Positions 1 to 64,000 of a stretch of 64,000 nt of DNA are shown in pieces. The notes under the pieces are model-generated. The model was given only the letters and a program-made list of their open reading frames with translations. It did not search any database and was not told the origin of the DNA. A program made the translations under genes and the position numbers. The stretch covers positions 242,797 through 306,796 of the forward strand of contig PFBI01000006.1 of the NCBI GenBank assembly GCA_002773395.1, in the 5' to 3' direction. Source of the stretch: Candidatus Kaiserbacteria bacterium CG10_big_fil_rev_8_21_14_0_10_47_16. GTDB taxonomy: Bacteria; Patescibacteriota; Minisyncoccia; Phycocordibacterales; UBA918. Position 1 is the first letter of the stretch. Each line of letters opens with the position of its first letter.

Positions 1-282
1 CCGTTCTGCGTACTCCAGTGTTGAAGTTGCCCCTTGAAACGCGCCACCGCCATCACGTATGACGAACCTGTCACTGTCTTCGAAATGGTACCCTTGCATA
101 TCAGCCTCATCGCATGGCCGGCGCTCTCTAACGTAGAAATGCTTAGCCAGTATTGCTTCCTGTTCGGGAGTTATCGACATGGTCGCCTCCTTCTGCCAAT
201 CTATCCTTGTTATAGACCTATATCGACATTATCGCAAGTCAGATTGTGAGACCACCACTTCTGCGTTATAGTCTTCTCATCC

Positions 283-343
283 CATCCGTAGCTCAGTTGG
301 TTAGAGCGCAAGGCTTACAATGAGCCGAGGGAAGTGAGTAGTG
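283..343 (+). other. tRNA-like 5' fragment: a 22 nt exact copy of the D-arm of the downstream tRNA, with no T-arm or acceptor 3' strand
   Basis: 'tagctcagttggttagagcgca' at 289-310 is identical to 351-372 of the intact tRNA. The sequence after it does not fold into an anticodon or T arm. Confidence 0.4.
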
Positions 344-344
344 T

Positions 345-418
345 CCGTGTGTAGCTCAGTTGGTTAGAGCGCAGAGCTTATACCTCTGTGGTCCTTGGTT
401 CGAATCCAAGCACACGGA
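345..418 (+). tRNA. tRNA with anticodon UAU (tRNA-Ile, AUA-reading); CCA not encoded
   Basis: Cloverleaf read by hand. Acceptor CCGTGTG pairs with CACACGG; D-stem GCTC/GAGC; anticodon stem CAGAG/CTCTG with loop CTTATAC (T33, anticodon TAT, A37); T-arm CTTGG-TTCGAAT-CCAAG; discriminator A; the 3' end is followed by 'ca', not CCA. Confidence 0.8.
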
Positions 419-454
419 CACTGGGCATTTCCGAACGAGGCGAAACTGTATCGA

Positions 455-497
455 AGATATACCTCTGTGGTCATTGGTTCGCACCACACGAGTATTT
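455..497 (+). repeat. Degenerate direct copy of the tRNA 3' half (anticodon loop to T-arm), att-like
   Basis: 'tatacctctgtggtcattggttcg' at 461-484 matches tRNA positions 379-402 with one mismatch. Flanks are degraded. Confidence 0.45.
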
Positions 498-558
498 CCA
501 TTTTTATAGTCGCTCTGCGTCTTAAAAATTAGGTCAATCCAAGCGGCCGGACAAGTAT

Positions 559-585
559 ATTCTAGGTTAGTCTGACTAACCTAGA
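559..585. promoter_or_regulatory. 27 bp palindromic element copy 1 (attctaggttagtctgactaacctaga), candidate operator
   Basis: Arms of 11-13 bp form a perfect inverted repeat around a central T. An identical copy sits at 19191-19217. Copy 1 is about 100 nt upstream of the membrane-protein gene 688-1107. Confidence 0.5.
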
Positions 586-687
586 TATTGAATTATGCAC
601 TTGCGTACTCTTCACAAGTATTGTGCACTGCTATACTAAACGCATCGAAGGTTTCTTCGTTATTAGTTTACTTTATCGTTCTTATTT

Positions 688-1107
688 ATGCGTCATAAAA
701 CCCTTCACGAAATTGCAAAGTTCTGTGCAGGTCTTGTTGCTGCAGATTTCATCATACTCGTATGGATGGCAAATGCAGGAATTCTACCAATCGAATTTCT
801 CGGTCGTATGTTTACCGTAGACATACTTCTCCCAGGACTTGTATTTGATGCGGCACTCTTTTTGATCCTCGTACACTACGGATGGAATATCGGAAAAATC
901 CCAGCGCTCCGTGAGCGTACATACCTCTTTATTGCAGGTATTGTGTTTGCAATCGTTGCGATTGCCCACCTTTTCCGTATTTTTGTTGGAGCTGACCTCA
1001 TTATTGGAGGTTGGGATGCCCCACTCTGGCTCTCATGGCTCGGCACTGCGGTGACCACGTACCTTGCGTACATGAGTCTCCGTCTTGCCCTTCGGATGAA
1101 GAAGTAA
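688..1107 (+). CDS. Hypothetical polytopic membrane protein (139 aa, about 4 TM helices)
   Basis: Hydrophobic helices (FIILVWMANAGILPIEFLG, LVFDAALFLILV, LFIAGIVFAIVAIAHLF, LWLSWLGTAVTTYLAYM). A perfect rho-independent terminator follows. Confidence 0.5.
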   Translation: MRHKTLHEIAKFCAGLVAADFIILVWMANAGILPIEFLGRMFTVDILLPGLVFDAALFLILVHYGWNIGKIPALRERTYLFIAGIVFAIVAIAHLFRIFVGADLIIGGWDAPLWLSWLGTAVTTYLAYMSLRLALRMKK

Positions 1108-1124
1108 GGACACGGACAGAATTC

Positions 1125-1156
1125 AAAAGGCCGGCGCAAAGCGCCGGCCTTTTGTA
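1125..1156 (+). terminator. Rho-independent terminator (ggccggcgc-aaa-gcgccggcc then TTTT)
   Basis: Perfect 9 bp stem followed by a T-run. Confidence 0.75.
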
Positions 1157-1222
1157 TTCTTTCCACATCATCCATTTCCTGCTACACTCTCGCCGAAACA
1201 GTTCACAAGGGAGTACATTGAA

Positions 1223-2125
1223 ATGCCCATAGAATCACCCATCAGCCTCGCGGCCGGCATGATCAAGTCTGCTTCGCATCTCCTCGATGCAAACAACCAC
1301 AACCTCCTCGGTCTCATGAACACCATTACGCTGGGTTCCTTTACCTTGGAACCACGAGAAGGCAACAAGGAACCTGTTTTTTGGTTCAATGAGGAAACAA
1401 ACGGCTCCATCAATGCCATTGGTCTCACAAATCCGGGTCTTCAACACTTTCTCGAGCGGGATTTGCGGATGCTCATGCATATCGTGGATCGGGGAGACCT
1501 TCTCCTTGGAGTCAGCCTTGCTCCGCTTGCAGCTGGACACCTGTCGATCATGTTCGACTGGATCCTCTCCTATCGAGGAACCGATAGGCTCTCACACATC
1601 GAGGTGAATGCCGCCTGTCCCAATCATCGAAACGAGAATGGACTCAGTCCCGTGCTCGCGTATGATGCTGAAGCCGTAGACCAACTCGTGAAAGAAATTC
1701 CTGAAGGGCCGGTGCGTAAATATACGTTCCTCAAGATCGCACCGGAAACACCGTACCGAACGCTCGAGGATATCGTGGACATCTGTCTCAAGGCAGGTCT
1801 TGGCGGTATCGTGAGCGGCAATACGCTTCGCGGTAGCTCGATCATCGACGGCGAGCAGCGTCTCAGCGTCGACATGGGCGGTTATGCAGGTCTCCCGCTT
1901 CTCCCGTCCGCCGTAACGCAGGCAGAACTGCTTCGTCAGTTCATCGATGATCGTGACGCTCGGGACCGACTGCAGCTCATCGGCTGCGGTGGAGTGATGA
2001 AGGCTGATGGTCTTCGTCAGTACTACGACAACGCCGCTGTTGCTGAAGTCCAGGTTGCTACACTCTTCTACCAATTCGGTACGCGGGGTGTGCAAGATCT
2101 TCTGACCGAACTTCACAATTCGTAG
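1223..2125 (+). CDS. pyrD: Dihydroorotate dehydrogenase-like, class 1 (PyrD family)
   Basis: Motifs 'AIGLTNPG', 'IEVNAACPN' (the xNxSCPN active-site region), a 'GGYAGLP' substrate loop, and 'IGCGGV...A.VQVATLF' at the C-terminus. Confidence 0.7.
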   Translation: MPIESPISLAAGMIKSASHLLDANNHNLLGLMNTITLGSFTLEPREGNKEPVFWFNEETNGSINAIGLTNPGLQHFLERDLRMLMHIVDRGDLLLGVSLAPLAAGHLSIMFDWILSYRGTDRLSHIEVNAACPNHRNENGLSPVLAYDAEAVDQLVKEIPEGPVRKYTFLKIAPETPYRTLEDIVDICLKAGLGGIVSGNTLRGSSIIDGEQRLSVDMGGYAGLPLLPSAVTQAELLRQFIDDRDARDRLQLIGCGGVMKADGLRQYYDNAAVAEVQVATLFYQFGTRGVQDLLTELHNS

Positions 2126-2251
2126 CAAGCGATGGAGGCGGGCTCACGCCCGCCTCCATCAACCCCTTCCTTTGGACGGGGTTTTTTGTTACTGTGCAGG
2201 CGGAACGTCATTCGACAACAACCCATTCTGGGATTGGAAAGGAAAGTTCTC

Positions 2252-3328
2252 ATGGATACGATGAAAATCCTGAAGCCATTCGATGCTCATGTGCATCTAC
2301 GTGATGGTGAACTCTTGCGAGCCGTCGTTCCTTTTACGGCGCGGCAGTGTTGGGGCGCTATCGCAGAACCGAACCTCAAGCCACCGATCACCACACGTGC
2401 GCAGGCACGTTCATACGCTGATCGAATTACCGCTGCGGCCGGTCCTGATTTCGTACCGTTCGTGCTCGCCTACTTCACTGACACCCTCGACCCACAGGAG
2501 TTCGTCGACGGACTCACCGAAGGTGATTTTTTTGGAGTGAAGTTTTATCCGAGAGGAGCAACGACCAATTCCGAGAACGGCATCGAGGATGTCAGTTTGC
2601 TCTGGACTCGCGGCACCCGGCAGTTCGACATTATCGAAGCGACAAAAACAACAAGGGGTGTCGTGCAACTTCATGGTGAAGCAAACTTTACCAAAGGAGG
2701 TGAAGAGCTTGACCCCTATGATAAGGAGACGTATTTCTACACAGAGATCATGCCCCGCCTCCAGGATGCCCATCCTCAGGTGAAGTTCTCAGGCGAACAT
2801 ATCACCACCTCTGAAGCGGCAGCCTATGCTCGAAAGAATGGTGGCGAATATTTTGGGGTAAGTGTCACCGCACATCATCTTCTCATCGACCGGCGGGATG
2901 TGTACCGCGGTGGATATCACCCCCACTCGTTCTGTCTCCCTGTCGTAAAGCGGGTACGGCACACCGAAGCGCTTCATGAGCTACTTTACGGCGATCATTC
3001 TTTCGTGTGGGCAGGAAGCGATTCTGCTCCACACGATTGGAAGAACAAAGAGAGCGAATGCTGCTCGGGCGGCGTCTTTTCCGCTCCGGCGATGGTGGAG
3101 CTTTACGCACAAGCTGCAGAAAATATCGGATTGCAGAAGTTGGCATTAGAACGTTTCCTTTCAAGAAACGCCCCAGCGTTCTACACGCTTACACCACCAC
3201 AGGAATACATCACTCTCGAAAAAACCCTATGGGACTTTTTGGGTCACATCGAGTATGGGGACAGCCCCACCGATTATGTGCGCTACTGGGATTATCCTGA
3301 GCTCAAGTGGCGCATGAAGTACGACTAA
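2252..3328 (+). CDS. pyrC: Dihydroorotase, type II (PyrC); the ORF track starts at 2132 but the likely start is M41
   Basis: 'FDAHVHLRDGE' matches E. coli PyrC 'DDWHVHLRDG'. An ATG at 2252 has a 'ggaaag' RBS. The upstream 120 nt overlaps a hairpin. Confidence 0.75.
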   Translation: MDTMKILKPFDAHVHLRDGELLRAVVPFTARQCWGAIAEPNLKPPITTRAQARSYADRITAAAGPDFVPFVLAYFTDTLDPQEFVDGLTEGDFFGVKFYPRGATTNSENGIEDVSLLWTRGTRQFDIIEATKTTRGVVQLHGEANFTKGGEELDPYDKETYFYTEIMPRLQDAHPQVKFSGEHITTSEAAAYARKNGGEYFGVSVTAHHLLIDRRDVYRGGYHPHSFCLPVVKRVRHTEALHELLYGDHSFVWAGSDSAPHDWKNKESECCSGGVFSAPAMVELYAQAAENIGLQKLALERFLSRNAPAFYTLTPPQEYITLEKTLWDFLGHIEYGDSPTDYVRYWDYPELKWRMKYD

Positions 3329-3352
3329 ACTTTGACATGTAACCAACATGCA

Positions 3353-3388
3353 AAAACCCCCGGCACGGAAACGTGTCGGGGATTTTTC
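3353..3388. terminator. Bidirectional terminator between convergent pyrC and ftsH
   Basis: GC-rich stem ccccggcacg/cgtgtcgggg flanked by an A-run and a T-run. Confidence 0.65.
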
Positions 3389-3405
3389 TTTTTCTATTTT
3401 ATTTC

Positions 3406-5463
3406 CTACTTCCCACCTTCCTTCATGTGATCTGCGTCGAACTCAATCGCTTTTGTTGGGTCGCCGATTCTCTCTTCCTCAAGACGCATATCGCGGTACA
3501 CATCATTGATTGGTACACCTTCTTGTTTCAAGATTGCTTCGTACTCTTCGCGTTCAAGTGTCTCTACCTCCACAAGCTTCTTTGCAATAGCATCGAGCGC
3601 ACTGCGGTACTTCGTGAGAATATCTCGCGCTGTTTGTTTTCCGTTTTCAATAAGGAGAGAAACCTCTTCATCAATAGCTCGTGCAACTTCAGGCGAGTAT
3701 CCACGGTCATCTCCATGACCACCTCCAATAAGACTTCCCCTGCTTCCTTCAAGAGCGACCGGGCCAAGCTTCTCACTCATGCCGTACTTTGTCACCATGT
3801 CGCGTGCAAGATTCGCAATCACTTGAAGGTCGTTTGATGGGCCAGTCGTAAGATCGTCAAAAATCATTTGTTCGGTGACGTATCCGCCAAGCGTCATTGC
3901 AATGTCATCGATAAATTCTTTCTTCGAGTGCATGCGGCGATCTTCATCAGGAAGTTTGAGCGTATAGCCAGCTGCACGTCCGCGAGAAATGATCGAAATC
4001 TTCTGTACAGGATCCGCGTATGGAAGGACCGACGCAACGAGTGCGTGCCCTGCTTCATGGTACGCCGTAACCTCGCGCTCGCGCTTTGAGAGTACATGAC
4101 TCTTTCGTTCTGGGCCGAGCATTACCTTTTCAATAGAGCGGATCATATCGAACTGCGCAACTTTCTTCCGCGCTTCACGTGCTGCAAGGATAGCTGCCTC
4201 GTTCATCAGTGAGTAGAGATCTGCTCCAGAGAATCCCGGAGTTCGCTGTGCAATGACTTCAAGATTCACATCTTCTGCAAGCGGCTTCTTACGCGCATGA
4301 ATAGCGAGAATCTCTTTACGATCATCACGATCGGGAAGATCAATCGTCACCCGACGATCGAATCGTCCGGGACGAAGGAGTGCTGGGTCGAGTACGTCAG
4401 GTCGGTTCGTCGCTGCCATCACAATCACCTTCTGCGTTGGTTCAAAGCCGTCCATCTCAACGAGAATCTGGTTGAGTGTTTGTTCTCGCTCATCGTTTCC
4501 ACCGCCGACGCCGGTGCCGCGCACGCGCCCGACAGCGTCGATTTCGTCCACGAAGATAATCGCGGGCGCGGCCTTCTTCGCCATCTGGAAGAGATCACGC
4601 ACACGACTTGCTCCAACGCCGACAAACATTTCTACGAATTCAGAACCAGAGATTGAGAAAAACGGTACACCCGCTTCACCTGCAACCGCGCGTGCGAGCA
4701 GTGTCTTTCCTGTTCCCGGTGCTCCCATCATCATCACCCCTTTTGGAATCTCTGCGCCAATATCAAGAAACTTCTTCGGATTGCGAAGGAAGTCTACAAT
4801 TTCTTCGAGTTCTTGCTTCGCTTCCTTTGCTCCTGCAACATCTTTGAATGTTACTTTCTGCGTAGCGTCATTTGGATCAATCACCCGAGCTTTCGATGAA
4901 CCGAAGTTGAGTGCCTGCATACCTGCTCCCTTCACTGAACGTGAGAAGAAATACACAATGAATCCGAGGAGGAGGAGTGGGAAAAGAAACGGTGCAAGAT
5001 TGCCAAGCCAGTATGCAAAGCCAGTTTGGTTTTGAACATCAATAGTGACGCCGCTTATTTGATCAGTACTTACCCCAAGGTTCGCAAGGGTTTCTGTGAT
5101 AGATGCATCAGTCTCTTTCTTCGCTTCACCTGCTGTGCGTGTCACATCAGTGTATGAAACCTCGAGCGTATCACCACGTACAATAATCTCTTTAATCTCT
5201 CCTGCTTTCACCTGCGTTGCAATCTCAGAGATTGAAAGCTGATCTGGTTTCGCCTGACGCTCTACAAGATATGAGTAGACAAACGTAAGGAGGATGAGGA
5301 GAAATACCGTTGAAAGTATATTGTTCCAAAAATTCCCCGGACCAGGGCCAACAGGCATTTTCCGTATGACATCCTTGCCATGTACCCCCCGTTCTGGCTT
5401 ATTCTTCTTCGTTTCTTCTTTTTTCGGTGTTTCTTTTTCCTGTGTATCCATAATGCGACTCAT
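3406..5463 (-). CDS. ftsH: ATP-dependent zinc metalloprotease FtsH
   Basis: N-terminal TM helix, Walker A '[22 protein letters not shown]', SRH region, zinc site 'HEAGHA'. The start was chosen at ATG 5463 because the track start 5481 is GTG. Confidence 0.9.
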
Positions 5464-5511
5464 TATACAAAAAGACACCACAAAAGCGAGTTATTTGCTA
5501 TAGTAGATCGC

Positions 5512-5961
5512 ATGAAGCCATACATTTCACACAAACGCGTCACGTTTGATTTTGATATCCTCGACACCTTCGAGGCGGGTATTTCCCTATTGGGTACTGA
5601 GGTGAAGTCAGTGCGGAATGGCCAAGGCAAACTCGAAGGCGCGCACGTGGTCATTCGTGGCGGTGAAGCCTTCCTCGTAGGTGCATCTATCCCCCCATTT
5701 CAGAAGGCAAACGCTCCAAAAACCTACGATCCAGAACGAACCCGCACACTCCTCCTCTCTCAAAAAGAGCTTGCGCGCCTCGGTACCGAGGGCGAAAAGG
5801 CTGGCTTGACAATAGTGCCAATTAAGTTGTATAATAAAAACAACAAATTGAAGCTTGAAATCGCTATCGCGCGTGGAAAGAAGAAGTACGACAAGCGCGA
5901 ATCCATAAAGGCTCGTGACACGAAGCGCGACATTGATCGCGAGATCAAGCGCGCAGTGTAG
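5512..5961 (+). CDS. smpB: SsrA-binding protein SmpB
   Basis: 'GIsLlGtEVKSvR...G...aYv' core; 149 aa; immediately followed by the tmRNA gene. The track ORF starts at 5380 but the ATG at 5512 fits SmpB length. Confidence 0.85.
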   Translation: MKPYISHKRVTFDFDILDTFEAGISLLGTEVKSVRNGQGKLEGAHVVIRGGEAFLVGASIPPFQKANAPKTYDPERTRTLLLSQKELARLGTEGEKAGLTIVPIKLYNKNNKLKLEIAIARGKKKYDKRESIKARDTKRDIDREIKRAV

Positions 5962-6020
5962 TCTGCCCTCCGCTCAAAGCCTACGTGGTGAGTTCTGAAA
6001 ACTCGCCCCGCGAGTTTTCA

Positions 6021-6418
6021 GGGGATGACAGGCATCGACGGTTAGTCCCGGTAGTATGTGCAGTGTCGAAGCTGATCGTAACTTCGTTAAAATGCGATCA
6101 TTCGTACGTGCTAAGAATAGCGTACCAAGTCCTTACGCGAACGCGTTTGGATTCGCATTTGCTCGAGCGTAAGTAATTACTGCTCGCTCATGCGACATCA
6201 CCCTTTCTGGTATCCGATACAGATTTGGTGGTGAAATAAAAATCGGACTCGAACACGTTACCCCGTTTCCATAATGTGTTTTAAATTCTAAGGAGACTCG
6301 GGGATGTATGATTTTGTGTGTCTTACACATACATCACTTAAATCAAAGGACACTCTACGCACTGTAGAGTCATGCTAACGACCTAGCTCGGACCCGGGTT
6401 CAACTCCCGGCATCTCCA
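6021..6418 (+). ncRNA. ssrA: tmRNA (ssrA), one-piece, about 398 nt, CCA not encoded
   Basis: The 5' end 'GGGGATGACAGGCATCGACGG' matches the tmRNA consensus GGGGNUGA...UCGACGG. The 3' end 'GGACCCGGGTTCAACTCCCGGCATCTCCA' is a tRNA-Ala-like T-arm and acceptor. The acceptor GGGGATG/CATCTCC contains the G3-U70 pair. The gene sits just downstream of smpB. Confidence 0.85.
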
Positions 6419-6454
6419 CATATGAAAATGCTCCCGTCAGGGAGTTTTTTCATA
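6412..6454 (+). repeat. Left copy of a 43 bp direct repeat, overlapping the tmRNA 3' end (att-like)
   Basis: 'atctccacatatgaaaatgctcccgtcagggagttttttcata' is identical to 7415-7457. It also contains the ssrA terminator hairpin. Confidence 0.8.
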
Positions 6455-7414
6455 TGTGGAGACGTAGAAAAGCACCTGCGTGCTTTTCGTCGGGAGTTGA
6501 ACGGCGGAACATGTTGCAACGCAACGGCGAGCCGCGACCAGCGTTCTTAACGAGCGAATGCGAGTTTAGAAAAAGCGGGTCACGACGGCATCTCCACAGA
6601 ATATGGAAATATATAGAACAATATGGAAGTTTGCTCAGACTGAGTAAGCTTCTTTATTTTGGTATACTCAATTGATGAATAAGGAAACTGCTCTAAATCT
6701 GATCTGGGAATACATGCACTTAAATCACCGACTTGAGAAAGCTGACGCTATTTTGGTGTTGGGAAATCGTGATACAAGAGTTGGTGAATATGCTGCCAAA
6801 CTCTGGCTGGATGGCTGGGCGCCTTACCTTATCTGTGCTGGCTCTGGTGATATCCATAATAATAAACCGGGCAGAGAAAAGTTTAAGGGAACCACTGAAG
6901 CCGAAGTGTTCGCACAGCTAGCAATGGAAATGGGTGTTCCAGAGGAATATATTATTGTAGAAAATAAATCACAAAACACAGGTCAAAATTACGAATTCTC
7001 AATTGAGCTACTCCAGAAGAAAGGTATCGAAGCAAAAAAACTGATTGCTGTTCAAAAACCGTACATGGAGCGCAGGACATATGCGACAGGAAAAGTTTGG
7101 CTACCAGAAGTGGACTTGATAGTGACATCGCCACCCATCTCTATAGAGGATTATCCAAACAAATCAAACAGTGTTGGTGAGCATTGGATTCACGCTCTTG
7201 TTGGAGACCTGCAACGAATAAAAGAATATCCTGCGAAGGGTTTTCAAGTTGAACAAGAGATTCCTGAAGAAGTGTGGGGAGCATATGAGTATCTAGTTGA
7301 ACAAGGCTATACAAATCGTTTGATTAAAGATTAGTTAGAGTCACCACAAATCAACCACCTTTAAAAAGTTAGAACACTCCATCTCAATCAAAGAGGTTCT
7401 AACTTGATACAAAG
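6455..7414 (+). mobile_element. About 1 kb ssrA-associated islet remnant bounded by 43 bp direct repeats and carrying one cargo gene (DUF218)
   Basis: Direct repeats of the tmRNA 3' end flank the segment. A third 13 nt partial att copy 'cggcatctccaca' lies at 6586-6598. The interior is AT-richer than the flanks. No integrase is present. Confidence 0.55.
6672..7334 (+). CDS. DUF218 (YdcF/ElyC/SanA-like) domain protein
   Basis: 'ADAILVLGNRD...' followed by 'LICAGSG' resembles the YdcF-family DUF218 core. It is the only gene inside the repeat-bounded islet. Confidence 0.6.
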   Translation: MMNKETALNLIWEYMHLNHRLEKADAILVLGNRDTRVGEYAAKLWLDGWAPYLICAGSGDIHNNKPGREKFKGTTEAEVFAQLAMEMGVPEEYIIVENKSQNTGQNYEFSIELLQKKGIEAKKLIAVQKPYMERRTYATGKVWLPEVDLIVTSPPISIEDYPNKSNSVGEHWIHALVGDLQRIKEYPAKGFQVEQEIPEEVWGAYEYLVEQGYTNRLIKD

Positions 7415-7457
7415 ATCTCCACATATGAAAATGCTCCCGTCAGGGAGTTTTTTCATA
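7415..7457 (+). repeat. Right copy of the 43 bp direct repeat
   Basis: Exact match to 6412-6454. Confidence 0.8.
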
Positions 7458-7534
7458 AATACACCCTGCTTTTCAACGCTACACGTAGAGAGATACTCCA
7501 AATAGTATATAATGCAAAACTAAATACCATATAT

Positions 7535-7930
7535 ATGCATCAAGGAAATTGGAAATGTAGTTCATGCGGAGGAGCGATAACAGAACTCCCGTTTCAGCCA
7601 CGCAGTGAATCGGGACTTACCTGTCGCGCGTGTTATAGCAAACAAAAAGGCGGCGGGAGCGGAGCGGCTCCCGAAGCATCCGGGATACCAGAAACGCCCG
7701 GAGCACCTGAAGTACTCGACATACCCGATCATGCTGAATTAGCAGGAGAACCTGCACCTGCTCCTGAAGATGACTTTGACGGGGCCGTTCCGGCGACGAA
7801 TGAACGTCCTAAATTTGAAGGTAACTGGACCTGCGCTGGATGCGGAGGAGCAATCACCTCACTACCTTTCACTCCACGTGATACGAGCAATCTAAAATGT
7901 CTTGATTGTTTCAAAAGCAGTAAGCGATAA
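7535..7930 (+). CDS. Small protein with two copies of a C4 zinc-ribbon motif (W-C-x2-CGGAIT-x-LPF-x-PR...C-x2-C)
   Basis: 'GNWKCSSCGGAITELPFQPRSESGLTCRACY' and 'GNWTCAGCGGAITSLPFTPRDTSNLKCLDCF' are separated by an acidic Pro/Ala-rich linker. Confidence 0.5.
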   Translation: MHQGNWKCSSCGGAITELPFQPRSESGLTCRACYSKQKGGGSGAAPEASGIPETPGAPEVLDIPDHAELAGEPAPAPEDDFDGAVPATNERPKFEGNWTCAGCGGAITSLPFTPRDTSNLKCLDCFKSSKR

Positions 7931-7960
7931 TTACTACCTACTCACACACATGAAAAAACT

Positions 7961-7990
7961 CCCGTACGGGAGTTTTTTCATGTGTCTTGT
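7961..7990. terminator. Palindromic bidirectional terminator, a variant of the ssrA terminator hairpin
   Basis: 'catgaaaaaactcccgtacgggagttttttcatg'. The same architecture as 6421-6452 but with a different stem. Confidence 0.6.
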
Positions 7991-8418
7991 TATGTAATTG
8001 TCTGAGGTGCAATAAGTAATTTCAATGTTTCTCGATTCTTCCAGATCAGATACAGGTTGAGCAGTAACATGAGGTCAGCGAGGACGGCGCCTGCTGTGAA
8101 TAATCCCCCATCAAGCACGAGGTGGAACGCGACAATGTTGAACACAATAGGTAGTTCGAGTAAGGCAGCGAGAGCTTCTCGCTTCGTCCAAAGCGCTATC
8201 AAAGCAATAATGTGAACCGCGGCCATCATATAGCTAATGTACACAGCAAGGCCATCAATCAATTGGATAAATGCAAATGCTTCATCAGTGTTATAAAGGT
8301 CACGCGTTGCTTCACCAAGTAATCCTGTTGCGCCGACAACTGGTAAGAGGATAACGAGCGAAAAGAGAACTTTGGCCACAATATGTAGATATTTTTTCAT
8401 ATACCAAAATCTTATCAT
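7990..8418 (-). CDS. Hypothetical membrane protein (about 4 TM helices); alternative start at 8400
   Basis: Hydrophobic helices throughout. Both 8418 and 8400 are ATG. Confidence 0.45.
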   Translation of the reverse strand: MIRFWYMKKYLHIVAKVLFSLVILLPVVGATGLLGEATRDLYNTDEAFAFIQLIDGLAVYISYMMAAVHIIALIALWTKREALAALLELPIVFNIVAFHLVLDGGLFTAGAVLADLMLLLNLYLIWKNRETLKLLIAPQTIT

Positions 8419-8476
8419 AAATCAACAAACCCCTGCGGCCAAGGCCGCAGGGGTTTGTTGATTCTCTTTCAACCGA

Positions 8477-8851
8477 CTAATTACTCGAGTAGCAACCGGC
8501 CAATTTCACCCCCTCGGTGAAGGATGGCGTTGCACCGTCTGTAATCTCTTGTATACGCGCACTTCCAACAGCGGTTTCTGCACACACCATCATTTCTTGT
8601 GTGACCGTTATTGAATCTGCATCAATACCAAGTGATGTGAGGAGCTTTCGCTGCCCATCAGTGAGCATGGACGCATCGATGGTTGTACCACTGGTACTCC
8701 CTGTATCATCTGTTGTTGTCCCGGTTTCAAGCTGTGAACCCGTACTCGATGATCCACTATAGAACGTTGCGGTCGTACGCCCCATCCAGAACCCGAGTGC
8801 AAACAGTGCAATGCCTAAAAAGATCAAAAGTATTATATGTGTTGTTTTCAT
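8477..8851 (-). CDS. Small membrane-anchored or secreted Ser/Thr-rich protein (124 aa); start at ATG 8851 after 'gaggatg'
   Basis: N-terminal TM 'IILLIFLGIALFALGFW', a Ser/Thr/Gly-rich linker, and a C-terminal Cys pair. The track ORF extends to 8992 across a palindromic terminator, which is unlikely to be real. Confidence 0.45.
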   Translation of the reverse strand: MKTTHIILLIFLGIALFALGFWMGRTTATFYSGSSSTGSQLETGTTTDDTGSTSGTTIDASMLTDGQRKLLTSLGIDADSITVTQEMMVCAETAVGSARIQEITDGATPSFTEGVKLAGCYSSN

Positions 8852-8961
8852 AACATCCTCAGTATACTCCTCTTTTGACTCGTGCGTTATGGCTGTGTTT
8901 CTTTTTTGCTCTGCCTTTATATACAAAAAACACTCCCGGATTGGGAGCGGTGTGGGCTTTT

Positions 8962-8987
8962 GGACGACGCGCACGTGCGCGTCGTCC
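8962..8987. terminator. Perfect 26 bp palindrome (ggacgacgcgcacgtgcgcgtcgtcc) downstream of purC
   Basis: Perfect inverted repeat right after the purC stop on the minus strand. Confidence 0.55.
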
Positions 8988-8994
8988 AACAAAC

Positions 8995-10017
8995 CTACTT
9001 CTTGATCGAAAGAGCGTCACGGACTGCCTCGTACCGCCAAAGGAGATCCTGGATGACCTCAGGCGGCGGCTCTGCAGAATACGGAGGCCAACCCGACTTA
9101 TCGTATGGAGCTTTTGCTTTCGCTTCACCAAGCTCCTTAACCCAGTCAGCGCAGCACTCTTCGTACCACCTCCGAACAGGGTCCTTGTCATAGCTCCGCC
9201 CCCCCGAATCGGTGAGACGGAGCTCATCAGGAGAAATAGAGTCGGCGATAACAAACATGCCTTCCTCCGTCAGAGCACCCTCGATCTTCCCATCACAAAG
9301 ATCGAACCCGACGCTCCGGAAGAGCGTCTTGAGGTAGATGGCCGCGCGAGCCACCACCTTGTAGATATCCTGCAGCTGACCGAGAGTGAGCCCAGCAAGA
9401 CGAGCTGCCTCCTCATCAGAGACATACGTATCGGCCGCCTGGTGCTTAGTGCTGCACTCGACGAATGGGTGCTGAAAACGCATCCCCGGAACGAGGTCTT
9501 CGTCCAAAGACAGTAGGCACTCGATTGCAGCACGGTCGACCGCGCCACCTTCAACACGACTACAGAACTTCTTTGTCGCCACGAAGCGAAAAAGAAACTC
9601 CAGTGGCAACAGTCGCCCGAACGCCTGCGGATAGTAGACATCGAGCTCAGGGATGTTGAATGGCGTTACTGCAATGCGCTGTTCATCAAGGCGTTCGCGG
9701 AAGTGTGTCCTGAAATCGGCTGCATCAAGCTTCTCGAATAGAATCGCTGCAATGCTGCACCGCACTGCCCCGAGACCAGTAAACGTTACCGGGATAGGTC
9801 CTCGGTCGAAGACCGAGACGCGGTCCGAAAAGTTGAATTCCATTCCCTTTACATCGCTGTAGAAGACGTCTTTCGAAGATCCTACTCGTGATATTTGCAC
9901 TGTTCCCTCCTCAGGGTTGTCACCCGACTCTTTTGAGCCAGGTGGGGGTTCATTTCCGCACGTGTTATACCTTAAAATTTCAAGAAATGCACGTTTGGTA
10001 ACCATAACGAAAAACAC
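8995..10017 (-). CDS. purC: Phosphoribosylaminoimidazole-succinocarboxamide synthase (PurC/SAICAR synthetase); start uncertain, possibly ATG 10005
   Basis: 'SDRVSVFDRGPIPVTFTGLGAVRCSIAAILFEKL' matches PurC 'TDRiSAFDvvlp..IpgKGavl.qlSaf.FekL'. 'LPLEFLFRF' matches 'iPlEvVvRn'. 'IADSISPDELRL' matches 'lADEvlTPDSSR'. Confidence 0.75.
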   Translation of the reverse strand: MFFVMVTKRAFLEILRYNTCGNEPPPGSKESGDNPEEGTVQISRVGSSKDVFYSDVKGMEFNFSDRVSVFDRGPIPVTFTGLGAVRCSIAAILFEKLDAADFRTHFRERLDEQRIAVTPFNIPELDVYYPQAFGRLLPLEFLFRFVATKKFCSRVEGGAVDRAAIECLLSLDEDLVPGMRFQHPFVECSTKHQAADTYVSDEEAARLAGLTLGQLQDIYKVVARAAIYLKTLFRSVGFDLCDGKIEGALTEEGMFVIADSISPDELRLTDSGGRSYDKDPVRRWYEECCADWVKELGEAKAKAPYDKSGWPPYSAEPPPEVIQDLLWRYEAVRDALSIKK

Positions 10018-10048
10018 GGTATTTCTCCGCGGATCTTTTCTTTTATAA

Positions 10049-10477
10049 ATGTCTGTTATACTTTTTCCTGTTATGTCAAAAAAGAAACCGCCTTCAGTAA
10101 AGGTTAAGAAGTCGTCAGCAGGGCTCGGACTCTACGCGATGGAAGATATTAAGAAAGAAGCATTCATTATTGAATACATCGGCGAGAAAATTACAACCGA
10201 CGAGAGCGACCGCCGTGGCGGAAAGTACCTCTTCACGCTCAGTAAGGACTACGTCATCGATGGAAAAGGTCGCACCAATATCGCGAGATACATCAACCAT
10301 TCATGCCGTCCCAACAGCGAAGTTGAAATTGACGAAGATAAGTGGACCATTAGCGTCTACGCAAAGAAAAATATCAAGGCAGGCGACGAACTCACCTATG
10401 ACTACGGGAAAGAGTACTGGAATGAACACATCAAGCCATATGGCTGTAAATGTGCGAAATGTACTGAAAAGAAATAA
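10049..10477 (+). CDS. SET-domain protein (putative protein-lysine methyltransferase)
   Basis: Canonical SET motifs 'NHSCRPN' and 'ELTYDY', plus a C-terminal Cys cluster (post-SET-like 'CKCAKC'). Confidence 0.8.
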   Translation: MSVILFPVMSKKKPPSVKVKKSSAGLGLYAMEDIKKEAFIIEYIGEKITTDESDRRGGKYLFTLSKDYVIDGKGRTNIARYINHSCRPNSEVEIDEDKWTISVYAKKNIKAGDELTYDYGKEYWNEHIKPYGCKCAKCTEKK

Positions 10478-10576
10478 AGAAATGGCCGCGTAATGCGGCT
10501 ATTTTAAAAGAAGGCCACTTATCCACTCTTTCCACATGCGTCCCCATTTTGGGGTAAAAACCGAAAAATATGCTGC

Positions 10577-12037
10577 GTGATACAATGGGGATTACCTATG
10601 GCGGACACGAGACAAAATATACAAAAAACAGCTTCAGCTTCGAGTCCTGAAGGGACTCGAAGCCGCCTCTTGCGTACTCCCCCGCACAACACTGACGCTG
10701 AACGCGCACTCATTGGTGCCATCATTCTCAAACCAGAAGTGATGCACGATGTATCGGTCACGGTATATCCGGAAAGTTTTTACGCAGACAAACACCGCGA
10801 AATTTTCCGCGCGATTCTCGATCTCTTTATGAAGGGAGATCCAATTGATATTCTCTCAATCACCAACAAGCTCAAGAGCCGTGAACTCCTCGAACGAACC
10901 GGCGGTGCCAGTTACCTCACCGAACTTGTGGAAACGGTCCCTGCTGCGGGTAACGGTCTCTACTACGCGGAGCTTGTACAAAACAAATCAATTCTACGCG
11001 GACTCATCAACGCAGCGAACGACATTGCAGAACTCGGCTACTCAGACCCTGAGAACGTAGAGGAAGCGATGGATACTGCGGAGAAAAAAGTCTACCAAGT
11101 CACCAACGCACCGACGACACAGAAGTTCACTCCAATTGGTTCTTCTCTCACCGAAGCGTGGCAGCGCTTTGAAGAGTTGAACTCTGGGAAAGAAGTACAC
11201 CGTGGTATTCCAACCGGATTTAAAGCGCTCGATGACTTCCTCTCAGGACTCCAACGTTCTGACCTCGTCATTCTTGCTGCACGTCCCTCTATGGGTAAGA
11301 CGACCTTCGCGCTCGACATTGCGCGCAACGCCGCGCTTCGTTATGGAAAGTCAGTGGGTATTTTCTCTCTCGAAATGAGTGACCAGCAGCTCGTCGATCG
11401 TATGCTCGCTGCAGAAGCGCAGGTGGATTCATGGAAACTCCGCACCGGAAAGCTTTCAAATGACCAAGAATACGAAGCGGTGCAGAGTGCTATGGCGCGT
11501 CTCGCGGAAGCACCGATTCACATCGATGACCAACCGGGAAACAATATTCTTAAGATGCGTTCTTCAGCGCGACGTCTCAAGAACGAGAGCGGACTCGACC
11601 TTCTCATTGTCGACTACCTTCAGCTCATGAGTCCAACGAGTACCAAGGCGAGTGATTCAATGGTGCAGCAGGTGACTGAGATTTCTCGTTCACTCAAAAT
11701 CCTCGCGCGTGAACTCGATGTACCGGTACTCGCCCTCTCACAGCTCTCGCGTGCGGTGGAACAACGTGGCGGAAAACCACGACTCTCTGACCTTCGTGAC
11801 TCTGGTTCTATTGAGCAGGATGCCGACGTGGTGATGTTCATCCACCGAGAAGACAAGATGAACAAAGACCAAGAATCAGACCGTCCAAACATTGCCGAAA
11901 TTCTTGTTGAGAAACACCGTAACGGACCAATTGGAAGTGCGGAACTCTACTTCGACAGCAAGCACGTTCGCTTCCTCAGTCTCGACACCCATCACCAAGG
12001 TATGGATTCAAATGCTTCTGCTGATGATGATTTTTAA
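10577..12037 (+). CDS. dnaB: Replicative DNA helicase DnaB
   Basis: N-terminal DnaB domain ('ERALIGAIIL'), Walker A 'ARPSMGKTTFALDIA', and downstream H2-H4 motifs. Confidence 0.9.
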   Translation: MIQWGLPMADTRQNIQKTASASSPEGTRSRLLRTPPHNTDAERALIGAIILKPEVMHDVSVTVYPESFYADKHREIFRAILDLFMKGDPIDILSITNKLKSRELLERTGGASYLTELVETVPAAGNGLYYAELVQNKSILRGLINAANDIAELGYSDPENVEEAMDTAEKKVYQVTNAPTTQKFTPIGSSLTEAWQRFEELNSGKEVHRGIPTGFKALDDFLSGLQRSDLVILAARPSMGKTTFALDIARNAALRYGKSVGIFSLEMSDQQLVDRMLAAEAQVDSWKLRTGKLSNDQEYEAVQSAMARLAEAPIHIDDQPGNNILKMRSSARRLKNESGLDLLIVDYLQLMSPTSTKASDSMVQQVTEISRSLKILARELDVPVLALSQLSRAVEQRGGKPRLSDLRDSGSIEQDADVVMFIHREDKMNKDQESDRPNIAEILVEKHRNGPIGSAELYFDSKHVRFLSLDTHHQGMDSNASADDDF

Positions 12038-12046
12038 CATACGTCC

Positions 12047-12658
12047 ATGACCGCACTTGAGAAACTGATAAAACACTTTGAACGATTCCCCGGTATTGGG
12101 AGCCGCCAAGCGCGGCGTTTTGCGCATCACCTTCTCACTGAACCGAGTGAAAACGTGCAAGAACTTTCAGAACTTATCGCAGGCATTAAGTCGACGATGA
12201 CTGAGTGTAGCGAGTGTTACCGGTTCTTTGCGCGAAATGGCGGTGGAAGCGTATGTGGAATTTGCAGTGATACAATGCGCGACCGAAGTAAACTCACGGT
12301 TGTAGAGCGTGACTCTGATATTCAATCTATTGAACGCTCTGGCAGCTATGACGGGCTCTACTTTGTACTCGGCGGGACAGTTCCTCTCCTCGATTCTGAA
12401 GATAGTAAAAAGCTCCGAGGTGGAGCTTTGAAACGCATTGTCCTAGAACGCCAAGATGATCTGGAAGAAATTATTCTCGGCTTCTCGGTGAACCCCGATG
12501 GAGAAAATACCGGACGCTTTGTCGAATCAATACTGAAAGACATTCTTGCAGAGAAGACCATCAAACTTTCGCAACTCGGTCGCGGACTCTCGACTGGTTC
12601 TGAACTTGAGTATGCGGATCCCGAAACTATTAAAAACGCGCTCGAAAACCGACACTAA
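12047..12658 (+). CDS. recR: Recombination protein RecR
   Basis: Helix-hairpin-helix 'FPGIGSRQARRFAHHLL', a C4 zinc finger 'CSECYRF...CGICSD', and a Toprim domain. Confidence 0.9.
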   Translation: MTALEKLIKHFERFPGIGSRQARRFAHHLLTEPSENVQELSELIAGIKSTMTECSECYRFFARNGGGSVCGICSDTMRDRSKLTVVERDSDIQSIERSGSYDGLYFVLGGTVPLLDSEDSKKLRGGALKRIVLERQDDLEEIILGFSVNPDGENTGRFVESILKDILAEKTIKLSQLGRGLSTGSELEYADPETIKNALENRH

Positions 12659-12860
12659 AAACATCCTCCTTTACTTCATCTACTTTGTCGCGCGACGAAA
12701 AACAAAACTCATCGTACAGTGATGTACGCCTCATTTTCTTTTTCTTGCGCTTCGCGTATCTAAAGCAAAAGCGGGTGTTTTTAAGAAAATATTGAAAAAA
12801 GAAAAAGAGCGCCCCGACCGAAGTCGTTGCGCTCTTGTCTAATCGAAGAGCCGTTGATCG

Positions 12861-13547
12861 TTAGACGATCTTTAGGCTCTCCGCGTTGATGTGGAAGTTG
12901 GTTTGATTTCGACCGCCTTCTTTTGAGCGGCGGAGTGCGACATCGGCATCCTTGAAGATCATCTGCGGATCCTTTTCAGAAGCTGATGCGATTCGTACCC
13001 CGATCGAAATAGTAACTGGAACCCGGACCGTCGTGCCGTGGATAACAAACGCTCGCCCTGCGACCGCTTCGCGAACCTTCTCAGCAGCATTCCGGAATGA
13101 GTTTTTGCGGTGATCGTCGCGCATCAGAATGGCAAACTCTTCGCCTCCCCACCGCGCTACGATTGAGTCGCGGCCGAAAAACTCCGGCCGAAACTTGCTA
13201 ACGACGTACTTGATGACCTCGTCGCCGACGTCATGCCCATGAGTGTCGTTCACCGACTTGAAATAGTCGATGTCGATCAACATGAGACAAAAACGCGTAC
13301 CCATCGACTCTTCCAAGGCATCGTCAAAGACACCTCGATTCCAAAGCCCTGTGAGGACGTCACGATCGGCCCGCTCAAGAAGCTCCGCGTTTTCTTCTTC
13401 CAGAGTCTGAAGCCGGCGAAGAAGTCGTTCCACTTCCATCTCCGCAAAAATGTAGGAGCCGTCCATAGACCGGTCCCCTTCGATCCCCCAAGCACGAAGC
13501 CTGCGGTTAAGATCTTTCTTCTTTTTAGCCACTGTAGTACCCTCCAA
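12861..13547 (-). CDS. GGDEF-domain diguanylate cyclase with an N-terminal coiled coil
   Basis: 'RWGGEEFAILM' (the GGEEF active-site motif) and 'DIDYFKSVNDTHGH'. Confidence 0.85.
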   Translation of the reverse strand: MEGTTVAKKKKDLNRRLRAWGIEGDRSMDGSYIFAEMEVERLLRRLQTLEEENAELLERADRDVLTGLWNRGVFDDALEESMGTRFCLMLIDIDYFKSVNDTHGHDVGDEVIKYVVSKFRPEFFGRDSIVARWGGEEFAILMRDDHRKNSFRNAAEKVREAVAGRAFVIHGTTVRVPVTISIGVRIASASEKDPQMIFKDADVALRRSKEGGRNQTNFHINAESLKIV

Positions 13548-13776
13548 GTTTCAATGTACGTTCTCTATTATTATACCATAATATGAGTATAAAAGCAAGA
13601 CATGGCTCTACCCCACTGAAAAAGCGCCCGAGTGGGTGCTTTTTCTTGTTTGCTAAAACGTTCAAAATTACTTTAGATGCAAGGCGTGCGAGGAGTGGGC
13701 GACGAGGTGAACTTGTCGTTCAGTGAGTCGCCCACTCCCGAAGCACAACGCCGCAGATGAAGTAATTTTGGAGGTT

Positions 13777-14112
13777 TTAGAGTGCGTCAATCTTTACGCG
13801 AGCGTAGTGCTGACGGTGACCAATGCGTCGGTCACGGTTGCTCTTTGCCTTGTAGCGAACGATTGTAAGCTTGATACCCTTCTTCTCCTCTTGGTATGTC
13901 GCCTTCACTGTCGCGCCCTTAATGTATGGAGTGCCAATAGTTGCATCAGAGCCGTTGTCGACAAGGAGTACTTTATCAAATTCTACCTTATCGCCTTCCT
14001 TAAGGTCGCCAGCAAGCAGCTCAACGTCAACGACGTCGCCTACTGAAACCATATATTGCTTGCCGCCAGTCTCAATAACTGCAAACTCTGTGTTTTCTGC
14101 TTTATTAGCCAT
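13777..14112 (-). CDS. rplU: 50S ribosomal protein L21
   Basis: 'FAVIETGGKQYMV..GD' and 'HRQHYARVKI'. No L27 gene lies downstream. Confidence 0.85.
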   Translation of the reverse strand: MANKAENTEFAVIETGGKQYMVSVGDVVDVELLAGDLKEGDKVEFDKVLLVDNGSDATIGTPYIKGATVKATYQEEKKGIKLTIVRYKAKSNRDRRIGHRQHYARVKIDAL

Positions 14113-14151
14113 AGTGCGCCCGATTGTACAAGAAAAGACCTAAAAGCGCAA

Positions 14152-15246
14152 CTAATCCTCCTGGACCGGTTTATCAATACTCAACTGGTCAATATCGAGG
14201 GAATCCCCCGTTATCCTCATAACGTCCTTATCTACCTTACCGAGCTCCTTGGTGGCTGCATTGTAGTGATTGACGGTCGTTGCGAGTGAGTTCCCCACCT
14301 TATTGAAATACTCCCCATACGCGTTCATGTGGCGTGTGAGCATCTCCACATTTTTCTGGATATCTTTGGCCTGTTCTTCTATCTTGAACGCCTTGAAGCC
14401 ATAGAGGACCGTCTGGAGGTACGCTGCAAAGGTCGTCGGTGACACAATGATCACATTCTTGTCTTTGTATGCGTAATCAATGAGTGAGCGTGTGTTCACC
14501 TTTATAGAACCCACTTCATTGACGAGGAGGTCGTAGTAGATTGCCTCTGCAGGAATGTACATGAATGCAAACGGAAGTGTGCCGTCCTTCGGGCGGATGT
14601 ATTGCGCTGTTTCATCGATACGCTTTTTGAGATCACTCTTGAATTCCTTTTCAAGTTCGAGTCGCACCGTTTCATCTTGTTCATCCACAAGTCTTCGGTA
14701 GTTGTCGAGGGAAAACTTCGCGTCGAGCGGGATCATTCCGTCTGGAGTGATGATGACGGCGTCCACTATCTTTTTATCATCAAACTGGTACTGGAGTTTG
14801 TATGCAGTCGGTGGCAACATATTTTCCAAAATGAGCTGGAGTGATGCCTCACCGAGATTTCCTCGTTGCTTTTGGTGCTTCAATACTTTCTCAAGATCTT
14901 TGAGACTCTCTGCAACGGTGAAGATTTGCTTCCCCGCTTCATTTGCTTCGGTGACGCCTTTCGTCACATCGGTGAGATGACGAATCATTTGTTCGTTTAC
15001 TTCCTTGATTGCTCGCTGACTCTCAGAAAACTGCGTCTTTACCGATTCATACATCTTTTCGGTACTCTCTCCCATACGTGCGTCGAGCGTGCGACGGAGC
15101 TGTTCCATCTGTTGCTGGAGCAGAAGCAGGCTCTTGCTATCATCAACCACTTTCTCGCGGCGGAAGAACGCATGGTATACCCCGACCGCAAGCGTCGCGC
15201 CGAGCAATATAACAATGAGTATCTCGAGATTATTCATAGGGACCAT
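14152..15246 (-). CDS. rmuC: DNA recombination protein RmuC family
   Basis: N-terminal TM, a long coiled coil, and a C-terminal 'DAVIITPDG...IPLDAKFSLDNYRRL' region matching the RmuC nuclease-like core. Confidence 0.65.
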   Translation of the reverse strand: MVPMNNLEILIVILLGATLAVGVYHAFFRREKVVDDSKSLLLLQQQMEQLRRTLDARMGESTEKMYESVKTQFSESQRAIKEVNEQMIRHLTDVTKGVTEANEAGKQIFTVAESLKDLEKVLKHQKQRGNLGEASLQLILENMLPPTAYKLQYQFDDKKIVDAVIITPDGMIPLDAKFSLDNYRRLVDEQDETVRLELEKEFKSDLKKRIDETAQYIRPKDGTLPFAFMYIPAEAIYYDLLVNEVGSIKVNTRSLIDYAYKDKNVIIVSPTTFAAYLQTVLYGFKAFKIEEQAKDIQKNVEMLTRHMNAYGEYFNKVGNSLATTVNHYNAATKELGKVDKDVMRITGDSLDIDQLSIDKPVQED

Positions 15247-15281
15247 AATACCACGAACCCATAAACCCTTACCCTGTTGCC

Positions 15282-18035
15282 TTACGCGGCGTTCCGCTTC
15301 TCAAAAAAGAACCATTTTGCTACCTCAATGACGATCATAGTAACCAGTCCATAGAGAATAGTGAGCAATACCCATGAGAGTGGGAGTGGTGTGTATGAGA
15401 GGAGCGTTTGCATAAATGGTATTGAAATTGCCACAAAAAGGAGCGCCATACTAATCACAAAGGAACCGAGGAAGAACTTGTTTGTGGTGAATGGAATACT
15501 CCAGAGCGGTACTGAAAGTGCGCGGAATGAAAATGCCATAAAGAGTGAGTCGATAGAAACTGCGAGGAACATGACACTGCGGAGCTGATCAATTGGTAGA
15601 CCTGCTGCAAGCAAGAACGCGTAGAGACCAAGGAGGAGTCCGCTCAATACCACAACGATGAGTGCGATAAACGAGAGCATGTGACGATCCAAGATACCTT
15701 CAGTGTGAATGTCGCGTGGTTTTTCTTTCATGGCGTTTTTGTCCCCCGGCTCAAACGCAAACGCAACGCTCATAAGCCCCTCTTCAATAAGGTTTGCCCA
15801 AAGGATTTGTGCAGGAACGAGTGGCATCGGCACACCCACAACGAGTGCAGCACCGATGAGCACTACTTCCGAGAGACTGGTTGAGAGGAGGTACCCCACA
15901 ATCTTCTGCAGGTTGCGCATGATGCGGCGACCTTCTTCGATAGCTGCTTGGACGATTTCAAAACTGTCATTAACGAGCACGAGATCAGAGGCTTCCTTAG
16001 CAACCTCAGTTCCTGAACCCAGTGCGATACCAATATGCGCTTTCTGAAGTGCGGGAGCATCGTTGATTCCATCACCTGTCATCGCAACGATTTCTCCGTG
16101 CTTTTGGAGAATTTGTGCAAGGCGCATCTTTTGACGTGGCAAAATACGCGCAAAGACGGGCGTCGTCTTAATAACGGTATACAACTCACTATCGCTCAGT
16201 GTTGCAATGTCCTTGCCGGTGAGCGCGATGTCGTGCGGGCGCGCGATGCCCACCGCGCGTGCAATCGTGAGGGCCGTTTCAGGATTGTCACCTGTTACAA
16301 GACGCACGTGCGCGCCCGCTTTCTGCACTGCCTCAATAGAAGCTGACACACCCTTTCGAACCGGATCATGAAACACGATAAGTCCCATGAATGTATTCCC
16401 TGCAATGAGCCCCTCGCCAGAGGCGGTAATGGTGCCGCTTGAAACCTGCCTCGTCCCCACTCCGATCACACGCTTCCCTTCTTTGGTGAGTTTTTCAATG
16501 CGCGCGGCGAATAACGCACGCTGCTCCCGCGTCATTACCACGGCGCCGCGCGCTCCCTCCACATGTGTTGCTGCTTCGAGAATATACTCTGGCGCGCCGT
16601 TAATACACATACGAAAGCCCTGTTCATCTTTAAAGACCCCCGCAGCAAAACGATTCTCTGATGAAAATGAAAGGAAGTCAGAACGTTTTGCCCGCGCACT
16701 CTCGCCCGTTGGCGCAATACCGATATCGAGCGCTGCTTCAAGAATTGCCCGCTCCATCGGTTCGCCGCGTACCACGTACGTATCGAGCGTTTCACTGATT
16801 TCATCCATGAATGCGTCTGACGCACACAGCGCAGTATCAAATATCATTCGACTCGTAACATCGTCTTTCCACTCTTCTGACGAAAGCCCGCCTTCATGTT
16901 CGCTATGAATAATGTGTGTCACTGCCATACGTCCTTCTGTCAGAGTGCCGGTCTTATCGGTAAGGACAAAAGTTGCACTTCCGAGTGTTTCCGCTGCAAG
17001 GAGATTACGGACGAGCCCTCCGCGACGAAGGAGCGCTTCCATACCGACCGCAAGCACAATCGTCACCGCAGCTGGCAATCCTTCCGGAATAGACGCCACC
17101 GCAATCGCGATTGCGGTGATGAGCATTGTACTCACACTCTCCCCGCGCAGGATTCCTAAGGCGAAAATAGCAACGACGAGCACCGCAATGACGATAAACA
17201 TCGCTCGAGAGACTCGCTTCATTTCAAACTGTAGTGGTGTTTCTACACTGAGTACGTCCTGTAGCTCATGAGAAAGTTTCCCAACTTCCGTATTATCGCC
17301 TGTTGCAACCACGACGCCGCTTCCATATCCATCAACGACGAATGTTCCTTTCCATGCCAAGTTGTTCTGCTCTGCAAGCGACGTTCCGACATCGAGGGCG
17401 TCAAGCGCTTTGGTGACCGCGAGCCATTCTCCGGTGAGCGGTGCCTCATTTATCATAAGGTGCTTCGCATCAACAAGGCGCATATCCGCAGGGACCTGCA
17501 CACCGCTTTGAAGAATAACAATATCTCCGGGCACCAATTCACCTGCAAGGATTTCGTGCCGCTTCCCTTCACGGAGCACAAACGCCATATGTACCTGTGA
17601 ATCCTCAAGCTTTTGGAATGCTCGCGAGGCACGACCCTCTTGGAACAGGCCGAGGAAGATTGCGATACAGAGCGCAAAGGTAATGACGGAACCATCCACC
17701 ACATCGCCAATAACAAACGTAATGACCGCAGCGGCGAGCAGGACGAGCGTAAGCGGGTTCATGCACTGCGCAATGAGTCGCTGCAAGAACGTGGTCCCTT
17801 TCTTCTTTGAAAACGCGTTGGCACCATACGCACTGCGACGTTCTTCAACCTCCTTCGGTGTTAAACCATCGACGTCACTGCCAAGCATAGAGAGCACACT
17901 CTGGTACGACTCTGCGTGCCAATTGCGATCTTCTGCCGTGTTGTTGGTGTTGTTCTCTAGTGATTCAAGTGCCGCCATAGCTTGTGATGCATTATTCCCT
18001 GTAGTATAACAATACGTACAGATATATTTCACCAC
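15282..18035 (-). CDS. Cation-transporting P-type ATPase (P2-type, Ca2+/Mg2+-like)
   Basis: Phosphorylation motif 'DKTGTLT', 'TGDN' region, hinge 'MTGDGINDAPAL', 10 predicted TM helices, 917 aa. Confidence 0.9.
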   Translation of the reverse strand: MVKYICTYCYTTGNNASQAMAALESLENNTNNTAEDRNWHAESYQSVLSMLGSDVDGLTPKEVEERRSAYGANAFSKKKGTTFLQRLIAQCMNPLTLVLLAAAVITFVIGDVVDGSVITFALCIAIFLGLFQEGRASRAFQKLEDSQVHMAFVLREGKRHEILAGELVPGDIVILQSGVQVPADMRLVDAKHLMINEAPLTGEWLAVTKALDALDVGTSLAEQNNLAWKGTFVVDGYGSGVVVATGDNTEVGKLSHELQDVLSVETPLQFEMKRVSRAMFIVIAVLVVAIFALGILRGESVSTMLITAIAIAVASIPEGLPAAVTIVLAVGMEALLRRGGLVRNLLAAETLGSATFVLTDKTGTLTEGRMAVTHIIHSEHEGGLSSEEWKDDVTSRMIFDTALCASDAFMDEISETLDTYVVRGEPMERAILEAALDIGIAPTGESARAKRSDFLSFSSENRFAAGVFKDEQGFRMCINGAPEYILEAATHVEGARGAVVMTREQRALFAARIEKLTKEGKRVIGVGTRQVSSGTITASGEGLIAGNTFMGLIVFHDPVRKGVSASIEAVQKAGAHVRLVTGDNPETALTIARAVGIARPHDIALTGKDIATLSDSELYTVIKTTPVFARILPRQKMRLAQILQKHGEIVAMTGDGINDAPALQKAHIGIALGSGTEVAKEASDLVLVNDSFEIVQAAIEEGRRIMRNLQKIVGYLLSTSLSEVVLIGAALVVGVPMPLVPAQILWANLIEEGLMSVAFAFEPGDKNAMKEKPRDIHTEGILDRHMLSFIALIVVVLSGLLLGLYAFLLAAGLPIDQLRSVMFLAVSIDSLFMAFSFRALSVPLWSIPFTTNKFFLGSFVISMALLFVAISIPFMQTLLSYTPLPLSWVLLTILYGLVTMIVIEVAKWFFFEKRNAA

Positions 18036-18038
18036 ATT

Positions 18039-18494
18039 ATGGAACTACATACACAAATTAAAGATCAACTGAAAGAGTCGCTCAAAGCAAAAGACGCGGT
18101 AAAGCTCCAAACCGTACGCAGCATGCTTACCGCCTTCACCAACGAACTCGTTGCAACAGGCAAAAAGCCAAACGAAATGCTCGATGACGCAGGCGTCCTT
18201 TCCGTTATCAAGCGTCTTGCAAAACAGCGAAAAGAATCGATCGTGCAGTACGAAGCCGCTGGTCGCCCTGAACTCGCAGCACCGGAAAAAGAAGAGCTTG
18301 TCATCCTTGAAAGTTACCTCCCTCAAATGATGAGTCGCGAGGAAATAAAGCCAATCGTGCAGGCTAAAATTGCAGAACTCGGAGTCACTGACAAGAGCAA
18401 AATGGGTATTCTCGTTGGGGCCTCTATGAAAGAGCTTGGCGGAAAGGCTGACGGTGCGGATGTAAAGGCGGTGGTTGAGGAGCTCCTCGGTTAG
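18039..18494 (+). CDS. GatB/YqeY domain protein
   Basis: A 151 aa all-helical protein with the YqeY signature and a 'KELGGKADG..VKAVVEELL' ending. Confidence 0.75.
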   Translation: MELHTQIKDQLKESLKAKDAVKLQTVRSMLTAFTNELVATGKKPNEMLDDAGVLSVIKRLAKQRKESIVQYEAAGRPELAAPEKEELVILESYLPQMMSREEIKPIVQAKIAELGVTDKSKMGILVGASMKELGGKADGADVKAVVEELLG

Positions 18495-18553
18495 GATAGG
18501 CTCTGGGGGCTCTAATTGACTCCTGTAGCCGTTTCTGGTACTCTTGGCGAACT

Positions 18554-18727
18554 ATGTCACAGGATAAACTCATAAAGCTTGTAGCCGTTGGCAACGCAGA
18601 AGGCGTTGGGAAAGGTCATATCTACTGGGCTCACAAAAACAAGCGCAAGCACGCTGATAAGAAATTTGAATTCAAGAAGTTCAACCCGATCACGCAGACA
18701 CACATGGTGTACAAGGAAAAGAAGTAA
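18554..18727 (+). CDS. rpmG: 50S ribosomal protein L33 (57 aa; below the ORF-track size cut-off)
   Basis: Hand translation gives MSQDKLIKLVAVGNAEGVGKGHIYWAHKNKRKHADKKFEFKKFNPITQTHMVYKEKK, which matches the L33 pattern (IKL.S..GTGhfY.t.KN...p.KLel.KfdP..r.Hv.ykE.K). A terminator follows at 18744-18772. Confidence 0.8.
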   Translation: MSQDKLIKLVAVGNAEGVGKGHIYWAHKNKRKHADKKFEFKKFNPITQTHMVYKEKK

Positions 18728-19190
18728 TCTCTCTTCAGGTACCAAAAAAGCCTCCTATACGGGGGCTTTTTTGATTTGAGAGAATAAGAAACGCCGGAAA
18801 GTCAAAAGAAGACAGACCGGACGTATTCAATTCAAGTTTATTTTCTAAAAGATTCGGATTGAATCTGAGATTCGGAGACCGCTGCAGCAGTTCCAAGTGT
18901 ATTGAACGTAGCAGTAAGTGCTTTGTCCAATGCAACGAAGCTTTGAGAAAATAAATGTGAGAGATACCACAAAATGAGTATCATCCCGAATGCTCGAAAC
19001 ATAGGTGTTAAAATTGCGAACGCAATGCTATATCTGACAAGATATAGCTGGAATATTTTCCGGCGGACGCCACCCTGATCGAACGAAAGAACTGTACTTC
19101 ACACAGAATACCACGCAAAAAATACTCAGGCAAATGTGTACAGAAAAAGCGCGGGCCAAAGGCCCACGCTTTTTCTCCCCCCTTTTTTTC

Positions 19191-19217
19191 ATTCTAGGTT
19201 AGTCTGACTAACCTAGA
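19191..19217. promoter_or_regulatory. 27 bp palindromic element copy 2 (identical to 559-585)
   Basis: 'ttctaggttagtctgactaacctagaa' is a 13+1+13 perfect palindrome located between the stop of gene 19226-19699 and a GC hairpin. Confidence 0.5.
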
Positions 19218-19225
19218 ATAGATGG

Positions 19226-19699
19226 TTAGCCTTTGAGGTAGAGTTCAAAGTCTTCAGGAGTTTCCCCTTCTCCCGCTGGTACGAGATTGAGTTCAACCTC
19301 TTGTCCCATGAACCGAGCTTTGATAACCGCCTCAGCACTTGCGTCAAATGAGACCTTGAATCGCTGCGGAGTAATTGCCTGCACACACGTCTCTGACGTG
19401 TTGATGACATTGAAGTCAATAGTCACTTGCTCCGGCATCGATTCTGCTACCGTTGCCTGCCCGTCGAGAAGGTCACACGGTGTTGGCATATCGATTTCCC
19501 CTGCAACCGTATGCGTTCCGTCTATGTAGAAATGCTTTGCATCAATACGCGTAATACCGTATGGATTCTCTGTCGGTGTCTGGTCTTCCACTGGCGCATC
19601 TTCTTTTGCATTGTTCTTATTGACGTACACGAGCACAAAAAGTCCAACGACAATCAGTACAAAAGCAATCCCCCCTACAATCATATTTTTTGGATACAT
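19226..19699 (-). CDS. Membrane-anchored hypothetical protein (157 aa), last gene of the surface locus
   Basis: N-terminal TM 'IVGGIAFVLIVVGLFVLVYV' and a soluble domain with two Cys. Confidence 0.5.
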   Translation of the reverse strand: MYPKNMIVGGIAFVLIVVGLFVLVYVNKNNAKEDAPVEDQTPTENPYGITRIDAKHFYIDGTHTVAGEIDMPTPCDLLDGQATVAESMPEQVTIDFNVINTSETCVQAITPQRFKVSFDASAEAVIKARFMGQEVELNLVPAGEGETPEDFELYLKG

Positions 19700-19738
19700 A
19701 TAGAGTCAATAATAGCGAATATATCTTAGTATACCATA

Positions 19739-20818
19739 TTAGGCTTCTGCCTCGGGTTCTGCTTTTTTAGGAGTTTTCTTGGCCACTTTCCGAACCGCCT
19801 TCTTTGTCGCTTTCTTCTTTGCTACTTTCTTTTTTGCGGGAGCCTTTTTAACGGTTGCTGCTTTTGCTTTCTTTTGGAATTGTTCAATATTTCGATACAA
19901 CTCAGCGCGAAGTGTCGCGAAGTTATCTTCTGCATGTTTATAGGCTGCTGCCATTTCACGAATGTGCGCGTCTACGAGTTTTTGATATCGGCGTCGTTCT
20001 GCACGAATCACAAAGAAGAGACAAGCGATTATAATCATTCCGAGTAAGAGGATGAGGTCGCTCGTTCGCAATGACTGCATTTTGAAAAACGACATACTGA
20101 CACCGTACTGTGCAACCTGTGTTTCAGGAACATTTAATGCTGTCGTCGTCGTACTGGTGTTGCCCGCACCATCGTGCGCAACAACCATAAGCGTATGGCT
20201 CCCCGGAGTAACGGCGTCGAGTAAGTACCCGTTCACAACATCTGCTGCCGATACTGTTGTAAGCGGCGTACCGTCGAGGGTAAGTTCGTAACGTGCTACA
20301 CCAGAACCTGCGTCAGTTGTATTAAATATAAGTACTGGTGATCCGTCAGTATCCTCAATAGCGACCGAGGTAACCTTCGGTGCGGTAACATCGATCTGGA
20401 TACGGTAGTACCCAACTGCGCCCCATCCCGCATCATTCTTAAATTGCACCGCGAGGTACTGCACTCCTTCATGGAGGTCGGTGGCATCAAGGGCCACCTT
20501 ATTCACCAATGAACTAGCAGAACTGCTTGGCGCTTGGTCTGGTGTGTCCATGAGTTCGTAGGCAACCTTTGTCGCGCCAGCGGGAATATTCCACCAAACC
20601 GTCCCTGATTCTCCTTGTTGCCAACCATCTTCTGGACCAAAGTCATCTGAGCAAATAGTTGGGGCTGCAGGTGTGCCGTCGTCTGAAGTAGATTCAAACA
20701 ACACTTCTTCCATGCACGGTGGTGTAGATTCTTGTGCACGTGCAAGTGTCACAAATCCAAACGCGAGGCTTGCGCTGAGAGTGATGCTGAGAATAGTGAT
20801 AGTGTTGCGTAAGAGCAT
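19739..20818 (-). CDS. Type I membrane protein: signal peptide, Ig-like ectodomain, TM, and a Lys/Ala-rich histone-H1-like cytoplasmic tail
   Basis: Signal 'ITLSASLAFGFVTLARAQE', a beta-rich 'TAPKVTSVAIED...GSHTLMVVAHDGAGNTS' segment (Big-like), TM 'LILLLGMIIIACLFFVI', and the tail 'KKAKAATVKKAPAKKKVAKKKATKKAVRKVAKKTPKK'. Confidence 0.55.
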   Translation of the reverse strand: MLLRNTITILSITLSASLAFGFVTLARAQESTPPCMEEVLFESTSDDGTPAAPTICSDDFGPEDGWQQGESGTVWWNIPAGATKVAYELMDTPDQAPSSSASSLVNKVALDATDLHEGVQYLAVQFKNDAGWGAVGYYRIQIDVTAPKVTSVAIEDTDGSPVLIFNTTDAGSGVARYELTLDGTPLTTVSAADVVNGYLLDAVTPGSHTLMVVAHDGAGNTSTTTTALNVPETQVAQYGVSMSFFKMQSLRTSDLILLLGMIIIACLFFVIRAERRRYQKLVDAHIREMAAAYKHAEDNFATLRAELYRNIEQFQKKAKAATVKKAPAKKKVAKKKATKKAVRKVAKKTPKKAEPEAEA

Positions 20819-20953
20819 AAAGAACGGTTACCTCCAACTCCTTTCGTCATCTGTATAAAACAATAATAAACTATTTTCATTTTAAGAACATCGACTTGTA
20901 CACAAAACGCACGATGCGAAGCATCGTGCGTTTTGTTTCTCACACTTTATTTT

Positions 20954-21940
20954 TTAAATAATTGTGACACCTGCCGTTAGTGCAACGTGAATATAAAAGA
21001 GAAGTGCCATCGCTGCCAAGAGTCCCCCACCGTACGCAATCTGAATCGGATGTTGCTTTCGCCACTCCATCACAATTGAAAGAATGAGTGACGCGGCAAC
21101 AAAGAGCGCGAGGAGTGCGTAGAGAATTTGCAACATTGTATTCGGGTTGGTGGCAATGCGGCCAAAGATACCTGCGGCTGCTGTTGGCGCTTCGATACCT
21201 GTTCCGGTGCCAAGCGAGCTGGCTTCTGCGTCGCGAGACGTCGTGGCAAGATCTGAATAGCGTGCAGGAGTATCAGTAGTGTCTCCAAGGGCTTCCGGAG
21301 CTACTGTCTGTGCGGCAGGGATTGCTGTCGCAACAGGCGCTGCGACACTCTCTCCAGCAACTGTCTGTGTTCGAAGTGGTGTTGAGGCTGGTGTGCCGAA
21401 AAACTGAACGACAAATACCGTGTCATATCCTTCGTATGTCCCCTTTGCCGTACCGACACCTATTTCAGTAAAATCGCCGTTTAAAATATTTGCGCGGTGA
21501 CCTGGTGAACTCATCCATGCATCAACCACATCTTCTGAGTCGGTGAAGTACACCGCAAGATTTTCTCCTGCGTGTACGAAGTTGTATCCTGACTCATCAA
21601 ACCAAAACCACGGTGCAACACCTTCAGGAGAGTAGTGCGCGAAGTATCCTTCCTTCGCCATATCGTTTGCTTTTTGCTGTGCAGCCTCATCGAGAACACT
21701 ACTGCGACGCAGTGTACCGACAGCTTCACTGCCCCGCGCTTCGTTTGTGAGGTCGACAATGACTGCAGGCAAAATAGTAGATACCAGCCAGTCAGAACTC
21801 ATCCAGAGAAATGACTGAATGTTCGCGAGCGAAAACGAAATAAGAATCAGTATCGCCATGACGGCAACTGACATTTTCTGCAGAACGTGTGGACGATATT
21901 TGTTTTCTTCACACGGAATGAAGTACGGACGTGGTCGCAT
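20954..21940 (-). CDS. CAP/SCP/PR1-like (YkwD-type) domain protein with TM segments at the N- and C-termini
   Basis: 'GYFAHYSPEG', 'AGENLA' and 'SPGHRANIL' match the CAP-domain motifs of YkwD-like proteins. A C-terminal hydrophobic block follows. Confidence 0.65.
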   Translation of the reverse strand: MRPRPYFIPCEENKYRPHVLQKMSVAVMAILILISFSLANIQSFLWMSSDWLVSTILPAVIVDLTNEARGSEAVGTLRRSSVLDEAAQQKANDMAKEGYFAHYSPEGVAPWFWFDESGYNFVHAGENLAVYFTDSEDVVDAWMSSPGHRANILNGDFTEIGVGTAKGTYEGYDTVFVVQFFGTPASTPLRTQTVAGESVAAPVATAIPAAQTVAPEALGDTTDTPARYSDLATTSRDAEASSLGTGTGIEAPTAAAGIFGRIATNPNTMLQILYALLALFVAASLILSIVMEWRKQHPIQIAYGGGLLAAMALLFYIHVALTAGVTII

Positions 21941-22041
21941 AATGTCGTGAATATACTATGTTTTATTGGGTTTGTCAATGGTTATCCCCACTCTGTGAAA
22001 AGAAAAGACCGGCCTTCGGCCGGTCTTTTCTTTTCGCCCTA

Positions 22042-23472
22042 CTACACACTCGAATCATCAAAGAAGAGGAGAATGATTGATCCGGCTGCAATCACCACAA
22101 ATGGCCATGCAACACAGAGTATCGGCGTAAAGGAGCCGAGAATCAACACCACGATCGATGCTGCTGCGAAGTAGAGGTTGCGAATACGCGGATTCCACAT
22201 CGGAGAGAGTATGTGGTGTCCTCGGTAATCGAGTACAGTCGCCGCAAGCCACGCAAGGACGAAGACCCACCAGTATGCGCCTGCAAAGCCGAAGTAAATA
22301 CCGAGCAGAACCGCGATTGTGTACAATGCATCAAAGATAACGCCACGGGTAAAGATTCGCGCAAAGAGTGCTGGTGGGTGACGAAGCTTGTCGTCAATCA
22401 CCGTCCAGAGGAATGACATTGCTGCCAAAATGAGAAGCCACCACGGTACGCATGCTGCAGTGTCGGTCATTGCCGATTTCACCGCATCAATAATATTCGC
22501 AGCAAGACCTTCTACGAGACCTTCCGGACTTGCAGTACCTTCATCTCCTGTTGAAGTGCTTGCACCAAGTACATCTCCAAACGGAGCCCCGCCGCCAACT
22601 CCAAAGAAGTTACCACCTGTCGGCAACGTGAAGGTAAGCGCAATGCCCACGGTAAAGTCATCACTAATATCTTCACGCGATGCTGGTCGACATTCATAGG
22701 TTCCCGGTGTAAGACCGGTGAGTACCGCAGTGTGATCCACCACTTTCGCAGTATCTTCACTTACTTCAAACTCATAGCCAAAGAAATCAGATTGATCGGT
22801 ATTGAGAACAAACGGACCGTTCGCTGTATTGCCGCAGACAAGGTACGTCGTCGAATTTCTATTTGTATCCCATGAAAGTACGGCCCCACCAACGTCGGTG
22901 TTTACCACATCTACTTGTTCATTAAAGAGAATGAATCGTGAGCTTCCGCCGCCGCCGCCACCTCCTCCCCCGCCGCCGCAGTCAGTTACACATTCGTTAT
23001 CCGTCACTGAATCTCCACCTTCAAATCCAACAATGAGATCAAATCCCATACTGCTCTTTTGATATGCGTTCCCTGTACTACTATCGAGTGACGCAGTAAA
23101 GGTGTAGGTACGAGTTGCCCCCGCACCGAGCGTTCCGAGTGATACCGGCGTTGCGGCAAAGAAATTGATGAACGTATCGTTGAAGTAGCTTGTCGGTGAA
23201 CTATCGGTAATTGAAAGTTCCATCACATCGGCAAGACCATTGTTTGACGCTTTATCGATAGAGACGTAGACGTTCTCTATCTCCGTACCATTGTTCGTCA
23301 CGACGACCGTACGACTCACACTGTCCCCCGGTGTTACGTTACTGTTGCTAAAGAGTGGCGTTTGCTCAAATACCACACTGAGGGTTGCTGCTTCTGCTGC
23401 AACCGGCATGAATGCGAGCGCGAGAAAAGCGAGCGTAAGAAGAATATGCTGTTGTAGTGTGCGCGTTATCAT
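22042..23472 (-). CDS. Sec-secreted beta-rich protein with a (Gly)12 tract and a C-terminal multi-helix membrane domain; its start overlaps the stop of the upstream gene (ATGA)
   Basis: Signal 'LAFLALAFMPVAAEAA', 'CGGGGGGGGGGGSS' and about 6 TM helices in the last 150 aa. The 4 bp overlap with 23469-25187 implies translational coupling. Confidence 0.55.
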   Translation of the reverse strand: MITRTLQQHILLTLAFLALAFMPVAAEAATLSVVFEQTPLFSNSNVTPGDSVSRTVVVTNNGTEIENVYVSIDKASNNGLADVMELSITDSSPTSYFNDTFINFFAATPVSLGTLGAGATRTYTFTASLDSSTGNAYQKSSMGFDLIVGFEGGDSVTDNECVTDCGGGGGGGGGGGSSRFILFNEQVDVVNTDVGGAVLSWDTNRNSTTYLVCGNTANGPFVLNTDQSDFFGYEFEVSEDTAKVVDHTAVLTGLTPGTYECRPASREDISDDFTVGIALTFTLPTGGNFFGVGGGAPFGDVLGASTSTGDEGTASPEGLVEGLAANIIDAVKSAMTDTAACVPWWLLILAAMSFLWTVIDDKLRHPPALFARIFTRGVIFDALYTIAVLLGIYFGFAGAYWWVFVLAWLAATVLDYRGHHILSPMWNPRIRNLYFAAASIVVLILGSFTPILCVAWPFVVIAAGSIILLFFDDSSV

Positions 23473-25187
23473 ACTGTTTCAGTTATATTTTCAACCGGTG
23501 TTTCTGCAGGAACATCTACTGGTTCTTTTGCAGGAGCCTCTTCGACTACCGGTTCCTCTGCAGGTACTTCCTCTTCTTCAGTCACCGGTACCTCTTCTTC
23601 TGCTACAACCTCCTCCTCTGCTGGAGCAGACTCCTCTTCAGTAGAAGTGGTCGTTTCTTCCGTTGGTGTTGTCTCTTCTTCGACAACCGGTGTTTCTTCG
23701 CTCGGAGTCTCAACACTTTCATCAGATGTTACCACCTCTTCTTCAGAGGTTCCGTCAGTCGGAGTTTCCGTTCCTGCATCTTCTTTCGGAGTAGCTCCTG
23801 ACCCAGTGCCTGCACCATTTGTGGAATCTCCGGAATCGTCACTACTTTCAGTTTGTGTAATTCCTTCGTCTACAACCACAATCTCTTCTGGTTTATTAGC
23901 GTACTCATTTTCAGTATCAGCCGTCTCGTCGTCGACTGGCTCTTCTTCTGTTTCCACAACTGGCTGCACCTTATTCAACTCACCAACCGCGACACCGAGT
24001 GCGAGGAGTGCGAGCTCTTCCTTCGTTAAATCATTCTCTGTATTTGGTATACCTGGTGTTGGAATTGGGTCCACCCATGCACCTATCCCGTCAGGAATAC
24101 GTGCGTATGATTTATTGTCAGGGACTGTTGCTCCCGGAGTGCAGTCGATACCGCCGCCACTCGGAACAGAATTATTGCCACCACCCGGTGTTGGCGTGAA
24201 GTAACAATAGTCGTAGTCACTTGTGTACGCGTACGAATCTTGAAGTACATCACTTGGGTTATAAAGCTTCACCGTATCACCAGTGTTATTCAAGATAGGC
24301 TTATTCATGTACACCACGAGGAATCCGTTTGCTGGAATGGTTGTTGTTGCAGCGTGTGTAAGATCAACATGTATGGTATTCCCCGCACCACCTGATGCGT
24401 CAACGACATACCATCCCGTAAGGTCAATTGCTGCTGCACTGAGGTTATAGAGCTCTACCCACTCTCCTTGTGGCATATCCGCGCTGTCGTTCCCGTAGTC
24501 AAAAATAAAGTCTGGATCCCTTGAGTCACAACTGTCATTCTCAGGGTCACTACAGAGTGGTCCGTGGGGACTTGGGAGGAATTCATTGAGTACGACAGGG
24601 TGCGCAACTCCTTCCGGTCCAGAGTCTTGTGTATTAATCGTAATACGAAGTTTTTCAACATCGAAGAATCCTGAGTTTGCTTGAATATCTACTCCATCAA
24701 GCCACGCACTAAAGATAAGATCAAACGTACATTCAGTATCAACAGGCGCTACAAATCCGTCAGTGACGGTAATGAACGAGTTCCAGAGACCGTAATCATT
24801 TGTCGGCGTTGTATCGGTGAGTGCGAGCGGTCCGCTGTATGTTGTTGTTCCATGTGCTGCATTCAATGAGAGTGCGCTGCAAACAGATTCATCTCCGCTT
24901 ACAAACTCATACGAGAGTGCGTATTTTGCGTCAATACTTCCTGAAACCAATGCAACGTTTGTATCAAATTGTACTTCATCGGCAGGTTCATTCGTAATTA
25001 CCCCTTCAAATTCATTCATTGAGAGTTCGATATCAAGGAAGCCTGCACTCCAACTATTGATACCTCCTGTTTCAGTGTCACTAAAAAACGCAAATGCTGC
25101 CGTCGGTGCAATGAGCGTAACGCAGAGAAGCGCCGCAATCGCTGCGCTTAGGTATGTGGTTACTCGTGTATGTAATATATGTTTCAT
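23469..25187 (-). CDS. SipW-cognate signal peptide protein with a lamin-tail domain (LTD) and a long acidic low-complexity C-terminal tail
   Basis: N-terminus 'TAAFAFFSDTETGGINSWSAGFLDIEL' is a variant of the TasA/camelysin-class signal. LTD motifs 'VVLNEFLP...GEWVELYNLSAAAIDLTGWYVVD...IPANGFLVV'. The C-terminal tail of about 170 aa is Glu/Thr/Pro/Val-rich. Confidence 0.7.
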   Translation of the reverse strand: MKHILHTRVTTYLSAAIAALLCVTLIAPTAAFAFFSDTETGGINSWSAGFLDIELSMNEFEGVITNEPADEVQFDTNVALVSGSIDAKYALSYEFVSGDESVCSALSLNAAHGTTTYSGPLALTDTTPTNDYGLWNSFITVTDGFVAPVDTECTFDLIFSAWLDGVDIQANSGFFDVEKLRITINTQDSGPEGVAHPVVLNEFLPSPHGPLCSDPENDSCDSRDPDFIFDYGNDSADMPQGEWVELYNLSAAAIDLTGWYVVDASGGAGNTIHVDLTHAATTTIPANGFLVVYMNKPILNNTGDTVKLYNPSDVLQDSYAYTSDYDYCYFTPTPGGGNNSVPSGGGIDCTPGATVPDNKSYARIPDGIGAWVDPIPTPGIPNTENDLTKEELALLALGVAVGELNKVQPVVETEEEPVDDETADTENEYANKPEEIVVVDEGITQTESSDDSGDSTNGAGTGSGATPKEDAGTETPTDGTSEEEVVTSDESVETPSEETPVVEEETTPTEETTTSTEEESAPAEEEVVAEEEVPVTEEEEVPAEEPVVEEAPAKEPVDVPAETPVENITETV

Positions 25188-25213
25188 AAATGTGATTCTG
25201 CGTTGGGATCCTA

Positions 25214-25759
25214 CTACTCAGAAGCCTCTTCATCTTTTTTGCGAAACTCTCGCACAAGCGTACGTGCTTCATCAATGAATACGAGGGCTGCCGGGAGAAC
25301 AATGATGAGAATGAAGCCGAGTGGCTTCCGCGCGAAATCAATGATGTGCCCAATGTACGGGATATCAAAGATGACTTCGCCCGTGATCTTCGATGCGGGA
25401 GTCGGCGTAATATCAGCCTCCTCGTTGGCATCACCCTTTGTGGTGTACATCAACTCTCCCTTTGTAATAGTTTCCGCAATAATACGGTGTGTCGTCGGAA
25501 CGCGTGTTTTGGTATCTTCACCAAATGTCACCACATCACCAACGCGGTATGAACCTGTCGGATAAATAAGGACAAGCGCACCCGTTTTTATTGCCGGCTC
25601 CATAGAACCCGATTGGACGATTTTGATTGAGTAGTCTCCAAAGAGCGGTACCTTGGTACCAATGAGAAGTACCCCAATCAGAATAATAAATCCAATAAAG
25701 AATCCGTAAGCTATTTTTGAAAAGAGCGCTGTGTTCATTATGTTCTTCAGGATTTCCAT
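25214..25759 (-). CDS. sipW: Signal peptidase I of the SipW/archaeal-ER type
   Basis: The catalytic Ser box 'VQSGSMEP' is identical to the B. subtilis SipW motif. One N-terminal TM helix and a C-terminal TM/basic tail. Confidence 0.8.
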   Translation of the reverse strand: MEILKNIMNTALFSKIAYGFFIGFIILIGVLLIGTKVPLFGDYSIKIVQSGSMEPAIKTGALVLIYPTGSYRVGDVVTFGEDTKTRVPTTHRIIAETITKGELMYTTKGDANEEADITPTPASKITGEVIFDIPYIGHIIDFARKPLGFILIIVLPAALVFIDEARTLVREFRKKDEEASE

Positions 25760-25798
25760 CCTGACCCCAACCCCCGAGTATTCGGGAGTTGTTCGTCA
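25748..25798 (-). repeat. Intercistronic hairpin repeat copy 2 (aaccccgagtattcggg core), candidate attenuator between the TasA-like gene and sipW
   Basis: About 90% identical to 27799-27849. GC stem-loop flanked by 'ggatttccatcc'. Confidence 0.55.
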
Positions 25799-25805
25799 GA
25801 AAAGA

Positions 25806-27761
25806 TTATTCGAAGTCTGAGATTTGACCGTCAAAGTTGATCCAGTCAACGTAACCAGTTTCACCCGCAGGTCCTGGGTGTCCTACACGTATTCCAAACC
25901 ATGAATCGGTTGATCGTGTTTCTGCGTTTGGATAGTTCGCAAGAATGTCCGCCCATGTACGTGGTGTAGAGCCTGGTGTTGTACCTGTGTTATCTACTGC
26001 ACCTGCTGGCCAATTGCCACCAGAAAGTGTCCACATTCCTGCAAGGGCGTCCACTGTTGTCCATGTATTTGCCGTTACACCAGTTGGAACCTGCACAAGA
26101 CGTCGCTGCCATGTATCAGAATTATCGAAGTCGACGTTGAAGTGCAGATACGGAGTCTCGCCTGAAACTGATCCGTCATACATACGGTATGACAGCGTTC
26201 CAATATCAGAGAGCTTCACGTCGTTATAACGATAGGTCGCGATGTTATAACGTGCAGCAGCCTCATGGAGCACCATCTTTGCTGCTCCTGAACCAGCAAC
26301 GGCTTCAAAGTGGTTTTCACCACCTGAACCACTGAACTGGTCGATGCTCATAACTGTATCGTTGGTGTCATTGTAGAAGAACCATGCGCCACTTACTTTT
26401 GCGGCAACTTTGTCACCTGTTTCAAGATCATCTTCGGCAACTTCATTTTCATTGCCTCCACCATTTTGATCATCTCCAATGTGGATGTTCTCACACTGGA
26501 ATGAACCATTGTTTCGAACTTGCTCTGCGTATGCAGTAAGAGACGCGGTGAATGAATCACTCATTGCATCGTTATGCATCGTTGATCCGTCACAACCGAA
26601 TGCATTATCGATGTTTGCACTGATTGTACCCGCACACCACGCAAGACCAACGTACCCTGTTGTCGTTGCGGTGAGATATTGTCCATTGTCTGAATCGAGA
26701 CTTGCGATACTACCGAGGTTTCCGAGTGTTGATTCTCCAAGAGAAGTTTCACCAGTCTCATATACTCCGTCAGCGTCAGTATCAAGCCATGAGAAGAACG
26801 TAATGTAGTCCTGTAGTTCACCGTCTTGATCATCATCACCGTACTTTGCTTCTGGTTCCATGATGTCGTTTTCCGCATCCTCTCCATCATGTGCAATGAG
26901 ACATGTGTATGCATCGTTGTCGAACACGTGAAGTGAGATAACGTTTGTTCCAAGGTCTCCTGGCTTCACATCATTGAAGGTGAAGAATGTTTGATCCGTA
27001 AGATCTGTCTCTTCCCAAAGTTGGCACTGCCAAACGTCTGAAGGAATGCCATCGATATCTTCATTATCGCAGTGAAGTGCTCGTACCGCATCAAGATCAA
27101 AACCGTCAGCGTCACTGTTATGCAGCGTTGGATCAGTCGTGTCAGTAATACGAACGTAGTAGACCAATGGTGCATTTCCGTCGAGGTCAATTTCGATAGT
27201 CCCGTCAAACGTAACTGATGAAGGACTTACGTCAACAGTCGTCCAGTCAGATCCATTTGGACTTACTTCGACTTTTACACTTTCATCAGGATACGCAGGT
27301 GAAGTTACACCTGTTGCTTCGTAGATTCGGAGATCATCTCCTGGACCGTCATCAATTCCGTCTGGGAAGTGGAGTACGATGCTGCCGCCAAATCCAAGAC
27401 TCACGAAGCCTGTTGGCGATACGTCCGGAGTACTTCCAGATGTATCTGCTGGGCCGGTGGCATCGTCTGGATTACTCCGTCCTGCAAGAACCGCATCTCC
27501 TCCCTTTCGCAATCCTTGGTTGAAAGAAGTTACTTCTTCAGCCCAACGATTACAACGCGTTGTACAGTCTTCGCCGTTATATGTTTGCTTGAGGTGGTCA
27601 ACCTTAAGATCGATAGAACCTGCGGTAAAGATGTTACCGGTTGAAGTTTCTGTATCGTTAAAGAACGCACCTGTTGCGCTAATAACGAGGGCGGCAATAG
27701 CCACAAGAAGGGCCGCGCTGAGTAATAATCGTTTTTTCGTTAAAATCTGGTTCATGGTCAT
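25806..27761 (-). CDS. TasA/camelysin-like (peptidase M73 family) fibre protein, 651 aa, with a SipW-cognate signal peptide
   Basis: 'ATGAFFNDTETSTGNIFTAGSIDLKV' is the textbook SipW-cognate signal. The core 'FFTFNDVKPGDLGT' parallels the TasA 'LKPGD' region. Confidence 0.75.
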   Translation of the reverse strand: MTMNQILTKKRLLLSAALLVAIAALVISATGAFFNDTETSTGNIFTAGSIDLKVDHLKQTYNGEDCTTRCNRWAEEVTSFNQGLRKGGDAVLAGRSNPDDATGPADTSGSTPDVSPTGFVSLGFGGSIVLHFPDGIDDGPGDDLRIYEATGVTSPAYPDESVKVEVSPNGSDWTTVDVSPSSVTFDGTIEIDLDGNAPLVYYVRITDTTDPTLHNSDADGFDLDAVRALHCDNEDIDGIPSDVWQCQLWEETDLTDQTFFTFNDVKPGDLGTNVISLHVFDNDAYTCLIAHDGEDAENDIMEPEAKYGDDDQDGELQDYITFFSWLDTDADGVYETGETSLGESTLGNLGSIASLDSDNGQYLTATTTGYVGLAWCAGTISANIDNAFGCDGSTMHNDAMSDSFTASLTAYAEQVRNNGSFQCENIHIGDDQNGGGNENEVAEDDLETGDKVAAKVSGAWFFYNDTNDTVMSIDQFSGSGGENHFEAVAGSGAAKMVLHEAAARYNIATYRYNDVKLSDIGTLSYRMYDGSVSGETPYLHFNVDFDNSDTWQRRLVQVPTGVTANTWTTVDALAGMWTLSGGNWPAGAVDNTGTTPGSTPRTWADILANYPNAETRSTDSWFGIRVGHPGPAGETGYVDWINFDGQISDFE

Positions 27762-27798
27762 AAATAAAGTTTTATTTTTAGATCAAGTAACGTTATTC

Positions 27799-27849
27799 TA
27801 GGATTTACATCCTGACCCCAAACCCCGAATACTCGGGGTTTGTTCGTCA
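27799..27849 (-). repeat. Intercistronic hairpin repeat copy 1 after the first TasA-like gene
   Basis: 'catcctgaccccaaaccccgaatactcggggtttgttcgtca'. Perfect stem aaccccgag/ctcggggtt. Confidence 0.55.
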
Positions 27850-27862
27850 AGAAATAGTCTTG

Positions 27863-29182
27863 TTAGTCTTGTTCTCCGAGATATTCCCCTGCGATTACAT
27901 CACATGAGAATTGCTCATTATTTCGCTTCTGTACTGCGTATGCAGTCAGAGATGCTGTGTATGAGTCACTTTGGGTGATGTTACCCATAGTCTCCCCATC
28001 ACAATCAAAGTCTGATCCCGCAGTCGCTGTAAGCGTACCTGCACACCATGCAACACCTACGTATGCAGTTGTTGTGGCTGAAAGATAGTCAGTGAGTGTA
28101 TCAAGACTTGCGATACTCCCGAGGTTACCGAGTGTAGTCTGCCCGAGAGCAGTTTCACCATTCTCGTAAATACCATTGCCATTATCATTCCAAGTGAATA
28201 CATCAATGTAATCTTGGAGTTCTCCAGCAGTGTTATCGTCACCAAGGTCAGCCTCTGGTTCAGTTACAGAGTTATCTGCATCTACACCATCATGTGCAAT
28301 GAGACATGCGTATGCATCATTGTCATATACGTGAAGTGAGATGACGTCTGTTCCCAGATCTCCTGGCTTCACATCATTGAAGTTGAAGAATGTGTCTCCT
28401 TCTCCAAGATCCTTTTCTTGCCAGAGCTTACATACTTGCTGGAATGATGAGTCTTCTGCACATTCTTCTGCATCACGATCGATATCAAGCTTGAAGAGAA
28501 GACCTGCTGGATTCTGTGTTACAGGATCTCCTGCAAGTGCTTTGTTGCGAACAACAATCTGGAGGGTGTTTTCACCATTCACCATTGCCCCCATGAAAGT
28601 CGTTTCTTCTCCACCCGTTAGCTGAACAGCAGATCCATAGTTAAACTCTGTAGCGAGTTTATCTACAATAGTGACACCGTTAAGGATAACCTTGTATCCG
28701 TTATCTGCCGCGATGGCAAGATCGAGGTCTACGTTCACTGCTGTTCCATTCCATTGGAACTTATTTTCGAACGTATATTCAACATCTCCTACACTGTCAG
28801 CCGCATTTGGAGCAGTTGCCCAAATCCAGATTGCTGGAGCCAAAGCTGCTTCATTCTGCCACGCAGGGTGTGGAGCTGCTACATCAGTTGCAGGAATTGG
28901 GAATGGTCCCTGGTATACAGCAGCCGCATTTGAACCAACGACCTGTGTTGCTGTAGAACTGAATACGTCTACGCTACATGTCTCACAATCAACATCATTG
29001 TACGTTTGTATAAGGTGATCAACTTTGAGGTCGATAGAACCTGCAGTAAAGATGTTGCCTGTTGAAGTTTCTGTATCGTTGAAGAACGCGCCTGTCGCGC
29101 CGATCACGAGTGCTGCAACAAACACCATCATGCCGAGTGCGAGAAGCACTCGTTTGTTTGCAATAAGTGTTGCAATTTTCAT
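27863..29182 (-). CDS. TasA/camelysin-like fibre protein, 439 aa, paralogous to the 651 aa protein; start at ATG 29182
   Basis: N-terminus 'IGATGAFFNDTETSTGNIFTAGSIDLKVDHL' is almost identical to that of 25806-27761. Shared blocks include 'FFNFNDVKPGDLGTDVISLHVYDNDAYACLIAHDG', 'LGNLGSIASLD', 'GVAWCAGT' and 'YTASLTAYA'. Confidence 0.75.
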   Translation of the reverse strand: MKIATLIANKRVLLALGMMVFVAALVIGATGAFFNDTETSTGNIFTAGSIDLKVDHLIQTYNDVDCETCSVDVFSSTATQVVGSNAAAVYQGPFPIPATDVAAPHPAWQNEAALAPAIWIWATAPNAADSVGDVEYTFENKFQWNGTAVNVDLDLAIAADNGYKVILNGVTIVDKLATEFNYGSAVQLTGGEETTFMGAMVNGENTLQIVVRNKALAGDPVTQNPAGLLFKLDIDRDAEECAEDSSFQQVCKLWQEKDLGEGDTFFNFNDVKPGDLGTDVISLHVYDNDAYACLIAHDGVDADNSVTEPEADLGDDNTAGELQDYIDVFTWNDNGNGIYENGETALGQTTLGNLGSIASLDTLTDYLSATTTAYVGVAWCAGTLTATAGSDFDCDGETMGNITQSDSYTASLTAYAVQKRNNEQFSCDVIAGEYLGEQD

Positions 29183-29477
29183 AAAATAATTTGAGTTACT
29201 TGGTAAAGTTTGATTAATAACCACTCCAAAACACACCTAGAAAAGAACTTCCTTGGATGTGTTCATCATCCCACCATTTAGGTACACGGTGGACAAGTGG
29301 AGGAACTTCAATTGGTAACAAAAACGCGCACAATATATTGTGCGCGTTTTTAATTACGTATGTAGTGAAGTCGCCTCCTGTGTCCATCCTGTCTTCTTCA
29401 TGGTGTTCCTAGTATAGACTCACCATAGTAAGCTGCAACCTTGCAGAGATGTAAAATTTGTTTCGTGATGTAAAAAT

Positions 29478-29519
29478 GAATAGCCTGAAAACCGCACGAG
29501 TGCGGTTTTCAGGCTATTC
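29478..29519 (-). terminator. Strong terminator hairpin (perfect 18-20 bp arms) between the LTXXQ gene and the TasA-like operon
   Basis: 'gaatagcctgaaaaccgcac-gag-gtgcggttttcaggctattc'. Confidence 0.7.
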
Positions 29520-29553
29520 TATACATCACTACTTTTGTTCTATGGTGGGTTGT

Positions 29554-30207
29554 TTATTGATCATCTGCTGACGTGTCAGATGATAGGGCGTCATGGCGTG
29601 GAGCCCCGAACACTGGTGGGAGACCGGCGTCACGGAGGAGCTGGTGGGCCCCCCTGTGATCGCCACTTTGGTTGAGTTCGTACGCTTCGAGAAGCGTATT
29701 GAACGACTCTTGGCTTATCATGTCTTTGAATGGAGCATTCTCTGTTGCTGCAACAAAGGCATCATAATCCTTGTTCGCAAGTGCATTACGGATGGCATCA
29801 CGCACTGCCTGATTCCCTTCTCCGCGAGGTCCAATGTGATTTCCAAACGGCGGAATGTCTATTCCCGCATCTGCAAGTACTTGCTTCGCGGCATCATCAT
29901 TACCTTGCTCATGAAGTGTTCGCGCTTCCGTAAGAGCATCCTTCTGCTCCTCGGTGAGATTAGCAAACTCACCCTTGTGCGGCCGCTGTGACATCATGTT
30001 TTTGGTAACGCCTGCGTCTTGAAGTACTTGTTTTGCGCCGTCGAAGTCACCTGATTCCCGGAGATCACGCGCCTCATCGAGGGCGTCTTTCTGGTCATCC
30101 GTGAGATCTTTGAAATCTGCGTAGGCATAGGAGACACCGAGGACTCCAAAGAGGAGAATCGGTATAACCAGCGCGGCAAATTTTTGATCTCGAGTCAGTG
30201 TGTTCAT
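29554..30207 (-). CDS. Secreted repeat protein with three LTXXQ (Spy/CpxP-like) motif repeats
   Basis: N-terminal TM, then three copies of 'LT(D/E)(D/E)QKDAL.EAR.L.E.GD.D.AKQVL.DAG'. Confidence 0.5.
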   Translation of the reverse strand: MNTLTRDQKFAALVIPILLFGVLGVSYAYADFKDLTDDQKDALDEARDLRESGDFDGAKQVLQDAGVTKNMMSQRPHKGEFANLTEEQKDALTEARTLHEQGNDDAAKQVLADAGIDIPPFGNHIGPRGEGNQAVRDAIRNALANKDYDAFVAATENAPFKDMISQESFNTLLEAYELNQSGDHRGAHQLLRDAGLPPVFGAPRHDALSSDTSADDQ

Positions 30208-30226
30208 AACGATTGCATATGGTTAA

Positions 30227-31087
30227 TTATTTTTGCAAGATGCGAACTCGTACGCGCTCGCACTCATTACTACGCATAGCCGGATCTTTTATTTCACTTT
30301 CTGGTCGTACCCTCTCGAGGAATGCGCTCCGACGGCCGAGCATATCGCTAATTGAGTTTTGTTCATGTGGCAGAAATCCTGGCAAGATAATACATGCGTA
30401 GAAGACATCGTCTGATGTTGTTGCTTGGTAGCCAATCACACGAACCTCCTCAAAGCGTGCAAGCGCATCAAGATCCTTCGGACTCAGGCCAGCAGTATAG
30501 AGCGTCCACTTTGTGCCATTGGTGTCAGTGAAGAGGATCGTTTCTTCTGTAAGTGGCGCGCTCGCGCTTCCGATAAGACGACCTTCATCCGCGTCGTCCC
30601 ACAGTTCTTCTTGAAGCCTGACCACTGATGTATGGAACGGGATACGCTCCCCAACCATAACTTCTATCGTTGATCCCGCACCAATGCCGTAGAGTATTGC
30701 TCCTCCCACGAAGCTGCCACCAATACTCATAATCATCACGATGGTGAGTGAGTATCGATACCCTGTCTTCGTGTGACGAAGGTTGAAGTACCCAAAGAGT
30801 ACCGTGCCCGCAAGAATGCCGATCCAAAGATACGGCAGTACCGTCACAATGAATGTGATCATGTTACGGTGCGTTGCCTCATAGAACTCCCATCCTGCGT
30901 GCTCTGTCGCAAAGGCGGAGGCCGCGAGCGCTGCGCTTCCGATAAGGACCGCCCCGCCCCACAGAGTCCAGAACGTAACGTCGCGCGAGACGAATACCCA
31001 TCGCGCTCGCGGCGAAACAGCATCATCACTGATACGCATCATGACTCTCTGCTTTATATCTTCTGTTGTGTGTTGTGTGCTATTCAT
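30227..31087 (-). CDS. Putative membrane-bound anti-sigma factor (overlaps the ECF sigma gene by 8 bp)
   Basis: Position and 8 bp overlap with the sigma gene, 4-5 TM helices, and a C-terminal extracytoplasmic domain. No recognisable ZAS motif. Confidence 0.45.
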   Translation of the reverse strand: MNSTQHTTEDIKQRVMMRISDDAVSPRARWVFVSRDVTFWTLWGGAVLIGSAALAASAFATEHAGWEFYEATHRNMITFIVTVLPYLWIGILAGTVLFGYFNLRHTKTGYRYSLTIVMIMSIGGSFVGGAILYGIGAGSTIEVMVGERIPFHTSVVRLQEELWDDADEGRLIGSASAPLTEETILFTDTNGTKWTLYTAGLSPKDLDALARFEEVRVIGYQATTSDDVFYACIILPGFLPHEQNSISDMLGRRSAFLERVRPESEIKDPAMRSNECERVRVRILQK

Positions 31088-31658
31088 ACGCTGGATGTTC
31101 TTTGAGTTCTTTGCGGAGGCGGCCTTTGGCTCTGTGGAGGAGCGTGGCCACCGAACCTATGGGTATCTTTAAAATGTCGGAGATCTCGTCATATTCCTTA
31201 TGTTCAAAAAACCGCAAGATGACAACGTCTCGGTATTTATTATCAAGATGACTCACCGCTCTCCCGACAACCGCAGCGTCGAGCGCAGCATCAAAGAGTA
31301 TTTCGCTCCCTTTCTCGGTACTCGCAACAAACGTGAGGATATCCTCACTGTCTGACACAAGGTGTCCTTCGGGACGCACTCGCTTCTTTCGAAACGAGTT
31401 TATGGCTTCATTGTGGGCAATACGATACATCCATGAAGAAAACGACAACGCCGTATCAAATTCATTGAGATTCCGGTACGCTTTTATAAAAATTTCTTGG
31501 AGAACGTCTGCAACATCTTCCTCATCACGCACGCCAAGTCGGCGTACGTATCGTGCGAGCTTTGCTTCATACCGTTCGATGAGTAGGCCAAAGAACTCAC
31601 GCTGATTACGCGCCATTTCCACCAGCTCCTCGTCTGTTTTTATCCCACCAACAGGCAT
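31080..31658 (-). CDS. ECF (group IV) RNA polymerase sigma factor
   Basis: Region 2 'VLQEIFIKAYRNLNEFD...SFSSWMYRIAHNEAIN' and region 4 'EISDILKIPIGSVATLLHRAKGRLRKEL'. Confidence 0.85.
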   Translation of the reverse strand: MPVGGIKTDEELVEMARNQREFFGLLIERYEAKLARYVRRLGVRDEEDVADVLQEIFIKAYRNLNEFDTALSFSSWMYRIAHNEAINSFRKKRVRPEGHLVSDSEDILTFVASTEKGSEILFDAALDAAVVGRAVSHLDNKYRDVVILRFFEHKEYDEISDILKIPIGSVATLLHRAKGRLRKELKEHPAYE

Positions 31659-31726
31659 ATAAGCTATCTATAGTTACTACGCATGATACGCTTATTTCTT
31701 TCACTCTGCATGCTACAATCTCTCGT

Positions 31727-32203
31727 ATGAAAACTATTCAGTTCCGCACGATTGTGCCGTTTATATTCTTTATTACGCTCTTTTTTCTCGTACCGACGCA
31801 TGCGCACGCAAGTGACACGGTAAACGCTACGTTGTTTTACACCATAGACTTTGCCATCAATGCCGATGACGAGGACATTCACATTCCCGTTATTGCAGAA
31901 CGCGGGAGTTCTGAGCTCAATACAATTGGCTTTGACGTACTGCAAGGAAAGTACAAGAACGTCTTGAAAAAAGGTGCCGCCAGCGGATTTGTCGTGAGCA
32001 GTCTCCCCATTGATGCAGATCTTACCTACACTGTTCCTGCCGGCAGCACGCACTTCTTCACGCTGTACATTATTTATTCACATGAGGAGATTCGAAAGAA
32101 GACACCGTATCAGGTAGAACTCCGTGGTCTTATACCGACCGTACTCGCAGAGAACTTCAGCTTCACGGGCGTACGTGCAACATTCAAGATTGCTGGGGAA
32201 TAA
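31727..32203 (+). CDS. Secreted hypothetical protein (signal peptide, 158 aa)
   Basis: Signal 'IVPFIFFITLFFLVPTHAHA'. Divergent from the sigma gene. Confidence 0.45.
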   Translation: MKTIQFRTIVPFIFFITLFFLVPTHAHASDTVNATLFYTIDFAINADDEDIHIPVIAERGSSELNTIGFDVLQGKYKNVLKKGAASGFVVSSLPIDADLTYTVPAGSTHFFTLYIIYSHEEIRKKTPYQVELRGLIPTVLAENFSFTGVRATFKIAGE

Positions 32204-32292
32204 TCTGGGTATAACCCTGTGTATAGAGGTAGGGATATCACATAGGAAAAGTATGTGTGTATCCTCCCTATAAGGCTGTGTAGAAGCTGTGG

Positions 32293-33102
32293 TTAACGAT
32301 GTGGATAGAGCGCTGAAGCAATCTTGAGCCATGTTTCAAGCGGTACATCTTCCCCGCGGACGGTCTCTTTCAGATTGAGTGAATGCAGAATGTCGGCAAC
32401 CATATCTCGAGCAAACTTCTTGGACAGATTTCCAAGAAGTTGTTTTCGTTTCGCTGCAAAGCCGAGATGCAGGACTTCAAAGAAGAATGCTTCATCAAGA
32501 TTATTAAAATGGTCTTTTGAGATACCCGAGACGGCAATAATGGCTGAATCAACTTTCGGTGCAGGGCTGAAGTTGCCACGAGATACTGTTTTGACGTACC
32601 GTGGACTTCCATACGCTTTTACACCGAGTGAGAGGAGTGATTCTTTGGGATCGCGACAAATACGCTCGGCAACTTCCTTTTGTGTAAGGAAAACCAATGT
32701 TGAAGGAGCTGTTTCGCTTTCAAGAAAAAGTCTGAACAGCATTCCCGAAAGATAGTATGGGATATTGGCGACTAGTTTATACGCACCGCGGGTCAGTCCT
32801 ATTGCTTCAAGGTCGATCTCACGGATATCTCCGTGATGAAGGACGAGAGTGCCTGCGGCAATCTCGTCCGCAAACGTATCCTCTAGAAGTTCAATTGCTC
32901 GCTGATCCGCTTCAACTGCCACCACGCGAACTCCTCGCTTTAAGAACTCTTGCGTCAGTGCCCCTGTCCCTGGGCCGATCTCAAGTACCGTGTCTTCTAA
33001 GGTAAGTTCTGCGGCATCAGCCATCAATTCGGGAATGCGGGGATTGGTGAGGAAATTTTGTCCAAGACTTTTCTTTGCTTCAATCTTTCCGAGGGGTTTC
33101 AT
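32293..33102 (-). CDS. rsmA: 16S rRNA (adenine1518/1519-N6)-dimethyltransferase RsmA/KsgA
   Basis: 'LGQNFL', SAM site 'VLEIGPGTGALT', 'NIPY'. Confidence 0.9.
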   Translation of the reverse strand: MKPLGKIEAKKSLGQNFLTNPRIPELMADAAELTLEDTVLEIGPGTGALTQEFLKRGVRVVAVEADQRAIELLEDTFADEIAAGTLVLHHGDIREIDLEAIGLTRGAYKLVANIPYYLSGMLFRLFLESETAPSTLVFLTQKEVAERICRDPKESLLSLGVKAYGSPRYVKTVSRGNFSPAPKVDSAIIAVSGISKDHFNNLDEAFFFEVLHLGFAAKRKQLLGNLSKKFARDMVADILHSLNLKETVRGEDVPLETWLKIASALYPHR

Positions 33103-33195
33103 AGAGGTTCATTGTATCAGCACTTGTGCATCTCACGTATTGTGGTCAAACCAAGTCTGTGATACAATACGTATAGATATCAAGGTAATTGTGCC

Positions 33196-33414
33196 TTGAT
33201 TTACACCCTGGAGGGGGTCATGGTAGCACCAAGTACTACGAAGGAGCGCAACGGCTGGTGGATCTTCCTCGGCCTTCTGGCCGTTGGAATTCTGTTCTAC
33301 ACGGTAACATCAACCTATGCCGCCAATACAGCGCCCATCGAGAGGTCTGACGGCTTCTACATCGGCAATCCCCCGCCCGACAAGGCGACGGAAGCGTTCT
33401 TCGGCAAGTTTTGA
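33196..33414 (+). CDS. Small single-TM hypothetical protein
   Basis: TM 'WWIFLGLLAVGILFYTV'. Weak support, and the start is uncertain. Confidence 0.3.
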   Translation: MIYTLEGVMVAPSTTKERNGWWIFLGLLAVGILFYTVTSTYAANTAPIERSDGFYIGNPPPDKATEAFFGKF

Positions 33415-33482
33415 CATTATACGGCGACACCGGCGTGGCACCTTGGCCCGCGAGCAATCTTTTGGTTGCGAGCGGGTCTTTT

Positions 33483-35432
33483 TTAATCTAAATACACTGT
33501 CGTCTCATACCCTGTCCCATCACCTCCTGGATTTGCATGTTCGAGCAATTCTTCACGGATATCACCAATAAATTGTGACGGTGCATTGATACGCTGGCTG
33601 CCAAAAATAGTTCGTATGTGTGCAAACGAGAGAAAGACTTTCTTTTCTGCACGCGTGAGCGCTACATAAAAGAGTCGTCGCTCTTCTTCTTCATCAATTT
33701 TATCTGCTGAAAGTCGTTCGTGTGGAAAGAGACCTTCTTCAAGGCCAGTAATAAATACATACGGAAATTCAAGCCCTTTCGCCGAGTGGACCGTCATGAG
33801 ACGCACCGCATCTTGTTCTTCTTTCGCTTTTATTTCATCTTGATCGCTCTGAAGCGCCGCTTCTTCAAGCACCGCTTCGATCGCGTCTTCCGATTCGAGC
33901 TCATCATACCGCGCAGCGAGTGTGACGAGCTCACGAAGGTTTTCAATACGCTCCAATCCTTCTTCACCATCTTTCTTTAGCATCTCTTCAATACCGGTAC
34001 GCTTCAGAATAAATTTAAATGTCTCTGAGAGCGGTTGTTCCCGCGCAGCCTGTGCGATATCGTCCATAAGATTATAAAAGTTCTCTACTTTTTCGCGGGT
34101 ACTTCCTTTGAGTTCATCCCGTCGTCCCTCCATGAGCTTGAGGAGTGTCACCTTCCCGATACCGCGCACCGGTGTATTGATAACACGCGCCAAGTCGCTC
34201 GTACTGTCAGGGTTCATTGCAAGCCGAAGATACGAAAGTGCATCTTTTACTTCTCTTCGCTCGAAGAATTTTGTTCCGAGAAGCTGGTACGGAACGCTAA
34301 AATTGAGAAATGCCTCTTCGAGTACCCGTGACTGAAAGTTGGTACGATACAGCACTGCAATATGTGACGGTGACGCGCCGCTCTTGATAAGCTCTTTTGC
34401 ACGAAGCGCAATATGCTCTGCCTCATCGTTCCCGTTCATTCCGACGTAGAGTTCAATCAACTCTCCCTCGTGATTGTTTGTGAAGACCTTCTTCGGCGGG
34501 CGGTTGAAGTTCTTTTCAATAATATCGTTTGATGCTGCGATGATGGTTTGTGTTGAACGGTAGTTTTCTTCAAGGAAAATGGTGGTGGTTTCTGGGAAAT
34601 GTTTTTCAAACTGAAGAATATTTGAAATGTTTGCCCCACGCCACGAATAAATAGACTGATCGACGTCCCCTACAACACAAATATTGTGTACGTCTCCAGT
34701 GAGGAGCCGCGCAATTTCATACTGCACTTTGTTGGTATCCTGATACTCGTCAATGTGAATATATTTAAAACGTTCTCGGTACATCTCAAGTACATCTGGA
34801 TGACTCTTGAGGAGATTTACCGTCTTGAGGAGAAGGTCGTCGAAGTCGAGTGCGTGTTCTTCCCGAAGTGTCTTATCGTAGTGTTCCCATATTTCACCGG
34901 CAACTTGCTCGGGGTAGCTTCGCGCGCCGTCCATGAAATCGAGCCGTGAGAGTGCATCGCCTTTTGCCTTTGAGATAATTGAAAGCATCTTTCGTGGCTC
35001 AAACTGCTTTGGATCGTAGCTTGCCTGTTCGAGTGCTTTCTTAATAGCCTTATTACTATCGCTCCGGTCATAGATAACGAAGTGACGACGGAGCCCGAGG
35101 ACCTCGTGATTCTCTCTGAGAATGCGCACGCCGAGCGCGTGGAATGTCGTGACAGTCGGGAGTGAATCAATGCCCGCGCGGCTCGCACCGAAATGCTCCT
35201 GAATGAGATTTTGTACACGTTCACGCATTTCTTTTGCAGCCTTATTGGTGAACGTCACCGCAAGAATATTGTGTGGGGAGGTGCCCTTTTCGATAAGGTG
35301 GATAATGCGGTGTGTAATGACACGCGTCTTTCCAGACCCAGCACCTGCAAGAACAAGGACAGGGCCTTCGGTTGTTTCAACTGCTTGTTTTTGTGCGGCA
35401 TTTAAACCGTGGAGATGATTGTGATCGTTCAT
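33483..35432 (-). CDS. pcrA: ATP-dependent DNA helicase PcrA/UvrD family
   Basis: Walker A 'LAGAGSGKTRVITHRI', a 'DEYQDTN' box, and a 'VTLMTVHSAKGLEF' motif. The start was chosen at ATG 35432 (MNDHNHL). Confidence 0.9.
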   Translation of the reverse strand: MNDHNHLHGLNAAQKQAVETTEGPVLVLAGAGSGKTRVITHRIIHLIEKGTSPHNILAVTFTNKAAKEMRERVQNLIQEHFGASRAGIDSLPTVTTFHALGVRILRENHEVLGLRRHFVIYDRSDSNKAIKKALEQASYDPKQFEPRKMLSIISKAKGDALSRLDFMDGARSYPEQVAGEIWEHYDKTLREEHALDFDDLLLKTVNLLKSHPDVLEMYRERFKYIHIDEYQDTNKVQYEIARLLTGDVHNICVVGDVDQSIYSWRGANISNILQFEKHFPETTTIFLEENYRSTQTIIAASNDIIEKNFNRPPKKVFTNNHEGELIELYVGMNGNDEAEHIALRAKELIKSGASPSHIAVLYRTNFQSRVLEEAFLNFSVPYQLLGTKFFERREVKDALSYLRLAMNPDSTSDLARVINTPVRGIGKVTLLKLMEGRRDELKGSTREKVENFYNLMDDIAQAAREQPLSETFKFILKRTGIEEMLKKDGEEGLERIENLRELVTLAARYDELESEDAIEAVLEEAALQSDQDEIKAKEEQDAVRLMTVHSAKGLEFPYVFITGLEEGLFPHERLSADKIDEEEERRLFYVALTRAEKKVFLSFAHIRTIFGSQRINAPSQFIGDIREELLEHANPGGDGTGYETTVYLD

Positions 35433-35529
35433 GCGACTACCACTATACCCCATGCTGATAGTGAGACAAAAGAAAAGACGGGGACGCGCATGCGTGTCCC
35501 CGTCCCTCACTGTCGCCGGCCGATGATTT

Positions 35530-35826
35530 TCAGAGAGGAAAATCGATACTCAGACTGAACGTCCCGAGCTTGTCGTACAGTCCTTCAAGCGGGGACTGGA
35601 TTGGATCCCGAACGAAGCGTCGCGGTCCAAGCGTCGTCCGAACCTCGACGGTCGACCACCCCTTCAGCGGCAAGGTGCGGAAGCCGAGATCAAGGTTTTC
35701 CTCCTGGTTGAGCCGCTGCATGGATGCAGCCTGCTTTTCTTGAGGAAGCCAAGTACTCGCCTGTGCATGTGCCGTCAGAGCAAAAAGGGCAGAGACGACC
35801 GTTACCAACATGACCAATTTCATCAT
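35530..35826 (-). CDS. Small secreted hypothetical protein
   Basis: Signal peptide 'LVMLVTVVSALFALTAHAQA'. Confidence 0.4.
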   Translation of the reverse strand: MMKLVMLVTVVSALFALTAHAQASTWLPQEKQAASMQRLNQEENLDLGFRTLPLKGWSTVEVRTTLGPRRFVRDPIQSPLEGLYDKLGTFSLSIDFPL

Positions 35827-35947
35827 ATGTCTCCCCAGTTACAATATCAATCTTCAGCCTACACCCGATTACTCAGCTACACAACAAAAGAAAAACGCCG
35901 CAAGCTACTGCTTGCGACGTACCCCGTAGGGATTTTGTTTGTGTGAA

Positions 35948-36466
35948 TTACCGACGATTCCGTCGCTTCTGTTCCCGTGACGCAACGGTGAGTGCGGTGA
36001 CAGCCTTGTCGTACCACGCCTGCCACAGTTCGTCATCGCGTGACCAGTTCTCGAAACGCCTGATGTAGTTGGCGTAATCGAAGTAGTCCAGTCCTCGATC
36101 GAGGATGCCATCGAGGTTTTGATCCTCGAGCCAGCCACTGTCGCGCGGGATACGCACCCGCGGGTTCCGCGTCACCTTAATCCAGATGACCGGCAGAAGT
36201 GCGCCATCATTGCTGACCGCGACAACGTAGCGCATGCGTTCATAATCGAATACGGCCTCGAGCGCAGGCTGCTTGCCTGTGTTCGGAGTCTCGACCGCCA
36301 CATCACGACGATTGTCGGCTGTGCGGACCATGTCAGCGACATCTGCAACATCTTCTAGCGATGCCGCAAATGCGCTTGCGAGTACCGACGCGAAAAATAT
36401 GATGCCGGTTACAGTGATTGCGATTGCGACGATACGTGACCGTCGTGAGGGTTTGGTATCTTCCAC
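35948..36466 (-). CDS. Membrane-anchored hypothetical protein
   Basis: N-terminal TM 'IVAIAITVTGIIFFASVLASAFAA'. Confidence 0.4.
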   Translation of the reverse strand: MEDTKPSRRSRIVAIAITVTGIIFFASVLASAFAASLEDVADVADMVRTADNRRDVAVETPNTGKQPALEAVFDYERMRYVVAVSNDGALLPVIWIKVTRNPRVRIPRDSGWLEDQNLDGILDRGLDYFDYANYIRRFENWSRDDELWQAWYDKAVTALTVASREQKRRNRR

Positions 36467-36731
36467 TTTCTACTCCCTTCGTCAGGCCGGTAGTACCGGC
36501 AATGTTTCTACTCCACGGCAAGAATGCCATGCCAAAAATATCCTGTCAATACTTAAAAAAAGGCCCCACTCAGGCTCCGTTTATCCAACATGAACATACT
36601 GTGGAGAAGTCGATTTGGCAAGGTTGACCCTATTACTGAGAGGTCTATCATTGACCCTGTACGAAGAGCTTACGAGCTCTTTTTATTTCAGAATGATACT
36701 GTAGCGGAAGCAAAACGGCGGTGAGTCCATA

Positions 36732-37829
36732 ATGAACTACGTTATACAACCTAGCACTCAAGACCCTGAGCCTTCAGATATACCCAAGTCTGGCCAGACG
36801 ACATATTCTCACGTAAAGCATATTCTTGTTGAAATGCTTCCTATTGTGATACTCGTTGTTGCCCCGCTATCTGTGCATGCGGGTGTTTTTTCTTCATTTC
36901 TAAACGGGAGTGTTGTGTACTATCAACAAGATCCGATCTTCGCAAATGCGCAAACGGAAAGTCTTCTCAAGGCGGCGAACCATACTGACCCAAACCCAGC
37001 AAAAGGCGGCGGTGATATTTTAATAGAAGACGGTGCGCTTGTAGCCGAATCACTCAGTGACGGGACTGATAGTGTGAACTCGCGTACGGCAAACGGTGAG
37101 ATTAGTGTGTACGTCGTACGCGAGGGTGACACGCTTTCACAAATCGCACAGATGTTTGATGTGTCTCCAAATACTATTCTGTGGGCGAACGACATCACGG
37201 ACCCGAGTATTATTCGTCCCGGGAAAGAGCTCGTCATTCTCCCTATCACGGGTGTACGTCACATCGTAAAGAAAGGTGACACGATTGCCACCATCGCGAA
37301 GAAGTACGACGGTGACGCGGAAGAAATCATTGCATACAACCGCCTTGCATCAGCACAAGATATTAGTGTTGGTGATACCGTGGTGATCCCAAGTGGTGTA
37401 GTCGCAGCTCCTTCACTCTCAAAGACTACGAGTGGTTCGCGAACTTCAACGAGTGGGTCTGCAGTTGCAACAGGAAGTGGCAGTAGCGGATTCATCAATC
37501 CTCTCCCCGGCTCAGTAAAGACACAAGGTATCCACGGATACAACGGCGTCGACCTCTCTGGTGTCTCTGTTGGAACAGCAGTACGTGCTGCAGCGAGTGG
37601 ATCAGTTATTGTAGCGAAAGCATCTGGATGGAACGGTGGCTACGGAAGTTATATCGTTATTAAACACTCAAATGGAACACAGACGCTCTATGCCCACCTT
37701 TCATCTGTCTCTGTTTCTGTAGGACAGCAAGTTTCTGCAGGCGCAACAATTGGTGGTATGGGTAACTCAGGAAAGTCGACAGGGCCACACCTTCACTTTG
37801 AAGTTCGTGGAGCAAGTAACCCATTCTAA
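36732..37829 (+). CDS. LysM-domain M23 family peptidase (LytM-like); likely start at ATG 36834 with a signal peptide
   Basis: Two LysM domains ('YVVREGDTLSQIAQMF', 'HIVKKGDTIATIAKKY') and an M23 catalytic region 'GVDL...GSYIVIKHSNGTQTLYAHL...GNSGKSTGPHLHFEV'. Confidence 0.85.
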   Translation: MNYVIQPSTQDPEPSDIPKSGQTTYSHVKHILVEMLPIVILVVAPLSVHAGVFSSFLNGSVVYYQQDPIFANAQTESLLKAANHTDPNPAKGGGDILIEDGALVAESLSDGTDSVNSRTANGEISVYVVREGDTLSQIAQMFDVSPNTILWANDITDPSIIRPGKELVILPITGVRHIVKKGDTIATIAKKYDGDAEEIIAYNRLASAQDISVGDTVVIPSGVVAAPSLSKTTSGSRTSTSGSAVATGSGSSGFINPLPGSVKTQGIHGYNGVDLSGVSVGTAVRAAASGSVIVAKASGWNGGYGSYIVIKHSNGTQTLYAHLSSVSVSVGQQVSAGATIGGMGNSGKSTGPHLHFEVRGASNPF

Positions 37830-37835
37830 TATTTA

Positions 37836-37878
37836 AAACAAAGGTCCCGTGAGCGTAGCTCACGGGACCTTTGTTTTT
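37836..37878 (+). terminator. Rho-independent terminator (14 bp perfect stem)
   Basis: 'aaaggtcccgtgagc-gta-gctcacgggaccttt' followed by a T-run. Confidence 0.75.
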
Positions 37879-37894
37879 AAAGCTTCAACGTCAG

Positions 37895-37982
37895 GTTTCT
37901 AAGCTCACTACGTTCGCTAAGAACCTCCTGTCCGGGCTCGCAATCGCCGCATTAGGAATAGCGGCGATATAGCTCCGCCGGG
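37895..37982. repeat. Intergenic repeat family member A
   Basis: Shares 'c.ctacg.t.g...ctaag.ac.tcct.tccgggctcgc' and 'cattaggaatag...gctccg' with the copies at 45.7, 49.7 and 57.2 kb. Confidence 0.5.
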
Positions 37983-38015
37983 TGAAACTAAAAAATATGA
38001 AGCAGTTCATATTTT

Positions 38016-39530
38016 TTAAAGTTTCACCCTATATTGCAGCGCTTCTAGAATATGGGGTGGTTCGATATTTTCCTTCTCATCAAGATCCGCTATTGTCTGC
38101 GCCACCTTGATCACTCGGTGGTAGCTGCGGGGCGAGAGCTTGAGTTTCGTTGCTGACATCCGTAAAAGGTCACGAACTTCGTCGGACAATACTATCTTTT
38201 CATCAATGACTCGCGCAGACATTTCTGCGTTCGCGGTAATGCCTCTGCCCTCAAACCGTTTCTGTTGTCGCGTTCGTGCGGCCGCTATCTGTTCTCGAGC
38301 GCGAGCAGTTTCTCCCGTGCGTGCATTCTCACTCGTCATCGTATCAAAATCAACATGTGGCACTGGAAGCCACAAATCAATACGGTCCAGAATCGGGCCT
38401 GATATTTTCTGTTTATAGGTCTCAAGCATTTGGTCGGTGTAATTGCCGCCATCATCTCCTCCGCGCGTTGGATTCATCGCTGCTACGAGCATGACGTCTG
38501 CAGGAAAGAGTACGGTGGAGTGAACACGTGAAATAGAAACGACTCGATCTTCAAGTGGTTGGCGGAGTGCGTCAATCGAGCGCCGTTCAAATTCAGGAAA
38601 CTCGTCGAGAAACAGTACGCCTCTATGTGCGAGTGTTACTTCCCCTGGTTTCGGGTGAGTGCCACCCCCAACAAGCGACGTGTGCGATGCGGTGTGATGG
38701 GGACTTCGAAACGGCGGCTTCCGCGAAATACCTTCTTCGAGTGTTCCTGCCACGGAATGGATCGCTGTTACTTCGAGTGCCTCCTCGGTAGTAAGTGGTG
38801 GAAGAATACCTTGGAGCGCACGCGCCAGCATTGTCTTTCCTGTCCCCGGTGGTCCAACGAAGATAATATTATGTCGCCCTGCTGCAGCGATAAGCAGTCC
38901 ACGCTTCGCGCTTTCCTGTCCGCGGATATCTTCAAGACGAATGATACCTTCATCCCAGAGTGTTTCGATTTGTGTTGGTGATTGCGAAGGAATGGTTGCA
39001 TGATCTTCCCGTGTTGCATCAATGTGTCTGATAACAGCAAGTAGATTTTCAGCAGGTGTCACGGTAATCCCCGGGATCAATGCTGATTCTTCTGCATTCT
39101 CCATTGGCACAATGACTTCAGTGAAGCCTGCGCGCACTGCCGCTTGCACAACAGGTAGCACGCCCCGTACTCCGCGGAGCGTTCCATCGAGCGCCAACTC
39201 ACCGACCAATAACGTGCGGTCAATTGATACCGTAATTTCTTCGGCAGCAATGAGATACGCAATCGCAATCGGTAAGTCAAAAAGCGGCCCCTCTTTCTTT
39301 AAATCTGCAGGTGCAAGTGAGACAACAATTTTATGATTTTCACTCTTTGGTGACGTAAACCCAGAATTTTTGATAGCGCTACTCACACGATCCTTCGCTT
39401 CTTCCACCGCCTTGCCCGCAAGCCCAACAAGCTGGAACGAATGCAGACCTCGTGAGAGGTCTGCTTCTACCGTGACGATATCTCCCCGAAGAATTCCTGG
39501 CTGTGCGGCAAAAACTCGGGCAACTGACAT
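38016..39530 (-). CDS. comM: Mg-chelatase-like AAA+ protein YifB/ComM
   Basis: Lon-like N-domain, Walker A 'FVGPPGTGKTMLA', Walker B 'VLFLDEFPEF', a ChlI-like C-terminus. Confidence 0.85.
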   Translation of the reverse strand: MSVARVFAAQPGILRGDIVTVEADLSRGLHSFQLVGLAGKAVEEAKDRVSSAIKNSGFTSPKSENHKIVVSLAPADLKKEGPLFDLPIAIAYLIAAEEITVSIDRTLLVGELALDGTLRGVRGVLPVVQAAVRAGFTEVIVPMENAEESALIPGITVTPAENLLAVIRHIDATREDHATIPSQSPTQIETLWDEGIIRLEDIRGQESAKRGLLIAAAGRHNIIFVGPPGTGKTMLARALQGILPPLTTEEALEVTAIHSVAGTLEEGISRKPPFRSPHHTASHTSLVGGGTHPKPGEVTLAHRGVLFLDEFPEFERRSIDALRQPLEDRVVSISRVHSTVLFPADVMLVAAMNPTRGGDDGGNYTDQMLETYKQKISGPILDRIDLWLPVPHVDFDTMTSENARTGETARAREQIAAARTRQQKRFEGRGITANAEMSARVIDEKIVLSDEVRDLLRMSATKLKLSPRSYHRVIKVAQTIADLDEKENIEPPHILEALQYRVKL

Positions 39531-39541
39531 GACTGAGTATA

Positions 39542-39919
39542 TTAGTTTGGAAGGTTAGCTTCTTCTTCTATGTGCGCTTTGCAAGTACGAGCTGCAGGAT
39601 TTGCGTCGAGACGGTCTGTCTCAATTTCTTCTCCTCCTATTTCACACACTCCGTATGTTCCCGCTTCAATATTTGCTAATGCGTGGGTGATGTTGTTGTA
39701 CCGTGTTTCAAGTACCGCAACAGTCGCCTTTCGCTCATCCCATTCTTCCGTGCGATCTGCCACATCGAGTGGATCAGCGTTCGACGTTCCTAAATCTTTC
39801 GTTGTCTCTATCCAGTTTTCAGTATTTTTTGGATCATGAATCCCTATCTCAGTGAGGTCCGCAGTTAATTCTGCAAGCAGTTCTTCAAGCTGTGTTTTAT
39901 ATTTCTGTGTATCTATCAT
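39542..39919 (-). CDS. DksA/TraR-family (general stress protein 16O-like) zinc-finger protein
   Basis: Coiled-coil N-terminus and a 'AL.RIE.GTYG.CE..GEEI...RL.A.P.A..C..C' C-terminus. Confidence 0.6.
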   Translation of the reverse strand: MIDTQKYKTQLEELLAELTADLTEIGIHDPKNTENWIETTKDLGTSNADPLDVADRTEEWDERKATVAVLETRYNNITHALANIEAGTYGVCEIGGEEIETDRLDANPAARTCKAHIEEEANLPN

Positions 39920-39945
39920 AGATATATGGTATCACGAGGTATCTA

Positions 39946-41586
39946 TTACTGAAAAGCTGCTGCAATAGAGGCGAAGGCTTCTTCGGTTGTGGTGATGATG
40001 AGTGTATTTTGATTCAGGAAACCGTAGGTAATGTGCGCAGTAAGCGCTTCATCATAGAGTACACGAACGTTATGTCCTGATACCGTTCGATCGATGAAGC
40101 GTATGCCCGCAGGCTGTCCAAAGAGTGGCGAGAGATCTTGGCTCATGAATGATTCCCACTCAAGCATATTTGCGAATACCGTATCGAAGTTGTTTGTCTT
40201 CAATACCATGTACGGATGTACGCCCGATGTCTTGATACCACCGATCATCATGCGATCATCGAATGCTCTGACGAGACTACTCTGCACATGCGGGTTCAGC
40301 ACCGCAAAGAAATCTCCAGACGTCCATGCAATTGGATTTGCGGTACCGGGAGCAGTGAACACTATCTGACTCTCTGCGCCTGACTGCTGCGCAATAGCAT
40401 TTTGAATACCCCCGAGAAGCGCTGCGCGATCACTCGCGAGAGGAACTGAGAGCGATGAGTCGGTCGCAAAGAATCCAGCAACTGGTTGTGGTTGCGCATT
40501 CTGTCCTTGTGAACGAATGAACGTGTACCCTGCTGTTCCCGCTCCCCCAAGAAGCACAATGGCAAGAAGCACAATGAGGATCTTCCCAATAGAATAATTT
40601 TCTATAAAGCGCGCAAACGCACTCGGACCTTTGGGGACGCTTGGTATTTCTTTCTTCTCTTCGATGATTTTCTTTGGAATCTCAGGTTCAGGAATCGGTT
40701 CTGGCTCTTCTACGATCTCTGGTTCGGGAGTAGGTGGCGGGATAACGGGTTCTGGAACCGGCTCTGGTATTGGTTCCGGAATTGGTTCAGGAATCGGTTC
40801 TGGCTCTTTGACTGGTTGTGGCACAGGGATTGGTTCAGGCTCTGGTATTGAAATAGGTTCTGGTACCGGAGTTGGTACTGGTGCAGGCGCCTGCGTAGGA
40901 GTCTGCGCTTGCGGCTCTGGTCGTGGCGCCACTACCGGAGGTTTCGCTTCTACCCCTGGAGTGCGCTCCGTTATCGTACGCGCAATAAGATCTGGTTTTT
41001 CTTTTATAACTTTTTCCTCACGTCCGCCGAGGAAGTGTGACCATGATGGGCTTTCTTCTTCTCTGTCCTTTTTCTGAATAACAAACGGTTTCCCGGTCAC
41101 TCGTTCTGCATCTTGCTGAAGTGTACGAATACTCGCAAGTACCGCCGATCGATCGTTCGGTTCGGGAGTGAGTTTGTTGGTCACCGCTTCCGTGACTATC
41201 TGTACCCGCTCAGTCCCTGGAGCAACGGTTGGCACTTCCTTTTTCTTTGGGATCATCGGTGTGACGACTGCTTTTGTGGTATCACCTACGATTTCTGAGG
41301 CAGCATCCCTCATTGCCCCAAAGATAGAGCGCCGTGAACGTTGCTTGTCAGTCACAATCACTGCATCGTCCTCAGAGCTTTTCTCTGAAATATTCACGGT
41401 ACTGTCTGCTCCCGAAAGGAGTGAGTTCTTCTCCTCAGCATGGTGCATCGGAGGATTGGCGGGGGCACTGCTCGAAAACGCTGCCTTTGCTTTTGCAGCG
41501 TCAGTTGCCATTGTGTGCACTCCGTTATTCGGTTTCGATGATGACTTTTCGTCCATACAATATGTATAGTATCGCATACGCGACAT
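39946..41586 (-). CDS. Proline-rich (PEPIPEPIPE tandem repeat) membrane protein
   Basis: 'PEPISIPEPEPIPVPQPVKEPEPIPEPIPEPIPEPVPEPV' encoded by 9/18 bp tandem DNA repeats at about 40690-40900, followed by a TM helix and a C-terminal domain. Confidence 0.5.
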   Translation of the reverse strand: MSRMRYYTYCMDEKSSSKPNNGVHTMATDAAKAKAAFSSSAPANPPMHHAEEKNSLLSGADSTVNISEKSSEDDAVIVTDKQRSRRSIFGAMRDAASEIVGDTTKAVVTPMIPKKKEVPTVAPGTERVQIVTEAVTNKLTPEPNDRSAVLASIRTLQQDAERVTGKPFVIQKKDREEESPSWSHFLGGREEKVIKEKPDLIARTITERTPGVEAKPPVVAPRPEPQAQTPTQAPAPVPTPVPEPISIPEPEPIPVPQPVKEPEPIPEPIPEPIPEPVPEPVIPPPTPEPEIVEEPEPIPEPEIPKKIIEEKKEIPSVPKGPSAFARFIENYSIGKILIVLLAIVLLGGAGTAGYTFIRSQGQNAQPQPVAGFFATDSSLSVPLASDRAALLGGIQNAIAQQSGAESQIVFTAPGTANPIAWTSGDFFAVLNPHVQSSLVRAFDDRMMIGGIKTSGVHPYMVLKTNNFDTVFANMLEWESFMSQDLSPLFGQPAGIRFIDRTVSGHNVRVLYDEALTAHITYGFLNQNTLIITTTEEAFASIAAAFQ

Positions 41587-41656
41587 GATCCTCTGTACAC
41601 CATATCGGGAAAACGCCCTGCAGCTAAAAGCTGCAGGGCGTTTCTATTCGAAGAAA

Positions 41657-43789
41657 TTAATTATGTTCGGGAGCGGTGAGGCCTTTCTTCGCGCCAAACT
41701 CTGGGTCAACCTGCTTGATAGAAAGTCCAACCTTTCCATCTTCCACCTTCGTCACAACAACAGAAACGGTCTCACCTTCTGCAAGCACACCATCGAGATC
41801 CTCAAGTCGCCACGGCACGATCTCTGAAATATGAATGAGCCCTTCCGTGGAACCATTGAGGCGTGCAAACGCACCAAACGGCGCGATGCGTGTAATCACT
41901 GCATCCATCTTCTCCCCTACCGCAAAGACGCGAGTGAGTTCGCGGATACGCTCCGCGGCCTTCTCTGCAGTTCCGTCCTTACCGGTAATATATATCGTTC
42001 CGTCTTCTTCAATAGAAATTTCCTGTACGCCGGTATCGTCCTTGATTCCGTTAATTGTTTTTCCGCCACCGCCGATGACGAGTCCAATCTGCGATGACAG
42101 AATACTGAGCGTAATAATCTTTGGCGCACGCGGTGAAATGTCTGGTCGATGTGTTGGCATTTCTTTCTCCATCACCTCAATAATCTGCAAGCGTGCCTGC
42201 TTTGCTTTCTCAAGTGCTTCCCCAAGAATTTTCACAGGAATACCGCCCACCTTCACATCCATCTGCATCGCCGTCACTCCCTCTCGTGTTCCTGCAACTT
42301 TAAAGTCCATATCACCGTGTTCATCTTCCGGACCTTGGATGTCGGTGAGGAGTGCATACTTCTCAGGACTTTCCATCATGAGTCCTGATGCAATACCCGC
42401 AACGTGGCGCATGATTGGCACACCGCCGTCGAGCAGTGCGAGCGTTGAGCCACACACCGATCCCATTGATGATGATCCATTCGATGCCATCGTTTCTGAA
42501 ACCAAACGAATCGTGTATGGAAATTCATCCTTCGGAGGAATAACGGGCACGAGCGCCTTTTCTGCGAGAGCGCCGTGCCCAATCATACGACGATTAAAAC
42601 CGCCAACACGCCCTGCCTCCCCCACTGAAAATGGTGGGAAGTTGTAGTGGTGCATGAATCGCTTCTTTACGTCACGTTCCTCCATCGAATCAATGAGCTG
42701 TGAGTCTTCAGGGCCGCCGAGTGTGAGCGCGGTGAAGATATGTGTTCCTCCGCGGTAGAAGATACCGCTTCCATGAAGGACCGGGGACACGCCGCCGGCC
42801 TGTGCGTAGAGGCTTCGCACTTCATCCATAGCACGACCATCCGCTCGCTTCCCCTCTTCAAGAGCTCCGCGATGAAGTTCGGCGTCGATCGCATGTTCAA
42901 ACATATCCGCGGCCATACCATTGTTTGGATTTTCTATCTGTTCTTTGAGAAGCGTAAACCATTCATCTTTCAGTTCGTAAAGATGCGCTTTTCCCGGCTT
43001 CTCCGAAAAAAGCACTGCAGAGAGTTTTGGAAGAATCGCTGAATCAAAGAGAGCTTGTACATCTTCCGGAATCTCCTTCGATTTGATAGCGCGCTTTTCT
43101 TTCCCAATCTCTGCAATAATATCCTGCTGGAATTTCAGAAGTGTGTTGTGAATTTTCACAGATTCTTCAAGTGCTGCAAGTATCTCACTCTCAGAGACCT
43201 CATTCCCTGCAGTCTCAATCATGTTTACATTGCCATCTTTCCCACAAGCAAGCACCTCGAGTGGAAGCGCTCCTTCTGCACGCTCTTTGTACGTAGGATT
43301 GAAGACCCAATTGCCGGCGATGTCCTTCCCGATACGTACTGCGCCAACAGGGCCTGCCCACGGAATGTTTGAGGTAGCAAGTGCAAGTGATGCACCAATA
43401 ACACCGAGCACGTCTGGGTCATCTTCACCCATTGCGAGCACGGTGATAACCACCTGCACGTCATACCGAATACTATGATCAAAGAGCGGTCTGATGGTAC
43501 GGTCAACAATACGCGCAGAGAGTACTGCTTCATCACTCGGCCGTCCTTCTCGTCGCATAAAGCGACTGCCGAGAATTTGTCCTGCAGCATAAAACTTTTC
43601 CTCAAAGTCTACCGAGAGTGGAAAATACGGCATGCCCGGCTTTTCTTCTTCACCCATGACTGCGGTTACGAGCACCACTGTCTCTCCCATACGAAGCATG
43701 ACTGAGCCGTGTGCGTGTTCGGTAAGGTCAGTAAAGTCTGCGGTGAGGGTCTTCCCCGCAATGTCTACCGAATATGATTTCTTTTGCAT
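41657..43789 (-). CDS. pnp: Polyribonucleotide nucleotidyltransferase (PNPase)
   Basis: Two RNase PH domains, plus KH and S1 domains ('GKVGLSIKQ'). 710 aa. Confidence 0.95.
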   Translation of the reverse strand: MQKKSYSVDIAGKTLTADFTDLTEHAHGSVMLRMGETVVLVTAVMGEEEKPGMPYFPLSVDFEEKFYAAGQILGSRFMRREGRPSDEAVLSARIVDRTIRPLFDHSIRYDVQVVITVLAMGEDDPDVLGVIGASLALATSNIPWAGPVGAVRIGKDIAGNWVFNPTYKERAEGALPLEVLACGKDGNVNMIETAGNEVSESEILAALEESVKIHNTLLKFQQDIIAEIGKEKRAIKSKEIPEDVQALFDSAILPKLSAVLFSEKPGKAHLYELKDEWFTLLKEQIENPNNGMAADMFEHAIDAELHRGALEEGKRADGRAMDEVRSLYAQAGGVSPVLHGSGIFYRGGTHIFTALTLGGPEDSQLIDSMEERDVKKRFMHHYNFPPFSVGEAGRVGGFNRRMIGHGALAEKALVPVIPPKDEFPYTIRLVSETMASNGSSSMGSVCGSTLALLDGGVPIMRHVAGIASGLMMESPEKYALLTDIQGPEDEHGDMDFKVAGTREGVTAMQMDVKVGGIPVKILGEALEKAKQARLQIIEVMEKEMPTHRPDISPRAPKIITLSILSSQIGLVIGGGGKTINGIKDDTGVQEISIEEDGTIYITGKDGTAEKAAERIRELTRVFAVGEKMDAVITRIAPFGAFARLNGSTEGLIHISEIVPWRLEDLDGVLAEGETVSVVVTKVEDGKVGLSIKQVDPEFGAKKGLTAPEHN

Positions 43790-43935
43790 TATAAATTTAC
43801 GTCTTAGGAGCGGTACAGGCTCCAGAGTACAACACTATACGTTGAAACCTGCCTGCCTATATCGCTCACTGATAACACGCCTAGTGTACCAAATATAAAA
43901 AAGCGGCGGAAGGCACTCTGCCTTCCGCCACATAT

Positions 43936-44412
43936 TCAGTGCAACAGCACGCCGTCTTCGAGCATGCATGATGCCAATCGCTCCATAATTGTGGCGCCAA
44001 TACCTCTAAACTTTGGATCGTCCCCCGAGACGCTCTTTTGCGCCCAGTAGAGGAGGACGCGCTTGTTTGCAACAGAACGGAACGTCCCGACACGTGCGAG
44101 ATTTTTATGTTTACTTCCTCGCTTCGCGAAAGAGTGGAACGTATCTGCCAGACGTGCAACCTGAGTCGCATACATTCCTTTTTCCAAGAGACGCGGAGCG
44201 ATCGATTGGATGTAATCGCTGAGAAGCATTGCCTCGTCTATGCTGTTGCGACGTTCGAGCGTTTTGATCAAATCCTCGATGACACGAGGATCACGACCAG
44301 ACGCATCGACCAACTGTTGGAGAGCGACCGCCATCGGTCCTTCAGCACGAAACACATGTTTACTCATGGTATTCCCCACTAATGTAACTATTCTACCGGC
44401 ACTATACTCCAA
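43936..44412 (-). CDS. Hypothetical protein
   Basis: ORF only. No recognisable motifs. Confidence 0.3.
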   Translation of the reverse strand: MEYSAGRIVTLVGNTMSKHVFRAEGPMAVALQQLVDASGRDPRVIEDLIKTLERRNSIDEAMLLSDYIQSIAPRLLEKGMYATQVARLADTFHSFAKRGSKHKNLARVGTFRSVANKRVLLYWAQKSVSGDDPKFRGIGATIMERLASCMLEDGVLLH

Positions 44413-44459
44413 AAAGCCGCGGCACGAAAGTGCCGCGGCTTTTTGGAATGGAGAAGAAA

Positions 44460-45035
44460 TTATCCTTCAATATCATCAGTGTCGGTACCGACAATGTGTT
44501 GAATTTGTCGTTTGAATCCTCCGCGCTGTCGATATCCGATAAGATATTTCTTCGGGTCTTCATCAAGGTCGGTAAATTCATCCACAAACTCTCGGAGCTT
44601 TGATGAACATGAACGACCAAAGGTAATGGCCTCAATCTGGCATCCCTCTGAACGTACATATTCGACAAGTGGAATGAAGTCGCCGTCTCCGGTTGCAATT
44701 ACGATTGCATCTACCTTGCTTGCGACTTTAACGGCATCAATAGCCATTCCAACGTCCCAATCGGCTTTCTTTGCGCCACCGTAAAAGATCTGAAGATCCT
44801 TCGTTTTTACTTCGATGCCTATTTTTTCAAGTGCTTCGAAAAATGGTTGCTCTTCACCTGATTCGGTAGTGACCACGTACGCTTGTGCGCGCACGAGCTT
44901 ACGTCCTCCAACTGCTGTTTTTACAATAGCATCGAAGTTTGCTTTCGCTTTATAAAGGTTTTTTGCACTGTGGTAGAGGTTTTGTGTATCAATAAAAATT
45001 GCCACACGTTGCTCTGGGTGTTTTATAACTGACAT
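44460..45035 (-). CDS. NYN/LabA-like (DUF88) domain protein
   Basis: 'RVAIFIDTQNLYHS' with conserved Asp residues typical of NYN ribonuclease-like domains. Confidence 0.65.
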   Translation of the reverse strand: MSVIKHPEQRVAIFIDTQNLYHSAKNLYKAKANFDAIVKTAVGGRKLVRAQAYVVTTESGEEQPFFEALEKIGIEVKTKDLQIFYGGAKKADWDVGMAIDAVKVASKVDAIVIATGDGDFIPLVEYVRSEGCQIEAITFGRSCSSKLREFVDEFTDLDEDPKKYLIGYRQRGGFKRQIQHIVGTDTDDIEG

Positions 45036-45171
45036 AGAGTATATCGTTTGAATTATTAAAAAGTGAAACAGCGCTTCACGCTTCGACTATGAAAATGGGT
45101 GCTGTTCCACTCGTACTATAACATAATGCGCGTCCCCGAAGGGAACGCGCATTATGTCCTGCATGAAGATA

Positions 45172-45438
45172 TTACTTCTTGATGCCGAGCTTCTTGATGA
45201 GTGCAGCGTATGCCTTTGCATCTTTTCGCTCGAGGTACTTAAGGTGCTTGCGGCGATCCGCAACCATCTGAAGTAGTCCACGACGTGAGTGAAAATCCTT
45301 ACCGTGCTTCTTGAGGTGCTTTGAAAGCTCATCAATTTGCTTTGTGAGAATTGATACCTGAACTTCTGGTGAACCAGTGTCAGAATCATGACGCTTCACG
45401 TCTTTTATTACGTTCTCTTTCTTTCGTTTGGTCAACAT
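45172..45438 (-). CDS. rpsO: 30S ribosomal protein S15
   Basis: An 89 aa protein with 'DTGSPEVQVSILTKQI..L..HLK.H.KD.HSRRGLL'. Confidence 0.9.
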   Translation of the reverse strand: MLTKRKKENVIKDVKRHDSDTGSPEVQVSILTKQIDELSKHLKKHGKDFHSRRGLLQMVADRRKHLKYLERKDAKAYAALIKKLGIKK

Positions 45439-45640
45439 ATTCGATATTGTAAAATGAAATATATAGTTCTGCGAGGTAGATAGCCCTCTCGAAGGTGGGA
45501 CTACTTTACCACAAATTGACAGGGAATGCAAGCATAAGACCGGTGAGAAAATGGCGTCTGCTCGCCATTTTTAGGTTACACAAAAGGCCGGCGTGTAACG
45601 CCGGCCTTTTGTAAAACCTAAAATAAAGGCTTATTTTACC

Positions 45641-45813
45641 TCTTCTTCCTTTTGAAGCGGAAGGGTCAAGTTGCTAAGTATAATTCTTCGCTACGCTTGA
45701 ATTCTACTAAGCACTTCCTCCCCGGGCTCGCCTGTTTTGTTTCTAGAAACGAAACAAAACACGGCTCCGCCTCTTACCCACTTCACGAAAGCAAAGCAGT
45801 TTGCTTTCTAAAA
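45641..45813. repeat. Intergenic repeat family member B (directly downstream of the rplE stop, where the spc operon breaks)
   Basis: The 69 nt core 'gggtcaagttgctaagtataattcttcgctacgcttgaattctactaagcacttcctccccgggctcgc' differs from copy C (57202-57270) by 3 nt. It also contains the hairpin 'gttttgtttc-taga-aacgaaacaaaac'. Confidence 0.65.
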
Positions 45814-45819
45814 GCCTCC

Positions 45820-46359
45820 CTATTCGGTCGGCTTTTGAAGTGGCAAGCCAATGTGTCGGAGAACTGCTTCTGCTTCCTCCTTTGACTTTGCTGATGTAAC
45901 AATTGTTACTGCAAACCCAAAAGCGTCCTTGAGTTCATCATCTGCTGTTTCTGGGAAAATACTGTGCTCTGGAATACCGAGCGTATAGTTCCCCATTTCA
46001 TCAATCGCTGAAACCTTAAGACCGCGGAAGTCGCGAGTACTTGGAAGTGCAATGTGTATAAGCTTATCAAGGAAGTGATGCATTCGGGCTCCACGAAGTG
46101 TTACCTGAAATCCAATCACGTCTCCCTCTCGAAGTTTAAAGCTTGCAATAGATTGCTTCGCCTTACGTGGTGCAACTTTCTGACCAGTAATAAGTGCGAG
46201 ACGATTCTGAATCAACTGAATCTTCTGTTTATCTGCAACCTTACCAATACCTGTTGAGATCACCACCTTCTCGATACGCGGTGTTTGCATAACATTCACA
46301 TATCCAAACCCTTCTTTCAGGGTATCAAATGCTGTCTGTAATTTTTCTTTTATAATCAT
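45820..46359 (-). CDS. rplE: 50S ribosomal protein L5
   Basis: L5 signature 'GIGKVADKQKI...ITGQK' and 'REGDVIGFQVTLRG'. Confidence 0.9.
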   Translation of the reverse strand: MIIKEKLQTAFDTLKEGFGYVNVMQTPRIEKVVISTGIGKVADKQKIQLIQNRLALITGQKVAPRKAKQSIASFKLREGDVIGFQVTLRGARMHHFLDKLIHIALPSTRDFRGLKVSAIDEMGNYTLGIPEHSIFPETADDELKDAFGFAVTIVTSAKSKEEAEAVLRHIGLPLQKPTE

Positions 46360-46369
46360 ATGCGTATAT

Positions 46370-46687
46370 TTATGCTTTTTCACCGCTTGGGCGTACGACG
46401 CGAACCTTTTTCGCATCCTTGCCTTCGCCTTCTACATTGTATCCAATTCGACCGGGTTTATCTGTTTTTCCATCTTTGAGTCCAACGTTCGATACGTGAA
46501 TCGGCATTGGCTTCTTGATGATTTGCCCCTGTGAGCCACGAGTACGTGACTTTTGGTGCTTCGTCATGATGTTGATTCCTTCAACGACCACCATCTCTGT
46601 CTTTGGGAATGCGTGCACAACGCTTCCACTCTTACCTTTGTCTTTGCCAGAAATGACAATAACATGGTCTCCTTTCTTGATTTTCAT
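46370..46687 (-). CDS. rplX: 50S ribosomal protein L24
   Basis: KOW motif 'IKKGDHVIVISGKDKGKSG'. Confidence 0.9.
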   Translation of the reverse strand: MKIKKGDHVIVISGKDKGKSGSVVHAFPKTEMVVVEGINIMTKHQKSRTRGSQGQIIKKPMPIHVSNVGLKDGKTDKPGRIGYNVEGEGKDAKKVRVVRPSGEKA

Positions 46688-46702
46688 AACAATAAAATAA
46701 GA

Positions 46703-47074
46703 TTAGACAACCTCGGGTGCGAGGGACACAATTTTCTGATAACCAGCTTCTGCAATTTCTCGTGGAATCGGACCGAACACTCGGTTTGCCCGTGGTTCTT
46801 TCTTCGTCTTTTCGACGAGTACCACTGCATTCTCATCGAAACTCACGTACGATCCGTCTTTTCGACGAAACGGCTTCTTCTGACGTACGACAATTCCGTA
46901 CACGATGTCTTTCTTCTTCACTTGCTTTCGTGGTTCTGCTACCTGAATAGAAAGCACTACCATTTCACCAAGTTCTGCGTATCGCTTCTTTGAACCGCCG
47001 AGCACTTTGAAGACTCGTCCGATCTTACCGCCGGAGTTGTCTGCAATTTTAACGATAGTCTGTGGTTGAATCAT
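46703..47074 (-). CDS. rplN: 50S ribosomal protein L14
   Basis: 'MIQPQTIVKIADNSGGK'. Confidence 0.9.
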   Translation of the reverse strand: MIQPQTIVKIADNSGGKIGRVFKVLGGSKKRYAELGEMVVLSIQVAEPRKQVKKKDIVYGIVVRQKKPFRRKDGSYVSFDENAVVLVEKTKKEPRANRVFGPIPREIAEAGYQKIVSLAPEVV

Positions 47075-47078
47075 AAGC

Positions 47079-47336
47079 CTATTGTGTGATTACGAGTTCA
47101 AATCGCTTACGCTTTGAAAGCGGACGCGTCTCTCTAATGTCGACCGTATCACCGACGTTTGCGGTGTTGCCCTTATCGTGCACAAGAAACTTCTTGGTAC
47201 GACGTTGGAACTTTTTGTACTTTGGGTGCTTCACGTATCGCTCAACTGCAACCGTAATCGTGTCTTGCATCTTTGATGCCACGACGGTTCCGCGAAGCAC
47301 GCGCCCCTTCTTCTCTGTGTTAGTTTCTGTTGCCAT
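47079..47336 (-). CDS. rpsQ: 30S ribosomal protein S17
   Basis: 'GRVLRGTVVASKMQDTITV.VER'. Confidence 0.9.
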   Translation of the reverse strand: MATETNTEKKGRVLRGTVVASKMQDTITVAVERYVKHPKYKKFQRRTKKFLVHDKGNTANVGDTVDIRETRPLSKRKRFELVITQ

Positions 47337-47349
47337 ATGCTTTTGCGGA

Positions 47350-47544
47350 TTACGCCATGCTCTTACGAGCGCGAGCGTTACGTTCTGTTAAACCCTGTGC
47401 GACCTCTCGTTTGATGTTTCGAATTTCTTTCACATCGCGCATACCACTTCCTGCTGTCTTGAAGCGGATCTCGCGAAGTGCCTCACGCTTCTCTTCAATG
47501 AACTTTGCGAGATCAGCGTCAGATTTTTTTTGAATATCTTTCAT
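47350..47544 (-). CDS. rpmC: 50S ribosomal protein L29
   Basis: A 64 aa helical protein in the canonical position. Start at M15 of the track ORF. Confidence 0.8.
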   Translation of the reverse strand: MKDIQKKSDADLAKFIEEKREALREIRFKTAGSGMRDVKEIRNIKREVAQGLTERNARARKSMA

Positions 47545-47557
47545 ATAACGGAATTGA

Positions 47558-47992
47558 TTATGCGCGAGTTTCCTCACGAGTAACAAACTTCGCTTTCACG
47601 GGAAGTTTTGCAGTGGCCTTACGAAATGCTTCGCGAGCCAATTCCTCGGGGACTCCATCAACTTCGAATAACACACGACCGGGAAATACTTCAAAGATGA
47701 AGTGACTTGGGTCTCCCTTTCCCTTACCCATACCTACTTCTGCAGGCTTCTTTGTAACTGGCTTGTCTGGAAAAATACGAATCCAGATTTTACCTGTCTT
47801 ACCAAGAGTACGACTGATCACACGGCGCGCTGCCTCAATTTGCTTTGATTCAACACGTGACTGTGATGTAGCTTTTAGGCCATACGCACCAAACGCAACC
47901 GTAACGCCACGAGTATCTGGACTCAGGAGTTTTGCTGGGTTCTTGCGGCCAACCTGCCACTTTCGGTGTTTTACTTTCTTTGGAAACAACAT
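47558..47992 (-). CDS. rplP: 50S ribosomal protein L16
   Basis: 'MLFPKKVKHRKWQVGR'. Confidence 0.9.
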   Translation of the reverse strand: MLFPKKVKHRKWQVGRKNPAKLLSPDTRGVTVAFGAYGLKATSQSRVESKQIEAARRVISRTLGKTGKIWIRIFPDKPVTKKPAEVGMGKGKGDPSHFIFEVFPGRVLFEVDGVPEELAREAFRKATAKLPVKAKFVTREETRA

Positions 47993-48002
47993 ACGTGTTT
48001 AA

Positions 48003-48728
48003 TTAAGCTTCTTTGTGACTAGAACGACGTGCGCCGTGTGCTGGAGCTTCTGCCTTCTCAGCTGCCTTTCGGTCTGCGAAGACTTCTCCACGGTAGATCC
48101 ATACTTTTACGCCGATTGTACCGTACGGAAGTACTGCACGTTCGCGCGCAAAGTCGATGTCTGCACGAAGGGTTTGTAGTGGTACTCGACCTTTCTTTAA
48201 TTCTTCTTTACGTGCCATTTCAGCACCACCAAGGCGGCCTGATGCAATGATACGAATACCTTGTACGTCGCGGTTTGCCATAACCTTTTCTGCGGTCTGC
48301 TTCATCACACGACGAAACGGCATGCGCTTCTCAAGTCCTTCTACAATCATCTGACCAACAATAGATGCGCTGGTTTCTGGTGATCGTACTTCTTCAATAT
48401 CAATTTTGATCTCTGGTTTCTCAGAGAGTTTGAGTGTTCGCATGAGCATATCAATCTCCTTTCGAAGCTTGGTTGCTCCTTCTCCACTGCGGCCAATAAC
48501 GAGACCTGGGCGAGAAGTTGCGATGATGATTCGGTAAACCTTTTCATCACGCTCAATATCGATGCTTGCGATGTACATGCCTTTAAGGCGCTTGCCGAGG
48601 AGTGAGCGTACTGCTTCGTCGGTGCGAACGTATTCGCGGAACCGCTTCGGATCAGCAGCAAACCATCGACTCTTCCAATCTCGGATAATACCGAGGCGCT
48701 GTACGAATGGATGTGCAACGTGTGTCAT
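48003..48728 (-). CDS. rpsC: 30S ribosomal protein S3
   Basis: KH domain and 'GIKVWIY.GE'. Confidence 0.9.
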   Translation of the reverse strand: MTHVAHPFVQRLGIIRDWKSRWFAADPKRFREYVRTDEAVRSLLGKRLKGMYIASIDIERDEKVYRIIIATSRPGLVIGRSGEGATKLRKEIDMLMRTLKLSEKPEIKIDIEEVRSPETSASIVGQMIVEGLEKRMPFRRVMKQTAEKVMANRDVQGIRIIASGRLGGAEMARKEELKKGRVPLQTLRADIDFARERAVLPYGTIGVKVWIYRGEVFADRKAAEKAEAPAHGARRSSHKEA

Positions 48729-48743
48729 AAATACTAATTACAA

Positions 48744-49067
48744 TTACTTCTCACCGAGTTCTACGGTGATGTGGCTGTTGCGGCGGTTAATCGGTGAGGC
48801 TGAACCACGTGCTCGTGGCATGTATCGTTGATACACCTCTCCCTTATTCACTGCGACAGTTTTGATAACGAGTGCCTCTGGCTTCTTTCCTTCGCGAGCT
48901 GCGTTTGCAACTGCAGATTGAATAACCTTTGCAAATGGCCCTGCTGCCTTCTTATCGGCAAACTTGAGCGCTGCAAGTGCATCAATCACTTTCTTACCAC
49001 GAATGAGATCCGCAATAAGGCGAACTTTACGTGGAGATTGACGATAGTTTTTTAGTACTGCTTTCAT
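48744..49067 (-). CDS. rplV: 50S ribosomal protein L22
   Basis: 'SPRKVRLIADLIRGK'. Confidence 0.9.
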   Translation of the reverse strand: MKAVLKNYRQSPRKVRLIADLIRGKKVIDALAALKFADKKAAGPFAKVIQSAVANAAREGKKPEALVIKTVAVNKGEVYQRYMPRARGSASPINRRNSHITVELGEK

Positions 49068-49079
49068 AGAGAGTAATTA

Positions 49080-49406
49080 TTACGCAGACTTAGCAGCTTT
49101 CGCAGCAGCAATTTCAGCGTCCTTACGCTTTTGCTCCTGTTCTTTCTGCATCTTACCGCCGTGACGAACAAACTTCTTGGTTGGTGAAAATTCACCAAAA
49201 CGATGGCCAACCATTTCTTCGGTAACCAGTACGTCAATGTGACTCTTCCCATTATGGACACCAAAGGTAAATCCAACCATTTCTGGAGAGATAACCGATG
49301 CGCGTGCCCATGTTTTGATGGCGTCCGTTGTAGCCGGCTTCTTCCCCTCAATCTTCTCGAGGAGGTTCTCGTCTACATATGGACCTTTATATAGTGATCG
49401 TGACAT
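49080..49406 (-). CDS. rpsS: 30S ribosomal protein S19 (with a Lys/Ala-rich C-terminal extension)
   Basis: '[13 protein letters not shown]'. 108 aa compared with the usual 92. Confidence 0.9.
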
Positions 49407-49637
49407 ACGAAAAAATCGCGCGTTATGCGCTTCTTAGGGATCTCTTGCAAAGACATTTAACGGTTGTCCTTGGCAGAGACCCCTAAAACCAATAATTAAC
49501 TGTTCAATTGTGTTGTTTCCCGCTTCCCAAGGCCGAAAACAACTGAGGTTTGGAACGTGGCTATAGTACGGGATTTGGGGGAAGATGTCAATGAAAATGA
49601 CCCGAATCTGCGAAAAGGGCTTGTTTATCGCTTCCGT

Positions 49638-49790
49638 CACAAGTTGCTAACTATATTTTTTCGCTTCGCTCAAAATCTAGTAAGCACTCGCGACCCCGCC
49701 TCATAGTCGTGCTCGCTTCGCTGCGCGCGACATATTCCGGCTTGGCAAAAGGTCGAAAGCAAATCCTTTTGCTTTCTAAACAACAAAAAT
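49638..49790. repeat. Intergenic repeat family member D inside a 410 nt insert between rpsS and rplB
   Basis: 'caagttgctaa.tat...cgct.cgct....ctagtaagcact' and 'cgaaagcaaa.c..tttgctttctaaa' are shared with copy B. It ends in a bidirectional terminator at 49784-49815. Confidence 0.5.
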
Positions 49791-49817
49791 CCCTCCGCAA
49801 GGAGGGATTTTTGTTGT

Positions 49818-50678
49818 TTACCTTTTACCACCCATGATGCGACCTGGCTTGCGCCGAGCAACAATGAGGTTGTTTGAGTATTTCTTTGGACTTCGAGTCT
49901 TTTGACCCTTTCCTGTTGGGCGACCTTGTTTGGTTCGCTGACGGCGGTGTCCTCGAGGACTCACACCTTCTCCACCTCCATGTGGGTGGTCAACAGGGTT
50001 ACGTGCAGTACCACGGTTCTTCGGTCGAAGACCACGGTGACGCGCGCGTCCCGCCTTACCAAGTGTTACGAGCTGATGCTCTTCGTTTGATACCTCACCG
50101 ATGGTTGCCCATGCAGTTGAGAGTACTTTACGAATTTCAGATGATGGCATTTTCACTTGCGTGTATCCTGCATCATGTGAGAGCACTTCTGCTCGGTTTC
50201 CAGCACTTCGTGCAAGTCGTGCACCAGCGCCTGGCTTGATTTCAACGTTATACACCGGAGTTCCTGATGGAATGTTACCAAGTGGCAACCGATTCCCTGG
50301 TGTTGGCTTTGCTTTTTCTGAGACGATGAACGTATCTCCTACCTTCATGCTTTGTGAAGCAAGAACGTATCGACGCTCACCATCTGCGTAACATACGAGT
50401 GCAATGAATCCTGATCGGTATGGATCGTATTCAACAGATTCAATTTTTGCTGGCACGTCTTTTTTATCGAATTTGAAGTCGACTGTCCGATACGTGCGCT
50501 TGTTTCCCCCACCACGGTAGTGCTGGGTGATGCGACCCTGGTTGTTACGACCACCAGTTCGCGAGCCTCCACGCGTGAGGCGCTTTGCCGGACTATTTTT
50601 CGTGCTGGACAGTTTCTCTTTGTATGAGACCACGGTCATCCCGCGCCGTCCAGCTGATGTTGGCTTGTATTTCTTCAT
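49818..50678 (-). CDS. rplB: 50S ribosomal protein L2
   Basis: The conserved L2 C-terminal region. Confidence 0.9.
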   Translation of the reverse strand: MKKYKPTSAGRRGMTVVSYKEKLSSTKNSPAKRLTRGGSRTGGRNNQGRITQHYRGGGNKRTYRTVDFKFDKKDVPAKIESVEYDPYRSGFIALVCYADGERRYVLASQSMKVGDTFIVSEKAKPTPGNRLPLGNIPSGTPVYNVEIKPGAGARLARSAGNRAEVLSHDAGYTQVKMPSSEIRKVLSTAWATIGEVSNEEHQLVTLGKAGRARHRGLRPKNRGTARNPVDHPHGGGEGVSPRGHRRQRTKQGRPTGKGQKTRSPKKYSNNLIVARRKPGRIMGGKR

Positions 50679-50691
50679 AAGCGTGGATTAG

Positions 50692-51063
50692 TTACACGAG
50701 GTCAATCTTATCGCCGTCTTTAAGGTAGACGTACGCTTTCTTAAGACCGCTCTCGCTTATTTTTCTACCTTTGCTGCGTGCCATGTAGGTACGAGCTTTC
50801 TTTGTAACAGTGTGTACCTTTTTAGGGGTTACCTTGAACAATGCAATTACCGCATCACGTACGTCAAATTTTGTTGCACGTGGGTCGATTTCAAACGTGT
50901 ACACGTTCTTTTCAGTGCCGAGTACCGCTTTCTCAGTAATACGTGGCTTACGAATTACTGATGAGAGATCACGCATCGCAATCGGTGCTGAAGCTCCCTT
51001 CTTTGTCTTCTTTGCGTCAGCAGTTGTTTCAACTGCTTCGCCTTTCTTTGCAAAAAGTGCCAT
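50692..51063 (-). CDS. rplW: 50S ribosomal protein L23 (with an N-terminal extension)
   Basis: 'ITEKAVLGTEKNVYTFEIDPRATKFDVRDAV'. Confidence 0.85.
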   Translation of the reverse strand: MALFAKKGEAVETTADAKKTKKGASAPIAMRDLSSVIRKPRITEKAVLGTEKNVYTFEIDPRATKFDVRDAVIALFKVTPKKVHTVTKKARTYMARSKGRKISESGLKKAYVYLKDGDKIDLV

Positions 51064-51066
51064 ACG

Positions 51067-51759
51067 CTATTTACTTACCGCCTTACGTGCAGTCTTGGTT
51101 GCAACTCGGGTTTCAAGAACCTTAATTGCATCCGCTGGTTCTGCAACAATGACGTACTTATAGGTGAGTAACTCGACCGGACTGATGTCCTTTGCCTGCA
51201 GTGTTCGTATGTTCCCGAAGTTTCGGAAACTAAGCTCTGCGTTTTCACTTCGTGCCGGAAGCACAATAAGTGCGTTGTTCTTCTTCTTTGTTTTGAGGTC
51301 TTCTGCTCCTGCTACACCACTGAGTGACACGAGCGCTGCTTTTGCATCGAGTGTCTTCGGTGCGCTGAAGTTGAAGGTGTCAACAAAGAGTACTTCGCCG
51401 TCTGCGTACTTCTTTGAAAGTACACTCGCGAGTGCTTTTGCACGAACGTTCTTATTGATCTTCTTACTGTAATCTTTTTCAGCAATAGGACCGTGTGCAA
51501 CACCTCCTCCTGCCCAAATCGGTGAACGACGTGAACCGTGACGTGCGCGTCCAGTACCCTTCTGCTTCCATGGCTTTTTACCACCACCTTGTACTTCGCT
51601 TCGGTCCTTTGTATCTGCAGTACCCTTGCGAGCGTTTGCTTGCATCGAAGTTACTACTTCGTGTACAAGGTCTGCGTTCCACTTTGTACCAAAGACTGCG
51701 TCAGGAAGTGCTACTTTTCCCGTTTCCTTCCCCGCTGTTGAATATACTTTTGCTTCCAT
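51067..51759 (-). CDS. rplD: 50S ribosomal protein L4
   Basis: 'KPWKQKGTGRAR.GS...P.W.GGGVA.GP'. Confidence 0.9.
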   Translation of the reverse strand: MEAKVYSTAGKETGKVALPDAVFGTKWNADLVHEVVTSMQANARKGTADTKDRSEVQGGGKKPWKQKGTGRARHGSRRSPIWAGGGVAHGPIAEKDYSKKINKNVRAKALASVLSKKYADGEVLFVDTFNFSAPKTLDAKAALVSLSGVAGAEDLKTKKKNNALIVLPARSENAELSFRNFGNIRTLQAKDISPVELLTYKYVIVAEPADAIKVLETRVATKTARKAVSK

Positions 51760-51764
51760 GATAC

Positions 51765-52385
51765 TTATACGCTACGTACTTCCACTAATGTTCCTGTTCG
51801 ACCTGGTACTGCTCCTTTCACAAGGAGTAGATTTTCATCTTTATTTACTTGGAGAACTTTGAGGTTCTGTACGGTAATACGATCGCCTCCCATACGTCCC
51901 GCCATACGGGTACCTTTCTGTACGCGCTGGATACCACCGATACCGATAGATCCTGGCTCACGATGTGAGTGCTTCTGACCGTGCGACGCACGACCTCCTG
52001 CGAAATTGTGACGCTTTACCACACCCTGAAATCCCTTTCCTTTTGAGATTGCAGAAACGGTAATAACATCACCTGCTTCAAATACTGATACATCAAGTTC
52101 CTGTCCCTTTACGAACTCTCCGAGCACTTCGCTCTTTGATGGTCGTGGACGAAATTCCTTGATGAATTTTTTTGCACCGCCGAGATGACCCTTGATGGCT
52201 TTTCCGAGACGTTGTTCCTTCTGTTCACCTGCTGCAATTTGTACCGCTTCGTACCCGTCCTTCTCAGGATTACGTACTTGCGACACGATTGCTGGGGTGA
52301 CACGAAGAATGGTTGCAGCATGCGCTACACCCTGCTCGTCGAAGATCTGAGTCATTCGTTCTTTTGTGCCTACAATGAATTTCAT
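51765..52385 (-). CDS. rplC: 50S ribosomal protein L3; start at ATG 52385
   Basis: 'GTKERMTQIFDEQG' and 'GKGFQGVVKRHNF.GG..SHG'. The track ORF runs upstream into a noncoding spacer. Confidence 0.9.
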   Translation of the reverse strand: MKFIVGTKERMTQIFDEQGVAHAATILRVTPAIVSQVRNPEKDGYEAVQIAAGEQKEQRLGKAIKGHLGGAKKFIKEFRPRPSKSEVLGEFVKGQELDVSVFEAGDVITVSAISKGKGFQGVVKRHNFAGGRASHGQKHSHREPGSIGIGGIQRVQKGTRMAGRMGGDRITVQNLKVLQVNKDENLLLVKGAVPGRTGTLVEVRSV

Positions 52386-53029
52386 TCTAAAATCATTGTT
52401 ACCTGATAAATCGCTTAAGAGACCCCGAGTGTTCCTTTTTAAATGACGGCAGATGCGAGGCATGCGAAGAAAATATTGTGAGCCGTATATACATACGGTG
52501 AACATTATTTTACTGACGCATAACGATGCAGATGTGGCATTTTAAAAGGAACAAAAAACCGCGCTTTCATAGCGCGAGCACAAGCTCGCACAATAAAAAG
52601 CGCGGTTTTGTGCCCATTGGTCCGTCAAAACTGACGTACATAGGTCTTTAAAGCTGGCCGCAGTATACGTTTTCTCACAGAAATTGCAAGGATTCCTGAT
52701 ATAAACTGCAGAGGGCTTGCTGTTTTAAAGAATAAGACGTACAGTACGGAAAGCAGGGACCAAGGGGGTCACTGCGTGTTAAAAAGAGGAGGTCGACATG
52801 CATCCCATTGCACGTCACGTCGCGGGAGCACCCCCTATCGTGGGAGTCCACCCTGAGCGGCCTCTCAAAGTTCCTTGGTTCATTTCATAAGGAGACTCAT
52901 CTGGGACACTAGGTCCCCCTGATAGACGTCAGTACGGCCCCGACACATGTACGCGTGTGTCGGGGTCTACTTATTTTATACATACAATACAAAACCCCGC
53001 GCCTACGGCGCGGGGTTTTGTATGTTCTC

Positions 53030-53155
53030 CTATTTCTTCATCTTGTTCGTAAGCCACATGATCACGAGAATCCCCACAATCAACCATACTATTTCGTTTG
53101 CAAACCCAAGGAGACTGTTGAGTCCCCATTCATGAAACGGACCGTAACCCATCAT
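53030..53155 (-). CDS. Candidate 41 aa single-TM peptide inside the rpsJ-rplC spacer (speculative)
   Basis: MMGYGPFHEWGLNSLLGFANEIVWLIVGILVIMWLTNKMKK. Flanked by terminator hairpins, with no clear RBS. Confidence 0.25.
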   Translation of the reverse strand: MMGYGPFHEWGLNSLLGFANEIVWLIVGILVIMWLTNKMKK

Positions 53156-53380
53156 ATAAGAATAATTAATGAAATAATATTCATTATACGAGAGAATCCG
53201 TAATCGCGGGTTCCCTGTGGGGGACACACAAAAACCAAAAAGCCGGCTCTTTACGGAGCCGGCTTTTTGCCAAAACAACAACGCTACTGTCAAACGAGCG
53301 AACGTCGTGAGAAATCGAAGCGAGTGCGACGATTTTTCATGACTGAGCGAGCGCTGACAGAAAGAAAAGCTGTGCTTTTC

Positions 53381-53740
53381 TTACATCATCTTCACGTCAA
53401 TGTTGACGCCCGATGGGAGTGAGAGATTCGTAAGTGCTTCAATGACTTTTGCACTCGGATTCATGATGTCGATGACACGCTTGTGCATTCGCATCTCGAA
53501 TTGTTCTCGCGCATCTTTAAAGATGAATGACGAACGGTTCACCGTATACTTTTTGATTTCTGTTGGCAGTGGAATTGGACCAATCACTTTCGCATCAAAG
53601 CGAAGTGCAGTATCAATAATCTGCTTCACTGAAACATCAAGGATCTTGTGCTCATAGGCTCGCACGCGGATGCGCAGTTTCTGCACATCGCCTGCTGGCG
53701 CCGCACTCTTCTTACTCTTTGTTGTTGTTTTTGTTGTCAT
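53381..53740 (-). CDS. rpsJ: 30S ribosomal protein S10
   Basis: 'KLRIRVRAYEHKILDVSVKQII'. Confidence 0.9.
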   Translation of the reverse strand: MTTKTTTKSKKSAAPAGDVQKLRIRVRAYEHKILDVSVKQIIDTALRFDAKVIGPIPLPTEIKKYTVNRSSFIFKDAREQFEMRMHKRVIDIMNPSAKVIEALTNLSLPSGVNIDVKMM

Positions 53741-53765
53741 GGTACTACTTCAATTACTAATAGGG

Positions 53766-54956
53766 TTAGGCGATGATCTTTGTTACCACACCTGCTCCTA
53801 CTGTCTTACCTCCTTCACGAATCGCAAAGTTCTGTTGTTCTTCGAGCGCAACTGGCGCAACGAGCTTTACCTTAAAGGTAGCGGTATCTCCTGGCATAAC
53901 CATTTCAGTACCTTCAGCAAGTGTTACGTCTCCTGTTACGTCAGTTGTTCGGATGTAGAACTGTGGCTTGTATCCAGAGAAGAATGGTGTGTGACGACCT
54001 CCTTCATCCTTAGAAAGTACGTATACTTCCGCTTCAAATTCTGTGTGCGGTGTTACTGAGCCCTTTGCTGCAAGCACCTGACCTCGGTGTACGTCTTCCT
54101 TCTTTGTACCACGGAGGAGGATACCGGCGTTGTCGCCAGCCTGCGCAGCGTCGAGCTGCTTGTTGAACATTTCAACTCCAGTCACTGTTGTGAGTGCAGT
54201 ATCCTTGATACCAACAATCTGAATTTCTTCACCTACCTTTACCTTTCCACGTTCTACACGACCAGTTACTACTGTACCGCGTCCTTCAATTGAGAAGATG
54301 TCTTCAATTGGCATAAGGAACGGCTTGTCGAGATCACGTTGTGGCTCTGGGAAGTAGCTATCCATCGCATCAACGAGTTCGATAACCTTCGCTCCCCATT
54401 CGCTACTTGGATCTTCAAGTGCCTTCAAACCAGAACCCTTGATGATTGGCGCGTTTGCACCATCAAATCCGTTCTTCGTAAGGAGTTCTCGAAGTTCTTC
54501 TTCAACGAGCATGATCATTTCCTCGTCGTCTACCATATCGCACTTGTTGAGGAATACGATAATGTTTGGTACACCCACCTGCTTCGCAAGAAGTACGTGC
54601 TCACGAGTTTGTGGCATCGCACCGTCTGTCGCAGCTACTACGAGTACCGCGCCGTCCATCTGCGCTGCACCAGTGATCATGTTCTTGATGTAGTCAGCGT
54701 GTCCTGGAGCGTCGATGTGTGCGTAGTGACGATTTGGTGTCTCGTACTCAGAGTGAGAAAGAGAAATAGTAATACCACGCGCCTTTTCTTCTGGCGCTTT
54801 ATCAATATCTTCTACGGCCTTCATGTTTGCAGCATATCCTTCACCCTTACCGTGAAGTACGCTGAGAATCGCGGCAGTAAGCGTTGTCTTACCATGGTCA
54901 ACGTGACCAATAGTACCTACGTTTACGTGCGGCTTTGATCGATCAAAATCTGCCAT
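53766..54956 (-). CDS. tuf: Elongation factor Tu
   Basis: '[14 protein letters not shown]', 'DAPGHADY', 'NKCD'. Confidence 0.95.
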
Positions 54957-55316
54957 ATTACGCAAAAATTAATTTACTAAATGATAATTTTCCGCACATA
55001 CTGCGACTCTTTAAAAAAGAGATGTTGTGCAAGCACTCAGGGGTAACGGCGCGAGAACGCCGCGTTACCTCCAATCACTTGCGCTTGTATGAATAAAGAG
55101 CGAAAACCCGTTTGAGTTACTCCTCACATCCTACGGATGCTGTACACTGTGTGGCTTTATTATTTCGCAATGCTCATAATATAGCTCACACAGTCTTGCG
55201 GAGTTTCACTCCTCACACGCCAAAAGCGCGATGCGGTGCCCGCCATGGTACATGAGTGTATACCCAACGTCAAGCCATTTTTAATCAAAATACACCGTCT
55301 TCCTGTGGTATGATTT

Positions 55317-56462
55317 TTGGTAATGGAGCAGGCAAAACAGGTTGTCAGCACACTACTCAAAAAGGCCAACATTGAATTGGGCGGTAGCCGGCCGTTTGAC
55401 CCTACCGTGAACGACGAACGTCTCTACCAGCGTATTCTTCGTGGTGGCTCCCTCGCGCTCGGTGAGAGCTATATGGACGGGTGGTGGAGTGTCGATAGGC
55501 TTGATGCACTCATTGCAAAAGTACGGCGCCTCGACCTTCAAAGAGATTTGTATGCAAAGCCGCTTGCAGGAGCAGCGCTCTTCTTTCACATCATAAAAGC
55601 ACGCCTCTTTAACCTCCAAAACATGAAGCGAGCGCTCCACGTGAACGAGCGACACTATGATATTGGAAATGATTTGTATGAAAAGATGCTCGACCCGTGG
55701 ATGCAGTACACCTGTGCGTACTGGGATCGTGGTGCTGAAAACCTCAATGAGGCGCAAGTAGCAAAACTGGCCCTTATTGCAGAGAAACTCAAACTCCGAC
55801 CCGGTATGCGAGTACTTGATATTGGATGCGGATGGGGTGGTCTCTCCAAATACCTCGCGCAGACACACGGTGTCATTGTAGACGGCATTACCCTTTCAAA
55901 AGAACAAAAGGTCTTTGCGGACAACTTTGTAAAAGGTACCTCCGCCACCATTCACTACGCTGATTATCGTACATACACGAATGAACCCTACGATCGCATT
56001 GTGTCTATTGGTATGTTTGAAGCGGTGGGATACAAAAATTTCCGTACGTACATGGAGTGCGCGCATCGACTCCTCAAGGACGACGGGATCTTTCTTCTGC
56101 ATACCATTGGTACGAATGTGACCGTGTACGCTGGTGATCCGTGGATTGATGCCTACATTTTTCCGAACGGCATGCTCCCTTCCCCATCGCAAATTTCTGA
56201 CAGTATCGAAAAACTCTTTGTCATGGAGGATTGGCACAACTTCGGTCCAAGTTACGACAAAACGCTCATGGCGTGGTACGAAAACTTCAAAGCTGCATGG
56301 CCAGAGCTGAAAGAGAGCGGTGCATACGACGATCGTTTTTATCGCATGTGGGAGTACTATCTCCTCATGTGTGCAGGACTCTTCCGCGCGCGCAAGACGC
56401 AGCTTTGGCAGATAATACTGACAAAAGGTGGATTGCCTGATGGGTATCAAAGTGTTCGATAG
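55317..56462 (+). CDS. cfa: Cyclopropane-fatty-acyl-phospholipid synthase family SAM-dependent methyltransferase
   Basis: 'RVLDIGCGWGGL' SAM motif and overall CFA synthase architecture. Confidence 0.8.
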   Translation: MVMEQAKQVVSTLLKKANIELGGSRPFDPTVNDERLYQRILRGGSLALGESYMDGWWSVDRLDALIAKVRRLDLQRDLYAKPLAGAALFFHIIKARLFNLQNMKRALHVNERHYDIGNDLYEKMLDPWMQYTCAYWDRGAENLNEAQVAKLALIAEKLKLRPGMRVLDIGCGWGGLSKYLAQTHGVIVDGITLSKEQKVFADNFVKGTSATIHYADYRTYTNEPYDRIVSIGMFEAVGYKNFRTYMECAHRLLKDDGIFLLHTIGTNVTVYAGDPWIDAYIFPNGMLPSPSQISDSIEKLFVMEDWHNFGPSYDKTLMAWYENFKAAWPELKESGAYDDRFYRMWEYYLLMCAGLFRARKTQLWQIILTKGGLPDGYQSVR

Positions 56463-56511
56463 TATAAAAATGTGAAAGCCGCAGGTCCCCTTGGGGGCCT
56501 GCGGCTGGTGT

Positions 56512-57054
56512 TTACGAAAGATGTTTCGATTCAGTTCCTTCAAAGAGTGTCCGTACAAGTCGTTCACCCTCTTCAAGAAATGCGTCTCCTTCCATAGATG
56601 TACCCATGTATCGCTCCATCAAAGGAGCAAACGCATATGCGCTATTACTAATTTCTCGCGAGCGATGTTCGCAAAAAACAGTGACGTCCGCAGGGTCGGC
56701 CTTTTCTTGGAGAAACAATGGGATTTCCCATATGCCGATCAACTGATATGCGACCGTCTCCTCTGAAACATTCGAAGTCACGACCAGTAGGAGGTACTCT
56801 TGGATAAGATCCCGCAAGAAGTATGCAAGGTCCACGGATTTTCCCTGTTCGTCTTTCATTACGAACGTGATCTCCGTGTAAAAGAGGATGTTTTCCTCTG
56901 ATTCACGGATTTCCGAAGTGATACTCAAGGTCTTGCTCTGATGAATCAATTGTCGTGCAACAGGCATCGTCCAATCTTCGGTGTTTACAAGCTCCCAGCC
57001 TGACTGCTGAAGGAGCTCCATGACGTCAGTGACCTCTTCTACGTTAATGGACAT
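56512..57054 (-). CDS. Hypothetical protein
   Basis: ORF only. Confidence 0.3.
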   Translation of the reverse strand: MSINVEEVTDVMELLQQSGWELVNTEDWTMPVARQLIHQSKTLSITSEIRESEENILFYTEITFVMKDEQGKSVDLAYFLRDLIQEYLLLVVTSNVSEETVAYQLIGIWEIPLFLQEKADPADVTVFCEHRSREISNSAYAFAPLMERYMGTSMEGDAFLEEGERLVRTLFEGTESKHLS

Positions 57055-57201
57055 CGTGTTCTCTCTTATAACTCAAGGTACGTTCCTTTGCAGTATTGCG
57101 TATATGAGGAGGGTTGTAAAGGAAAAGGCCAACAGCGGAGCTGTTGGCCTTTTCCTTGGTTGCATGGTTTTTTTATTCTTCCTTGAAGTTTATATCCTTG
57201 A

Positions 57202-57313
57202 GGGTCAAGTTGCTAAGTACAATTCTGCGCTACGCTTGAATTCTACTAAGCACTTCCTCCCCGGCCTCGCTGGTTCGGGACATTAGGAATAGTCCCTCAC
57301 ATCGCTCCGGCTC
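57202..57313. repeat. Intergenic repeat family member C (upstream of the fusA terminator)
   Basis: Its 69 nt core is nearly identical to copy B. It shares 'cattaggaatag' with copy A. Confidence 0.65.
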
Positions 57314-57373
57314 ATAAAAGATATTGAGGTAGTATAAACAAAAAACCATCCCCGGAGGGATGGTTTTTTGTTT

Positions 57374-59545
57374 TTACTCTTCAACCTCAATATCTTTTAT
57401 GCCGCGTTCTTTCTTGATCTCCATTGCGATGTTTGGTGGCACTACTGCGTAGTGGTCAAATTCCATCACCATGTTTGCACGACCTTCAGTCATTGAGCGA
57501 AGTGTCGTTGTGTAGCCAAACATTTCTGAGAGTGGGACTTTCGCATTGATAACCTTCACCATATCGCGGTCTTCCATTCCTTCTACGAGACCACGCTTTG
57601 ATGAGATGTTTCCGTTTACGTCACCCATGAATTTCTCAGGAGTCGTCACTTCAATCTTCATTACCGGCTCAAGGAGCACTGCGTTTGCTCGCTTGGCAGC
57701 AATCTTGAACGCATTGATAGCGGCAAGTTTGAAGGCAATTTCAGAAGAGTCCACATCATGGAAACTACCGTCGTATAGTTCGACAGTCACATCTTCCATT
57801 TTGTATCCTGCAACGAGACCTCGTCCCATCGCTTCTTTCGCTCCCTTCATGACCGCAGGAATGTATTCCCCAGGAATCGCACCTCCCTTGATACTGTTTA
57901 CGAATTCGAAGTGATCTTCACGTGTTACGTTTTTCGCAACTTCTTCACCTTCTGCAAGCGGCTTCATTGGGCGGATACGAATCTTCACGTGACCGTACTG
58001 TCCGCGACCTCCTGACTGCTTTACATACTTGTATTCTGCCTCTGCTTCGTTCTGAATCGTTTCTCGGTATGCTACCTGCGGCTTTCCTGTTGATGCTTCT
58101 ACACCGAACTCTCGCTTCATACGGTCCACAAGAATTTCGAGATGAAGCTCACCCATACCTGCAATAATAGTCTCGAGTGTTTCATCGTCGGTAGAAACCT
58201 TGAATGTTGGGTCCTCGTCAGAAAGTTTCTTGAGGGCCATACCCATCTTTTCTTGGTCATTCTTTGTCTTTGGTTCAATACGCATTGCAACCACTGGTTC
58301 TGGGAAGACGATTTGTTCAAGAATAATCGGTGCATCTTCAGTACAGAGTGTGTGTGAAGTCTTCACATCTTTGAGACCTACACCGGCTGCAATTTCTCCT
58401 GCGTATACTTCCTCCACTTCTTCACGCTTATCAGCCTGAAGACGTACGATACGTCCAAGACGCTCCTTCTCGCCTGTTGAAGCGTTGAAGATGTAGCTTC
58501 CTGACTTTACCGTACCTGAGTACACACGGAAGAAGGCGAGTTGCCCAACGAATGGGTCAGTTTGGAGTTTGAACGCGAGCGCACAAAACGGTGACGTGTC
58601 AGATGCGATACGAGTTTCTTCTGCGTCAGTCTTTGGATTTGTTCCTAATACTGGCGGAAGATCGAGTGGCGATGGGAGGTAGTCCACCACTGCGTCGAGA
58701 ATACGCTGTACACCAACGTTCTTGAGTGCAGAACCAGTCATCACAGGGAAGATGGCATTCGCAATCACCGCCTTTCGGAGTGTTGCTTGGAGCTCATCGT
58801 AGCTTGGTTCATTTCCCTCAAGGTACGCACTCATTTGTTCGTCGTCGTTTTCAACGATACGTTCAACGAGTTCACCGTGGTACTTCTCTGCTTCAGCTCG
58901 GAGTTCATCAGGAATTTCGTGCTCAAGTACGTTCATTCCCATATCACCCTCAAATGTGTATGCCTTCATCTTGAGAAGGTCGATAACACCCTTCAGGTTT
59001 TCTTCAGATCCCCATGGGAGTTGGAATCGTACTGCCTTTGGAGAGAGTCGCTTGATGATTGTTTGGTATGACCGTTCATAGTCAGCACCGGTACGATCCA
59101 TCTTGTTGATGAAACAAATACGCGGCACTCCGGCTTCGTCAGCGTATCGCCAGTTCGTTTCAGATTGTGGCTCTACACCCGCAACACCGTCAAACACAAC
59201 AATCGCTCCGTCGAGTACACGCATCGATCGCTTTACTTCAGCAGTAAAGTCGATGTGTCCCGGAGTATCGATGATGTTGAACGTGAATTTGTGTTCTTTT
59301 GAGGTACGGTCTGGGTTGAGTGATGGCGTCCAATCACATGAAATCGCAGCAGCCGTAATCGTGATACCACGTTCACGCTCCTGATCCATCCAGTCAGTAA
59401 CTGTTTCTCCATCATGCACCTCACCAATCTTGTGACTCATTCCGGTATAGAAAAGCACGCGCTCTGATGTCGTGGTTTTTCCTGCGTCTACGTGCGCAAC
59501 AATACCAAAGTTGCGAAGTCTCTCGAGTGGATATTTTCGAGCCAT
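57374..59545 (-). CDS. fusA: Elongation factor G
   Basis: '[19 protein letters not shown]', 723 aa. Confidence 0.95.
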
Positions 59546-59859
59546 AATAATAACTAAATCAATAATTTACTTTGTAATACCTCCCTTTTGGTGTTACGCA
59601 AAAGAAACGCCGGTAGAGCATGTATGAAAACCTGTCGCAATCTAAAGATGAAAAATGCTCGTGCGAAGCGCCGGTGTGGAGGACGAGTTGAACACTGGTT
59701 CAACGAATCCAAACACCAAGCTGCAGCCGAGCAGTTTGCATCGACGATGCGAAACAGAGCTACGCATACCCCTAAAAACCTTGTGTCAGGTTTTCAGATA
59801 TGCTCGTGGCTATTGGGCGATACTATACGGTATTTATGCAGTAAGAGCAACTGGGAATT

Positions 59860-60519
59860 CTACTCTCCTTCTGGTGCAAGGGGGTACTTTTTCATCACTT
59901 CCTCTTTAAACCACTCAGTCTCAATGAGTGCACGTGTCCACGCTTCCACTTTCGGGAAATCAGTAAAATCGAATTCTCCCTCTCGCGTCCGCATGATCTG
60001 ACGAATAAATGGAATAACCGCAATATCTGCGAGCGTGAGCCGTTCATCCACGAGAAAAGAATGTCCGGTCAGTTGTAGTTCTAGTTTCTCGACACGTTGT
60101 CTGAGTGCTGCGGTGTGCGCTATATGTTTTTCTGGGTCAAACTGGAGCTGTTCTCCATACTTATACAAATCAATCATCGGCTTCAACTCGTCAGCACACC
60201 AGGCGAGCCACGTCTGCATTTCTTGATACTCACCCGTTCCCTCGTCCGGTATATACTCGCGACTACCGTGATGCGTGTCCAAAAAAATATTTATATCATC
60301 TGATTCGGGAATGACAGTCTCGCTCCCATCCTCCGCCACAATACGCAGAAGCGGCACTCGCGGTCGTTCTCCGTTTTTCTCTGCCCATTCTTGCAACCAC
60401 TTCGTCCACGCGCGGAGCGGTTCTTCTACCACCTCATACGGAACACCCTTGAGGTGCATCATAATGCGTACCCGAATACAAAACGGGCAGCGGCGGTAAC
60501 TGTGCAGTATGTATTTCAT
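59860..60519 (-). CDS. Glutathione S-transferase/glutaredoxin-like (thioredoxin-fold) protein inserted between fusA and rpsG
   Basis: N-terminal 'YRRCPFCIRVR' (glutaredoxin/GST N-domain CPFC) and a helical GST-C-like C-terminus. Confidence 0.55.
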   Translation of the reverse strand: MKYILHSYRRCPFCIRVRIMMHLKGVPYEVVEEPLRAWTKWLQEWAEKNGERPRVPLLRIVAEDGSETVIPESDDINIFLDTHHGSREYIPDEGTGEYQEMQTWLAWCADELKPMIDLYKYGEQLQFDPEKHIAHTAALRQRVEKLELQLTGHSFLVDERLTLADIAVIPFIRQIMRTREGEFDFTDFPKVEAWTRALIETEWFKEEVMKKYPLAPEGE

Positions 60520-60719
60520 AACAATAGTATATGTATACTACATGAAATACCTGTGGATGCCTTTTCTCAAAGAGTGCGGTAATCCCCTTTTGTCTTTCAA
60601 GCTCCATATTTAGGTGAGATACAAGGCAAACAAGAAAAAAGACCCGAATCGTACTCTGTCGTACGGTGAGGGTCTTTTTTCGTAGTTTAACGAAGGAGAT
60701 CGCTAAATATGGAGCTTGA

Positions 60720-61193
60720 TTACCAAGCGAAGTGAGCAAATGCTCGGTTCGCCTCAGCCATCTTGTGTGTATCTTCCTTCTTCTTCACTGCTGCACCTTC
60801 CTCACGTGCTGCCATCATAATTTCTTGCGCGAGTGCTTTGTGCATTGGGACACCTTTCTGTCCGCGTGCTGCAGTAATAATCCAACGGAATGCGAGTGCG
60901 AGACGTCGTTCTGGACGTACTTCTCGTGGAACTTGATAGTTCGCACCTCCCACACGTCGTGAACGTACTTCCATCTGCGGACCTGCGTTCTGGATCGCTG
61001 TTTCAAAAACAGTGAGTGGATCCCCGCCACCTTCTTTGGCGTTCTTAATTTCTTCAAATGCTGCGTACACGATTTTTCGTGACGTTTCTTTCTGTCCGCG
61101 GATCATCACATAATTGATGAGTCGTGAGACACTTTCTGATTTATATCGTTCGTCAGCAGATACTGCTGGTCGTTTTTTTATTGGTCGTCGCAT
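60720..61193 (-). CDS. rpsG: 30S ribosomal protein S7
   Basis: S7 signature throughout. Confidence 0.9.
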
Positions 61194-61245
61194 ATTGTTC
61201 CTATCATTTATCTATAGCGAGTATAGTCTATTTATAATGTTTTGC

Positions 61246-61659
61246 TTACGCGGCCTTTGGTCGCTTCGCACCGTATCGTGATCGTCCACGACGGCGTGCA
61301 TCTACACCCGTTGAGTCGTACTTACCTCGTACGATAGTGTAGTTCACACCGATGTCTTTCACACGGCCACCGCGCACAAGTACCACCGAGTGTTCTTGGA
61401 GAGTATGGCCTTGACCTGGGATGTACGCGGTAATTTCCTGACCGTTTGTAAGACGTACACGAGCAATCTTTCGGATCGCAGAGTTCGGCTTACGAGGAGT
61501 CTTTGTTGTTACACGAGTACACACCCCACGCTTAAATGGTGCGTTGTACTTGTTTGGTTGATTCTTTACTTTGTTGAATCCACTTTGTAGCGCCGCAACC
61601 TTTGACTTAGTCACTGGATTACGTCGCTTGTTCTTTGTAAGTTGATTGATTGTTGCCAT
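61246..61659 (-). CDS. rpsL: 30S ribosomal protein S12 (137 aa)
   Basis: '[23 protein letters not shown]', 'GGRVKD'. Confidence 0.9.
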
Positions 61660-61732
61660 ATGTTTCTGCGAGCAAAATAAATGCCCGCGAAAGGGTGCCA
61701 GTACTCTACTATATGAGAGAAAATATGCAAGC

Positions 61733-62377
61733 TTATAGCCCGCCGAGTCCGGTCAATGCCTCAAAGATGAAATAGACGAAGGTGAAGAATGGGCCAGAAA
61801 AGAGCGTAATGAATAGGAAGATAAAGAGGAAGGTAAACAAAAGACCCATCCGTTCAATACCTGCCATAATACCGCGGTATTTCATTGCTGCGTTAAAGGG
61901 CAAGAATCCGAGAAGCACTTTTGATCCATCGAGCGGCGGAATAGGAATGAGATTAAAGAGCGCAAGGAGGATGTTGATATATACAATATATGAGCTCAAC
62001 TCTATAAAGGAACCTGAGAGTCCTAGTGGGACAGCCGCTCGAATAATAACGGCAAATATAACTGCGATGAGAATATTTATTCCGGGCCCCGCTGCTGCCA
62101 CGATGGTATCCCCCCACTTTTGGTTTCGTAAATTGTACGGATTGTACGGAACAGGCTTTGCCCATCCGAAGAGAATCCCTGCACTTGAGAGTAAGAGGAG
62201 CGCAGGTACCAACACAGAACCCACGGGGTCAATGTGCTTGATAGGATTGAGCGTAAGACGCCCTGCGAGACGAGCCGTTGGGTCACCAAGCCAGTTGGCA
62301 GCGTACCCATGAGACACCTCGTGGATGACGATTGAAAGAATGAGAACAATAATGATGGCAATACTGGTGCTGTCCAT
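61733..62377 (-). CDS. Peptidase M50 (site-2 protease/SpoIVFB-like) membrane metalloprotease
   Basis: 'HEVSHG' (HExxH), later '[14 protein letters not shown]' (the LDG motif), and about 6 TM helices. Confidence 0.65.
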
Positions 62378-62485
62378 AGTCCTCTTATACTACGGTATAT
62401 CGATCCTATCTCAAAATAACTGCCGGCAGCGCATATTGCGTATTTACTGCGGTGTGTTACTATGGCGCCACTAAACGAAATCCAT

Positions 62486-62728
62486 ATGGCTAAGCAATGT
62501 CCAGTAACCGGAAAGAAAACCCAGATTGGGGGACGCTACTCAAACCGCACTCGTGCGACGCAGTTTAACCCATGTGGCAAAACTCGACGTCAGCCAAATC
62601 TCCAGAAGAAGCGAATCTATATTCCTGAGCTTCAGAAGACAGTGACGGTTACTGTTTCAACAAAAGCACTTCGTACAATTGCAAAGAACGGTGCGTACGT
62701 AACACTCAAAGGAGCAGGACTTATCTAA
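62486..62728 (+). CDS. rpmB: 50S ribosomal protein L28
   Basis: 'MAKQCPVTGKKTQIGGRYSN...TQFNP' matches the L28 N-terminal pattern (C.VTGK....GN..SHA). Confidence 0.75.
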   Translation: MAKQCPVTGKKTQIGGRYSNRTRATQFNPCGKTRRQPNLQKKRIYIPELQKTVTVTVSTKALRTIAKNGAYVTLKGAGLI

Positions 62729-63030
62729 GTTCACAGAGCAAAACAAAAGCCCCGCGACAGAGTCGCGGGGCTTTTGTTTTAATATGAAAAAAGAGGTGGG
62801 TATATTATTCCCGCACCTCCCTCTTTTCGACGACCTTCATCGTTCGACTTTTGAAGTCGAAAATCTTTTTTGGCTGCACGAGCACGAGCGGTATCCCATC
62901 GCACTTCATACAAAATTTTTCTCCTCTCGAATGTGAAACCCCCGAGTGGCACGCACGACACATATATACGTCACGCGATATCGTCTTGGCTGATGCGTTC
63001 ATAGATCTTCCTTTCCACTTGTAGCGTACC

Positions 63031-63927
63031 TTATTTGATAGTAACTGCAATGCCATTTGATATTGCCATGATTGTCCCTTCATCAATCGTACTGTGCGTC
63101 TCCACACCATAGTTAAAGAGTGAGTCAGTCACTTCTACGTGGGGGTGCCCGTACTGATTGTTTTTCCCTGCAGAAATAATTGCATACGTTGGCGAAACTT
63201 CTGCCAAGAAGAGCTCCGATGTCGACGTACGTGAACCATGGTGCCCAACCTTGAGTACATCAGCCTTCAAGTACTCACCGTCACGAAGTACTAAATATTC
63301 TTCAATCGCTTTCGGAGAATCCCCCGTAAAGAGAAACGACGTACTTCCATACGTGAGACGAACAATGATTGATGACGTGTTACTCTCAAGCCCACTCGGA
63401 TCAATGTCAGGAAACAAAACCTCAAGCGCCGCGCCGCCGCCAAGGTCATACGTTTGACTACGGCGTGCATAGATGATTTTTGCACCTTCAGCATTCATTC
63501 CTCGTTCTACTTCTTGCCAGACTGGTGTACCGCTTTCATTCTCAGTGCGCAAAATAGTACCGACGGTGTATCTATCAAACACATCAACAAATCCTGCAAC
63601 GTGATCTTTATCAGGATGCGTCACAATCACCATATCGATATCTTTATCAAAAAATCCCATGACCGCGGAGAGCTCCCGAATCACACTACTGTCTGGCCCT
63701 GCATCAATGAGTACCTGCTCACCTGTTGGAGACACAATCAGCGTCGCGTCTCCCTGTCCAATATTTAAATAGTACATACAGAACTCACCTTCAGGGCACG
63801 ACTCGCTGCCGCCAACCGAACCGTCCCCGAATATGGCTCCGCCATATTCGGGGACATACAACACCACCGTTGCCAAAAGCAACACCCCAAGTACCACACT
63901 TCGCACCATAATTTGAGTCCGCAACAC
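63031..63927 (-). CDS. ComEC/Rec2-associated metallo-beta-lactamase-fold domain protein
   Basis: 'GDATLIVSPTGEQVLIDAGPD' and 'VTHPDKDHVAGF' match the MBL motifs of the ComEC C-terminal domain. N-terminal TM. Confidence 0.65.
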   Translation of the reverse strand: MLRTQIMVRSVVLGVLLLATVVLYVPEYGGAIFGDGSVGGSESCPEGEFCMYYLNIGQGDATLIVSPTGEQVLIDAGPDSSVIRELSAVMGFFDKDIDMVIVTHPDKDHVAGFVDVFDRYTVGTILRTENESGTPVWQEVERGMNAEGAKIIYARRSQTYDLGGGAALEVLFPDIDPSGLESNTSSIIVRLTYGSTSFLFTGDSPKAIEEYLVLRDGEYLKADVLKVGHHGSRTSTSELFLAEVSPTYAIISAGKNNQYGHPHVEVTDSLFNYGVETHSTIDEGTIMAISNGIAVTIK

Positions 63928-64000
63928 TCATTTATTATAGAGTACGCCTCATCCACCGTTTATTTTAGGTGTGGTACAATTCCTCGACATTAGTAAGTCT

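Follow-up and report, generated by a model that had tools for sequence, protein, structure and literature searches.

Two neighbouring genes of an uncultured Candidatus Parcubacteria (Patescibacteria) bacterium, here called A and B, are paralogues that share a TasA-like core and carry unrelated domains of lectin-like fold at the same loop of it. They head a five-gene operon with a SipW-type signal peptidase gene, a lamin-tail paralogue (C) and a membrane protein gene (D), and both the operon and a hairpin in front of sipW are conserved in relatives. We consider it somewhat probable that SipW processes A and B into the subunits of a fibre, which would assemble by donor-strand exchange and display different lectin-like modules.

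The Patescibacteria account for much of bacterial diversity, and the majority appear to live attached to other cells. To our knowledge, little beyond type IV pili has been described as the means of this attachment. At least 64 species-level genomes have the conserved operon defined here, with its multiple TasA-like subunits, SipW, lamin-tail paralogue and membrane protein. As its subunits bear swappable lectin-like domains, it offers a concrete candidate, open to testing, for an adhesive fibre. In the literature searched, the link between TasA and Patescibacteria amounted to a one-line taxonomic mention (PMC9245690).

Results

The window is the whole stretch of 64,000 nucleotides that was analysed, and its features are collected in Table 1.

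Table 1. Features of the operon and its surroundings, in positions of the window
Feature	Position	Strand	Description
Upstream terminator hairpin	29478..29519	minus	strong, closing the upstream gene; 19-bp stem then T-run; fold z -9.5
Gene A	27863..29182	minus	439 aa from ATG; TasA-like subunit with inserted CBM67-like domain
A aa 1-65	28988..29182	minus	signal peptide (~aa 1-30), conserved mature N-terminal strand AFFNDTETSTGNIFTAGSIDLKVDH, first core strand
A insert, aa 66-251	28430..28987	minus	CBM67-like lectin domain between Cys66/69 and Cys241/251
A aa 252-439	27866..28429	minus	rest of TasA-like jelly-roll core; PF12389 extension without insert; 66% identical to B core
Stem-loop after A	27806..27856	minus	inner stem 27819-27842; then sipW-start relic
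Gene B	25806..27761	minus	651 aa; TasA-like subunit with inserted discoidin-like domain and C-terminal module
B insert, aa 66-246	27024..27566	minus	discoidin / F5-8 type C / CBM32-like domain
B C-terminal module, aa 433-651	25809..26465	minus	unnamed beta-rich surface module
Stem-loop between B and sipW	25761..25799	minus	fold -24.7 kcal/mol, z -5.1
sipW	25214..25759	minus	SipW-type (archaeal/ER-type) signal peptidase I, 181 aa; TIGR02228
Gene C	23469..25187	minus	572 aa; third TasA-like paralogue
Gene D	22042..23472	minus	476 aa; membrane protein

A and B are paralogous mosaics

The original prediction of two paralogous TasA-like genes of these lengths and positions was borne out by the open reading frames found there and by BLASTP, in which the products are 45% identical over 451 columns (E 3e-89), a similarity far beyond chance. 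Gene A is 100% identical to the 439-aa NCBI entry GW943_02390, and gene B is GW943_02395. The frame of A is open back to a GTG at 29236; the ATG was chosen as its start because it gives a normal signal peptide and the match to GW943_02390. The N-termini are near-identical as predicted, with ATGAFFNDTETSTGNIFTAGSIDLKVDHL present in both proteins. As to the further blocks quoted as shared, 'LGNLGSIASLD' is found in both, whereas the others are exact in A and only near-identical in B, where they read FFTFNDVKPGDLGTNVISLHVFDNDAYTCLIAHDG, GLAWCAGT and FTASLTAYA.

The pairwise alignment covers more than the signal peptide, with ~250 mature core residues that are 66% identical. This common core comprises aa 1-65 and about 250-430. 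BLASTP shows no likeness at all between aa 66-251 of A and aa 66-246 of B, so the two proteins are mosaics, their cores being interrupted at the same loop by unrelated ~185-aa domains. B indeed has an extra Gly/Asp/Thr-rich and beta-rich C-terminus of ~200 residues, but length is not what chiefly sets the two proteins apart, since each has an insert of its own. The AlphaFold models of A and B have pLDDT values of 85.5 and 84.2, respectively.

The shared core is TasA-like

We assign A and B to the TasA/camelysin superfamily (PF12389; 'TasA family protein' at NCBI). Both pass the SipW-type signal profile TIGR04088, with 26.7 bits for A and 25.9 bits for B against a cutoff of 19. PF12389 (Peptidase_M73) matches A with 24.6 bits, over aa 18-56 only, against a cutoff of 22.5, and B alone with 17.3 bits, under that cutoff. 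Removing the insert gives 24.7 bits for A, now over profile positions 11-113, and 20.4 bits for B. A paralogue that naturally lacks an insert reaches 29.8 bits, its match spanning positions 6-153 of 196.

The core alignment matches TasA, whose sequence was checked against 8aur, with an hhalign probability of 88% (E 3e-6) and aligns with its signal peptide and donor-strand region. The sequence likeness to TasA proper covers the N-terminal third only, or approximately the first 65 aligned residues. Structurally, the B model matches the TasA fibre 8aur_A with a Foldseek probability of 0.99 (E 2.4e-3, 222 of 233 target residues, TM (target) 0.37). TasA is absent from the best 50 Foldseek matches of the whole A model, where the insert dominates, so that search is uninformative on the A core. 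The phmmer searches of A and B against PDB sequences gave chance-level matches only. The TasA-like identity given in the original prediction is thus upheld by TIGR04088 in both proteins, PF12389 at the N-terminal region, the 8aur_A match and sipW directly downstream.

The mature N-terminus is the most conserved segment

The mature N-terminal segments of A and B are identical over 29 residues. The segment at aa 29-57 is also the family's most conserved window, with a majority-residue frequency of 0.87–0.90 versus 0.58–0.65 elsewhere. It is not packed in either monomer model, where its pLDDT is below 50 (aa 22-47 in A). The codons of the identical-residue stretch differ synonymously at 13 of 31, which points to protein-level selection, and recent gene conversion was rejected as the source of the identical N-termini. 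Co-evolution of donor strands within genomes was considered as a sign of co-assembly and rejected, since the identity of donor segments gave no signal, being equal within and between genomes or loci (0.59 vs 0.57; 0.74 vs 0.74).

The inserts are of lectin-like folds

A profile of the A insert, made of 66 homologues, matches the Pleurotus lectin structures 6kbj (E 1.6e-5) and 6t1d (E 2.7e-5), and the CBM67 region of the rhamnosidase 3w5m at residues 132-230 (E 0.0028). D160-N161 of A ('AADNGY') aligns with 'AADDRY' and 'ASDDAH' of the Pleurotus lectin and with 'SADNVY' of 3w5m. D160 is invariant and N161 is kept in at least 90% of the 66-sequence family alignment, and N213 aligns with N228 of 3w5m. 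Such a dyad holds a calcium ion and the sugar (PMC11512411), and D160-N161 stand at its position (PMC11512411, PMC11186620). In Foldseek, the A model matched GH2 sugar-binding jelly rolls.

The B insert scores 15.4 bits against PF00754 (F5_F8_type_C; E 0.02), below the cutoff of 28.2, and an orthologous insert (P0139) scores 26.4 bits (E 8e-6). The B model matches the muskelin discoidin domain 4oyu (TM target 0.55) and the CBM32 structure 4a6o (TM target 0.61), both with a Foldseek probability of 1.00, and additionally neuropilin b1b2. From their folds and one motif, both inserts are putative sugar binders.

At least 13 architectures were counted among 201 family members, and the variants in relatives include DUF642/MAM inserts or ice-binding-like C-termini. 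The A-type architecture is the commonest with 117 members, a count inflated by A being the query, and B's exact architecture was found once.

The C-terminal extension of B spans ~200–220 residues with 11.9% G, 9.6% T and 8.7% D, and it is beta-rich in the model. It bears the motifs WFFYNDTNDT, RYNIATY, FNVDF and SDTWQRRLV, and nothing in Pfam or the PDB sequences matched it. It has 447 cluster representatives at E<=1e-3, and it is also found on insert-less TasA-like cores and in large surface proteins of up to 2705 aa. PG_binding_1, Big, SpaA, DUF11 and cohesin domains co-occur with it. A weak BLAST segment (E 0.008) raised a second copy of the TasA-like core as a candidate for this module, which was rejected at an hhalign probability of 0.5%.

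The operon is conserved

The sipW gene lies 46 nt downstream of B. Its product scores 103 bits against TIGR02228 (cutoff 51.85) but 111 bits against the Bacillus SipW equivalog NF046067, under the cutoff of 190, so it is SipW-like in type and not the Bacillus equivalog. It shows the SGSMEP and THRI motifs.

Gene C follows sipW here and in relatives too. Its product has a SipW-type N-terminus (AFFSDTETGG), a TasA-like N-domain, a lamin-tail domain (LTD PF00932, 2e-14) and a Glu/Thr/Pro-rich acidic tail with 27% Glu. The N-domain aligns with the A/B core at an hhalign probability of 97.8% (E 7e-13). Gene D is conserved in relatives as the last of the operon. Its product has an ordinary signal peptide and a beta-sandwich N-domain, then a poly-Gly linker and, at the C-terminus, about four transmembrane helices, with hydrophobic segments at 338-476. 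Its matches to DUF11 (2.5e-4) and PF12389 (0.008) are weak, and its hhalign probability against TasA is only 66%.

In a locus survey seeded with A-type motifs and therefore biased to loci having an A-type gene, the order of one to four TasA-like genes, SipW-type peptidase, C and D recurs in the 64 Patescibacteria genomes surveyed. Two or more full paralogues are present in 45 of the 59 non-redundant loci, and 61 related loci show the linkage to sipW. In most relatives, the partner of the A-type gene is a paralogue without an insert.

Hairpins follow the subunit genes

The hairpin predicted after A was found, the 105-nt spacer there folding at -29.5 kcal/mol (z -3.9). After this hairpin comes what is left of a sipW start, an ATG at 27808-27810 and then TAA. 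The hairpin after B is 85% identical to the one after A over 54 nt with one compensatory A-U to C-G change, and the 3′ arm of this copy overlaps the GGGG/AGG Shine-Dalgarno-like bases of sipW. A U-tract is missing from both hairpins. In relatives, the hairpin lies where the subunit genes give way to sipW: a strongly folding element stands there in 46 of 61 related loci, whichever paralogue is last, and the paralogues themselves are separated by short gaps that lack such structure (median 36 nt, z -1).

The hairpin had also been read as the sign of a major subunit gene ahead of a minor one. This part found no support, because the near copy after B leaves the hairpin unable to tell major from minor subunit. 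Nor is a major-first order usual in the namesake system, as the B. subtilis operon runs tapA-sipW-tasA and so has its major subunit gene at the end (PMC9245690).

The A-led cluster is probably a transcription unit of its own, since the strong terminator hairpin stands upstream. A scan for sigma-70 promoters upstream of A and B gave no convincing site, the count being no higher than in shuffles. In the hairpins and the long leader, no known RNA family was above threshold, and a Leu_leader match at 29318-29380 was dropped as chance level (E 0.12).

Discussion

We propose the following mechanism. The adjoining SipW-type peptidase would cut both precursors, likely at ATG|AFFNDTE, to leave Ala-Phe at P1′-P2′ like in TasA. 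The SipW requirement of TasA is ascribed to Phe at P2′ (PMC10269814). The freed N-terminal strand would insert into the neighbour's beta-sandwich by the donor-strand exchange of TasA fibres to build an extracellular filament. A and B could co-polymerise, given their identical strands and 66%-identical cores.

The jelly-roll core would serve as the scaffold, and an entire additional domain would sit in the loop after its first strand, of CBM67-like type in A and of discoidin/CBM32-like type in B, which would also bear its C-terminal surface module. The fibre may thereby have several domains of sugar-binding type exposed along its length and function as an adhesin. C, having a TasA-like N-domain and a lamin-tail domain, is a candidate initiator or tip, and the membrane protein D is a candidate anchor or platform. 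One may speculate that D is an acceptor-only TasA-like anchor. Owing to the stem-loop after them, the subunit genes are probably expressed more than sipW, C and D.

Other readings of A and B can be weighed against the fibre with different lectin-like modules. In one, A is the abundant major subunit and B a minor or adaptor subunit, a tip or adhesin, lowered by the hairpin attenuating read-through. A comes first in the operon with a stable stem-loop after it, the A-type architecture is the commonest while B's is singular, and B's extra modules would fit a specialised adhesin. However, the same hairpin recurs after B, both copies lack the U-tract, the structured element of relatives precedes sipW rather than separating paralogues, their insert-less paralogue could equally be the major subunit and the A query inflates the A-type frequency. 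We regard this division of roles as unlikely.

That A and B are monomeric lectins, secreted or on the cell surface, with a dedicated SipW-type peptidase and a retained TasA-like fold, seems quite improbable. Each has a complete lectin-like domain, and recombinant TasA can be a folded monomer (PMC5879678; crystal structure 5of1). Against it, the best-conserved part of the family is a stretch of 25–30 residues at the mature N-terminus that the monomer models leave unpacked, and recognition of the cleavage site alone hardly explains conservation that is strongest there. Moreover, the operon keeps several paralogues and a membrane protein like other fibre systems. We give hardly any credence to camelysin-type (Peptidase_M73) secreted metalloproteases with carbohydrate-binding modules for substrate targeting. 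The name of the core's only Pfam family match, Peptidase_M73 or Camelysin metallo-endopeptidase, suggests them, but the match spans the signal peptide and first strands instead of a catalytic motif, and the profile searches of A and B found no metalloprotease family or motif.

Returning to the donor-strand fibre, A and B are good candidates for sticky fibres that tiny symbiotic bacteria might use on surfaces or hosts. The TasA-type subunit fold tolerates whole-domain insertion at one loop, which bears on how donor-strand fibres evolve and on the engineering of TasA display fibres.

A wider and more doubtful proposal, which we make tentatively, is that the TasA jelly roll of Paceibacteria/Parcubacteria is a modular display scaffold. 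Subunits with a common donor strand would co-polymerise into a mixed multivalent lectin fibre, initiated or capped by C and anchored by D, as a main organelle of attachment in these ultrasmall, host-dependent bacteria. Such a scaffold would accept modules at its C-terminus and at the loop that follows the first core strand and is stapled by conserved cysteines. Its interchangeable modules would be CBM67-like, discoidin/CBM32-like, DUF642/MAM-like, ice-binding-like and the unnamed ~200-aa one.

The B. subtilis TasA/TapA/SipW system (8AUR) resembles A and B in the SipW-type signal peptide, with Ala-Phe following the cleavage site, and in the N-terminal strand followed by a jelly-roll core, as matched by the B model. 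It also shares the dedicated archaeal-type signal peptidase and more than one SipW substrate per operon. Unlike in TasA, the core of A and B is broken by the lectin-like domain and B is further extended by a module. The subunit genes here precede sipW, no TapA homologue is present, its place being taken by a paralogue with a lamin-tail domain and by a polytopic membrane protein, and the host is a Patescibacteria bacterium.

The B. cereus sipW-tasA-calY locus likewise encodes two TasA-family paralogues (CalY/camelysin) beside sipW, thought to share fibres (PMC4292775). These are single-domain and of similar length, whereas A and B differ by whole inserted and appended domains. The archaeal AbpA/AbpB bundling pili of Pyrobaculum calidifontis are built by donor-strand complementation from a distant TasA-superfamily pilin, and a larger accessory protein of their operon has been put forward as initiator or adhesin (PMC9245690). 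In contrast to A and B, AbpA is a plain jelly roll without a dedicated SipW, and no lectin-domain insertions are described for it.

Like the CBM67 and CBM67-like lectins, namely the SaRha78A module (3W5M) and those of Pleurotus ostreatus (6KBJ, 6T1D), the A insert keeps the 'AAD(D/N)xY' dyad position. Unlike them, it is nested in a fibre-subunit fold rather than appended to a glycosidase or free as a tandem lectin.

The chaperone-usher pili with FimH or PapG offer a functional analogy, being donor-strand-exchange polymers with a lectin domain fused to a pilin-type domain. Their operons also have stem-loops after the major subunit gene. Their fold and assembly machinery are unrelated, and the system of A and B has no chaperone or usher. 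Their lectin is on the tip subunit only, whereas here each subunit type has one.

Results

The neighbouring genes A and B encode TasA-like paralogues with a shared core and different inserted domains. They are 45% identical over 451 columns (BLASTP, E 3e-89) and the likeness comes in two pieces, aa 1-65 and aa about 250-430, while the ~185 residues between them give no alignment. Without this middle segment, the cores are 66% identical over 249 columns. The paralogy that had been read from the DNA thus holds beyond the signal peptide, with the quoted N-terminal string in both proteins and the other quoted blocks shared exactly or near-exactly. The extra C-terminal residues ascribed to B are there too, about 220 of them.

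At the N-terminus, 29 residues are identical in A and B. Recent gene conversion is ruled out as their cause, because synonymous differences separate 13 of the 31 codons for identical residues. A and B have eight cysteines each, in equivalent places, and four of these flank the variable segment. Both products are identical to NCBI proteins (GW943_02390 for A and GW943_02395 for B, Candidatus Parcubacteria bacterium), annotated as hypothetical.

Genes and hairpins of the operon region, in the order of minus-strand transcription
Feature	Positions	Strand	Product	Remark
ECF sigma factor gene	31080-31658	minus		upstream of A, co-oriented run
Membrane protein gene	30227-31087	minus	286 aa	overlaps ECF sigma gene
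Secreted repeat protein gene	29554-30207	minus	217 aa	closed by 19-bp terminator
19-bp terminator hairpin	29478-29519	minus		z -9.5
Gene A	27863-29182	minus	439 aa
Hairpin after A	27806-27856			-29.5 kcal/mol, z -3.9
Gene B	25806-27761	minus	651 aa
Hairpin between B and sipW	25761-25799			-24.7 kcal/mol, z -5.1
Signal peptidase gene (sipW)	25214-25759	minus	181 aa
Gene C	23469-25187	minus	572 aa
Gene D	22042-23472	minus	476 aa	overlaps C end by 4 nt
CAP-domain (cysteine-rich secretory protein family) gene	20954-21940		328 aa	just downstream of D

A and B belong to the TasA superfamily, as judged by the signal peptide, the N-terminal region, the fold and the linkage to SipW. Both pass the SipW-dependent signal-peptide model TIGR04088, and the motif AFF.D.E of this type occurs in the window only in A, B and C. 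The adjoining peptidase scores above the cutoff for archaeal-type signal peptidase I; it is also similar to Bacillus SipW, though not to the level that the equivalog model requires. Some orthologues are already named 'TasA family protein' or 'SipW-dependent-type signal peptide-containing protein' in NCBI.

PF12389 (Peptidase_M73, TasA/camelysin family) matches A above cutoff at the N-terminus only. The match stretches to profile positions 11-113 when the middle segment is deleted in silico, and a natural paralogue lacking this segment (274 aa, related locus L003) covers positions 6-153 of 196 with 29.8 bits. An alignment of 113 cores matches Bacillus subtilis TasA (hhalign, probability 88%, E 3e-6), whose sequence is identical to PDB 8aur across residues 28-261. 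The aligned span reaches from the signal peptide across the N-terminal strand as far as NLKPGD/DVKPGD, so that the variable segment falls in the loop that joins the first core strand to the second. By Foldseek, the AlphaFold model of B (pLDDT 84.2) matches chain 8aur_A of the TasA fibre over 222 columns (probability 0.99, E 2.4e-3).

The insert of A (aa 66-251) is lectin-like. A profile built from 66 homologues matches, at E about 2e-5, the CBM67-like lectin of Pleurotus ostreatus (6kbj, 6t1d) and, at E 0.003, the CBM67 region of the Streptomyces rhamnosidase 3w5m, and the A model (pLDDT 85.5) matches sugar-binding jelly rolls of GH2 enzymes by Foldseek. In its AADNGY, D160-N161 is aligned with the adjacent acidic pair that holds a calcium ion and sugar in these lectins (PMC11512411; PMC11186620), and D160 is invariant across the insert family. 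A copy of this module is joined to an ice-binding-like domain in a 977-aa protein encoded downstream of the operon in the related locus L001 (15404-18358), so other surface proteins in these genomes use the modules too.

The insert of B (aa 66-246) is discoidin/CBM32-like. Its Pfam match is weak in B (E 0.02) and clearer in one relative (8e-6), and Foldseek pairs it with the muskelin discoidin domain and with a CBM32, both at probability 1.00. The same discoidin-like module is appended C-terminally to insert-less cores in two related loci (L005 6886-8307; L066 8332-9735), hence it can take either position.

The C-terminal module of B (aa 433-651) has 447 relatives, counted as 50%-identity cluster representatives, and Pfam and PDB sequence searches gave no match. 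It is often joined to insert-less TasA-like cores and is also part of proteins as long as 2705 aa, where it is accompanied by Ig-like, SpaA, DUF11, cohesin and peptidoglycan-binding domains. That it is another copy of the core was rejected by hhalign. In other members of the family, the insert is DUF642/MAM-like or the C-terminus ice-binding-like (PF11999). The 201 core-bearing proteins retrieved show at least 13 architectures, and the combination in B occurs once only.

Using local profiles for the core, two inserts, B module, SipW, C and D, we scanned 64 loci of species-representative genomes, every one either labelled as Patescibacteria or recognisable as such. Among them are Kaiserbacteria, Zambryskibacteria, Nealsonbacteria, Campbellbacteria, Vogelbacteria, Buchananbacteria, Nomurabacteria, Moranbacteria and Ca. 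Microsyncoccus. The operon is also present in relatives that have been cultivated, such as Ca. Microsyncoccus archaeolyticus (locus L064). One to four TasA-like genes are followed recurrently by SipW, C-like and D-like genes, in the same order also in metagenome contigs. At least two full TasA-like paralogues are present in 45 of the 59 non-redundant loci. Because A-type motifs served as seeds for the search, the frequencies given here are skewed to loci with an A-type gene. The usual pair in relatives is an insert-less paralogue and then an A-type gene adjoining sipW. The window is unusual in having an A-type and then a B-type gene, with no insert-less copy within its 64 kb of the 624-kb contig.

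Gene C, whose like follows sipW in most related loci, encodes by its sequence a third TasA-like family member, the N-domain of which matches the A/B core (hhalign, probability 97.8%, E 7e-13). The protein, with a net charge of -97, further comprises a lamin-tail domain and a very acidic 170-aa tail (27% Glu, 15% Thr). Gene D is the conserved last gene of the operon. Its product has an ordinary signal peptide, a secreted beta-sandwich that resembles TasA and DUF11 only weakly, a poly-Gly linker of 11 residues written in mixed GGN codons and, at the C-terminus, about four transmembrane helices.

A CAP protein is encoded downstream of the operon also in the loci L001 and L002. On the upstream side, the 286-aa membrane protein is possibly an anti-sigma factor; L001 and L003 lack its pairing with an ECF-type sigma factor upstream of the operon. 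The 370-nt leader of A (29183-29553) has two very stable hairpins, the first being the terminator at 29478-29519 and the second a palindromic A-run/T-run (29327-29346) inside a larger fold (29290-29400, z -8.4). A mini-ORF of 15 codons (29354-29401, MKKTGWTQEATSLHT) stops just ahead of it. The leader resembles a leader-peptide attenuator, and its sole Rfam match is at chance level (Leu_leader, E 0.12). Unrelated to A and B, the window has a tmRNA gene (6021-6421, 111.7 bits) and a tRNA gene (345-418).

Nested stem-loops lie in the spacers after A and between B and sipW. The original prediction took the former as marking A as the major subunit ahead of a minor one. The hairpin exists, but a homologous one follows B too, so its role is uninformative on A relative to B. 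The two are 85% identical over 54 nt, above the coding-sequence identity, differ by one compensatory A-U to C-G change, and both lack a U-tract. Past the hairpin after A comes GGGGTCAGGATGTAAATCCT, in which the ribosome-binding site and start of sipW, GGGGTCAGGATGGAAATCCT, recur in decayed form, with ATG, then TAA and ~22 further similar bases (27805-27856 and 25745-25799). This shows that a unit of subunit gene 3' end, hairpin and sipW 5' end was duplicated with the second gene's origin.

Of 61 related loci, 46 have a stretch between the last subunit gene and sipW that forms a far more stable fold than mononucleotide shuffles do (median -26 kcal/mol, z -4.4). Paralogue-to-paralogue junctions are short, with a median gap of 36 nt, and unstructured (z -1). 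The hairpin is thus conserved at the transition from the subunit genes to sipW. The 3' arm of the one before sipW overlaps the Shine-Dalgarno-like bases of that gene. It is reasonable to infer that the hairpin keeps subunit expression above that of the downstream genes.

Discussion

PF12389 proteins in Patescibacteria are the matter of one sentence in PMC9245690. In the literature searched, we found no description of whole lectin-like domains nested in a TasA core, of a combinatorial module set on TasA-like cores, of a conserved five-gene operon with lamin-tail and membrane partners or of a conserved hairpin before sipW.

We propose a mechanism that, as a whole, we hold to be somewhat probable. 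Through the modules inserted in its subunits or appended to them, the filament would act as a multivalent carbohydrate-binding adhesin, with C as a candidate initiator or tip and D as a candidate membrane anchor. With identical strands and similar cores, A and B might be built into one and the same filament; within-genome co-variation gave no support for such mixing. Polymerisation, co-assembly, ligand binding and anchoring of these products are all proposals from sequences and models. The A/B system matters mainly as a testable candidate attachment fibre of host-dependent ultrasmall bacteria.

For the assembly, SipW would cut the A and B precursors ahead of AFFNDTE. This leaves Ala-Phe at P1'-P2' as in TasA, the feature owing to which TasA is poorly suited to ordinary signal peptidase (PMC10269814). 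The window of aa 29-57 is the most conserved of the whole protein (0.87-0.90 versus 0.58-0.65), yet it is unpacked in both monomer models with pLDDT below 50, which indirectly favours strand complementation. The freed N-terminal strand would complete the sandwich of the neighbouring subunit, as in the donor-strand type complementation of TasA fibres (PMC9674648) and archaeal bundling pili (PMC9245690).

Follow-up and report, generated by a model that had tools for sequence, protein, structure and literature searches.

The 64,000-nt stretch of DNA analysed here (the window) carries a repeated intergenic sequence beside interrupted ribosomal-protein operons, which raises the question of what this repeat is and whether it broke those operons. 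The initial annotation listed four copies (A to D) and offered two readings, a MITE-like mobile repeat that mediated the rearrangements or a family of structured RNA elements. The four sites were confirmed as a genuine family. Copies B and C, for which a shared core had been claimed, are 93% identical over 75 nt (45662-45736 vs 57201-57275), and D is 67% identical to the same stretch in an ungapped comparison. A 25-nt module is common to A, B, and C, and the hairpin CGAAAGCAAA...TTTGCTTTCTAAA is common to B and D at 89%. When a degenerate pattern derived from the four copies was run on the window, it matched just the A-D sites, all on the + strand; 100 shuffles of the window gave an expectation of 0. 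A covariance model, R1, was then built from 58 family members. R1 scored B at 98, C at 92.2, A at 73.6, and D at 71.2 bits (E 8e-22 to 2.5e-15), and also detected a fifth, diverged copy, E, directly behind tmRNA (6503-6581, model-strand match on the minus strand, 22.7 bits, E 0.0012), so that a count of four proved one short. The gene contexts were as described: B follows the rplE stop, with rpsO then standing in place of rpsN/rpsH/rplF; D lies inside a 411-nt gap between rplB and rpsS; and C has fusA on one side and a 180-aa ORF without a Pfam match on the other.

The family extends far beyond the window. R1 gave 95 matches across 75 loci of CPR genomes and 124 across 91 loci of metagenomes, and altogether more than 200 copies were found in Parcubacteria/Paceibacteria-type CPR genomes and metagenomes. 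The family had no match in Rfam. These repeats are an undescribed, tightly folded element of about 100 nt of Parcubacteria-type ultra-small bacteria.

The coordinates first assigned to the copies covered the conserved cores and left out flanking copies of the neighbouring gene's 3' end, which become visible when the unit is read on the strand of the upstream gene. This orientation is used herein, while R1 was built on the complementary strand. The order on the gene strand is segment a with the stop codon, hairpins or terminator, segment a', core, and segment a''. Segment a is the unit's own version of the gene's final 10-40 nt and brings a new stop codon. At least one hairpin comes next, and this stretch often holds a terminator and a conserved AAGCAAA-CUGC-UUUGCUU hairpin; a', a short inverted copy of the gene end, follows. 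The core of about 100 nt folds into two irregular helices with invariant internal loops. Directly behind it lies a'', a relic of the displaced original gene end with its own stop and old terminator. A direct gene-end copy behind the core was found in 5/5 window copies, and an in-frame relic stop in all four of those at protein genes. The arms are therefore copy-specific, being copies of the adjoining gene's end, and differ in every copy. Somewhat more probably than not, each repeat forms the conserved core of a non-autonomous insertion cassette, small in size (about 180-300 nt), at the 3' end of a conserved gene. The hosts are tRNA, tmRNA, and housekeeping genes, such as rplE, rplB, fusA, comM, clpP, and ftsZ.

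Copies A to D all read on the minus strand. In A, the last codons of comM (gene assigned by Pfam) form segment a at 38020..38029, GGGTGAAACT on the minus strand, with the present stop at 38016-38018. The hairpin/terminator AAAAAATATGAA-GCAG-TTCATATTTTTT at 37990..38017 leads from a to a' (37980..37989), a 10-nt perfect inverted copy of a. The core, with helices P3 and P2, spans 37887..37979. The relic of the old comM end at 37877..37891 reads TLKL-stop vs the present RVKL-stop, and an old bidirectional terminator follows it at 37832-37880. In B, the rplE codons for LPLQK form segment a (45832..45847), and the present stop is at 45820-45822. The conserved P4 hairpin GAAAGCAAA-GCAG-TTTGCTTTC at 45787..45808, which recurs in D and in many copies in other genomes, precedes an 8-nt perfect inverted copy a' at 45778..45785 and the core at 45662..45771, identified by both R1 and its fold. 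The relic of the old rplE end is in frame (45631..45663, LPLQKEEEVK-stop), and L5 C-termini in relatives resemble it, for example ...LQKEEVKA and ...LQKEEEVTE. The old rplE terminator lies at 45569..45623.

Similarly, copy C begins with the last fusA codons, CATAAAAGATATTGAGG, at 57385..57401, and has the present fusA stop at 57374-57376 and a terminator between a and a' at 57337..57373. Its a' at 57313..57329 is a 17-nt perfect inverted copy; the core at 57201..57311 is followed by the old fusA end, LKDINFKEE-stop, at 57173..57202, and by an old terminator at 57125-57155. Copy D uses the last rplB codons, TGGTAAAAGGT, at 49820..49830, with the stop at 49818-49820. A strong terminator stands just past this stop, within the S10 operon (49781..49819), and is followed by a P4 hairpin (49755..49776). 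Segment a', ACCTTTTGCCA on the minus strand (49743..49753), forms 11 bp with a, and the single non-Watson-Crick position is G-U on the minus strand only. The core (49635..49741) adjoins the relic of the old rplB end, RKR-stop vs the present GKR-stop (49625..49636). The interval from the relic to rpsS contains the sigma-70-like promoter match TTGACA-17-TACTAT on the minus strand (49563..49591), the best such match in the 20-kb region. Copy E has the + orientation of tmRNA. Segment a is the tmRNA 3' end from the T-loop to the acceptor end (6398..6420), followed by a terminator (6421..6454); this terminator and 9 nt of the tmRNA end are repeated at 7415-7457 with 100% identity. Segment a' at 6455..6502 has two parts, TGTGGAGA and GTCGGGAGTTGAAC, split by a P4-like hairpin at 6467-6488. 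The diverged core (6503..6581) is followed by a direct repeat, 13 nt long, of the tmRNA 3' end, CGGCATCTCCACA, at 6586..6598. The full flanking architecture of E matches that of a tmRNA-associated copy at another locus (L073), which scores 79 bits.

Comparison with relatives showed the rplE site in both states. The window and L054 (L5 64% identical) carry an element there, and the site is empty in five relatives, L120 (L5 84%), L122 (82%), L116, L118, and L119. In L120, the sequence 3' of rplE at this empty site aligns with the relic of B and the terminator that follows it. At the clpP end of L113, three relics are stacked. L099 and L056 share 96.5% identity in their cores, whereas the adjacent clpP coding sequences are 70% identical and their third codon positions 34%. 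Present and relic gene ends differ by 27 synonymous and 11 non-synonymous codons, a synonymous excess with p = 1e-4 against an expectation of 40% synonymous. These four sequence-level observations (empty sites, stacked relics, core identity, and synonymous gene-end differences) jointly indicate insertion and horizontal spread, and the element behaves like a small mobile cassette.

The same observations bear on an explanation without mobility, in which the repeats are host-encoded, vertically inherited cis-acting RNA modules located in 3' UTRs or trailers. Such modules would serve processing, stabilisation, or termination, and the gene-end repeats would be selected for alternative pairing. Many species share occupied sites, EF-G (fusA) being a recurrent upstream protein gene at about 20 loci, FtsZ at 12, and ClpP at 11, and compensatory changes preserve the a:a' pairing among orthologous copies. 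The fusA, ftsZ, and clpP copies are so widespread that vertical inheritance may account for much of their distribution, and very strong selection, in place of transfer, could in principle explain why the cores are so alike across species. However, such modules would not account for relic stops and relic terminators, the empty sites in the closest relatives, the stacked clpP relics, a core identity between species far above that of the flanking essential gene, or gene ends that differ mostly synonymously. The direct repeats also exceed what pairing needs (20 nt direct vs 9 nt inverted in L023). A purely vertical origin is thus considered improbable, in spite of the fold evidence in its favour given below.

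The proposal that the repeats mediated the operon rearrangements was not upheld. In B, the old rplE stop and terminator are both found downstream of the element, so the rplE|rpsO junction is beyond it. In L116 and L118 the operon ends after rplE without an element, so the element is not the cause of that break, and in L122 the spc operon is intact, also without an element. The repeats thus did not mediate the rearrangements. Highly conserved genes in general are targeted at their 3' ends, which is why the element seemed to be linked to ribosomal operons. Breakage of these operons by transposition of a classical MITE or an IS-derived transposon would fit a repeated intergenic sequence at interrupted junctions, and assemblies of close relatives do break right at the rplE stop. 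Against it, no terminal inverted repeats are shared across the family copies, the arms differing copy by copy; copies within one genome are 60-70% identical to each other, not near-identical; the 64-kb window revealed no gene for a transposase, an integrase, or a reverse transcriptase; and B is off the junction. This makes such a transposon the least probable of the explanations weighed here, with hardly any weight left to it. The two original readings both retain a part, as insertion signatures are present and the copies share a covarying fold, but the family is not MITE-like in the defining sense.

The suggested check by consensus folding supported a common fold by covariation. Paired cells make up 95.6% of the core helices, and double-sided changes number 164 vs 56 in shuffles, with 0/500 shuffles reaching 164. 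This signal disappears once the partners are slid. Covariation is strong in two helices: the K-M pair is UA in 39 and GC in 34 sequences with zero exceptions, and the S-S' pair is GC in 39 and CG in 31. Strong core covariation is also expected of a vertically inherited RNA module, as is the preference for the gene strand, the complement of the modelled strand, which gives the better fold in 70/73 cores and has G- and A-rich conserved internal loops. In A, C, D, L046, and L102, the wobble positions of a:a' or a':a'' are G-U on the gene strand only. P1 duplex energies favour the gene strand weakly (53 vs 40, p = 0.10), and isolated wobbles within core helices (15 vs 25) are not clearly biased to either strand; the element may therefore also fold as ssDNA or as the opposite RNA strand.

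The opposite strand (window + for A-D) could hold independent sRNA genes antisense to the neighbours' 3' ends. Bidirectional terminators bracket each core, that strand also folds (z = -6.3), hairpin 1 has G-U pairs on that strand only (4 vs 0), and the P2a 7-6 pair is G-U in 41 sequences. On the other side, no sigma-70-like promoter was found upstream of any core on that strand, its conserved internal loops would be pyrimidine-pyrimidine mismatches (UC/UC, UC/CC), it is the less stable strand in the same 70 of 73 cores, and sRNA genes would leave the relics and the fixed position behind tRNA genes unexplained. Antisense sRNAs are accordingly judged very unlikely. On the gene strand, the inserted cassette would be transcribed by read-through. 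Segment a' would then have two alternative partners. Pairing with the gene end would put the stop codon inside or next to a long hairpin, and pairing with the relic would close the core. This core would most likely be a protein-binding or processing module of the 3' trailer, a predicted role that may account for the long retention of the cassette.

The targets suggest how the cassette may move. A co-oriented tRNA or tmRNA gene lies 41-250 nt upstream of about 40-55% of copies. Within 260 nt, 55 such genes were upstream and co-oriented, vs 6, 6, and 1 in the other three configurations, and the placement was replicated in metagenomes (32 vs 1). The direct repeats at tRNA genes are 19-22 nt and begin in the T-loop. 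The cassette may spread within and between Parcubacteria lineages by recombination at its built-in copy of a conserved gene end, either through a circular form and a single crossover or through DNA uptake and homology-facilitated recombination. Either route would produce the direct repeat a...a'', stacked insertions, and a bias to the most conserved genes, and would require no enzyme encoded by the element. Recombination anchored in the built-in gene-end copy is the mechanism we prefer, with a confidence a little short of even. Plain homologous recombination leaves the origin of a' and the acquisition of new target genes unexplained. Perfect a:a' stems are re-matched species by species (17 bp in C of the window, 10 bp in L102, and 11-15 bp at clpP sites), which could instead indicate a guide-like role or dedicated machinery.

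Such machinery is the basis of another explanation, in which a recombinase or nuclease that acts in trans and depends on structure or on a guide moves the repeat as a miniature integrative element. By analogy with folded attC, the CTX-phage attP, and the guide segments of bridge and omega RNAs, the folded core (ssDNA or RNA) would be a protein-binding scaffold, and a', with a'', would set target specificity. Several features agree with this. Segment a' complements the present gene end perfectly, adjoins the scaffold, and is re-matched per species and target; a' and a'' form a duplex copy of the target that closes the core; the T-loop start is the classical integrase crossover region; the absence of strand bias in core-helix wobbles is what a DNA-level fold predicts; tandem accretion is observed; and in L110 a 3-kb restriction-modification cargo lies between 340-nt repeats containing the element. 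However, no recombinase, transposase, reverse transcriptase, nuclease, or other non-housekeeping protein recurs next to about 180 copies, no such enzyme gene is in the window, the viral contigs searched held no copies, a guide whose match still occurs twice at an occupied locus would be directed against that very locus, and literature searches found no such system described for these bacteria. Dedicated machinery is therefore regarded as unlikely, although less so than purely vertical inheritance.

Class C group II introns have their insertion sites just past terminator hairpins and base-pair with the flank. The cassette shares this position and a base pairing with the flank, but it is six or more times smaller and duplicates its target; no reverse transcriptase gene was found, and the Rfam group II models gave no match. 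Guide-bearing RNAs of mobile elements include the IS110 bridge RNA, the TnpB/IscB omega RNA, and the homing spacers of CRISPR-associated transposons. As in these RNAs, a structured conserved scaffold adjoins a short target-matching segment, a likeness that is speculative; unlike them, the cassette has no adjacent effector gene, and its match occurs in both orientations and pairs with itself. It also has no Rfam match, for example to the IS605-orfB families.

Structured intergenic repeats of bacteria include REP/BIME, ERIC, BOX/RUP, Correia (NEMIS), and the Rickettsia palindromic elements, the last of which also insert into coding regions and RNA genes. Like all of these, the present repeats are short, multi-copy, hairpin-forming, mostly downstream of genes, and co-transcribed. 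The known families are species- or genus-specific and homogeneous, with their own ends or inverted repeats, whereas the present family spans a whole class, its copies are diverse but covarying, and its flanks are copies of target-gene ends. Integron attC sites, with their gene cassettes, and the ssDNA attP of CTX phage are folded recombination sites. They resemble the cassette in lying just after ORFs, in a structure kept by covariation rather than by sequence alone, in tandem arrays, and in a hairpin that reproduces a duplex copy of the target. The cassette differs in its long invariant core sequence, its duplicated gene ends, and the lack of a known recombination activity; inspection by eye revealed no R/L boxes (GTTRRRY), and the search of the window found no IntI.

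Integrative elements that replace the 3' end of their target include islands and phages in tRNA and tmRNA genes, and e14 and phage 21 in icd. The cassette is unlike them in its size of only about 200 nt, without an integrase and usually without cargo, in its dozens of different targets per lineage, and in its extra inverted target copy and conserved folded core. Fragments of tRNA genes left by integrative elements have been described (PMC9897764). Like integrative elements, the cassette produces a direct repeat of the gene's 3' end, supplies the working gene end while the displaced old end remains on the far side, begins its repeats at tRNA genes in the T-loop, and accretes in tandem at the same site.

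Sequence comparison and a pattern scan of the window confirmed four repeats where the initial annotation had placed them, behind comM (copy A), rplE (copy B), fusA (copy C), and rplB (copy D). Copies B and C are 93% identical across 75 nt (45662-45736 and 57201-57275), and copy D is 67% identical to the same stretch without gaps. A 25-nt module is common to A, B, and C, and a 27-nt hairpin is common to B and D. A degenerate pattern fitted to all four copies, TAAGMAC-N3-C-N3-CCSGSCTC-N25-45-GCTYSGS, matched exactly these four in the 64 kb, all on the plus strand, and gave 0 matches in the 100 shuffles used as control. The reported gene context was likewise borne out by Pfam. The minus-strand order begins with rpsG, a glutathione S-transferase (GST) gene, fusA, copy C, a 180-aa ORF, a CMAS gene (on the plus strand), tuf, and rpsJ. 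It continues with an 875-nt gap, rplC-rplD-rplW-rplB, copy D, rpsS through rplE, and copy B, and ends with rpsO, NYN, pnp, further genes, comM, and copy A. Two adjacent segments of about 1.2 kb (26491-27704 and 27900-29125; 73-80% identical) lie inside large neighbouring ORFs with no confident Pfam domain above threshold, and their similarity suggests tandem paralogues. A 12-nt periodic repeat at 40685-40899 (GGTTCTGG-like) encodes a Gly/Ser-rich stretch of a 546-aa ORF (39946-41586) with no Pfam match.

An alignment of 58 distinct copies was used to build the covariance model R1, which was built on the strand complementary to that of the upstream gene. R1 scored copies A-D at 71-98 bits in the window and detected a diverged fifth copy, E, behind the tmRNA gene at 6503-6581, on the strand opposite to the model hits of A-D. 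It found 95 copies in CPR genome loci and 124 copies in 91 independent metagenome loci. The pattern scan, with one genome per species, gave at least 115 loci. Among the matches listed in Patescibacteria records, the complete architecture was common to all; the record titles name Paceibacteria, Kaiser-, Campbell-, Wolfe-, Nomura- and Vogelbacteria, Minisyncoccia, and many "uncultured Saccharibacteria" bins. Where the pattern matched GC-rich non-CPR genomes, the upstream half of the motif was missing, and these matches were attributed to chance. The window comes from a Parcubacteria genome; its L5 protein, encoded by rplE, is identical to an NCBI entry for "Candidatus Parcubacteria bacterium" that lies on a 624-kb contig. 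No true copy was found in the viral contigs searched, and a phage origin was rejected for this reason.

The structure named in the alignment of the 58 copies has 19 pairs, with 95.6% of the cells paired. Double-sided changes were found in 164 cells versus 56 in shuffles, and none of 500 shuffles was as high. The covariation score was 0.389, compared with 0.121 for shuffles and at most 0.07 when the partners were slid. TTGCTAA pairs with TAAGCAC in 39 sequences and TTTCTAA with TAAGAAC in 34, without exception. Similarly, GGC/GCC swaps with GCC/GGC (39 and 31 sequences), and one P2a pair occurs as GC in 28, UA in 25, and CG in 15. This is the conserved secondary structure with compensatory changes by which a structured RNA is recognized. 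The CUUCCUCCCC stretch was considered as an anti-Shine-Dalgarno small RNA and rejected; it covaries within helix P2 and is therefore structural. Rfam 15 gave no match at the window cores, either at gathering score or to E = 10, and no match to E = 1 at five other loci. Literature searches found no description of the element. The structured element, abundant across the class and without a counterpart in Rfam, represents a new family.

The key finding is that the core is a mere centre of a larger unit of fixed orientation. The alignment and folding called for in the initial annotation gave the common, covarying fold, and its coordinates covered only the centre of the unit. Along the strand of the upstream gene, the present gene end (a) and its stop codon come first, followed by one or more hairpins and by a', in which the gene end is copied in inverted orientation. 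Next is the core, where helix P3 precedes the long, irregular helix P2, and behind it lies a'', which copies a in direct orientation. The hairpins between a and a' are often a terminator and a conserved AAGCAAA-CUGC-UUUGCUU hairpin. The a:a' stems measure 17 bp in window copy C, 10 bp in the loci L102 and L010, and 11-15 bp at clpP sites; in L099, a clpP locus, the last two codons and the stop codon lie in the loop of a 15-bp stem. These stems are perfect or near perfect, yet their sequence varies between orthologous copies, and therefore they are either selected or continually re-templated.

The segment a'' behind the core is the relic of the original gene end. At copy B, rplE now ends in LPLQKPTE-stop, and the relic reads LPLQKEEEVK-stop, followed by a strong terminator. 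The corresponding present and relic ends are IKDIEVEE-stop and LKDINFKEE-stop for fusA (C) and RVKL-stop and TLKL-stop for comM (A), each relic again followed by a terminator, and GKR-stop and RKR-stop for rplB (D). The C-termini of the rplE product, L5, in relatives (...LQKEEVKA, ...LQKEEEVTE) resemble the relic of B. This relic, its stop codon, and the downstream terminator align to the rplE 3' flank of the relative L120 (L5 84% identical), in which 48 nt follow the rplE stop without an element. At the clpP 3' end, five species share the same layout, with the relic VD(K/T/D)I(Y/L)K-stop in each. The clpP site of L113 carries three stacked relics, two cores, and one core fragment, which indicates repeated insertion. 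As in integrase-type integrative elements at gene ends, the 3' end of the target is directly repeated and its old version displaced in all five window copies and in the tRNA copies of the loci L018 and L023. At ten sites, present and relic ends differ by 27 synonymous and 11 non-synonymous codons. This bias argues against a freely decaying relic; it would fit a cassette that imported a gene end evolved as coding sequence in another lineage.

In the genome loci, with the element read on the complement of the modelled strand, copies have 55 co-oriented tRNA or tmRNA genes upstream at distances of 41-233 nt, versus 6, 6, and 1 for the other three configurations; the metagenome set gave 32 versus 1. 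Eighteen kinds of tRNA/tmRNA gene have a copy behind them, and in the loci sampled roughly half of the tRNA genes are marked by the element, plus several essential genes. Where no such RNA gene precedes it, a copy lies behind the stop codon of a protein gene; EF-G (about 20 loci), FtsZ (12), and ClpP (11) recur among these. In the tRNA copies of L018 and L023, the direct repeat measures 19-22 nt or more and extends from within the T-loop through the acceptor end; the segment preceding the core at tRNA sites is the complement of the T-loop, not the T-loop. A tRNA-like gene or tRNA pseudogene was rejected as the identity of the element, since the TTCGAATCC-like flanks are genuine copies of the 3' end of the adjacent tRNA. 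The tmRNA copies, E and L073, are identical in layout, each matching its own tmRNA. A tRNA-Ile gene with anticodon TAT lies at window 345-419, and in the locus L009 the same rare tRNA precedes an element copy.

Occupancy by the cassette, with its constant architecture and displaced relics, was patchy and stacked, and its targets are the most conserved genes. At rplE, the window and L054 (L5 64% identical, tandem unit) carry the element, and the site is empty in L120 (84%), L122 (82%), L116, L118, and L119. Past the rplE stop, the L120 contig has another 48 nt, which end inside its rplE terminator and in which the model detects no element. For L121 (L5 86% identical), the contig stops precisely at the stop codon of rplE, the expected outcome if a repeat at that place breaks the assembly. 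Between species, cassette similarity is far above host similarity. Over 115 nt, variable hairpins included, the L099 and L056 cores share 96.5% identity, versus 70% for the adjacent clpP coding sequence and 34% for its third codon positions. These observations are evidence that the cassette was gained and has spread horizontally. Within one genome, the P2 helices of B and C (45662-45736 and 57201-57275) are 93% identical, their P3 hairpins are unlike, and the P2 hairpin of the L102 fusA copy, orthologous to C, differs from that of C. This pattern suggests that copies within one genome exchange sequence by gene conversion.

Longer segments were also observed between gene-end repeats. The locus L110 has a 340-nt direct repeat (2767-3102 and 5824-6158) of 99% identity, in which the 3' part of a tRNA is joined to an element copy. 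Between the two repeats lies a 3-kb segment that encodes a DNA methylase of the TaqI/Eco57I type and an ORF of 209 aa, probably restriction-modification cargo. In the window, the last 9 nt of tmRNA with its terminator (43 nt) occur at 6412-6454 and 7415-7457, 100% identical and about 1 kb apart, with copy E and a DUF218 gene (6672-7334) between them. The next ORF, a zinc-finger protein (7535-7930), is followed by a terminator (7940-7982) of 77% identity. The segment behind tmRNA resembles cargo that has accumulated at the 3' end of this gene.

The initial annotation had suggested that the repeats may have mediated the breaks of the ribosomal-protein operons, but the element was not their cause. 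Copy B lies upstream of the old rplE stop and terminator, and therefore the rplE|rpsO junction is beyond the element. In L116 and L118, the operon also ends after rplE with the element absent, and L122, whose spc operon is intact with the order rplE-rpsN-rpsH-rplF and onward, has no element either. The ribosomal-protein genes of L122 (218-3906) mostly have unusually long spacers of 36-354 nt, with no copies found by the model. At copy D, a strong terminator lies just after rplB, within the S10 operon, and the best promoter match of the 20-kb region, TTGACA-17-TACTAT, lies between the D relic and rpsS; transcription of the S10 operon is therefore probably split at D. Terminators inserted within ribosomal-protein operons help explain the large gaps in those operons. 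Strong hairpins or terminators occur several times, on both strands, in the 875-nt gap between rpsJ and rplC (52506-53380), also within the S10 operon, and the model finds no copy there. In the region of 59860-60519 and 60720-61659, the GST gene separates rpsG (likely with rpsL upstream) from fusA; the str operon is therefore interrupted too, with no element copy beside rpsG.

The indicators of the transcribed strand are indirect and mixed between the gene strand and the opposite strand. The gene strand is favoured by the fixed position of the parts behind the upstream gene and by its better folding in 70 of the 73 cores; for the whole B unit it reaches -83.9 versus -71.6 kcal/mol, with z about -6 on both strands. 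The conserved internal loops are G/A-rich on the gene strand (the tip of hairpin 1 has GA/GA and P3 has GGA/GA) and would become UC/UC-type mismatches on the opposite strand, where no promoter-like site was found upstream of the cores. Single wobbles where a' pairs with a or a'' also favour the gene strand; in A, C, D, L046, and L102 they are G-U on that strand alone. Wobble pairs as a whole were equivocal and were discarded as the decider. Isolated wobbles inside the core helices split 15 versus 25; hairpin 1 counts against the gene strand with 4 G-U versus 0; and the P1 duplex energies differ weakly (53 versus 40, p = 0.10). The element may instead act at the level of single-stranded DNA. 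A riboswitch or leader of the downstream gene was rejected, since B has a terminator and a separate promoter-like site (by eye) between the core and rpsO, and on that strand no gene lies downstream of A.

Known element classes were then compared with the unit. The MITE-like identity put forward initially does not hold. The copies have no shared terminal inverted repeats, and the arms flanking the core differ per copy, each being the end of the neighbouring gene. The expected target-site duplication of fixed length is also absent; the direct repeats are gene-end copies of 8 to >40 nt, diverged at synonymous sites. No autonomous partner with a transposase was identified: the 64-kb window has no transposase, integrase, or reverse transcriptase, and clustering of neighbouring proteins for a helper gene returned conserved host or housekeeping genes only. 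REP/BIME sequences are imperfect palindromes of 20-40 nt, whereas the core has about 100 nt and two different irregular helices, and no Y1 or HUH transposase (RAYT) is in the window. For a class C group II intron, there was no Rfam intron match and no reverse-transcriptase domain in the window ORFs scanned. TIGR-Tas arrays, which are 36-nt tandem guide RNAs, are unrelated.

The most likely of the readings considered is that the cassette spreads by recombination anchored in its own copy of a conserved gene end. This could proceed by a single crossover of a circular form, or by homology-facilitated recombination following DNA uptake; either route would produce the a...a'' arrangement and tandem accretion, and an element-encoded enzyme would be unneeded. 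After insertion, the unit would be transcribed by read-through from the gene. The a' segment could then pair with the gene end, placing the stop codon in or beside a long hairpin, or with the relic, closing the core. The main rival, which we consider rather improbable, is that the core and a' form a scaffold plus guide for a trans-acting recombinase, or a single-stranded DNA fold like attC. The a' arm matches its own target at each site, as a guide would. For a tyrosine or serine recombinase, the insert of about 200 nt has no ORF and none recurs nearby. For integron attC, the GTTRRRY R''-L''...L'-R' boxes were not evident by eye in the aligned flanks, no integrase is in the window, and tandem arrays of the element have no intervening ORFs. 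It is similarly doubtful that the family is a new mobile element with its own addressing, in which the folded core (RNA or single-stranded DNA) would be a scaffold or catalytic RNA and a' a re-writable guide to gene ends.

If the addressing reading were true, a cassette of some 200 nt that lacks any protein gene would home to and replace gene ends class-wide. A target-matching arm that proves to be a guide would amount to a minimal addressing module free of protein. Even as nothing more than a 3' trailer RNA, the unit would be the first cis-acting RNA module of wide distribution to be described for CPR. To our knowledge, almost no non-coding RNAs or small mobile elements have been described for Parcubacteria (CPR), whose genomes are tiny. 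The insertion mode is unusual: the last codons of essential genes are rewritten, and stop codons would come to lie in or beside long hairpins. The relic gene ends and partial tRNA copies may mislead annotation, and the assemblies of close relatives break at element sites.

Some integrative elements, such as tRNA and tmRNA islands and e14 in icd, carry a replacement for the 3' end of their target. They are the closest parallel to the cassette. The tRNA fragments that such integrative elements leave behind have been discussed (PMC9897764). The cassette can also be compared with folded sites of the attC type, with repeats of the REP/ERIC/Correia/RPE type, and with element RNAs that bear guides. 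None of these known parallels unites a covarying core found across a class with dozens of targets at gene ends, an inverted target copy, and the lack of an enzyme gene. The element itself belongs to a known kind, the small structured insertion elements, and there is a real chance that its mechanism is of a new kind.
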